Virus record (IMG/VR): IMGVR_UViG_3300031184_000007
Coordinates: 1 to 34,694 of that record
Strand: one strand, 5' to 3'
Source: a virus
Lineage: Duplodnaviria > Caudoviricetes
DNA: 34,694 bases
Shown: piece after piece, positions 1-34,694 of the stretch
Layout of the letters: every line of letters begins with the position of its first letter
Numbering within the stretch: the stretch's first letter is position 1
Program-made: the position numbers and the translations under genes
Notes under the pieces: generated by a model
Told to the model about the DNA's origin: nothing
Database searches by the model: none
The model's input: only the letters and a program-made list of their open reading frames with translations

Positions 1-2
1 AG

Positions 3-1106
3 ATCCCCTTTCACGCGGACCTCTTTCGCTCGATCGTCGCGACCACAATCACCCGGTTTTGCCAATCCGACCGCGTCGAGATCGTCGAGCGGCATGTGCC
101 GAAAATTCCCGGCTTCTCGGATCACGATCAGGAATTCGCCTACAAATGGGCGCCGCTCGCCGCGCAACTCGTATGGCGCCGGATGGTCGACCCAGGCGAC
201 GACATGCCGATGGGTCATGACGGCTATGTCAAGCTCTGGGCACTCGGCAACCCGCGTTTGTTCGGCGACTTCATCATGGTCGACGAAGCGCAAGATCTAA
301 ACCCTGTGCTCATCGCGGTCGTTCAAAGTCAACAAATGCAGATTGTTGCCGTCGGCGACTCCCATCAGCAAATCTATGAATGGCGCGGCGCGCGCGATGC
401 GCTGGTGATCCTGCCTGGCGCCGAATGCCGGTTGACGACGTCGTTCCGGTTCGGCGATACGATCGCGGCCGGCGCCGGCCGCGTGCTCGCCGCGATGGGC
501 GAGACGTTCCCGCTGTCAGGCTTCCCGATGATCAAAGACGAGATCGTCAACGAGCGCGCCGAAGGTTCCGACGCTGTCCTATGCCGCTCCAATGCCGCCG
601 TCATCGGCGAGTCGATCGGATACCTTGACGAAGGCCGCACGGTCGCCACGCCCGGCGGTACCGGCGAGATGCGGGCCCTGGTCGAGGACGTCGAGACGCT
701 ACGCCAGCACCGCCCGGCGCGCTCCGCCTCGCTCATGGGGTTTGCGTCCTGGAAAGAGGTCGAGCAGCACGCCGAAACTGATGAAGGCCGTGGCTTGCGC
801 GTCTTCGTCCAGCTCGTTGGTAAGTACGGACCCGGCACCCTAAAGCGCGTACTCGATCAGATCGTGCCATATGAAAAAGGCCGCGTCCCGCCCGGCACTG
901 TGACCATATCGACCGCGCACAAGGCCAAGGGTTTGGAATGGCCGTGCATCGCAATCAATGATGATTTCTATGCGAGCGACGAAGAAGACGCCAAAATCAG
1001 CACGGCCGAACGCCGGTTATTCTATGTCGCGATCACTCGCGCGCAACATGTGTTGTGCGTCGACCCGCTCGTGCTCGACGCTTTCAGCCGGCCAAGCGAG
1101 GAATAG
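3..1106 (+). CDS. UvrD/Rep (SF1) DNA helicase, 5' truncated by window edge
   Basis: Frame open from nt 3. SF1 motifs IMVDEAQD (II), VGDSHQQIYEWRGA (III), LTTSFRF (IV), STAHKAKGLEW (V), LFYVAITRA (VI). Confidence 0.93.
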   Translation: MPFHADLFRSIVATTITRFCQSDRVEIVERHVPKIPGFSDHDQEFAYKWAPLAAQLVWRRMVDPGDDMPMGHDGYVKLWALGNPRLFGDFIMVDEAQDLNPVLIAVVQSQQMQIVAVGDSHQQIYEWRGARDALVILPGAECRLTTSFRFGDTIAAGAGRVLAAMGETFPLSGFPMIKDEIVNERAEGSDAVLCRSNAAVIGESIGYLDEGRTVATPGGTGEMRALVEDVETLRQHRPARSASLMGFASWKEVEQHAETDEGRGLRVFVQLVGKYGPGTLKRVLDQIVPYEKGRVPPGTVTISTAHKAKGLEWPCIAINDDFYASDEEDAKISTAERRLFYVAITRAQHVLCVDPLVLDAFSRPSEE

Positions 1107-1111
1107 CCGAG

Positions 1112-1318
1112 ATGGTCACAGGGGCAGTTGTTCGGGACTTTGACGATGAAGAGCGGCAAAAAGTGTTGGCGTTGATGAACGATCTTGAAAGAAATCGATA
1201 TTTACAACTTGAAAAGATGATCGAAAACGCCATCGACCGGCTTTATTGGGCACGCAAAGAAGGTCGAAAAATACGCGCACGAGTACGAGCACGTCACAAA
1301 CGGAGGAATAAATCATGA
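1112..1318 (+). CDS. hypothetical protein, basic C-terminus
   Basis: ATG 5 nt after the helicase stop; ATGA overlap with the next gene. Confidence 0.65.
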   Translation: MVTGAVVRDFDDEERQKVLALMNDLERNRYLQLEKMIENAIDRLYWARKEGRKIRARVRARHKRRNKS

Positions 1319-1653
1319 AATCATGGATCTATGTCGCCACCGGCACGATTGCGGTGATCTGTCTCGCGGGCGGTTCAAAGCCAACCGCTGTCACGACCGA
1401 ACAACGCGCTATTCAACGCGCCGAGCAGGTGCAAGCCGCCGGACTTGCGTCGCTCAAACGTTCGTTGAGGGATGCGGAAAGCGCACGGTTCGACGGCGTG
1501 CGCTATGTTAGCACGCCGGCCGGTGAAGCCGTGTGCGGCGTGGTCAACGCTCGCAACGGCTTCGGTGGCTTCGTTGGCTGGCGGCCGTTCGTCGTCAGCG
1601 GTGAGGGTGTGGCGATCAACTCGGCGCCGGCATTCCGAAAATACTGCCTGTAA
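1315..1653 (+). CDS. exported/membrane-anchored conserved hypothetical protein
   Basis: N-terminal hydrophobic segment; LRDAESARF...VCGVVNARNGFGGFVG resembles a motif common in phage and proteobacterial hypothetical proteins. Confidence 0.8.
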   Translation: MKSWIYVATGTIAVICLAGGSKPTAVTTEQRAIQRAEQVQAAGLASLKRSLRDAESARFDGVRYVSTPAGEAVCGVVNARNGFGGFVGWRPFVVSGEGVAINSAPAFRKYCL

Positions 1654-1660
1654 ACACAAT

Positions 1661-1717
1661 TTGACGCGGTCGCTATGAACCGCTATGAACCATACAACGG
1701 GTGACATGGTGTCACCC
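1661..1717 (+). promoter_or_regulatory. putative promoter/operator: TTGACG, tandem CGCTATGAAC repeats and palindrome GGGTGACA-TGG-TGTCACCC
   Basis: Intergenic; same TATGAACC tandem as the promoters at 5398 and 5647; 8-bp inverted repeat at 1699-1717. Confidence 0.6.
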
Positions 1718-1739
1718 ACTTTCACAGGGGTTCCCCATC

Positions 1740-1997
1740 ATGACCAAACGCCAAAAGATGGCGCAACGCTCGACCACGCCAGCCGTGGAATCGTTGAAAA
1801 CCTATGTGTTCAACGAGATCGTTCACCAGCACGAACTTGTATCGAACCGCCATAGTCACGCGGTGATGTTCGTTGCACGGTTTTGCGAACCGGCGACAAA
1901 AGAGAACATTCGATTCGTCGTCGACATGATCACCAAAATGAACGCGACCGAATTCGACGACCTCAATCTAATCCGTCAATATCTGCGCGGTGAATGA
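1740..1997 (+). CDS. hypothetical protein
   Basis: ORF in a packed + strand run downstream of the putative promoter. Confidence 0.65.
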   Translation: MTKRQKMAQRSTTPAVESLKTYVFNEIVHQHELVSNRHSHAVMFVARFCEPATKENIRFVVDMITKMNATEFDDLNLIRQYLRGE

Positions 1998-2226
1998 TAT
2001 GGGTCATAACTACGAGCACTTGATACCGGCACAACGGCTTGAAAAGGCATGTCTTCTTAGGAAAACTGCGGCTGAATATCGTCGTAATGCCGAAACGATG
2101 CGCCGTCGGAAATGGTGGCAATGGTTGTTGTTCGTTCACATAGACCCACGTTTATCCGCAATCTTCATCGCAGAAGCAGAAAAATATGAAGCTCGCGCTA
2201 TCGCGATCGAGGCAACGTTAAAATGA
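1990..2226 (+). CDS. hypothetical protein
   Basis: Overlaps both neighbours in operon fashion. Confidence 0.65.
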   Translation: MNDMGHNYEHLIPAQRLEKACLLRKTAAEYRRNAETMRRRKWWQWLLFVHIDPRLSAIFIAEAEKYEARAIAIEATLK

Positions 2227-2528
2227 TCTCGGAACCAGACATCATTATGCGTGCGGTAGCTGCAATCAAACGAGCGGCCGGAGAGATCGCACCCGAACAT
2301 GCACACATCGTACGCTCCGTGGCAATCGCGGCTATCCGTGAAGAATTCGCCATGCCAGATGATTGGCAACCAGTCGCGCATAAGCCGGATTGGTGGTCGC
2401 TCAAGAATATCAAAACCGGTGAAGTCTACAAAGGCAATGCCGCACGTGGCGGTAAACGCCTGATCGTTTTCAAAAGTCTCGAAGCCGCCCGCCGCAAGGC
2501 TTACTTGAAAAATAAGGATCTTATCTAA
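2223..2528 (+). CDS. hypothetical protein
   Basis: ATGA and TAATG coupling with neighbours. Confidence 0.7.
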   Translation: MISEPDIIMRAVAAIKRAAGEIAPEHAHIVRSVAIAAIREEFAMPDDWQPVAHKPDWWSLKNIKTGEVYKGNAARGGKRLIVFKSLEAARRKAYLKNKDLI

Positions 2529-2896
2529 TGCATCAGAGAACCAGTGAAGTTGTACGCGGTCTTCTGTCGAATAAAATCCGCGAAGTGCTGTCCGACATCA
2601 ACCGCCCGGTTGGTGCCACTCCGCCTTTGCCTGGAAATATGGTCATAGGGCTGGTCGGCGAACTCGACGCCTATAGCGCGGCCCTGGTGGACTTCATGCG
2701 CGCTGGCCAGTCACCGGACAATGACGTCGCTTTGAGCGCGCTCGATGCGCTTATCGACGGCGCCGGCACGCTCGCCGAACTCGACGCCTATTTCGACAAA
2801 GGTACCGGCAAGGGTTCCGTGCCGCACAAGCTGATTCGTCGGTTGCGAGTGATCGCCGAGCACCAATTACCGGTGATCGAAGTCGCGGCGGAATGA
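2528..2896 (+). CDS. hypothetical protein
   Basis: TAATG coupling upstream, ATGA downstream. Confidence 0.7.
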   Translation: MHQRTSEVVRGLLSNKIREVLSDINRPVGATPPLPGNMVIGLVGELDAYSAALVDFMRAGQSPDNDVALSALDALIDGAGTLAELDAYFDKGTGKGSVPHKLIRRLRVIAEHQLPVIEVAAE

Positions 2897-2955
2897 ATAT
2901 CGGTCACGGCCTGATCATCGTCGGTCTGACGATGATCGTCATTCTCATCATGTAG
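2893..2955 (+). CDS. 20-aa hydrophobic micropeptide MNIGHGLIIVGLTMIVILIM
   Basis: ATGA overlap with the upstream stop; fills the gap; a single TM-like helix. Not in the ORF track. Confidence 0.5.
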   Translation: MNIGHGLIIVGLTMIVILIM

Positions 2956-2963
2956 GAATCGTC

Positions 2964-3350
2964 ATGCAACAAACTCACACGATTTCGTTCACCATTCCCA
3001 CCGCAAAAATCCTGGCCGTCGGTGCCGGGCTGCTCGCCGGCTTAGTCATCGGCGCGGGGCTGGCATACGCCGGCGCACACGGCTTCCATGAGCTTTGGAT
3101 ACCTGTGTCCATGCTGCCTGGATACCTCGCACGCCAGTCGCAAGCCCCGGCACGCCCGCGCCTGGTCGCCAGTCAACCGGAAGCCATAGCACGCGCACAC
3201 GCCGCGTTGGCGGCCGCCGCAGCGGTCGACAAGCACCCGCAGATCCACCCGGCCGTCGCGGCGTTCGACGCGGTCCCGGCGCCAGTACGCGCCGCGCTCG
3301 ACCAGCTCGTTGAACATGTGCTTGCTGAGAAGTATCGGACGGCCGCGTGA
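2964..3350 (+). CDS. membrane protein (about 2 TM) with Ala-rich tail
   Basis: AGGA RBS; hydrophobic ILAVGAGLLAGLVIGAGLAYAG. Confidence 0.7.
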   Translation: MQQTHTISFTIPTAKILAVGAGLLAGLVIGAGLAYAGAHGFHELWIPVSMLPGYLARQSQAPARPRLVASQPEAIARAHAALAAAAAVDKHPQIHPAVAAFDAVPAPVRAALDQLVEHVLAEKYRTAA

Positions 3351-3658
3351 TGACGTTCGAAGCATGGCATTGCACGCGCCACGATGGGAAGCTATGCCCG
3401 GCCGAGGGGTGTCCTGCATCCTATGGCTGCGCGATCGACCGGGGATGGTCACAGGGGCAACCCTCGCCGCCTCAGTGCCAAGACATCACGCGACCGTCCG
3501 CCTGGTGGTCGTTCTATCGGATCTTGCCCGGTTTGCTGGTGGAAGCCAGCCGCGCCAGCGCGTTCCGGCGCGGCTGGTCGTTCGCCGATCTCCACCCGGT
3601 TGCCTGGTTCGTGATCGTCACGGTTGTGTCGTTCACCGTCGGCGCGTTGGTGTTCTGA
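3347..3658 (+). CDS. Cys-rich hypothetical protein with C-terminal TM
   Basis: GTGA/TGATG coupling; five Cys in the N-terminal half; hydrophobic C-terminus. Confidence 0.6.
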   Translation: MMTFEAWHCTRHDGKLCPAEGCPASYGCAIDRGWSQGQPSPPQCQDITRPSAWWSFYRILPGLLVEASRASAFRRGWSFADLHPVAWFVIVTVVSFTVGALVF

Positions 3659-3843
3659 TGACGGAAGCCGAGCGATCTTTGCTTTTGCTGGTCGCGGCCG
3701 CGTGCCGCGACCAACTGTATATGGCTAATATAAAAGCAACCGACAGGTACGGTTGTCAGATTATAACCAATAAAATCAACGCACTCGATGACTTAATCGA
3801 TACCGTCCAATCGGAAATACCAAATGAAACCAACAAATCCTGA
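3658..3843 (+). CDS. hypothetical protein (MTEAERSLLL...)
   Basis: TGATG coupling at 3656-3660. Confidence 0.6.
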   Translation: MTEAERSLLLLVAAACRDQLYMANIKATDRYGCQIITNKINALDDLIDTVQSEIPNETNKS

Positions 3844-5401
3844 TGGTTCGCCGCTCGAAATCTTGAACTTTGTCCGCATTGTTCATTGGTCCGGCGATGA
3901 TTTAAAAACATTGGAAGCCTGGACAGGTTACGAATGGAGTCGAAAATCAGTCGGTCCAACATCAGCATGGGCAAACGTTCGCGATCTGATTATTCAGGTT
4001 GACAATATTTCCGCCGCAGCCGGTCAAGAAACCCGTTGGGGTTCGCCGATCATACGCGACAGCAATACCGGCGTTGAGGTGACACCGACGCCTGATCCAA
4101 ACACATCGCACCTTCCGGCCGGCGAGCGCATCGGCCAAGTCGCGATCGAGCGTCATCACGGACCAAAGGCCACCGACCCTGTTTACTTTGACGTCCATCT
4201 TTGGAACGGCTTCGGATGGGTGAATGTCGGACCTGGTCATTTCAGCGATGAGAAGACCGCGACCCTGTTCGCAAACAAACTGACCGGCAAATTCGACGAA
4301 GCATCCGTCGGCGGCCTATGTCACATGGGTCATGACTTCGCTTGCCGCCAGTGTGGTGCCCGCCGACCAGAGGCGCCCGCGCTTGCCGGCGAGGCTCCGG
4401 AGACATGCGCCGAAATCATGGAAGGCGCATTCCGAATCACGGTCGACCCACATCATGCCGACCGGTTTAGCGTTACCCGATGGGACGGTGAAGTATGGTC
4501 ATCAGTGTTGATAGCATGTGAGCCGGAGCTTTGGCCGTGGCGGCAGTTTCCTAGCGAGGCCGAAGCCGAGACCGCTATCCTGCAATATGGTCACAGGGTT
4601 GGTGAGACCGTGACGCTCGTCCGCAATGATGGCGCCGAAATCGTATCGGTCGCGCCGGGCGCCGGATCGTTCCCGCGCGAGCACACCGCCGATGAACTGT
4701 TCAGCCGCGACCAGGTGCGCGACCTGGCGACTGCGATCATGGATTTTCAGCGCCAAGGCGAACGGATCGAGCTGAAGGTTGCTGGTCATACCGGCGACAT
4801 GCCGGCGCCACCCGCACCCGCATCAACCGTGTTTCGCATCCGGCCGGATCTTACCAGCATCACGAAGCAATGGAGGATACAAGGTCGACAAGTCTCCGGC
4901 TGCGAATGGGTCGAGATGTTCGAACCCTGTGCGAGCTATTGGATAGCGTTCAACGTTATCCAAAAAACTGAAAACTTCAATTTGGAAAATCCAAGCATAG
5001 AAGATCTTAACCATTGGGCGCGACAAGGATTTCACATCGATCCCCCTGTACTCATCCCTGCCGTGCCGCCGGTTGCTTTGGGAACACCAACACCCGTCGG
5101 TGAATGCCGGATGATCACAGGGTCAGCGGGTGATTGCTGGAACGTCGAAAGGTGGACGGGTCACGAATGGAAGAACATCGCGCGAGATGTGACTAAACGC
5201 ACGGCCGAAACAATCATCCGCGCTCGCAAAGCAAACCCAGATAAAAACCCAGGCTTTGCGCCATGGAACGTTGAACAACGGATCAAATGTCTGCATTCCA
5301 CGTTCGTTGAACGTAACCAAAGCGAATGTAAACTTGACGCAGAAACGTTCATCTCAAAAATATTTAAAGAAATCGAAGAAATAATAGAAAACAACTATTG
5401 A
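3824..5401 (+). CDS. 525-aa hypothetical protein with repeated VxxWxGxxW modules
   Basis: Long ORF; repeats LEAWTGYEW, VHLWNGFGW, VTRWDGEVW, VERWTGHEW. Confidence 0.8.
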   Translation: MKPTNPDGSPLEILNFVRIVHWSGDDLKTLEAWTGYEWSRKSVGPTSAWANVRDLIIQVDNISAAAGQETRWGSPIIRDSNTGVEVTPTPDPNTSHLPAGERIGQVAIERHHGPKATDPVYFDVHLWNGFGWVNVGPGHFSDEKTATLFANKLTGKFDEASVGGLCHMGHDFACRQCGARRPEAPALAGEAPETCAEIMEGAFRITVDPHHADRFSVTRWDGEVWSSVLIACEPELWPWRQFPSEAEAETAILQYGHRVGETVTLVRNDGAEIVSVAPGAGSFPREHTADELFSRDQVRDLATAIMDFQRQGERIELKVAGHTGDMPAPPAPASTVFRIRPDLTSITKQWRIQGRQVSGCEWVEMFEPCASYWIAFNVIQKTENFNLENPSIEDLNHWARQGFHIDPPVLIPAVPPVALGTPTPVGECRMITGSAGDCWNVERWTGHEWKNIARDVTKRTAETIIRARKANPDKNPGFAPWNVEQRIKCLHSTFVERNQSECKLDAETFISKIFKEIEEIIENNY

Positions 5402-5436
5402 CTATGAACCGCTATGAACCTATATTAATAATCAGA
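5393..5436 (+). promoter_or_regulatory. sigma70-type promoter P1: TTGACT-N17-TATATT
   Basis: -35 at 5398-5403, -10 at 5421-5426, A-rich upstream; near-identical copy at 5642-5685. Confidence 0.85.
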
Positions 5437-5453
5437 AGGAAGCGGAGGACACC

Positions 5454-5612
5454 ATGAAGCTCTACAAATACATACTCAAACACTACGGCGAAACGGAAGA
5501 TCAGGAACTAGCAGAAATCTTCGGAGACCTTCACAGACATCTAGTAGAAGGAACCGGAAACAAAGACGAAATCGGACACCGGTTCGCAAAATGGGAAAAA
5601 AGGGGGATTTAA
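5454..5612 (+). CDS. 52-aa early protein MKLYKYILKHYGETEDQELAEIFGDLHRHLVEGTGNKDEIGHRFAKWEKRGI
   Basis: GGAGG RBS directly after P1; GGGGGAT-TTA-ATCCCCC hairpin over the stop. Not in the ORF track. Confidence 0.75.
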   Translation: MKLYKYILKHYGETEDQELAEIFGDLHRHLVEGTGNKDEIGHRFAKWEKRGI

Positions 5613-5641
5613 TCCCCCAACTATTTTAAAATAATTTAAAT

Positions 5642-5685
5642 AACTATTGACTATGAACCGGTATGAACCTATATTAGTAATCAGA
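5642..5685 (+). promoter_or_regulatory. sigma70-type promoter P2: TTGACT-N17-TATATT with AT-rich UP element
   Basis: -35 at 5647-5652, -10 at 5670-5675; 42 of 44 nt identical to P1. Confidence 0.85.
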
Positions 5686-5780
5686 GACGAACTGCTACCG
5701 CGAAGGTCCTGAGTAAATCAGGGGAACCCTAGAAAAAACCGGAAGCAGGGAGGACCCGAAAAGTCCCAGTCCAAATAAAC

Positions 5781-6194
5781 CGACGCTTTATGCGGTGGGA
5801 TTAGACCTACCGTATGGGAGACTAAACAAATGGCTAAGATTGTTACGACATTAGCAGCCGCACTCATGATCTCAACTGCCGCTCACGCCGAACCATTGGA
5901 CGCTAAAAAGCTCGGCACATTCTGCGAGCATCTAGGAAATACTTGGCAGGGTTTCAAATGTGCTTGGAACGCGGCCGGATCGACGACATCGCTTAACAAT
6001 GCGAAACGACTTGAAATTGAAGCAGAAGAAACCGCCGACCCGAACAAAGCTCAGAAGTTGAAAAACAAGGCCGCTTACGAGCGCGCCGAGGCCGAACGTT
6101 ACGCCGACGAGTACCGCCGGAAATACGCTCCCAAGTAAAGCACGAGACGGTCGGACCCGCGAGGGTCCGGCTGATCCCACCGCATAGCGCGTCG
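5781..6194. repeat. 24-nt imperfect inverted repeat (5781-5804 / 6171-6194) enclosing gene 5830-6138
   Basis: CGACGCTTTATGCGGTGGGATTAG pairs with CTGATCCCACCGCATAGCGCGTCG: 21 Watson-Crick, 2 G-U, 1 mismatch. Confidence 0.85.
5830..6138 (+). CDS. secreted helical protein
   Basis: GGAG RBS; Sec signal ending AHA-E; Cys pair. Confidence 0.8.
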   Translation: MAKIVTTLAAALMISTAAHAEPLDAKKLGTFCEHLGNTWQGFKCAWNAAGSTTSLNNAKRLEIEAEETADPNKAQKLKNKAAYERAEAERYADEYRRKYAPK

Positions 6195-6201
6195 CTATAC
6201 T

Positions 6202-6226
6202 CCGCCGACAAATAGTCGGTGGTTTT
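6202..6226 (+). terminator. putative intrinsic terminator
   Basis: CCGCCGAC-aaata-GTCGGTGG followed by TTTT. Confidence 0.6.
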
Positions 6227-6253
6227 AATCATGCTCACCCAAGGAAAGATATT

Positions 6254-7093
6254 ATGAGCAACCTCATCTGGAAAATCCCCGCCGTGATCGGCGGAACCTG
6301 CCTCACCGCAACGGCCGTTTGGTTGAACGCTGAACACGTCGCAACTTCGGAAGGCTGGAATTCACCACTCGTTGCCGCCGGCATCATCGTCACTATCTGC
6401 GCAGCCTCGACGCCGCCACTCGCGGAACGGGCGATGAAATCGGGCCAACCCGCTAAGGCCGTGATGCTCTGGCTGTTCTTCATGCTGGCCGTCGGGTTCA
6501 GCCTGTCAGCATCGATCACACGATCGAGCGGCTATGTCTCCGGTAAGGTGACAACGGCCGAAACGATCAACCGCACCGCCAAGCTTGCCGATGAAGCCTA
6601 CACGGCCGCTAAACGGTCCATGGAGGCCGAATGTGCCAAACGCGGCAATCGTTGCCGTGATATGGAACGCAAGGTTGATGAAGCCCGCAAGACGCTGACA
6701 ACCACAAAGCCAGTGCAAGCCGTCGACGCCGGGTCCGATCGCCTCGCCGCAGTGCTCGGCATTGACGAGACGAAAGTGCAACTTTACGTGCCGCTGCTTC
6801 TGCCGCTTGGCCTTGAGATCGGTGGTTTCATCTTCCTGGCGTTCGGCCTGTCGCCGCGCCGCCGCGAAGCCACTGTGATCATAACAGGCACCGACGAGAA
6901 GCCGTTGCAAACCGTTGCAAAGCCTGCGAAGGGCGGTTCCAAAGATTACTATTTGCAACGTTTGCAACGTGAATATCCAATCTTGGCAGGCAAGGTTGCA
7001 CGCGATGAAATGAGCGTTTACGCCGCAACGGTCGCGGCGGGCATGCGCAAAGCACCACGCAAAAAATCGCATCTGAAAATCGTTGCGAACTAG
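6254..7093 (+). CDS. multi-pass membrane protein with coiled coil and basic, putative DNA-binding C-terminal domain
   Basis: About 4 hydrophobic segments; ECAKRGNRC; C-terminal GSKDYYLQRLQREYP...MSVYAATVAAGMRK. Confidence 0.8.
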   Translation: MSNLIWKIPAVIGGTCLTATAVWLNAEHVATSEGWNSPLVAAGIIVTICAASTPPLAERAMKSGQPAKAVMLWLFFMLAVGFSLSASITRSSGYVSGKVTTAETINRTAKLADEAYTAAKRSMEAECAKRGNRCRDMERKVDEARKTLTTTKPVQAVDAGSDRLAAVLGIDETKVQLYVPLLLPLGLEIGGFIFLAFGLSPRRREATVIITGTDEKPLQTVAKPAKGGSKDYYLQRLQREYPILAGKVARDEMSVYAATVAAGMRKAPRKKSHLKIVAN

Positions 7094-7101
7094 CTACTTC
7101 A

Positions 7102-7141
7102 ACCGTAGGTCCTGCATATACTAAAAGGACCTACGGTCTTT
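7102..7141 (+). terminator. 12-bp perfect hairpin, probable terminator or processing site
   Basis: ACCGTAGGTCCT (7102-7113) / AGGACCTACGGT (7126-7137), then CTTT. Confidence 0.65.
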
Positions 7142-7169
7142 CTATCTCGCTCAAATGGAGAAAGATATT

Positions 7170-7385
7170 ATGAGCAGAATGCCAGATCACATCGCTGATG
7201 AATTGCACGCGGCGCGTCGCACGGCCGTCAATTGGTTAAAGTTGCAATATGCCGCTGGCCTAAACCTCGTCAACACCGGCAAGCGCGACCATTGTCCTGG
7301 TCAAATTTACCGAGAGCGACAACTTGCAGGCAACGCCGCGCTCCAGCGCATTGAACAAATCAAACGGGAATATCCAACGCGATGA
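7170..7385 (+). CDS. hypothetical protein
   Basis: GGAG RBS before ATG 7170; start region identical over 17 nt to that of 6254. Confidence 0.7.
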   Translation: MSRMPDHIADELHAARRTAVNWLKLQYAAGLNLVNTGKRDHCPGQIYRERQLAGNAALQRIEQIKREYPTR

Positions 7386-7567
7386 ACGACGATAAAACCA
7401 AGTATCAGGAAAGCGCCGAAAACCATCGGGCGGCCGGCGATACTTTGGCAAAGGAAGGTCATGTGTCCGGTAGCGAGACGATGAAACGTGATTGCTACGA
7501 CAAGGCCCAAACAGAATACAACATTGCTGAAACGCTCGATAATGTAGCGAATAGGATCAAGCCATGA
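7382..7567 (+). CDS. small helical protein
   Basis: ATGA coupling at both ends. Confidence 0.7.
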   Translation: MNDDKTKYQESAENHRAAGDTLAKEGHVSGSETMKRDCYDKAQTEYNIAETLDNVANRIKP

Positions 7568-7746
7568 ACAAAGGTCCGGTGAACACTCACGTTCACCAAA
7601 AGCTCGCCGATGAAACCCAGGCCAAGGCCGATGCGATCAATCCAAAAGATTACGTCGAGCAGGCCGATAAACAAGGGCTGGAAAACCTGGCAAATCAGCA
7701 TCGCGAGATTGCTCAAACGGGGAAGCTCAATGACGACAAACGATAA
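7564..7746 (+). CDS. small helical protein
   Basis: ATGA coupling; AGGA RBS. Confidence 0.7.
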   Translation: MNKGPVNTHVHQKLADETQAKADAINPKDYVEQADKQGLENLANQHREIAQTGKLNDDKR

Positions 7747-7921
7747 GTCACCGGCACGGCAAGCCAAGGAACAGACCCAACGCGCCGCGCGATATGAAAA
7801 GTTGGAACGCAACGATCGCGGCCCGCACCCGTCCGGCGCATCCTACGGCGAGAAAGCTCGCGACGCCCGGCACGCGGCCAACATCTTCACTTACGTCGCT
7901 CGCAAGCTGAGCGGCGACTAA
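7730..7921 (+). CDS. small helical protein (MTTNDKSPARQ...)
   Basis: GGGGA upstream of ATG 7730; resembles its neighbours. Confidence 0.65.
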   Translation: MTTNDKSPARQAKEQTQRAARYEKLERNDRGPHPSGASYGEKARDARHAANIFTYVARKLSGD

Positions 7922-7923
7922 AC

Positions 7924-7997
7924 ACGCTAGGAAGACCGCCCCTAGCGTTCCCGCGCGGCGGTGTCGTGCCCAGGACATCCCCCGACCGCCGCGCGGG
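7924..7997. other. two adjacent intergenic hairpins
   Basis: ACGCTAGG/CCTAGCGT (7924-7948) and 13-bp CCCGCGCGGCGGT/ACCGCCGCGCGGG (7950-7997). Confidence 0.7.
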
Positions 7998-8020
7998 CGT
8001 CTCTAACCCACCGAGGAACC

Positions 8021-8230
8021 ATGTCAGACGATTATGCACACCCTGTCGGACAGGTCAGCAAGACGATGATCGAAGCCAGCGTCGAGCTTGACAATAAGGC
8101 CGAAGCTGCACGCGCAGCCGGCGATAATGAAACGGCCGCGCGGCTAAGTGGTGAATCTGAGCAACACATGCGAGCCGCAAACATACTGGACCGTGCCGAC
8201 CAGGCTTACGGCGACCGCAATAAGGTTTAG
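8021..8230 (+). CDS. small helical protein (MSDDYAHP...)
   Basis: GAGGA RBS before ATG 8021. Confidence 0.7.
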   Translation: MSDDYAHPVGQVSKTMIEASVELDNKAEAARAAGDNETAARLSGESEQHMRAANILDRADQAYGDRNKV

Positions 8231-8277
8231 TAATGCGTAAGCGGGCGTCTAGTGATGAGTCGCCCGCTGTATATTAT

Positions 8278-8347
8278 GACCGGCCAGCACGATAGGTGAG
8301 TGCAACGCCAAGCGCGGAAGGGTGCCGTTCGACCCGGCCACCGGTCA
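8278..8347 (+). ncRNA. tRNA-like element with degenerate anticodon arm
   Basis: Acceptor GACCGG/CCGGTC; D arm GCAC-gataggtga-GTGC; mini-arm CGC-caa-GCG; T arm GCCG-TTCGACC-CGGC. Confidence 0.5.
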
Positions 8348-8378
8348 ACTGCCATCAACATACGGGGAAACTATCGCA

Positions 8379-9152
8379 ATGAAATATCTACTGATTTTGA
8401 TCGCTGGTGTGATCATGTCATACGTCGCACCAGCAAACGCCACCGATCTCCGCTCGACCAAGGATGCACCGGCGTTCGACACCATGACCAAGGCACCCAT
8501 CGGTTTTGGTGGCGGCTATGTCGGCGGTTCGGTGAACTGGTCGCAAATCGACGTTAGCCAATCCGCGTCAATCAGCATCGGCGACGAGTCCGCATCGTTT
8601 GGCCTTCCCGGCATGTCCGGCGATGAGTTCAGCGGCGGCGTACAGATCGGCTACAACTTTGAAGCCGGCCGACTCTATGGCGGCCCGGTCGTGAAGTTCG
8701 ATCTCGGCGGCCCGACCGCGTCGCTGCATCACACGTTCGCCACCGACGAAGACGGCGAAGCGCTGGCCACCGGCGATCTCAAAATGACGGTGAACTGGAC
8801 GGCGACCCTCGCCGGCAAAGGTGGCATCCGCGTAACCGACTGGCTCGGCGTCTATGGCCTGCTCGGCATTGGCTTCGTCGATGTCGACGTCGACGGCCGC
8901 GCCCATGTCGGTCGTCCTGGTCAGGGCATTGGCTTGCACGAGAACGCAACCGACACCGTGACCGCGTTCACCTATGGCGCCGGTGTGGATCTCAAGCTTT
9001 CGGACAACTGGCGTGCGTTCGCCGAGTGGCAACGGTTCGACCTCGACACCTTCAATGCACAAGGCTCGATCCTGTTCGACCAAATCCGCTACGGCTACAA
9101 AGCTGATAGTGATCTCGACGTCATCCGCGTTGGCGTAAACTACGCCTGGTAA
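8379..9152 (+). CDS. outer-membrane beta-barrel protein, Omp25/Omp31/RopB-like
   Basis: Signal peptide (ANA-T); FGGGYVGG, GGVQIGYNF, GAGVDLKLSDNWRAFAEW; C-terminal VIRVGVNYAW BAM-type signal. Confidence 0.9.
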   Translation: MKYLLILIAGVIMSYVAPANATDLRSTKDAPAFDTMTKAPIGFGGGYVGGSVNWSQIDVSQSASISIGDESASFGLPGMSGDEFSGGVQIGYNFEAGRLYGGPVVKFDLGGPTASLHHTFATDEDGEALATGDLKMTVNWTATLAGKGGIRVTDWLGVYGLLGIGFVDVDVDGRAHVGRPGQGIGLHENATDTVTAFTYGAGVDLKLSDNWRAFAEWQRFDLDTFNAQGSILFDQIRYGYKADSDLDVIRVGVNYAW

Positions 9153-9172
9153 GATAATCACAGGGGCGAGTC

Positions 9173-9295
9173 GTGACTTACTTCGATTTCATATTCGCCC
9201 TTGTGGCCACCACTTCGCTAGCAACCATCGTAATTGCATTCATGCTGGACGATCGGTTCGCTAGCTTCGTGCTTTCTCTCGCTTTGGGAAACTGA
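9173..9295 (+). CDS. 40-aa hydrophobic peptide
   Basis: GTG start, fills the gap, TM-like FIFALVATTSLATIVIAFML. Not in the ORF track. Confidence 0.5.
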   Translation: MTYFDFIFALVATTSLATIVIAFMLDDRFASFVLSLALGN

Positions 9296-9296
9296 C

Positions 9297-9485
9297 GTGA
9301 CCACACTGGAAACAATTCAGAAATATTACATACAGAGAAATCATGCGAGCGGTGTGGAAGCACAAATTATCACCAACGTGATTGAACAAATTTACAAGCT
9401 TATGGTCGAGGACGACATAAGCGAACGTGAGATCATTTATCTATTATTGCCGGTCAACCATCCAGGGAACAACAATGGCACGTGA
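9297..9485 (+). CDS. hypothetical protein
   Basis: GTG 1 nt after the previous stop; AT-rich ORF. Confidence 0.55.
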   Translation: MTTLETIQKYYIQRNHASGVEAQIITNVIEQIYKLMVEDDISEREIIYLLLPVNHPGNNNGT

Positions 9486-9630
9486 ACCGACACCAACACC
9501 CGACACACGTAAAGACGATCTCCGGAAGGAATATGAAGCCGACCCGGATGCGTTCCGCGAGAAATACGATACCGACAAGCCGACGCCGCCGCCAACACAA
9601 GACCCGCGCGCACCCGGCAAGTCGAACTAG
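9475..9630 (+). CDS. small Pro/Thr-rich charged protein
   Basis: AGGGA RBS before ATG 9475. Confidence 0.6.
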   Translation: MAREPTPTPDTRKDDLRKEYEADPDAFREKYDTDKPTPPPTQDPRAPGKSN

Positions 9631-9631
9631 A

Positions 9632-9952
9632 ACCACGACCACGGCGGTGGTGTGGGAGGGTGCGGAACGGCACCCGACGCCGGACGATCGGAAAGCTTGG
9701 CCCCCAATCAGGACAGAGCACAAAGCCAAGCCGTAAGCGTCCGGCGATTTCATGACCCTCGACCCAGGCATCGCGCCCGCGCGGTGTCTTGGTGGACGGC
9801 CACTAGGCAATGCTGGCGGATCAGGAGCGCGCCAGCCCCGATGACCGGACAAGGCCCGGTAGGTGTCGCTAGGCCAACAGGTGCGGGTGTGTCGGTTCGA
9901 TCCCGCGCCGCGCCGTCCAACCCGCCCGCGCTCGTGGACCCGGCGCGGGCGG
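9632..9952 (+). ncRNA. highly structured non-coding region including a tRNA-like multibranch domain (9793-9919)
   Basis: At least 9 stems over about 320 nt; TGGACGGC/GCCGTCCA closing stem; GGTTCGATCC T-loop-like motif. Confidence 0.55.
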
Positions 9953-9988
9953 TTCCCTCATCAACCCTGTAATCGGAGCTAGAACCCG

Positions 9989-10291
9989 GTGAACGACGAA
10001 ATCAGAAGGCTGATCACCAAGGCCGTCGGCGCGGACAAGTCCGACGACGCCCTTAAATTCTCGCAGGCCGCCTTGAACGCCACCAACGCACTGCGCGAGC
10101 CAATGTCCCCCATGTTGGACGATCGAGACAAGCTGCGCGATACGCGCGAAGCGCTCGCGGCCGTGCGCCGAGCAATCACCTCACCCGCGAATAAGCTGTC
10201 GATCATATGTACGGTTTGGATGGACCCAACGGACAGCGAACACGAAACGGTCGTGGATTTCATCGACCAGACTTTAGAGGATACTCAATGA
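9989..10291 (+). CDS. hypothetical protein
   Basis: GGAG RBS, GTG start, ATGA coupling downstream. Confidence 0.7.
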   Translation: MNDEIRRLITKAVGADKSDDALKFSQAALNATNALREPMSPMLDDRDKLRDTREALAAVRRAITSPANKLSIICTVWMDPTDSEHETVVDFIDQTLEDTQ

Positions 10292-10770
10292 TTAAAGAAA
10301 TTAAAGAGTTTTTCATAGCAAGCGCACATTGCTATCAAGTCAAAAATGCCGACGGATCTTACGCAAAACGTGAAGATGATGTGATATGGCTTGGTGAAAG
10401 CGAAGATTATCCCGCTTGTTGGGATGATAAATTAAAAGCCAAAGAATGGAAAACCATCGAAGAAATTCGTAAGGTATGGTTACGTTGGGACGGCATGCCT
10501 TGGTGGAATAGACTAAAACCCGAAAGCTTGCAAATTTTCCGGGTGATTGAAGAAAGAACTTACCATCGTAAAGAACAGGAAATTAGAACCGACAATAATC
10601 AAGAAAGCAAATGCGTAGTTTGTGCCGCACCAGGTAAAACGAACGTTCTATATTATTGTGATGAAGTAGATGGTGGCCCGTGGTGCATTGATCATTTTGT
10701 CAAAGCTACCAATTGCACCGACGAAACGCATGGTGAAGGTTGTATAACATCGGTGTTTGAAAATGGATGA
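10288..10770 (+). CDS. hypothetical protein with C-terminal Cys/His (Zn-finger-like) domain
   Basis: GAGGA RBS, ATG 10288; CVVC...C...CIDH; AT-rich. Confidence 0.7.
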   Translation: MIKEIKEFFIASAHCYQVKNADGSYAKREDDVIWLGESEDYPACWDDKLKAKEWKTIEEIRKVWLRWDGMPWWNRLKPESLQIFRVIEERTYHRKEQEIRTDNNQESKCVVCAAPGKTNVLYYCDEVDGGPWCIDHFVKATNCTDETHGEGCITSVFENG

Positions 10771-11077
10771 GATGTACCGCCTCGAAGACGTCATCGAAAA
10801 CGCCTGGCGGATGCCTCAGCTAGCGACATGGAACCCGAACACGCATCCGACTTGCACTGTGACCATCCAGCCGAAACCCAGGCCGTCGGGATTGATCTTA
10901 CCGCCCGGTATGGTGCCACCGGCACCGCGTCCGGAGAACGTGCCGCGATATTTCGTGACGTTCGAATGTGAACAAGGAATGATCAACGGCGCGCCGGCAT
11001 ATCAGGTCAAAGGAACCTGCAACGGCAAGACGATCATCGTTCATCAGGGGTTTTTAGACAAGCGGCCGGTGAACTGA
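10763..11077 (+). CDS. hypothetical protein
   Basis: Last gene of the + arm; overlaps the previous stop. Confidence 0.7.
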   Translation: MDEMYRLEDVIENAWRMPQLATWNPNTHPTCTVTIQPKPRPSGLILPPGMVPPAPRPENVPRYFVTFECEQGMINGAPAYQVKGTCNGKTIIVHQGFLDKRPVN

Positions 11078-11080
11078 AAG

Positions 11081-11116
11081 ACCGGTTCGGGTTGCCCGCC
11101 AAGGCCCCGAACCGGT
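11081..11116. terminator. hairpin between the convergent early and late arms
   Basis: Perfect 11-bp ACCGGTTCGGG/CCCGAACCGGT; no U tract. Confidence 0.65.
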
Positions 11117-11150
11117 GTCACCGCCTGCACGAGGTGTGCGGCGCGACCGA

Positions 11151-11531
11151 CTAGGGAGTCGGAACCGGCGCCGGCACGACACCCGGATCAACCGGCGTGT
11201 TTGCGAGGATCAGCGCGGCGATACGTTGGCTATTGGCGATCTGGGCATCGGCGAGCGCGGTAATGCGCGCGGCGTCGTTACCCTCGGCGGTCAGCTCGTC
11301 CGCGAGATCCTTGACGGCCTGTGCATTGGCCACGAGAAACGCTTCGAGCGAGGTCACGGCGTTGGTATCCGCAGTCACCGCATCGGTCATCTTGGCAATG
11401 GCCGCATCCGTTACTTTCGTCATGTCGATAACGTCTCCTTCGACTGTCGTAAGCGCCGTTTCGATTCGGTCCAGTTGGGCGCGAATGTCTGGATCGATTT
11501 GATAATAGTTATTGATTACGATGTTTGTCAT
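11151..11531 (-). CDS. acidic Ala-rich coiled-coil protein at the end of the lysis module
   Basis: ATGA coupling at 11528-11531; heptad-like sequence. Confidence 0.75.
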   Translation of the reverse strand: MTNIVINNYYQIDPDIRAQLDRIETALTTVEGDVIDMTKVTDAAIAKMTDAVTADTNAVTSLEAFLVANAQAVKDLADELTAEGNDAARITALADAQIANSQRIAALILANTPVDPGVVPAPVPTP

Positions 11532-12169
11532 GAACCGCTCGTTGTACGTTCGACAACACCGCGCGGATCCGGAAGATCCTTCGCCTTGTCGGTCGGAACC
11601 GTCACGACAACCGGGTCCGGCTGCTTGGCGGGTGTGGCGACCGGCCGCCCAAGTTCCTTGCTGACTGCTTTCACAGTGTCCGGTGTCGAGGCGCCGCCCG
11701 TGATCGGCACGACCTGAGCATAAGCCGGGATACGCGCCCAAATCATTTCTTCAAGACGACCCTGCGAAATGGTGAACTTTTTCAGGATATCGGCCGCGCG
11801 CGGAGCAATGTAGGAAGCCGCCACCGACATGAAATAATTGTCAAACTTGACAGCTTCAAGACCGCTTCCCTGCTTCTGAACTTCGGCTGTGGCCGTGGCT
11901 AGCGCAAAATCAATGCCCTTGTGAATGATGTCATTCAACCGGTCATTGAGGTTCTGTTCATACTGGCTATTCGCGAGCCCGAACTTGGCGAACACGAACC
12001 GGATGCCGACGGCCGATAATGCGGTCAACGCCGTGCCGAGCGCTCCGGCAATCCAGGTCACGACCTCCGTTGCCGGCGACCGGAGATCGACCGTGGTTTG
12101 TGCATATGCTGAGTCGCCCAAGGCGAGGACGAGCGCGCAAATGATCACAGGGGCAAGAAATCTATGCAT
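11528..12169 (-). CDS. holin-like membrane protein
   Basis: Directly after the endolysin; signal-like N-terminus plus one TM (WIAGALGTALTALSAVGIRFVF), then a helical domain. Holin role is positional inference. Confidence 0.6.
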   Translation of the reverse strand: MHRFLAPVIICALVLALGDSAYAQTTVDLRSPATEVVTWIAGALGTALTALSAVGIRFVFAKFGLANSQYEQNLNDRLNDIIHKGIDFALATATAEVQKQGSGLEAVKFDNYFMSVAASYIAPRAADILKKFTISQGRLEEMIWARIPAYAQVVPITGGASTPDTVKAVSKELGRPVATPAKQPDPVVVTVPTDKAKDLPDPRGVVERTTSGS

Positions 12170-12881
12170 ATGAAACTCCAATCAATTTTAATGCCCGGCG
12201 CCACCATGGCACGACCGGGTCAACACTCGCCGCACCGACCACAACAGCGCGCACCGGCTCGCCAGCCGGCACAGGCGAGCGCACCACAGGCGGAAGCGGC
12301 CTATCTGCCGTGATGACCGGCGGTGGCGTCGCCGGCATGCTGTCACCCCACGGAACCGCGCTCGCAGCGATATAGCGGCCGGACCCGGTCGCGGTATCGT
12401 GAACCAGGATCTTGCTCGGCGGGTACCGGCCGGTGCGCCACAACGCTAGTTCATCCGCGCGGCGGTTGATCAACCCTTGCATGACGCGGCCGCCAGCGCG
12501 GTTGTATTGTGACCATGTCGCGAGCGCGCCCGCGATGTCACCCCGGTTGAACTTGTCGTCGATCGAGCCCGCGCGTATGGCGCCGGTATTGAGCTGAAAC
12601 GAGCACGCCGCGTCGAACTGTGCCTGGTTGATCTCCGCCTTGAACGCAAGCCGGACGCTGGCTTGCACCGGTTGCATGTCGTTCGAATAAATCTGGAATG
12701 CACCGGGAATGTTCACACGGTCGCCGCGTCGCACATCAGGAAGCCCGGCCGCGCGTGTGTGACCAATACCTATTGTCCACGGTTCTCGACCGGTTCCAGG
12801 GTCAGCATAGGCGAACAGATACAACGCCTCATGCGCCGCCGAGAAGGCCGCTCCAGCCTGCGAAAGTCGTCCAGTCGTCAT
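12162..12881 (-). CDS. endolysin, GH24 (T4/P21-type) lysozyme with Pro-rich C-terminal extension
   Basis: HEA..AYADP...WTIGIGHT, NQAQFDAACSFQLNTG, GLINRRADE. Confidence 0.92.
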   Translation of the reverse strand: MTTGRLSQAGAAFSAAHEALYLFAYADPGTGREPWTIGIGHTRAAGLPDVRRGDRVNIPGAFQIYSNDMQPVQASVRLAFKAEINQAQFDAACSFQLNTGAIRAGSIDDKFNRGDIAGALATWSQYNRAGGRVMQGLINRRADELALWRTGRYPPSKILVHDTATGSGRYIAASAVPWGDSMPATPPPVITADRPLPPVVRSPVPAGEPVRAVVVGAASVDPVVPWWRRALKLIGVSYA

Positions 12882-12894
12882 GATCACAGGGTCC

Positions 12895-13299
12895 CTAGGG
12901 TGAGGGTGTTACCGCGCCGCCTGGCGCGCGTATCTGCATTATGGTCGGTTTGAACCAACCATTGTCGAGGCGTTCCCTAATGAACACCAACCGTTCGGCT
13001 TGTCGCGCCATTTCAGCGGCGTTGATATTGCTCGAAATATAAGTGATCGCAGTAGAGGCCGCACCGATTAGAATAGTAATTGCAACAATGAGCGGCACGA
13101 CCTTGTAAACGTCTAACTTTGGCTGTGCCGTAACCGTTGTCACGGCTGTAACGACTGTGTCTAGCTTGCTTCCTAATTCGGTCACATTTCGCGCAACCTC
13201 GCCGAGTGACCGTTCGACGTGGATAAGCCGGTTTTTCTGTTCCACGCCTTGAAGTTCCAGACTGTCTAGTCGGTGTTCCACCTTTTCGGTTTCTGGCAT
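12895..13299 (-). CDS. coiled-coil plus single TM protein, lysis-module accessory
   Basis: Heptads followed by VVPLIVAITILIGAASTAITYI; directly upstream of the endolysin. Confidence 0.7.
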   Translation of the reverse strand: MPETEKVEHRLDSLELQGVEQKNRLIHVERSLGEVARNVTELGSKLDTVVTAVTTVTAQPKLDVYKVVPLIVAITILIGAASTAITYISSNINAAEMARQAERLVFIRERLDNGWFKPTIMQIRAPGGAVTPSP

Positions 13300-13333
13300 A
13301 ATTTTAACATTCTCAAGGCGTTGCGTCACTAGG

Positions 13334-13648
13334 CTAAATCGTCGGTACACCTATTTGGATATCATCGACCTGTGACGAAACAACCCCTCCGTTAAGCGTT
13401 TGTTCATTGCCAGCCGGAAGCGTCGTTCCCCTATGGTCAGGCTCGAATGGTTTGATGATCTCGATATATGCGGCCTGTGACGCGGCGAGATGGGCACGCA
13501 ATTCCGTCATTTCGTTGTTTGCCGCGTCCACGACACGGCGAGCGTCGGCGAGATCGGCTTGCATCATGACAACGGCGTTCAAGGCATTGTCGCGCTGTGC
13601 CTGCATCGCTGCAAGCATGTCTTGGGCGCGTTGAAGTTCTTTGTTCAT
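13334..13648 (-). CDS. coiled-coil hypothetical protein
   Basis: TAATG coupling at 13646-13650. Confidence 0.7.
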   Translation of the reverse strand: MNKELQRAQDMLAAMQAQRDNALNAVVMMQADLADARRVVDAANNEMTELRAHLAASQAAYIEIIKPFEPDHRGTTLPAGNEQTLNGGVVSSQVDDIQIGVPTI

Positions 13649-14076
13649 TAGATAGCAGCCCAAATATTCACTGAGTTGATCGAGTCCCAGGCTACAGGAA
13701 TAAATGTTTTCGCTGTTCCACGGGGAATGATGACACTTGAATTTCCGTCAATTAATCTAACCTGAGGGTCAAGAAATACCTCAATATCTCCAGCAGCAGG
13801 AAACACGGTAGCGGAAGCAATAACCGTATATTTTTGACCAACATATATGCTAGTGTCTAATTTTATTGCATAGTTTGAGGCATCAACATAATTTGCAACC
13901 AGAACGACGTCACGAATTAGTGTGTCATTCTCGATGTAACCAACGGCAGCACTTGCAAAATCTATCCCTTGGCAATCAATAGATGCCCAGATTATATCTT
14001 CTGATTTTTCCCTGATGGCCAAAGACAATGGAGGGAATAAGCCATTGAATGGTAATACGAAAAGATTGCTTGCCAT
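13648..14076 (-). CDS. hypothetical protein, possibly tail-fibre associated
   Basis: Starts 1 nt after the fibre stop; low GC like the fibre 3' part. Confidence 0.7.
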   Translation of the reverse strand: MASNLFVLPFNGLFPPLSLAIREKSEDIIWASIDCQGIDFASAAVGYIENDTLIRDVVLVANYVDASNYAIKLDTSIYVGQKYTVIASATVFPAAGDIEVFLDPQVRLIDGNSSVIIPRGTAKTFIPVAWDSINSVNIWAAI

Positions 14077-14077
14077 T

Positions 14078-15976
14078 TTATGTTCCTATCAATCCATGAG
14101 AACGCAGGTCTTCTATCAATCCAGCAATCGCCCCTGCGCATGTTGCGGCGGTTGCTCCGGCCACATTGAATGTTCCTCTCGTAGCACCAGCACCAGGAGC
14201 ATTCCAACCTGTAACACGCGTTGCGACAACTTGTGTCCCGTCGCGGTAGATTGCATTATCCATATTGAGCGTTCCAGCGCCTTGAAAACCTCCAGTCGGC
14301 GCACCGATGGTAACGCCATTTGCCCAAGACATGGCGGCCGATGTGGCACCGGCAACAAACAAAGTGAGATCAAGTTGAGTATCTTCGCTTCCGGCCGTTG
14401 GATCAAGCAGTGTTCCCGCAAGTTGGATTGCGTTGATTGTCGCCGGTGTGCTATTGCGAGCTTGCCAAAGGAAAGAACCGATAAGGTCATTAGCCGCCGG
14501 TGACGCCGAGTTGCGGAATAGATTTATGAATGGTCCAGCGCTTGCACTTGCATCCGTACTGACAGCTTGAAGCGGAATAGCAAACGTGCTGCTTAATGTT
14601 GCAGTTATTTGCCTGTCAGCAAGAATGGTTCCAGAACCCTTGCCGGTCAAGTTTAAGGATATGTTAGTGTCATCACCAGCGACGCCAATTATTGGCCCGT
14701 TGCCTGTCGTGGTCGATGTGACAGTCAGATAATTTACAGCGCTTGCGTTATAACTTATCTGAAATGCAAGTTTACTTGTAGCACTTACCCAATAAACTGT
14801 TTTATCGTCAAATGTTTGAAGTAACGAACTAGACGATGCATCGACAATCGATTGAATACCGGCGCCAAAATTACTCCCTGCATAGTACCAGTTGATTTGA
14901 TGACCGCGCGCCAGCGAGATAGCCTCGCCGACACCAGTAACGCCATCTGTTCCCGTCAGTGCATCACTTCGAAACACAATACCTTTATTCCAGGTATGTG
15001 CATTCTTAAGAATGCCGATGGCATTGGCCGATGGGTTCGCAGCATTCCCACCGTAAGCATTATCTCCACCACCAGCAAGCCATACACCAATGACACCGGC
15101 ACCACCCATGTTATATGGGTCAGGGTTGACATTGCTTCCCTTATTCTTTGCAGCAACTTCAAGTCCATAGCTGGACAGCGCACCGCTCTCGTGCTGCAAA
15201 TCAGAATAGAGCGCCCAACCAATACCAGATGCCTTGTCATTGATCAGGAAACCAGAAACACCGATGCTCCCGGATGTGCCGAACTGATCAGATGAACGCG
15301 AACCTCCAACAATACCATATCCACCATTTCGAGCGTATGAAAGTAATTGCGCGTGAACAGCAAGATAACTTGCACCGCTGGCAACTGTAGGAACAATTCC
15401 ACCTTGGTCATTAGCATTAAATGATCCGGTGCAACTATCAGCCGAACCTACAAACACCCTATCCAACTTAGCAATACTTACGAAAGGCGAAACGTCCGTC
15501 CATAAACCATGAGTGCCTTTAGATGGTTGTAAAATATCGTCATCAAAACTATAACCACCCTCGGCACCAGTAAAAGCCAATGAACTTTCAAAAGGTGATC
15601 CACTTAAAACATGGGTAATTGTAACATCACCCAAATTCCAATTTATTGATGCACCGGCATCCAACGCTATTCCTGATAATGGATCGTCCGAATCATCATC
15701 ATGTTCACTTGCAGTTCCAATGCCGACATAACGCCATGTCCGCGAGAACGTCCCTGACGTCGCTGTGATCTTATAGGCGCCTCCAATGACGTGGAACGCG
15801 GCAAAACCTTCCGCATCGGCAACGAAAGGGTTCCCGATCGAGACCAGGCCGCTTCGATCGCTGAACAACACCGCGAGCGGCGAACCGCCAGTTTCCTGCC
15901 GAACCTCGACGCTTGCGCCGGGAAGGATCGTCCCGTCCTCGTCGACGATAGTCGCTTGCCATCTTGCCAAGGCCAT
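14078..15976 (-). CDS. tail fibre / receptor-binding protein
   Basis: Follows the hub. N-terminal anchor (GASVEVR...NPFVADAEGFAAF), G/S/N/T-rich beta body, C-terminal LIEDLRSHGLI. Confidence 0.85.
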   Translation of the reverse strand: MALARWQATIVDEDGTILPGASVEVRQETGGSPLAVLFSDRSGLVSIGNPFVADAEGFAAFHVIGGAYKITATSGTFSRTWRYVGIGTASEHDDDSDDPLSGIALDAGASINWNLGDVTITHVLSGSPFESSLAFTGAEGGYSFDDDILQPSKGTHGLWTDVSPFVSIAKLDRVFVGSADSCTGSFNANDQGGIVPTVASGASYLAVHAQLLSYARNGGYGIVGGSRSSDQFGTSGSIGVSGFLINDKASGIGWALYSDLQHESGALSSYGLEVAAKNKGSNVNPDPYNMGGAGVIGVWLAGGGDNAYGGNAANPSANAIGILKNAHTWNKGIVFRSDALTGTDGVTGVGEAISLARGHQINWYYAGSNFGAGIQSIVDASSSSLLQTFDDKTVYWVSATSKLAFQISYNASAVNYLTVTSTTTGNGPIIGVAGDDTNISLNLTGKGSGTILADRQITATLSSTFAIPLQAVSTDASASAGPFINLFRNSASPAANDLIGSFLWQARNSTPATINAIQLAGTLLDPTAGSEDTQLDLTLFVAGATSAAMSWANGVTIGAPTGGFQGAGTLNMDNAIYRDGTQVVATRVTGWNAPGAGATRGTFNVAGATAATCAGAIAGLIEDLRSHGLIGT

Positions 15977-18295
15977 CTAATTCACCTGTCCGCCCAAACG
16001 ACTGCCCACCGCGCCAACCTGCGTCACAAACGAGATACCGTCAATCGCGGCACCGGCCGCGCCGCCATTGCCACCGAACAGTGAACTTGCCGGCAAGCTT
16101 TGACCATCATTACCAACGACGCCAGGTGTGCCGCCGTTACCGCCGTCGAGATCCGTAGCACCACCGCCGTCACCACCCAGGCCGCCCGCGTCCTGCGTTC
16201 CAGGGTCGCCCGGTGACGGGCTTGACGTGCTCGTGGTGACATCACCACCGAGACCCGGCACAACACCCGCACCGCCACCACCACCGCCGCCGCGATACCC
16301 ACCACCACCACCACCGCCGCCGCCACCATAAGTGATCGAACCGGCGTCCTCATAAGTAATCGGATATCGCGTATAAAGCGCCGTACCACCGGGAAAGCCA
16401 TTCAACGGCGAACCGGTGTTAGAACCGTTGGCATTACCGCCAACACCGCCCGCGCCACCCGCGCCGCGTATCTCGCCATTGTTTACGAGATGGATGGACA
16501 CACCGCCGGGCCATGTTCCGACGTCGAATGATGGCGTGGCGGTGTCGACTGAACCGACGATCACCGCACTTTCAATAATGCATGTCACGGTGATCGAAGG
16601 GGACTCGAACGCAACCGGAACCGGGAAAATACCATCATGGATCGTGCGCAGATTCACATTGTTTATGTTGCTGTCGATGATGATGGTTCGGTCGATCAAG
16701 TCCGCCGGGTCGAGCGCTTCGAAAAGCATTTCCTCAGCTTCGACCGTGAACTTTTCAGCAACACCGTTCAACCTGGTGATCTGAATTGGCGCGAGCGCAC
16801 GCGCACCAAAAGCATCCTGTATTGACCAATTGCCGACCTGGTACCCACCGCCTAACACCGGATCGTCGACCGAATCGCGGAACACCTCAAAGGTGAACCG
16901 ACGCGGTGGAACCTGGAACCGACCGAGCTGGATATCGTTCAACCGCTCGGCGGTATCGCGGCCAAACGCAGGTATCCAGCGCGAGAAGATTTTCAGGATT
17001 GCCGCTTGGCCTTCGTCCGTCTCGGCTTGCAGATTGACTGTCGCAAGGGTCGAGCGGAAATTGTCCGGCTCGTCGATCGGCCGGAGCGGGTTGCGCTGGC
17101 CGTAATAGGTCCAGATTTGCGATGCTCTAAGGTTCGGCTGTTCGGTGACCTGCAATGAACCCTGCAAGGTGTTCTCATCGTCGAACGTGAAAGCGTCCAC
17201 CGAGATCGCGCGCAGCACCTTAAGGTTGATCTTTTGGTTGACGTCATCCCACCACATCGCAAGGGCGGCCTGCTCGATCAGCTCACTAACTAGGGTGTTA
17301 ACGTCCGTCGGCTCCGCGATCGTTGCACCATACAACCGTTGCAGAAACGATCCCGTCTCATTCGTCCAATCGTTCAAAATGATATATGACGGTGGTACCA
17401 GCGCATAGGTCGTGAACAAATCATAAATGATGTCAGCCGGATCTTGACCAACATATTGCAAACAAAGCTGAACCCGGTCTTGCACGTCATGTGCGGCGGC
17501 CGTCGTTCCCAATTGCCCACGCACGATCGTCAGCACGTCACCGACGCGCGTAAAACTCATAATCTCACTGCCGCCGATGGCGACATATCCCGATGCGGGA
17601 TATTCCGCCGCACCAATACCGGACGGTGAAAGCGTTGCCGACAAGGCCGCAGCCGATATGCCGGCGACAAGAAACCCGTTCGACACAGTCGGCGCTTGCG
17701 CACGATCGCCATCGGCAAGCTTCAAGACATCCTTACCAATCAGGCTATATTCACCGGCCGGTGTCGGACCATCGAACGATTCAATGATATAGTGCCGTGT
17801 GTCCATCTCGGCGAGCGTTTGACCAATGAACCCACGGATCAACCGGATTGCTCGACCTTTAAGGAACGGTTGACGCGCACGCCATTTGCCCCAAAACGAT
17901 CCCTGCTCAAATGGATTGTAAGACCGTTCGGCGTAGTATTTATCAAAACCGGGACCCGTATCACTGTGTGGATGATCCCTGAACTTAACATTCAACGTTG
18001 CGCGCTGACCCAAGTCCTTACCGAGGCTAATCGTTGCCGGCGAGAACGAGACACCACCAATCGAGGGTATCGCCGGGATATCGGTCGGAAGATAATCGCA
18101 ATCGATGGCAAACCGGATGGTCACAGGGTCATTGATGAAATGCACCCGATCTTGGCACGTCTTCAGGCTGTTGAAGCATTTGTCTGTACCAGTCACACCG
18201 ACGGCCGCCGTGCAAGGCGCGATTCCATAGGTGTTCGCGCAATGATCGATATCGACCTCGACATATGTCAACGATCGCTTGCCCTCGCCGGTCAT
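15977..18295 (-). CDS. baseplate hub / central tail tip protein with Gly-rich C-terminus
   Basis: Position after the distal tail gene; N-terminal Cys cluster (C..YG...C...KCFN...TC); poly-Gly tip. Confidence 0.85.
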   Translation of the reverse strand: MTGEGKRSLTYVEVDIDHCANTYGIAPCTAAVGVTGTDKCFNSLKTCQDRVHFINDPVTIRFAIDCDYLPTDIPAIPSIGGVSFSPATISLGKDLGQRATLNVKFRDHPHSDTGPGFDKYYAERSYNPFEQGSFWGKWRARQPFLKGRAIRLIRGFIGQTLAEMDTRHYIIESFDGPTPAGEYSLIGKDVLKLADGDRAQAPTVSNGFLVAGISAAALSATLSPSGIGAAEYPASGYVAIGGSEIMSFTRVGDVLTIVRGQLGTTAAAHDVQDRVQLCLQYVGQDPADIIYDLFTTYALVPPSYIILNDWTNETGSFLQRLYGATIAEPTDVNTLVSELIEQAALAMWWDDVNQKINLKVLRAISVDAFTFDDENTLQGSLQVTEQPNLRASQIWTYYGQRNPLRPIDEPDNFRSTLATVNLQAETDEGQAAILKIFSRWIPAFGRDTAERLNDIQLGRFQVPPRRFTFEVFRDSVDDPVLGGGYQVGNWSIQDAFGARALAPIQITRLNGVAEKFTVEAEEMLFEALDPADLIDRTIIIDSNINNVNLRTIHDGIFPVPVAFESPSITVTCIIESAVIVGSVDTATPSFDVGTWPGGVSIHLVNNGEIRGAGGAGGVGGNANGSNTGSPLNGFPGGTALYTRYPITYEDAGSITYGGGGGGGGGGYRGGGGGGGAGVVPGLGGDVTTSTSSPSPGDPGTQDAGGLGGDGGGATDLDGGNGGTPGVVGNDGQSLPASSLFGGNGGAAGAAIDGISFVTQVGAVGSRLGGQVN

Positions 18296-19143
18296 TAAAC
18301 GATACCAGTCATTTTGAAGCTGATTTGCATCATCCCATTAGAACGTTGGTTCGTTGGTTGCGGCTCGTCAGTAATCCAACCGTAACCAACTTCATAAGGG
18401 TAATCGAGCGGTCGCCACGCGAAAAAGAACGGGTTCAACTGCGCGGCGTCTATGAACGGGTCCATGTAAGCGCGGTACCATGCCGGCGTTAGGTTTGCGA
18501 GATCAACACCGGTCATCCGACTTGCACCGATCAGGATGCGGCCAAGGAAATTACCGCTCTCACTCTTGCCCGCGACGATGCGCGGCGAGCGACCATAGGG
18601 AATCGGCGTATGTCCGACATAAATGCGCCGCTGCAAAAGCAACAGCTTCCCGACATAAACCACGGCCGCCGTCGGCGCGACCGGCGTTGACGCTCGCGAA
18701 GGCTGGAGGCGCACCCGGACCGCGTACAAGGCTTGCGGCTCAAACCGGAAAATCACAGGGCCATCCGTAGGCAAGAATGAGTCCGCGATCACCTCGACCC
18801 ATGAACCGCCGTTCTGTGATTGGATCTCGACCGACACCGGGATGAGACCGGTTGCGAAATTGTGCCGCGCGATCCCGACATAATCGACGTCTTCGGTGGT
18901 ATCGAGCACAACCGTGATATATTCGTCACCCGTCGGCGAACCGTTGAGACCGACCCATACCAGATGCGTCGCCGGGTTCGCCAGGTTCACAGCCGGGTTA
19001 TTAGGATCTTCGGAAGTGGTGCTGATATTGGAAATCGTGACCAGGTTTTGATAGCCAACAAGCGGACTATTGCCATTGAGGCTGTCACCGATGATCGACC
19101 GGGTGAGGCTGACAACCAAACTGCTCGATATTACGACGCTCAT
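18295..19143 (-). CDS. distal tail-like virion protein
   Basis: Directly after the tape measure; beta-rich; PFFFAWRP motif; TAATG coupling. Confidence 0.8.
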   Translation of the reverse strand: MSVVISSSLVVSLTRSIIGDSLNGNSPLVGYQNLVTISNISTTSEDPNNPAVNLANPATHLVWVGLNGSPTGDEYITVVLDTTEDVDYVGIARHNFATGLIPVSVEIQSQNGGSWVEVIADSFLPTDGPVIFRFEPQALYAVRVRLQPSRASTPVAPTAAVVYVGKLLLLQRRIYVGHTPIPYGRSPRIVAGKSESGNFLGRILIGASRMTGVDLANLTPAWYRAYMDPFIDAAQLNPFFFAWRPLDYPYEVGYGWITDEPQPTNQRSNGMMQISFKMTGIV

Positions 19144-19154
19144 TGTGCCCTCGC

Positions 19155-20933
19155 CTATGCCCGGTCAAGGATCACTTTGCCGCCATCGCGTTGGTAAGCA
19201 AGCAATGATTCAGCGAAATTGCGCACCACGTCACCGCTGAACATTTGCGTAGGTGAAATGCCTTGGACGAAAAGCGTTTGGTTCACACCCCCTTGCGTCG
19301 AGGTCGAGCCCGACCCGGTCCCGGTATCAGCGCTGGCGGTGGCTCCGCTCCCGCTGTCACCGCCTCCCGTGCTGCCCTTGGACGTCTTGCGGATGTTCGC
19401 GACCTGTGCGAGCCCGGCCGCCACCACCGACGCGGCAACCGCAAAGTTGAACGGTGGCGGGTACGCGGCGAGCGCCTTCGTGGCACCCTCAAAGGTGTTG
19501 ATCAGCGCCGAGGCGATCGCCACCGCCTTGGAATTGCTGAACACCTTTTCCAGGTTGCTGGCGATCGCCGATGCCATACCAGCATAGGCACCTACGGCAA
19601 CGAGCGTTGCTTTCTGCATCGCACGGCCGTAGGTGTCCGCATCGATCGCACCAGCTTGAAGCAGGCGATTCAGTTTGTCTTGCCGGTCTAACATCGCCTC
19701 TTCAGGCGTGGCCGTCTCGTCGATGATCTTTTTGCCTTCGCGCCGGAGCGTGTTGTATCGATCAAGTTCTTGATTCATTATTCGTTGCGCTTCATGCTCC
19801 GCCTGCAACCGCTTAGCCTTTTCGTCATCCGTTTCTTTGATATCCGGAAGCTTGACGGGTGTGTCAGCCGGCTTGGGTCCCATTATACCGGAGGTGGTAC
19901 GATCAAGCTCGCCTTGCGCAACGGCAAGTTGCTGGTTAAGCGCGTCAAGTTGGCCCTGCCGCGTTTTCACGATATTTTCCAGCCCCACGGCGCCGGGTTG
20001 CTTGGCAAGCTTCGCCTCAGCCTCAGCGAGCGCATTCGCCGCGTCCGTGACCTTCACTGTTAGCTGTGTGACCTGCTCGGCGGCTGTCGTGCTAAACGCT
20101 TCCTTGATCGCCGTGCTAATTCCTTGAATGCTGACAATGACTTGTGTCGCGATATTGACGAGATCGATTAGCAGCGGCGCAACTAAAATGATCGCGTTCT
20201 TAAGAGTTACGCCGAATGCCTCAGATGATTCATCAGCGGCGACAGTTAATTTTCGGATAGCCTCGGCAAATTCCGTACCTGTTTGAACACTCGCTTTTGA
20301 AACGACAAGACCGAGACCGCTCGCCTCATCCGACATTTTCTTTATGCCGGCGCTTCCATTTTCTAAAAAGCGTGTCAGTTCCTCAGTGTTCGCACCAAAA
20401 GCAGCATTCGCAAGTTCACTTCGTTTGGCGTTATCGGTAAGCTCGTTGTAATGATCGGCCAATAATTTGAGCGCGTCAGAAACATCTTTTGTTCCACGCA
20501 AGGTATTCAGAAAAGCAAGATCGTTTTCTTTCAGCTTATCGACAAGTTCACCACTTCCGTCGAATGCTTCCTTAAGCCGATCTTTGAACGTCTTGAGTGT
20601 TTCGTTGAACGTCTCGTGACTAATGCCGGCTTGCAGCGCGACATGTCCCAATTCTTGCAATTGGTCGGTGGTGATCCCGATACCGTCCGCCGTCTTGGCA
20701 AGGTCGTGGAGACTGTCGGCGGCCGCCTTGATGCCGGCGAGCGTGAGGCCCGCGCCGATGGCGACCAGGCCGCCTTTAAGCGCCGTGCCGATCGTGGCGC
20801 CAATCTCGGAAGCCTTGGCGGCCAGCGCTTCCATTGCGCTTTCCGCCGACTTGCCACCCTTGATGAATTCCGCCGCGTCCAGCGCCAGGCGAACCCGCAA
20901 TGACCCAATTTCGCTAGTCGTCGCCATCGCCAT
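19155..20933 (-). CDS. tail tape measure protein
   Basis: IGSLRVRLALDAAEF N-terminus, Ala-rich helical body; follows the tail chaperone. Confidence 0.92.
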   Translation of the reverse strand: MAMATTSEIGSLRVRLALDAAEFIKGGKSAESAMEALAAKASEIGATIGTALKGGLVAIGAGLTLAGIKAAADSLHDLAKTADGIGITTDQLQELGHVALQAGISHETFNETLKTFKDRLKEAFDGSGELVDKLKENDLAFLNTLRGTKDVSDALKLLADHYNELTDNAKRSELANAAFGANTEELTRFLENGSAGIKKMSDEASGLGLVVSKASVQTGTEFAEAIRKLTVAADESSEAFGVTLKNAIILVAPLLIDLVNIATQVIVSIQGISTAIKEAFSTTAAEQVTQLTVKVTDAANALAEAEAKLAKQPGAVGLENIVKTRQGQLDALNQQLAVAQGELDRTTSGIMGPKPADTPVKLPDIKETDDEKAKRLQAEHEAQRIMNQELDRYNTLRREGKKIIDETATPEEAMLDRQDKLNRLLQAGAIDADTYGRAMQKATLVAVGAYAGMASAIASNLEKVFSNSKAVAIASALINTFEGATKALAAYPPPFNFAVAASVVAAGLAQVANIRKTSKGSTGGGDSGSGATASADTGTGSGSTSTQGGVNQTLFVQGISPTQMFSGDVVRNFAESLLAYQRDGGKVILDRA

Positions 20934-21455
20934 ATGCCTCGCTATAGATCGCGGCTACCTCATCCTCTGACATGCCGGCATAGTCCGGCGCCGGTTTGAG
21001 GTGTTCTATCCACCACCACACCTCACCCGGTTGCAATGCCCAAAATGCGGACGGTGCTATTTTCCCCGTGCAGACGAGCGCTTGATAGACGCCTTTGACG
21101 ATTTTAGGTTTCCCCTTGCCGCGCCCCCTGCCCCTGGTTGATTAGCCGCAGCAATGACAGACGGTGGAATCATCATGGCGAGTAAAGTGTTAACAGAATT
21201 ACGAACATTGCTGGACATATTACCGCTAAACATGCCGACATACACTTGTTCATCTGTGATTTTCGCGCCAGCATAACGCATCACATCGCCATATGCACGC
21301 GCGAGACCAACAAGGGAAAGCTTTTGCTTCTGGTTGGCGTCAGCGAGATCTTGAAATGTATAATGTTCTTCTATGATTGCGATCGCACCGAGGATCTTAT
21401 CCGGTGCGATCGTGTAAACTTCTTCACCCCAAATTAGGTCAACTGCTTCAAACAT
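20914..21455 (-). CDS. tail assembly chaperone, long form (G-T, about 180 aa) via -1 frameshift
   Basis: In-frame G GGA AAC at 21114-21108; the -1 frame reads IVKGVYQALVCTGKIAPSAFWALQPGEVWWWIE... to TAG at 20916-20914. Confidence 0.8.
21057..21455 (-). CDS. tail assembly chaperone, short form
   Basis: Between the tail tube and tape measure genes. Confidence 0.85.
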   Translation of the reverse strand: MFEAVDLIWGEEVYTIAPDKILGAIAIIEEHYTFQDLADANQKQKLSLVGLARAYGDVMRYAGAKITDEQVYVGMFSGNMSSNVRNSVNTLLAMMIPPSVIAAANQPGAGGAARGNLKSSKASIKRSSARGK

Positions 21456-21457
21456 GA

Positions 21458-21853
21458 TTATCCCGGCGTGAAGGTGACGACGCCGGACGATTGCAACGTC
21501 GATTGAAAGGTTGTGGCTTCCTTATAATTCTCGCCTTCGGTGTAAGTTGTCATGAAGAAATCACCGGAGATCGTCGAGCCATCCGGATAGCGCAGAGTGA
21601 TGTTATTCATACGCTCGCGCGCGAACCACGCGGCTTTCATCCGCGTATCCTTGGTGACACCACTAAGTGTGATATTCACCTGGTCTTCGGCCGGTATCGT
21701 CAACAATGTGCGAACGCCGTCGTCTTCATCGCTGGTGATGTCGATCGCTTCACCGTTGCACTCGACTCCCTTTTCGCGAACACCCTGGACTTGATCACCA
21801 GGGGAATTACCACCGAAGAAGAAATCGACTTGCCGTCCTACTCGTGCCGTCAT
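21458..21853 (-). CDS. major tail (tube) protein, TP901-1/GTA-like
   Basis: NGEAIDITSDEDDG, SGDFF...EATTFQSTLQSSGVVTFT. Confidence 0.9.
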   Translation of the reverse strand: MTARVGRQVDFFFGGNSPGDQVQGVREKGVECNGEAIDITSDEDDGVRTLLTIPAEDQVNITLSGVTKDTRMKAAWFARERMNNITLRYPDGSTISGDFFMTTYTEGENYKEATTFQSTLQSSGVVTFTPG

Positions 21854-22251
21854 GGGGCTTCCCCTGTTGTTACGACGAAATCCAAAGTCACATGAAACGG
21901 ATATTCGGTCTGATCGCCACCACCTTCGCGAAAATCCCGTTCGTCTTCAAGGATGATCACAGCGAAGAAAACACCGAACGCTGTTCCGAAAAAGAAACTC
22001 AACACGTTCCGCACGGCCGCCGCAATCGCTTTCGTTTCAGTGTAGGTCATCGCCCAACCGTCGACCTGCACCCGCCGGACTTCGTGACCCGTCTCGCCAT
22101 CGTCCGCGTACTCCGGCCCGCCGTCGACGGAAAACAAACTGATCGACGGAAAGGCCGAACCTTGCGGCCGCGACAACGGATAAACGCGCGTGCCAACGAT
22201 CGCCGCGACACTGGCATCCGCGAGCAACATGCTGATGATTGCCGCTTCCAC
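21850..22251 (-). CDS. tail terminator (DUF3168-like)
   Basis: LLADASVAAIVGTRVYP...RVQVDGWA; gene order. Confidence 0.88.
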   Translation of the reverse strand: MEAAIISMLLADASVAAIVGTRVYPLSRPQGSAFPSISLFSVDGGPEYADDGETGHEVRRVQVDGWAMTYTETKAIAAAVRNVLSFFFGTAFGVFFAVIILEDERDFREGGGDQTEYPFHVTLDFVVTTGEAP

Positions 22252-22665
22252 CTAGCCCCCCAATGCTTTCCGGATCTCCGCCCAAAGCTCCGTCTCGATA
22301 TCGGCGAGCAGCTTGACCTTACCCGCGTCCCATGCCGGTCGCATGAACGGTTGCGCGTGAAACTCGGATGTGCCGAACTCCTGCAAGCTCGCCTGCGGCA
22401 ACGGACCCGCACCCGCGAAGATCTCGACGTCGCCAGCTTCCCCCTTGTGCAACGAGCGCTGGCGCTTCGACAACCGCGTGCCAACATGGATCGACCGCTT
22501 AAGCGTTCCGGACAATTTCGGCGCCAACTCTTCGGCATGGTCGGCAATCGGCTGCATCACCTTTTTGCCGACACGCTGGAGAACGCCCTTAGCAACGCCC
22601 TTGGGAAGCTGTTTAAGCTTGGCGTTCAATGCGCTGAAACCCTCGACCTTGACCCGCTCGACCAT
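22252..22665 (-). CDS. HK97 gp10-like tail completion protein
   Basis: AP..SGTLKRSI, EFGT...AQPFMRPAWD. Confidence 0.9.
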   Translation of the reverse strand: MVERVKVEGFSALNAKLKQLPKGVAKGVLQRVGKKVMQPIADHAEELAPKLSGTLKRSIHVGTRLSKRQRSLHKGEAGDVEIFAGAGPLPQASLQEFGTSEFHAQPFMRPAWDAGKVKLLADIETELWAEIRKALGG

Positions 22666-23288
22666 TAACCACCTGTCCTGTGTACATGACCGGTTACAAA
22701 AAAGTAATGATCAACCAAACCGGTAAGATTATCGTTCAAATGAACACGAAGCGAATAACCTATTGGTAACGATATCCATGAACCAGGGTCATTGAAATGC
22801 CATTGAGCAGAAACAAAATTATCACCACTGCCAAAATCATCAGCACGCATATTAAACGCACCCCTCGACCATCCAGCATTTGACTTAACAGGAATTCCAT
22901 CTGTTAAATCTATCACGGCAACATTTGAAGCATTGTGAATTTTTACACTAACACCGTTCGTCAATGCCGCGATATTTCCATATTCATTAGCAGATAACGC
23001 CGAACCATCTCGAATATGTATGTTCAACGCTTGTATTAAATTACTAGAAATTCCGGGTTGAGTTGTAATTTTAAAATCTTGAGCTACTGAACTATAGTCA
23101 CCATTTGCATTTTTAGTTCCAGAACCATCGCCGTTCGTGTCCAAATATCTGAACAATAAATCTTCTGGAGGCGTTCCCGCTTGAATAACTCTTAATGCAC
23201 CTTCATGATAGCCTTGTCCGAGTTGTAAGAATAGTTCGTCATCTCGGATATGTTCCAATGCCGTTATGGCAATACGGGCGGCTGGCAT
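22665..23288 (-). CDS. hypothetical beta-rich protein, possible virion decoration
   Basis: AGGA RBS, TAATG coupling, low GC; inserted in the neck module. Confidence 0.7.
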   Translation of the reverse strand: MPAARIAITALEHIRDDELFLQLGQGYHEGALRVIQAGTPPEDLLFRYLDTNGDGSGTKNANGDYSSVAQDFKITTQPGISSNLIQALNIHIRDGSALSANEYGNIAALTNGVSVKIHNASNVAVIDLTDGIPVKSNAGWSRGAFNMRADDFGSGDNFVSAQWHFNDPGSWISLPIGYSLRVHLNDNLTGLVDHYFFVTGHVHRTGG

Positions 23289-23303
23289 GTGACCATCCTT
23301 ATG

Positions 23304-23909
23304 TCACGGTGCATATTCGAGCGCGAATCTACCACACTTTTCCGACGGGTCAGGTATCCGACAAACGACCTCGAAACCAAGCGCGGCAAGCTGTGTCAAT
23401 CCCGACGTGCCGGTACGAATGTCGAGCACGACCAGGCCACCGGGATTGAGCGACCGAACCACCGATTCGGCATATACGCTAACCGGATAATGATGGCCCC
23501 ACGACCGCGAAGAAATGATCAGATCAACCGCCAGGTGAAACGGACGCGGCGCGTGGATGGTCACAGGGGGACAGGCCGGCACGTTCGCGCGCATCATCGC
23601 CGCGCCGGCCGCCACGTCACCCCACGCGGTCATCGTTTGCTTGAAGCCCCTATCCTGCGCGCCGGTGCCGTCGCCATCGAGCAGATGGACACGCACGCCC
23701 GGCCAAGCGCGCGCGAGATGCACATCGATCAGCGCCAGGCCGCAGCCGATATCGAGCAGCGACTCCGGCGGCCGCCGGCCGGCGAGCACTGGCCAGAGCG
23801 CGGCGAACTTTTGCACGGCCGCCAGTTCGATCAGCGGGCAACTGTAATCGAGATCCCGCCCGGTCCGGATCAGATAGTCGCGGACCTGGTCGGGCCAAAC
23901 TATCGACAT
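23304..23909 (-). CDS. class I SAM methyltransferase (paralog group A)
   Basis: LLDIGCG, HLLDGDG, SWGHHYP, LNPGG. Confidence 0.88.
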   Translation of the reverse strand: MSIVWPDQVRDYLIRTGRDLDYSCPLIELAAVQKFAALWPVLAGRRPPESLLDIGCGLALIDVHLARAWPGVRVHLLDGDGTGAQDRGFKQTMTAWGDVAAGAAMMRANVPACPPVTIHAPRPFHLAVDLIISSRSWGHHYPVSVYAESVVRSLNPGGLVVLDIRTGTSGLTQLAALGFEVVCRIPDPSEKCGRFALEYAP

Positions 23910-24484
23910 TGAAAAACGTGTCGGCGGCCGTACTGTTCGACCAGGTCGAAGCCGGCGGCTTGGATCTCGCTCGCCTGCTCGCCATGCAGCCGGTCCGACG
24001 GATGCAGGTCAACCGCGATCAGGCCGCCCGGTTTGAGCGAGCGCGCGGCGAGCGGCAGATATGTCGAGATCGGATAATGCGTTCCCCACGATTTGAACGA
24101 CACGATGACGTCGACCGGTATCGTCAAATCAGGGTCCGACGGGTGCTCGATCACCGCACATGCGGGTGGTAGGTTGGCGCGCGCGAGCGCGCCCGCAAGG
24201 CGAACATCATTCCACGGAGCCGCACCCGCGCGATAGTCATGGAAGATATCGCCGGATCCGTCACCGTCGAGTAGGTGGATTGCGTCGAGGTTGAACCGAA
24301 CCGCAAGCACGATCGCCGCCATACCCAGGCCGCACCCGATATCGAGCAGAGTACGCGGCCGATATTCGGTGAACAGCTCGGCGAGCGTTCCGGCTTGCTT
24401 GTGTGCGCGGGCAATCTGACGTGCAAAGACGTCATTGGTTTTGTTTTTCAGAAGGAATGCCGCGACCTCATCAGGAAATATCAT
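23900..24484 (-). CDS. class I SAM methyltransferase (paralog group A)
   Basis: ATGA coupling to the head closure gene; LLDIGCG, HLLDGDG, SWGTHYP, LKPGG. Confidence 0.88.
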   Translation of the reverse strand: MIFPDEVAAFLLKNKTNDVFARQIARAHKQAGTLAELFTEYRPRTLLDIGCGLGMAAIVLAVRFNLDAIHLLDGDGSGDIFHDYRAGAAPWNDVRLAGALARANLPPACAVIEHPSDPDLTIPVDVIVSFKSWGTHYPISTYLPLAARSLKPGGLIAVDLHPSDRLHGEQASEIQAAGFDLVEQYGRRHVFQCR

Positions 24485-24831
24485 TTGTCCGCACTCGCTA
24501 CGGCGTCGATCTCGATCCATTGCCGCGTTGTGCCGACCCGCTCGCGCGTAGCGGTGATATTGTACAACTTGCCTTCGAAGCTGATACGGTCTTTCGGCGT
24601 CAAGCCCCGCGTGAGGCTCCAATAGCGGACCGTGAACCGGGTCGAAATCTGTGCACCCACCTCAGCCGCTCGATAGCCTTCCGCCGCGCTCGCGTCAGCC
24701 CGCTGCGCCGATATTGTGCCGATGTCGCCCCACACCTCCACCGGTTCGTTATACGGCGTGCTCGTGGTCACTGTGGCGCGCTGGAGGGTAATCCGCCGGT
24801 CGAGGTCGCCGGCTTGCAACTGTGCTGGCAT
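24481..24831 (-). CDS. head closure / head-tail adaptor (SPP1 gp16-like)
   Basis: AGDLDRRITLQR...TRFTVRY...KDRI...YNI. Confidence 0.9.
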   Translation of the reverse strand: MPAQLQAGDLDRRITLQRATVTTSTPYNEPVEVWGDIGTISAQRADASAAEGYRAAEVGAQISTRFTVRYWSLTRGLTPKDRISFEGKLYNITATRERVGTTRQWIEIDAVASADK

Positions 24832-24840
24832 GATATCCCC

Positions 24841-25539
24841 CTAGCAGCCGGAGCCACAGCCCCAACCGGCGTTGCTGTCTATGTTCACTTGCCCGCTTCC
24901 GTAGCCGCCGCCGGTATCGTCCAGCGCGATGTAAGCGCCCGCCACGCGGAACGGGGCGATGATCATCTCGGCGCCGTGCGGTGTCGGCGCGGCGTTGGCA
25001 CCGATCACGCTCGACGGGCGGAACTCATACCAATCCGCGACGATCAGCTTGACGCACGCCTTGACGATCTCCGGCACGCGGTCGTTCTCCGGCGAGGCCG
25101 CCGAATAATAGCCGGCTGTGAAGGTGACGCGCACGAGATCCGCATCAGAGGTAGCGAGCAATGACGGCCATGCGACACCGTAAAGCGGAACGATCTCGCC
25201 GCCACGTTCGGTCCCGGCGCCGATCACCCGCCAGTTGCCCGCCTCGGCGAATGTCTGCTCGGCGCCGTTGGTGTCCAAATAGGCAATGCTATCCACGCTG
25301 ATCAGCGGCGGAAACGGCAAACAGATCTTGGCGCCGAAACTACCGAACGACGCACGCAGCCGTTGCGGCCGGAACGCACGGCCGGTGATACCGAACGGAC
25401 CATCGACCCGCTGTTCGGCCGCGATCGTATAAACCTCGATCAAGGAATCATCGTCGGTGTGATCAACCCGCAAGTGCGCCTTCATCTCGGCGAGGCTGAC
25501 CATACGATCACCAGGCTGCTCAAGAACTTCGACAAACAT
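24841..25539 (-). CDS. head-tail connector (gp6/gp15-like)
   Basis: VSLAEMKAHLRVDHTDDDSLI, VRVTFTAGY, VADWYEFR; TGATG coupling. Confidence 0.92.
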   Translation of the reverse strand: MFVEVLEQPGDRMVSLAEMKAHLRVDHTDDDSLIEVYTIAAEQRVDGPFGITGRAFRPQRLRASFGSFGAKICLPFPPLISVDSIAYLDTNGAEQTFAEAGNWRVIGAGTERGGEIVPLYGVAWPSLLATSDADLVRVTFTAGYYSAASPENDRVPEIVKACVKLIVADWYEFRPSSVIGANAAPTPHGAEMIIAPFRVAGAYIALDDTGGGYGSGQVNIDSNAGWGCGSGC

Positions 25540-26264
25540 CACTTGGCCCATGAGGTCAATTCGGCAAAGAATTCCCCCGCATATTCCGCTGTTTCGTATC
25601 CTTTTAACAGCGGATATCCGTCGGTCCAATGCACCAGCGCCGGACTGTCTCCGTTATGTTCCTGATAGAGCTTCGTGTGTCCCACCAAATAATTCCAACG
25701 CGGATGAAGCTCGCCGATTTCCTCATCCTTAAGCCAGCAAAAAGCGTGTAGATCTCGACCGGGTACACTGTTGATTAGTTGGACGGTCAACGCCGCATTG
25801 GCAGGATGATCACAGTTGAAGACCATGACGCTAGACCAATTTTTGCGCGAATATACGGTCTGTATTTGACCGTCCATCTTCACCGCCTCAACTGGCGCGT
25901 GTTGATGCTTGACACATGTCACTGCGTAACGCGGGTCGATCTCGTTGAACAGTTTGCCGAGATTGACCCGCGCCAGGATATCGCAATCCATGAACGCGGC
26001 CATGCCGATGCCGGCGAGATGCGGCGTCAGGAATCGGCTGATGGCAAACTCTGTCGACATCGGCGCTTCGCTGATCACGTCCCATAGCTGGTCGTGCTCG
26101 TGCATCTCCGTTGGCCGCGTATAGAGCCCCATCGCGCGCAGATCGGCCAGCACCACGCCGCGCACCGATGTCGGTCGAGTCAAACGCCGCTCGATACTAT
26201 GCCGGCAAACGGCGTGCGCGGCCGCGTGGCGATGGTCGAAACCGATAAAAATCGACTGTCTCAT
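25539..26264 (-). CDS. GT-A glycosyltransferase (GT8-like)
   Basis: IFIGFD, STEFAISRF, FMDCD (DxD), RKNWSSVMVFN, WNYLVG, HWTDG. Confidence 0.88.
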   Translation of the reverse strand: MRQSIFIGFDHRHAAAHAVCRHSIERRLTRPTSVRGVVLADLRAMGLYTRPTEMHEHDQLWDVISEAPMSTEFAISRFLTPHLAGIGMAAFMDCDILARVNLGKLFNEIDPRYAVTCVKHQHAPVEAVKMDGQIQTVYSRKNWSSVMVFNCDHPANAALTVQLINSVPGRDLHAFCWLKDEEIGELHPRWNYLVGHTKLYQEHNGDSPALVHWTDGYPLLKGYETAEYAGEFFAELTSWAK

Positions 26265-26437
26265 TTATGGACTTCCCCCGGCTTTGCGCCACATTTCGGA
26301 CAGCTCCCGGTTGGATCTGGTTCAGTCCAGCCCATACCGGCGAGCGCCGAACCCTCGCCGGTATTGATTAAGGCATCCCAAAGCCACACCCCTATGCTCC
26401 GGCGCGGCACTCGCTCGCCTTTAACGCACTCGCTCAT
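26261..26437 (-). CDS. 58-aa hypothetical protein with CPKC
   Basis: ATGA coupling at both ends. Not in the ORF track. Confidence 0.55.
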   Translation of the reverse strand: MSECVKGERVPRRSIGVWLWDALINTGEGSALAGMGWTEPDPTGSCPKCGAKPGEVHK

Positions 26438-26631
26438 TTGACCGCTTCCGGCGTGCCGGACTTGAACACGATAAATTCCACCGTGGCCGTAGTCACTTCT
26501 CGCATGCGCTGATTCACGGAAACCGCACGCACACCGCGAACCCTACGCCCGTCTTGATCACGGACGACAAACCGTTCGCCCTCTTTTTCGACGTTCAATT
26601 CGCAGAACGTCTCATCGGCCGGCGCCATCAT
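26434..26631 (-). CDS. hypothetical protein
   Basis: ATGA coupling at both ends. Confidence 0.65.
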   Translation of the reverse strand: MMAPADETFCELNVEKEGERFVVRDQDGRRVRGVRAVSVNQRMREVTTATVEFIVFKSGTPEAVK

Positions 26632-27428
26632 GCCGCCCACGTCAGACAGAAATCGCCCGCCTTTTCCCAGGCGACCACATATCCCCATGCCTTGAGCAGG
26701 TCGACCGCCGCGAACTGGCCGCGCCCGTAGCGCTCCGCATTGTTGGGTTTCTGCTCGACCACCATGACCGGCCGATCACGTTGAATCGTGCGCGCGCCGC
26801 CCTGGACAACAGGAAGCTCGAACCCCTCGACGTCGATCTTGATGAAGTCAACGCCGTGCAAATTCAGGCTGTCGATCGTCACCGCCTCGACATGCGCGAT
26901 GCACGCGCCGGAGACACCCACCGGTGCGACGTGACCATTGCCGGAATTATCGGCCACCGTGACGATGTCCAGCTCGCCGCACTCGGCGCCGACCGCGCAT
27001 TCGATCAGCTTGACGTTGGGGCAATCTTCCGTGTTGATCCGAAAATGCGGATGCAACGCGGGCAATGGCTCAAAGGCGATCACCCGCGCGAACGAATGCG
27101 CGAGCACGCGCGACCAAAGCCCGATATGCGCACCCACGTCGAGTGCAAGCCCGCGCCTGGTCGCCACTTCTAACGCGCGCTCGATCTTGCTGAACTGATA
27201 GGTTCCCTTGCCTTCGAATGCCGGACCCTTTGCAAGATGCTCGGCGAAATGGGTATCCCCCAAAGGTAAGGAAATTCCTTCGACTATGCGCATTTCATAA
27301 AGCTCCGTATCATCGTTTGGGCACAACTTAATTTCCGGTCCGCGCGACTCACCGATCGCGCCGTCACGCGCACGCAAGGTCAGGTAGCCTTGCACGAACC
27401 CACATTTCGGACACATCCAAGTGCTCAT
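26628..27428 (-). CDS. FkbM-family methyltransferase with N-terminal CPKC...CP segment
   Basis: ALDVGAHIG, AFEP, DFIKIDVEGFE; ATGA coupling. Confidence 0.92.
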   Translation of the reverse strand: MSTWMCPKCGFVQGYLTLRARDGAIGESRGPEIKLCPNDDTELYEMRIVEGISLPLGDTHFAEHLAKGPAFEGKGTYQFSKIERALEVATRRGLALDVGAHIGLWSRVLAHSFARVIAFEPLPALHPHFRINTEDCPNVKLIECAVGAECGELDIVTVADNSGNGHVAPVGVSGACIAHVEAVTIDSLNLHGVDFIKIDVEGFELPVVQGGARTIQRDRPVMVVEQKPNNAERYGRGQFAAVDLLKAWGYVVAWEKAGDFCLTWAA

Positions 27429-27661
27429 GCCGGCATGTCCGGAACCTTGTGAATCGGCCAAGCGTCCATAAGCTCGGCTTGCCGGCGAGCAGCCTCGACG
27501 ATGTTCGGCGCCGCGCCCTTGGCTTCCGCCTCGTTCGCCCAAAAACGAACTGTCCGCGCGGCGACCGCATCGGAACCACGGACCAGGAAAACGGGTTCAT
27601 CGTCCGGTATGAGCCCGGCCGGATCTTGAATGCGGTCATAGTCTGGGCGCGCGTGTTTCAT
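27425..27661 (-). CDS. conserved phage hypothetical protein (DEPVFLVR motif)
   Basis: TGATG/ATGA coupling; DEPVFLVRGSD..A..TVRFWA. Confidence 0.75.
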   Translation of the reverse strand: MKHARPDYDRIQDPAGLIPDDEPVFLVRGSDAVAARTVRFWANEAEAKGAAPNIVEAARRQAELMDAWPIHKVPDMPA

Positions 27662-28209
27662 CAGTTCCTCACTAACCAAAAAGTCAAAGACTTCGAACCC
27701 TCAATCATGTCCCGGATCTGCCAATGATCCGAAATTGTCGCGAGCTTATCGCGCCACCATTCCAGACCTTGAACAATCAGATGCGCGTTTCGCCCATCGG
27801 GAAGCTGTTGCTTCGCCGGCTTCGTCGCGATGTGCAAATAAATTCCCATCTGTGCAAGCTCGGCTATATGCCGGAGAACATTATATAAAAGCTCCGGTTC
27901 GATATGCTCTAGAACATCCGTGCAAATCACAAGGTCCGCAGGCTCCGGCATATCTGAAAATTCAATAACACCAGGATCATAACACCGAATATTCAAATCC
28001 GGATAATGTTCAATTAAAGTCGCTTGTCCGCAACCATAATCAATTATCGACATTTGTCCGCCTTCATCACCAAGCGAACTCATAAATTCAATAATGTCAT
28101 TACCGTACTTATAACCTTTGTTTCCCCATGGCATCGACTGATGCATTTCATGTAGTAGTTCGCAATAACCAGGGGAAACCAGGTCGTCATAACGAAACGG
28201 TTTAGGCAT
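27661..28209 (-). CDS. class I SAM methyltransferase (paralog group B)
   Basis: IIDYGCG, YDPGV, CTDVLEHI, NAHL. Confidence 0.9.
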   Translation of the reverse strand: MPKPFRYDDLVSPGYCELLHEMHQSMPWGNKGYKYGNDIIEFMSSLGDEGGQMSIIDYGCGQATLIEHYPDLNIRCYDPGVIEFSDMPEPADLVICTDVLEHIEPELLYNVLRHIAELAQMGIYLHIATKPAKQQLPDGRNAHLIVQGLEWWRDKLATISDHWQIRDMIEGSKSLTFWLVRN

Positions 28210-28802
28210 TATCTCATATCCTTAAGCAGCCAACGGGTACACTTAGAAGATTTGTCAGGTATTTGTTCGACGATCTCCAGACCCATTTTCTTAAGTTGTT
28301 CTAATCCGTCGGTATTTGTCCGTATATCCGTAATTACAAAACCACCCGGCTTAACACAACGCATCACGGTTTCGGAATAAATGGAAATCGGGTAATGATG
28401 ACCCCAAGAACGACAGGAAATAATCAAATCAACTTGAGTATTAATCTTCTCAGGTTCTGAGAAATGTTCGAACACTTCCACCGAATGACCAAGGTTCTCC
28501 CTCACGATCGCCGCGCCGAACCGAACATCATTCCAAGCCTTGGTATCATCCTTGAAACCGGACCGCTTTTCCACAGTACCGTCGCCTGTACCATCAACCA
28601 GATGGATTTCAGTAACCGGCGCATGTTGAGCAATGAAAATATCGATGATTGCCCAACCGCAACCCAAATCTAAAAGCGAATGTGGTGCAAGTTTTTCAAT
28701 AACAGGCTTCATACATTCAAACTGAATGGTCGCTTGGTCTACCCGCGTGTTACCAATTACTTTACCAATACGTTCGACGACAACACGCGGATAAACTATC
28801 AT
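28209..28802 (-). CDS. class I SAM methyltransferase (paralog group A)
   Basis: LLDLGCG, HLVDG, AWNDV, SWGHHYP, KPGG. Confidence 0.88.
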   Translation of the reverse strand: MIVYPRVVVERIGKVIGNTRVDQATIQFECMKPVIEKLAPHSLLDLGCGWAIIDIFIAQHAPVTEIHLVDGTGDGTVEKRSGFKDDTKAWNDVRFGAAIVRENLGHSVEVFEHFSEPEKINTQVDLIISCRSWGHHYPISIYSETVMRCVKPGGFVITDIRTNTDGLEQLKKMGLEIVEQIPDKSSKCTRWLLKDMR

Positions 28803-28805
28803 GTT

Positions 28806-29141
28806 TTAGATTTCCTTGAACAACAGAGCAACAGCCAAAGTCGCTTCCGCTTCTTCGAGAGTTGGGCTGTAGAAACGAACGGAAGGAAACGGAGGTTCGA
28901 TAATTATATTGTTGTCAGGGTTTCCAATATTTATCGAAACACTCGCGGAATTTTTATTACTGAAATTGAACTTACTCAACGCACCAACACCTAAAGTTGT
29001 CGCATGAATTGAAAGCAATTCACAATCGACAGCTTCGAAAACATCTCCAGAAACAGAACCCATGGCGTCAGTCAATTCAAGATCCCATTCGATCGTAAAC
29101 AACTTGTTACCAACGTTAGTTTTTGTATATGGAACAGTCAT
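28806..29141 (-). CDS. hypothetical beta-rich protein
   Basis: ATGA coupling with the FkbM stop; low GC. Confidence 0.7.
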   Translation of the reverse strand: MTVPYTKTNVGNKLFTIEWDLELTDAMGSVSGDVFEAVDCELLSIHATTLGVGALSKFNFSNKNSASVSINIGNPDNNIIIEPPFPSVRFYSPTLEEAEATLAVALLFKEI

Positions 29142-29749
29142 TTCCACCTCATACAGAAATCGTGTTTAATCTTCCATTCGACCGTTGCGCCCCACTTCTC
29201 TAGCATGGTCACAGTGGCGCGTTGTTCCAAACCATACCGACTTTCATGTTTCTGCTCGACCACTATCACCGGCCGGTCGCGGCGAATTGTTTCTTCGCCT
29301 CCCTCGACGACGAATGTTTCGAACCCCTCGACATCAATTTTGATGAAGTCGACCTGCGTCAACTTAAAATCATCAAGAGTCCGCATGTCGATTTCAACTT
29401 CACCACGCACATCAGCCGGTGAAATATGCGAACCAAACGGGTGTTTTAAGTTATCCAAATATGCAATCCCGTTTAGATTGCCGATCGCAACTGACGAAAC
29501 CTTCACCGACGGTCGATTGATGACATTTTCGCGTAGCGCGATAACACTATCCGGATGCGGTTCGAAAGCTGTTATCCACTCAAAGACGGCGACAAGTTGA
29601 ATCGTCCAAAGTCCAATGTTTGCACCCACGTCGAGCGCATGGCGACGCTGACGACAGAACGGCAATGCCCGCGCCAACCGATCGCCCTGGTAAGGTTCGG
29701 GTGCCGCAAGGATTTTCTGCATCTTCCGATCGTAATCCACAAACTTCAT
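29138..29749 (-). CDS. FkbM-family methyltransferase
   Basis: ALDVGANIG, AFEP, DFIKIDVEGFE; ATGA coupling. Confidence 0.92.
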   Translation of the reverse strand: MKFVDYDRKMQKILAAPEPYQGDRLARALPFCRQRRHALDVGANIGLWTIQLVAVFEWITAFEPHPDSVIALRENVINRPSVKVSSVAIGNLNGIAYLDNLKHPFGSHISPADVRGEVEIDMRTLDDFKLTQVDFIKIDVEGFETFVVEGGEETIRRDRPVIVVEQKHESRYGLEQRATVTMLEKWGATVEWKIKHDFCMRWK

Positions 29750-30552
29750 TGCCAATGCGCCTCACCGCGCTTCACGTATCCGCGCGGCGTGCGACCGCCG
29801 GCTTTGAATTTCCCTTTGGCGTGGTCGAGACGTTCGGCCAGCCGAGAATAAACGAACGGATGTGACGACCGCCGCGCCATATCGTTGCCGGATAGGCTGA
29901 CAGGTTTAGGAAAGTCCCCCCGCGCGACCGCACGCGCAACAAGCTGTTGCAACACAAAGCTGTCGTGGGTTTCCTGGAACTTGAAAACGTAATCGGTCGC
30001 ATAGACGTCGCGAAACCAGGTCATGAACGGCACATGCGCCGGGTGCGTCTCGTTGAACACCACGAACCCGCATTCTGGATACCAGGCCGCACGATCGAGC
30101 CAGGCCATGTAAAACGCCGGGTCCTTCACCAGGGATTGCAGCCAATCGAGCGTCACGGTTGCGTGTGTCACCACGTCCGCATCGCACATGATCAACCACC
30201 CCGGCGCGGCCGGCGGCCGCGCGGCCGCGTCAGTCAGCGCCGCGACCTTGTGCGCGAACCGAACGCAATCGCGGCGATAGCTATACGGCTTGCCCTTACG
30301 CAGGTCGATCTTGCCGAACCGCGCTTTGTTCCGCCCGTGCGCGTCCGGGTTGTCGGCGTGCCGGACCTTCCAAGCTTCAAACCATTCCGGCAACTGGCGT
30401 TGGACGACGCCGGCAACGTCGACCGTGAACCCTTCGGCGTAAACCTCAAGCGTCGCCTGCTTCGGCCAGTGCTCGACGAAGGTTTCCGCCATACGCCGGC
30501 CGGTCTGTTTCCAGCCTTCCGCGTTGCATGTGCTGACGATTCTAATCTGCAT
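29746..30552 (-). CDS. GT-A fold nucleotide-sugar transferase
   Basis: RFAHKV, WLIMCDADV (DxD), ECGFVVFN, HDSFV, DHAKG. Confidence 0.8.
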   Translation of the reverse strand: MQIRIVSTCNAEGWKQTGRRMAETFVEHWPKQATLEVYAEGFTVDVAGVVQRQLPEWFEAWKVRHADNPDAHGRNKARFGKIDLRKGKPYSYRRDCVRFAHKVAALTDAAARPPAAPGWLIMCDADVVTHATVTLDWLQSLVKDPAFYMAWLDRAAWYPECGFVVFNETHPAHVPFMTWFRDVYATDYVFKFQETHDSFVLQQLVARAVARGDFPKPVSLSGNDMARRSSHPFVYSRLAERLDHAKGKFKAGGRTPRGYVKRGEAHWQ

Positions 30553-31069
30553 AGGTCGCCCGTATGATGAGATCCGGCCGCGTCTCGAAACGATTCAATT
30601 TGGCATCCCACCAACTCGACGGTTGCACGGTGAGGTGAACGTTTTCGCCGTTGTCGAACACCTTTCCGGCAAGCCTGGTGCTGATGTGAAAATAAGCGAA
30701 CACCGGTCCGGTCTGATGCAAAGACCCGAAAATGTCGGCAAGGATCATGTCGACATCGTCCGGGTCAATGTGTTCCATGACGTCGGTACAGATGACACCG
30801 CCGAATGTACCGTCTGGTTTATTGCCGATCTGTAGAACACCCGGATCATAGCAATAAGGAAGGAGGCCGCCCCATTGATCATGAATCCGTTTTTCTAAGT
30901 ATTGGTAGCCTTTACCAGATCCATAATCTAGCAATCGATCAGGTTTCGACCACTCGACTAATTTTCTTATTTCTCTGATTTGTGCCTGACTTACTTTACC
31001 AGAGAAATGTTTTTCATATGTCGCGTGATGTTCCCGGTACAACTTCGCGTAATTGCGTTTTAATTTCAT
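30542..31069 (-). CDS. class I SAM methyltransferase (paralog group B)
   Basis: LLDYGSGKG, YDPGV, CTDVMEHI, NVHL. Confidence 0.9.
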   Translation of the reverse strand: MKLKRNYAKLYREHHATYEKHFSGKVSQAQIREIRKLVEWSKPDRLLDYGSGKGYQYLEKRIHDQWGGLLPYCYDPGVLQIGNKPDGTFGGVICTDVMEHIDPDDVDMILADIFGSLHQTGPVFAYFHISTRLAGKVFDNGENVHLTVQPSSWWDAKLNRFETRPDLIIRATYAD

Positions 31070-31874
31070 TGACGCCCCATCCGCTCGCGATCTCACTTGC
31101 GCGAAATTGACAGTAAGCTAGACTGGCAAGCAGCGATAGACGCCCCCCGTCTGGTGCAAGTAGCGGGTCCTCTATGTCGTCGATCTGGCGCGACGATATG
31201 GGACCCGCGATCGCGTCGCCGAGCACGATCGACGGCACGCCGGCAAGCATCGCCTCAAAGCAAGCATTCGAGCCGTAAGTGATCAGCGCATGTGCATCGT
31301 CCAAGATCTCGTAAATTGATTTATGCCGAGACAAGGTCGTTCCCGCAACTGGTACCACGTCGGACATCGAAGGCTTGGGACGATACCAAATCTTGCGCGT
31401 GCATCCTGCCGCACGAATATCACGCACAATCTCGGCGACATATTCGGCCGGCTCCGGAAGATCATGCGTGATGTAATATTTACGGCCACCGCCCGCGATG
31501 ATCACAGGGGAAGCGGGGTGCGGTTGACGCCATGGTTTTGGGTTCCATCCTTGCGCGGCCGCACGCGCGTAGTCGCGCGGGATTTTGCCGAGATAGTCAG
31601 TCGGCTGGTGCGCGTCGATCGCCATGCGCCACCAATCATCCCGGCGATCATATCCTTTGTCGAAGATCAGGACCCGTTGACCGGCCGCGACGCAGGCTTC
31701 ACGCAGCACGATCGACTTGAGCCCGACCATAATCGCGACATCAGCCGGGATAGGGTTCCCCCTGTTCGGCGCGACCGTGACATGATCGCCAGTTATGCGG
31801 CACCCTTTCACCCAAGCTTCGCAAAGGGGTGCTTCGCGCGACTTGCCTTCCGCGATGTAGAAAACGAACTTCAT
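31014..31874 (-). CDS. GT-B glycosyltransferase, KpsS/Capsule_synth-like (paralog 3)
   Basis: DKGY, YRPKP, ALITYGSNACFEAMLAGVP, LAYCQF..SEIASG; TGATG coupling. Confidence 0.75.
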   Translation of the reverse strand: MKFVFYIAEGKSREAPLCEAWVKGCRITGDHVTVAPNRGNPIPADVAIMVGLKSIVLREACVAAGQRVLIFDKGYDRRDDWWRMAIDAHQPTDYLGKIPRDYARAAAQGWNPKPWRQPHPASPVIIAGGGRKYYITHDLPEPAEYVAEIVRDIRAAGCTRKIWYRPKPSMSDVVPVAGTTLSRHKSIYEILDDAHALITYGSNACFEAMLAGVPSIVLGDAIAGPISSRQIDDIEDPLLAPDGGRLSLLASLAYCQFRASEIASGWGVNEIKTQLREVVPGTSRDI

Positions 31875-31996
31875 CAGTGACACCCTCGTTTAAAACACGG
31901 AACCGGAAGATTCTGCTTGTCGAGGGTGAACCCCTCACCGCCGCATCCACGATCACCGCGAAACCACATCCATAGCCGACCAAGCCACCACCTCAC
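31874..31996 (-). CDS. 40-aa Trp/Arg-rich peptide
   Basis: GTGA overlap upstream, TGATG downstream; fills the gap exactly. Confidence 0.5.
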   Translation of the reverse strand: MRWWLGRLWMWFRGDRGCGGEGFTLDKQNLPVPCFKRGCH

Positions 31997-32820
31997 TCGA
32001 TGATCCTCCGGATATGTTCCCAGGCCGCGCCGGAGCGCATCTCCGACGGCGCCCATTGCGCATAAGCGACATCGGCGAGCAGGGCCCGGCGTTCGTCGAG
32101 CGACAGTACCGGCGCGCGCTGCGCGACCGCGTCGAGCATCGACGGCACCGACACCATTTTGCCGACACCCTTCGCCGCCCATGACGGTACCGCCGCAACC
32201 AAGCCATCGACCGCGACGTTTGAATGATGGGTGACGATCATGCCAACGCGCTTAAGAACATCGGCAATCGGCTCGATCGCGTCCAAGCTCGCCGGCTTGG
32301 GTCGATAGATCACCTCGACCGTGGGAAATTCTTTCTTGATCTGGGCAACCGTGCGAAGTTCCCACTCTAGCGGCTTGAACCCATGGGTTCCGGCCGCCTT
32401 GCCAGACATGCCGGCGACCAGCACCGCGCCCGGCTGCTCGCCGGTGCGGTTCGGCGCGACCTCGATTCCCAGATCATCCCACCGATCGGCCGGCATGCCG
32501 CGCGCCATGGTGTCGGCGGTGTCCCAACCATCCACCGAAAGCCGGTGATGTCCCTCCCGCGCGCCGCCCTTGTCGCCGACCGGCTTGCGGTTGAAATAAC
32601 CCATGTCGAAATAAGCGAAATGGCCGCCCGCTCGCCGATATGCGGTAAAAACCGCTTCGTGGTTCCAGCCGTATGCGATGACAACATCGGCGACCACGTC
32701 ACCGGTCCACCGCCTTAAGATTGGCGCGCGGATGCCATGCACGGTCAACCCTATCTGCATGGCATCCGCGATATGGTTGGCACGGCCGTTTTGCGGGAAG
32801 GCGTAAAGAGCGACTTTCAT
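31993..32820 (-). CDS. GT-B glycosyltransferase, KpsS/Capsule_synth-like (paralog 2)
   Basis: DMGYF, YRPKP, IVTHHSNVAVDGLVAAVP, AYAQW..SEMRSG. Confidence 0.75.
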   Translation of the reverse strand: MKVALYAFPQNGRANHIADAMQIGLTVHGIRAPILRRWTGDVVADVVIAYGWNHEAVFTAYRRAGGHFAYFDMGYFNRKPVGDKGGAREGHHRLSVDGWDTADTMARGMPADRWDDLGIEVAPNRTGEQPGAVLVAGMSGKAAGTHGFKPLEWELRTVAQIKKEFPTVEVIYRPKPASLDAIEPIADVLKRVGMIVTHHSNVAVDGLVAAVPSWAAKGVGKMVSVPSMLDAVAQRAPVLSLDERRALLADVAYAQWAPSEMRSGAAWEHIRRIIE

Positions 32821-33605
32821 TTCTTGGGCACCTTCATAAGCATCCGGAAAGGTTCACCGCTGGAGATCTCGGCGACCGTCCATTGTGACCATGCCATACG
32901 CTCAAACATCGGCACGCGATCGCCGAGGAACGGGTTCTCGATCGTGTCGAACCCGAACCGCGCAGCCGGCGCACCTATCCAGCCGGGAAGCTCATAAAAC
33001 GCCGGCACGCCGAGCATGATGGATTTTAGCGCCGCGCCCGAACCCCAAGTCACCACGGCGTGACATCCCGCGAGCGCGGGCGCCAGCGGCTTGGCGAGCG
33101 ACTTCAATCCAGGGTGAGGCCGAACCCGGATCTCGCGCCGCGTCACCTTCTTCAAACGCTCGACGATCAGGCGCGGCCAGCTCGCCGGCATGGCCACGCC
33201 AGGCGCACCGATGCCACGTTGCGGCAACACCAGGATGAAACCGCCTTCCTCCCGCCACGGCCTCAGATTTTGGCCCATGAGCGGAAAACGCGCGGTTTCC
33301 CCCTGATACCAGCGACCGCACCCGTTGTGATGGTCGATCGCCAGGCTGAACCATTGATGGCCGTCCTGGTCGACCGCGTCCGTATAGCCGTTCTCGGCGA
33401 CGATGATCCGAGAATGTGCATGGTCATGCCGCCGCGCTTCATACTGAAATTGACTGCCGCGATTCCAGATAACAAGAATGTCGTCGCGGTCGATCTTCCT
33501 AAGCGGTTTGGTAGTTACGATGTAACCGGCGGCCGCGAGCCCTTTTATAAAAGCTTCGTGCCTATAATGCACACTCGTTCTTATTAAACAAACCGCAGTC
33601 GGCAT
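32817..33605 (-). CDS. GT-B glycosyltransferase, KpsS/Capsule_synth-like (paralog 1)
   Basis: ENGY, LVLPQ, VRPHP, VVTWGSGAALKSIMLGVP, AWSQW..AEISSG. Confidence 0.78.
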   Translation of the reverse strand: MPTAVCLIRTSVHYRHEAFIKGLAAAGYIVTTKPLRKIDRDDILVIWNRGSQFQYEARRHDHAHSRIIVAENGYTDAVDQDGHQWFSLAIDHHNGCGRWYQGETARFPLMGQNLRPWREEGGFILVLPQRGIGAPGVAMPASWPRLIVERLKKVTRREIRVRPHPGLKSLAKPLAPALAGCHAVVTWGSGAALKSIMLGVPAFYELPGWIGAPAARFGFDTIENPFLGDRVPMFERMAWSQWTVAEISSGEPFRMLMKVPKK

Positions 33606-34230
33606 AAGGGTAAGCTCTCAAAATACTATTTCGTGCGACGTTTAAGACTTCAATGCCCCAAGATCTTAGAATTCCAGCTTGCCGGTCGAGGTCGTTCGCC
33701 CATTTCTTAAATTCAAAAGCACTTGGATTGCGAAGTCCCGGCCCATGGTCCGGATGCCAGTGCGCCCCGCAATAATCCAGACATAGCAATATCTTAGACG
33801 CCCCAAACTGCGCCGCAAGATTAACCGCCTGAAATCCTGAATTGCCACCATAACCGACGGTGCCGACCGGCTGCCTGATCATTTCTGTTAGCCTAAGTTT
33901 TGTCGGACCCTTCGCAATGGTCACAGGGTAGACGCCTGAGTCCAAATAACGAATGTGATCATCGGCGCAGAACCGCCAACCATCGAACTTGCGTGCGCGC
34001 GGGTACGCGCGCCAGAAACCTGAATCGGCCGCGTAAAGGACTTCGGCCGATGGCATCAATTCGAATGACCGGTTTATCGCGATCACCCGCACCGCTCCCG
34101 GCCGGAGCGTATCGGCCACCGTCTTCGCCGACATACCAGCGCCGAGAACCAAGACGGTTTCCCCACGCCAGTCCGGGAACGTGTCTCGCTCGCCGGCTGG
34201 CGTGCGTGCGGACGCGCTTATGCGTTTCCC
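33562..34230 (-). CDS. Maf/DUF115 (GT29/GT42-like fold) transferase domain, probably reached by -1 frameshift
   Basis: FPDWRGETVLVLGAGMS, IAIN, YAAD, GGNSGFQAVNLAAQFGASKILL.LD. The conserved-looking N-terminus lies upstream of the first start codon (TTG 34152). Confidence 0.7.
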   Translation of the reverse strand, partial: GKRISASARTPAGERDTFPDWRGETVLVLGAGMSAKTVADTLRPGAVRVIAINRSFELMPSAEVLYAADSGFWRAYPRARKFDGWRFCADDHIRYLDSGVYPVTIAKGPTKLRLTEMIRQPVGTVGYGGNSGFQAVNLAAQFGASKILLCLDYCGAHWHPDHGPGLRNPSAFEFKKWANDLDRQAGILRSWGIEVLNVARNSILRAYPYADCGLFNKNECAL

Positions 34231-34553
34231 GGTATCTTGGGCGGCCGTCCGGGTCCACGCTTCTCCGGTTCTGGTGCCGGCGCGGGCGGAGCTACCGGCG
34301 CGGCGAGCACACTGGCGGCTGGTGGTGCTGGTGGAGCGACAGGTGCAACGGGTGCGGCTGGCGCCACCGGGGCATTCATCGCGTGCTCGATCCGGGAAAT
34401 AACCCGCTTCACCTTACCACGACGTTCCCACCGCGCAGCCGTGGCTTCGTTGACGTCCTGGATCGTCCCCTTAGCGATTCTGGTAGCCTTTCGGGTCCCG
34501 TCTTCGTTCGCGACTTCGTATTCGGCGTCCTCGATAAATTCGATCTTTGGCAT
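34218..34553 (-). CDS. small post-capsid protein with Ala/Pro linker and AT-hook-like KRGPGRPPK
   Basis: GGTG RBS, ATG 34553; position typical of capsid-adjacent genes. Confidence 0.8.
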   Translation of the reverse strand: MPKIEFIEDAEYEVANEDGTRKATRIAKGTIQDVNEATAARWERRGKVKRVISRIEHAMNAPVAPAAPVAPVAPPAPPAASVLAAPVAPPAPAPEPEKRGPGRPPKIPGNA

Positions 34554-34565
34554 ATCACCCACCAG

Positions 34566-34588
34566 AAAAAACCGACACAATCGCCGGT
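34566..34588 (-). terminator. putative intrinsic terminator after the upstream (capsid) gene
   Basis: Minus strand ACCGGC-gattgt-GTCGGT-TTTTT; a second, stronger hairpin lies at 34618-34643. Confidence 0.55.
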
Positions 34589-34664
34589 TGCTTACGTGTC
34601 ATTGCTGTAAGTGTATTCCCGGCGACGATCGTTTGTCGCCGGGTTTCGTTCGGAAGGGGAAAGA

Positions 34665-34694
34665 TTAGTTCGCGATAGCGCCGTCCGTGACAAA
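34665..34694 (-). CDS. 3' end of an upstream gene (FVTDGAIAN*), possibly major capsid or head decoration protein
   Basis: Only 10 codons visible; identity inferred from gene order and the following hairpins. Confidence 0.35.
   Translation of the reverse strand, partial: FVTDGAIAN

Follow-up and report, generated by a model that had tools for sequence, protein, structure and literature searches.

A one-stranded 12-base word in a siphovirus genome has a core that accompanies a phage replication module and may mark primase start sites

We analysed a stretch of 34,694 nucleotides from an uncultured tailed soil phage (Duplodnaviria; Caudoviricetes; IMG/VR record IMGVR_UViG_3300031184_000007, positions 1 to 34,694), hereafter called the window, which runs from a helicase gene to a siphovirus late arm (Table 1). 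Dispersed over both arms is a 12-base word that reads CCC-T-GTGA-YCAT on the minus strand. Counting on both strands revealed ten exact copies on the plus strand and none on the minus strand, at precisely the positions given in a preliminary description made from the sequence alone; a shortened form, TCACAGGG, occurred 13 times on the plus strand and 0 times on the minus strand. The copies are read as MVTG, WSQG, YGHR or MITG in plus-strand genes and as PVI or PVT in five minus-strand genes, which bears out the earlier remark that several plus frames and unrelated minus genes are used, and their orientation is independent of the direction of transcription. The copy at 12880 lay outside the gene calls used for the frame analysis. 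No hairpin was found around the sites (mean energy -8.6 versus -11.0 for random stretches), no Rfam match emerged, and full sites did not coincide with promoter-like or terminator-like hits over positions 1-13000.

Table 1. Positions of the word, its partial and core-only forms, and gene features in the window.
Feature	Position	Strand	Remark
Full 12-mer (CCCTGTGACCAT on the minus strand)	1112..1123	+	Opens with likely start codon, MVTG
Full 12-mer	3445..3456	+	Same letters at homologous G001 place
Full 12-mer	4587..4598	+	Same letters at homologous G001 place
Full 12-mer	5111..5122	+	
Full 12-mer	12141..12152	+	Within minus-strand gene (PVI)
Full 12-mer	12880..12891	+	Endolysin start; R is the alternative base in the near-identical strain G010
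Full 12-mer	18117..18128	+	Tail gene; identical in G010, L040, L041, G001 (68-100% DNA identity)
Full 12-mer	23557..23568	+	Within methyltransferase gene
Full 12-mer	31498..31509	+	Homologous G001 place has core only, without GGG
Full 12-mer	33917..33928	+	Absent at homologous G001 place
Partial site, TCACAGGG only	1718..1729	+	
Partial site, ATAATCACAGGG	9154..9165	+	
Partial site, TCACAGGG only	18749..18760	+	Not retained in three more distant relatives
9-base core without GGG	21953..21961	+	
9-base core without GGG	25806..25814	+	
9-base core without GGG	29205..29213	+	
9-base core without GGG	899..907	-	
9-base core without GGG	6874..6882	-	
9-base core without GGG	8408..8416	-	
9-base core without GGG	10858..10866	-	
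9-base core without GGG	12508..12516	-	
9-base core without GGG	23288..23296	-	
9-base core without GGG	32884..32892	-	Kept in G001
9-base core without GGG	33954..33962	-	
UvrD-like helicase, truncated by contig start	3..1106	+	Past this gene G001 has its replication module, which the window does not reach
Siphovirus late arm: endolysin, tail, head-tail connectors, glycosyl-/methyltransferase block	12162..34152	-	

None of 100 dinucleotide shuffles contained an exact copy of the 12-mer, and codon-preserving shuffles yielded a mean of 0.17 copies and a maximum of 2 (300 shuffles) versus ten observed. The enrichment thus survives the codon-preserving null that the preliminary description had named as a check, and the word is under selection at the DNA level, as had been proposed there. 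In a 74.5-kb relative, G001, the 12-mer occurred 12 versus 0 times on the two strands, in the same orientation as in the window and with several copies at homologous positions, so that full sites are strictly one-stranded in both genomes (22 of 22). No close cultured relative of the window phage was found by DNA or by tail protein. The restriction to the plus strand had also been claimed for near copies, to which it does not extend: allowing one mismatch, 14 sites were found on the plus strand and 4 on the minus strand, and the near copy ATGGTCACAGTG (29205), listed as a plus-strand site, has two further copies on the minus strand at 896-907 and 10855-10866.

The word has two tiers. Both strands are enriched for its 9-base core, ATGRTCACA, and polarity is limited to the form that carries GGG. 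Core sites without GGG numbered 3 on the plus and 8 on the minus strand of the window (codon-preserving null: 0.78 and 0.29), and 9 and 11 on the two strands of G001 (null: 1.08 and 0.57). In the substitution profile, single changes inside T-GTG were not enriched while some flank changes were; GTG is invariant and followed by A or G, and GTGG variants are enriched in the cultured Sinorhizobium phage HMSP1-Susan and in G104. On the 5' side, GTGAYCAT is directly preceded by a pyrimidine at 22 of 23 sites in the window, 40 of 40 in G001, 15 of 16 in HMSP1-Susan, 25 of 25 in G094 and 16 of 17 in G104, compared with only 7 of 20 GTGRYCAT sites in the Pseudomonas phage tf. No longer consensus emerged, the K that follows GGG in the window not being kept in G001.

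Across phages, enrichment of the core (Y-GTG-R-YCAT) is found mostly with a single lineage of a phage replication module, and the core recurs in phages, including HMSP1-Susan, that share only replication genes with G001. When viral contigs were scanned by one 14-mer, 2 of 114 unrelated loci had the replication module, and both were among the 3 loci with at least 3 cores (Fisher p 0.0005). In new records, TGTGRYCAT was found 62 times in 204 kb inside the clade versus 48 times in 595 kb outside it (p 0.0016). Enrichment persisted against codon-preserving shuffles in HMSP1-Susan, G094, G095, G104, G141-G144 and G146. Three members of the clade (OLIVR4, G111 and G145) lack clear enrichment, and two genomes outside it are enriched, G148 (22 versus a null of 5.0) and, weakly, G127 (8 versus 2.4). 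The core shows no strand bias in G094 (17/16), G144 (14/10) and G148 (12/12), and a reversed one in G142 (6/10). As a target of DNA methylation the word was rejected: the methyltransferases of the window match FkbM and small-molecule families and are not common to the other core-enriched phages. A literature search, mostly of open-access papers, returned nothing relevant on such a motif.

This distribution bears on two readings raised in the preliminary description. That the word paces packaging or ejection, read by a terminase or an internal protein, would agree with the word pointing the same way relative to the terminase and tail genes of G001, L033, L035, L040 and L041, and with strict polarity only in this lineage, which has an HK97-like terminase. 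However, ten other core-enriched phages have replication genes in common with G001 and no terminase, portal or HNH gene (E<1e-4; several of them are fragments), which for the core speaks against a packaging link; the core is also enriched in HMSP1-Susan, a circularly permuted phage (PMC5940943) that has no packaging gene in common with G001. Conversely, G003-G006 share tail or terminase genes and yet lack the motif. We consider this reading highly unlikely. Recognition by a host protein (FtsK/KOPS-like, AddAB/Chi-like or a regulator) appears very improbable as well. HMSP1-Susan infects Sinorhizobium and an outer-membrane protein of the window has weak alphaproteobacterial hits, so the hosts may be related; against a host-wide word, none of 81 alphaproteobacterial genomes, a sample that may miss the real host or a narrow host clade, held more than 4 copies, one genome had 30 cores in 6.3 Mb, and Agrobacterium phage OLIVR4 and Rhizobium phage P106B are without the motif.

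The module of G001 includes a primase that matches structures of the NrS-1 primase (E 3e-17) and also the NrS-1 HBD family, retains the residues aligned to NrS-1 D78, D80, H115, E139 and Y261, and gave an AlphaFold model with a mean pLDDT of 81.7. G001 has an intact AEP primase with a helix-bundle domain; for the window phage we infer an NrS-1-type primase-polymerase encoded outside the contig from synteny with G001 and from contigs of a related strain in run X2, which contains 0.08 of the words. The phage of the window itself is present in run X1, which gave helicase pieces and almost no cover of the G001 primase at 80% likeness. Each of the five gene blocks of the window and G001 has more G than C at four-fold sites of the CCCTGTGAYCAT strand, and the site-bearing strand is G-rich in every block, as expected of a lagging template. 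This single-sign skew fits strong sites on the lagging or displaced template in the window and G001; the fit is weak in G104 and G143 and lacking in G142. Together with the tracking of replication genes by the core, the skew favours the earlier suggestion of a polar, primase-like site read relative to replication.

On balance, we find it somewhat probable that the 12-mer is a selected priming site of the predicted NrS-1-type enzyme. When the minus strand is single-stranded, recognition of GTGA and its 3' flank would fall to the helix-bundle domain, and the primer would start opposite T, reading A-G-G-G. Phage replication would be unidirectional (single fork or rolling circle), so that the lagging-strand template, or the displaced strand, would retain the full, strongest sites at intervals of 3.6-6.6 kb, and re-priming would be left to the weaker core-only sites of either strand. 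NrS-1 is reported to prime best at GTGA and GTGG, with the first base copied lying just 5' of GTG (PMC8718748), and the pRN1 primase is reported to require GTG, the studied template beginning C-T-G-T-G (PMC2034472, PMC13469122). Against priming, most primase homologs are without the motif, the module genes co-segregate, and the sites of characterised homologs span 3-4 (or 8) bases versus 9-12 here. We rejected a GTG rule common to every NrS-1-like primase, as no GTG word was enriched over 34 pooled groups of homologs; motif discovery de novo on the short primase loci of 27 groups gave no common word, and G002 has 65 copies of CCTGTGG, yet a primase-helicase of a different type.

Trees of the polymerase, SSB, exonuclease, helicase, VRR-NUC and primase genes recovered about the same clade, and the primase therefore cannot be singled out as the gene linked to the motif. 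Another protein of the module (SF2 helicase, exonuclease, VRR-NUC nuclease, SSB or the C-terminal DNA-binding part of the primase) might accordingly recognise the word, which would then serve for loading, for restart or in the manner of Chi, all module genes falling in the motif-enriched clade and polarity following the skew. We judge this quite unlikely: the repeat that follows the primase gene in G001, probably an origin repeat, has another sequence, TCAGGACG, in five copies, and the strict pyrimidine-GTG anatomy fits a primase. The protein families concerned are not known to read sites of 9-12 bases.

The preliminary description, supported in part, had considered neither the both-strand core nor a site-specific nickase that would leave one-strand breaks in virion DNA, as in the Pseudomonas phages tf and Rembedalsseter or in T5; LUZ24 and phiKMV also belong to the phages with such localized single-strand interruptions. 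We regard a nickase target as unlikely, if less so than the other alternatives. One-strand placement across both arms in two genomes, a density like that of the 14 nicks of tf, the CTGTGAC that CCCTGTGAC has in common with TACT/GTGAC (PMC3517423) and the HNH gene at the end of G001 would all fit. In tf, however, all 17 exact or single-change sites lie on one strand, CACTGTGAC is not nicked (PMC3517423), the first G of GTG varies within its family (WACTRTGAC), a DnaB-like primase/helicase is encoded and the skew follows the genes; here core enrichment affects both strands, altered forms at that G show none, and the core tracks replication genes rather than terminase or HNH. If nicking were nonetheless true, programmed nicks would extend to a new siphovirus group.

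Priming could itself produce breaks. If primers kept an unligatable 5' triphosphate, site-specific nicks would be left in virion DNA, the ATGRTCACAGGG strand carrying leftover primer junctions; phage nick motifs would then become linked to priming. We also entertain, as possible if rather doubtful, that within the clade the loose GTG rule followed by archaeo-eukaryotic primases has become a genome-wide code of 9-12 bases, with weak sites on both strands and, in the window lineage, a strong polar tier fixing the start of every lagging-strand fragment. Were the priming reading true, the in-vivo specificity of the primase and the direction of phage replication would be readable from genome sequence, and one-strand phage motifs otherwise classed as nick sites would gain a second explanation. 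HMSP1-Susan on the harmless host Sinorhizobium meliloti is a cultured phage that makes the idea testable. A primase site of 9-12 bases would be far more specific than those described for this enzyme family, and a possible tool for site-directed priming.

Among known systems, KOPS and Chi are polar chromosome motifs with a polarity tied to replication direction, and the stoperators of mycobacteriophage L5 are dispersed asymmetric words of 12-13 bases. The present motif differs from the former in following a phage gene module and in not being enriched in the bacterial genomes sampled (0-4 copies); it resembles the latter in dispersed asymmetry, except that, as recognised at the outset, its orientation does not flip with transcription. 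The interruptions of tf, Rembedalsseter and LUZ24-like phages (TACT/RTGMC, WACTRTGAC; PMC3517423, PMC11780129) likewise form a one-strand motif across convergent arms, inside genes and regardless of their direction, at about 10-14 per genome and with CTGTGAC. They belong to an unrelated family with another primase type, have a variable first G and no both-strand core, and, in tf, keep near matches on the same strand, whereas 4 of 18 are on the minus strand here; nicks are shown there and hypothetical here. The archaeal plasmid enzyme pRN1 ORF904 shares the C-T-G-T-G arrangement and a primer of A then G, but follows a three-base rule, with no genome-wide selected motif described in the accessible parts of its reports (PMC2034472, PMC13469122). 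NrS-1 has only a clustered repeat after the primase gene in its own genome, with no dispersed polar word of 9-12 bases. Its known sites (GTGA, GTGG, TTTGGTTA) are short and come from in-vitro work; the likeness lies in a homologous enzyme in G001, a GTG(A/G) core and a predicted start 5' of GTG (PMC8718748).

The 12-mer ATGRTCACAGGG was counted on both strands of the window, a 34.7-kb siphovirus fragment with two arms: a UvrD-like helicase and numerous small genes occupy the + arm, and endolysin, tail, connector and glycosyl/methyltransferase genes the - arm. Ten exact copies were found on the + strand, all at the positions given in the preliminary description, and none on the - strand; this excess persisted against a codon-preserving shuffle (300 runs; mean 0.17, maximum 2). 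Among larger relatives G001 (74,557 bases) is the nearest, with a tail protein of 73% identity; there too the 12-mer was polar, its 12 exact copies lying on a single strand and oriented to the tail genes as in the window. Four shorter relatives (L033, L035, L040, L041) added six full sites, each oriented likewise. Five of the exact window sites aligned together with their flanks to G001; three of these were identical (DNA 68-81% identical), one kept the core only and one was lost; at the 12880 site, the R base is switched in a near-identical strain. Judged from sequence, the 12-mer is under selection as DNA, and its sites are gained and lost over time.

Without GGG, the 9-base core occurred in 3 and 8 copies on the two strands of the window and in 9 and 11 copies on those of G001 (null means 0.3-1.1). 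Because the core is enriched on both strands (12 vs 19 core-only sites in window and G001, p 0.28) but the GGG-extended form is one-stranded (22/22, binomial p 5e-7), the sites fall into two tiers: the core, present on either strand, and the extended form, which is strictly polar. The polarity first proposed for the repeat thus holds for the extended form and fails for the core, which had escaped that reading. In the opposite-strand reading, CCC-T-GTGA-YCAT, sites altered at one base of T-GTG were not enriched, and some altered within CCC and the 3' flank were. In core-enriched phages, unlike in the Pseudomonas phage tf, the base immediately 5' of the core is nearly always a pyrimidine and would template a starting purine.

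At four-fold sites, G exceeded C on the CCCTGTGAYCAT strand in all five gene blocks of the window (+0.10, +0.16) and G001 (+0.02, +0.12, +0.13). G-over-C skew marks the strand that stays single-stranded longer, which in one-directional replication is the lagging or displaced template; the CCCTGTGAYCAT strand is a putative template of this kind. The same strand was preferred in phage records G143 (9/1) and G104 (21/9) and by the longest form in Sinorhizobium phage HMSP1-Susan (Susan; 5/1), and was not preferred in G094, G144, G148 or G142. In tf (W10), whose nick motif is one-stranded, four-fold skew tracks gene direction (-0.22, +0.26).

The main rival explanation holds that the 12-mer marks virion nick sites, as described for tf, one strand of which carries 14 nicks at TACT/RTGMC (PMC3517423), and for Rembedalsseter, with 13 at WACTRTGAC (PMC11780129); it matches their sites in polarity, density and CTGTGAC. 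However, exact and single-change tf sites lie on one strand (17/17), whereas the core of the window and G001 lies on both; moreover, the tf family varies the first G of GTG, and tf carries a DnaB-like primase/helicase. We regard nick sites as the less likely reading. A motif read by a host protein is unlikely: a host-wide, Chi- or KOPS-like distribution was not borne out, with at most four copies per genome in 81 genomes of an alphaproteobacterial sample that may not include the host clade. This conclusion does not depend on the one unpublished genome in the sample, G045.

Coordinates of repeats and other features in the window, G001 and phage NrS-1
Feature	Sequence	Position (strand)	Remarks
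12-mer ATGRTCACAGGG, exact	window	1112, 3445, 4587, 5111, 12141, 12880, 18117, 23557, 31498, 33917 (+)	
Methyltransferase/glycosyltransferase block	window	23304-24484, 25539-34152 (-)	~15 genes, FkbM-type and other small methyltransferases, putative glycosyltransferases; among head-tail genes; shared with G001; probably adds a methylated glycan to the virion
Outer-membrane beta-barrel, Lom-like	window	8376-9152 (+)	phage-encoded; 22 homologs, 37-74% identity, several on long contigs
Repeat CTATGAACC	window	1673-1691, 5402-5420, 5651	doubled at two places; likely operator
Sigma-70-like promoters	window	5398, 5647	two, strong; overlapped by CTATGAACC
GGGGAACCCCTTGAGAG	G001 (L021)	44840-58770	~13 copies; GC-rich hairpin directly upstream of early genes
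GGGGAACCCCTTGAGAG, partial	window	1733 (-)	one copy
Gene-free stretch after primase	G001 (L022)	73640-73990	five TCAGGACG and TGGATAGA run; likely origin
AGTGTAAC cluster	NrS-1 (W11)	17068-17370	about a dozen repeats directly after primase gene; likely origin
TTTGGTTA	NrS-1	17205 (-)	single genomic copy, within AGTGTAAC cluster

G001 carries HK97-like terminase and portal genes and an HNH gene at the genome end; its replication module comprises polymerase, SSB, exonuclease, helicase, endonuclease and primase. The window ends short of this module, which its phage probably possesses, to judge from synteny with G001 and contigs from two read runs. Run X2 (close strain) gave contigs on the G001 primase at depth 72-162; run X1 (window's phage) gave helicase pieces at depth 20-23, with the G001 primase almost without cover at 80% likeness. 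Contig sizes of 61,144 and 73,511 bases recur in the homolog lists of both the outer-membrane protein and the primase, a weak hint in the same direction.

When words were counted de novo in 11 named phages, TGTGACCAT ranked among the top 9-mers of Susan. Susan and G001 both carry the replication module and have one weak tail-completion match between them, but no terminase, portal or HNH gene in common. One 14-mer, scanned against viral contigs, picked out 118 loci from 47 of 64 collection parts, of which 80 had full flanks; with four from G001 and G010 (the strain near-identical to the window) excluded, the module was present at only 2 of 114, and these were two of the three loci with at least three cores (Fisher p 0.0005). 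G001, Susan, G094, G095 and G104 fell within one primase clade (support 0.98), as did Agrobacterium phage OLIVR4, G097, G098 and G111, in which the motif was not clearly enriched. Outside the clade, no sequence among 30 (22 being loci of 12-22 kb) reached p<1e-4 for core words. A second scan gave 30 new primase groups, 6 within the clade and 24 outside. Whole records of all 6 and of 14 outside groups held 62 TGTGRYCAT in 204,400 bases versus 48 in 594,572 (p 0.0016), a comparison not fully blind, as locus-level counts were known beforehand and G148, alone supplying 22 of the 48, was included for its high count.

Each phage was compared with 40 codon-preserving shuffles based on automatic gene calls, and core enrichment was upheld in Susan (19 vs mean 2.5), G094 (24 vs 3.9), G144 (23 vs 3.2), G142 (15 vs 1.9) and G143 (10 vs 1.4). 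The shuffles also upheld it in G095, G104, G141 and G146, marginally in G097, and outside the clade in G148 and weakly in G127, and revealed none in OLIVR4, G147, KpV52, MSW-3, tf or G006. Ten enriched or borderline phages, several of them fragments, have replication genes in common with G001 and no packaging genes. Phages with related primases had other dispersed top-ranked words: TGTGGGC in RcSpartan (W08; 19/7), CCCGTGG in Sasha (W06; 18/12) and CCTGGAC in Rhizobium phage P106B (W01; 19/19) and G097 (19/15).

The 12-mer is a real feature, and on balance we lean slightly towards primase recognition sites of a new form as its likeliest explanation. The G001 primase matches NrS-1 primase structures (E 3e-17) and the NrS-1 HBD family, and retains the residues aligned to NrS-1 D78, D80, H115, E139 and Y261. 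Several points count against primase recognition. Trees built gene by gene across the module recover roughly one clade, so biochemistry, not phylogeny, pointed to the primase. Pooled over 34 primase groups, GTG was not enriched. In G002 (L023-L025), which has a different primase-helicase, CCTGTGG occurs 65 times in 45.5 kb, counting both strands, where 11 would be expected. In the literature searched, we found no paper describing this motif, or primase sites selected across whole genomes of phages of this kind, and the full text of the HMSP1-Susan announcement does not mention the motif. In the NrS-1 report, Y261 is required for priming, GTGA and GTGG are the most efficient sites, and primer synthesis begins at the base immediately 5' of the motif (PMC8718748). 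GTG is likewise required by the pRN1 primase, which starts on the 5' side of this triplet (PMC2034472), the template studied being numbered C1 T2 G3 T4 G5 (PMC13469122). It counts against primase recognition that these characterised homologs read fewer bases than the word of 9-12 bases described here.
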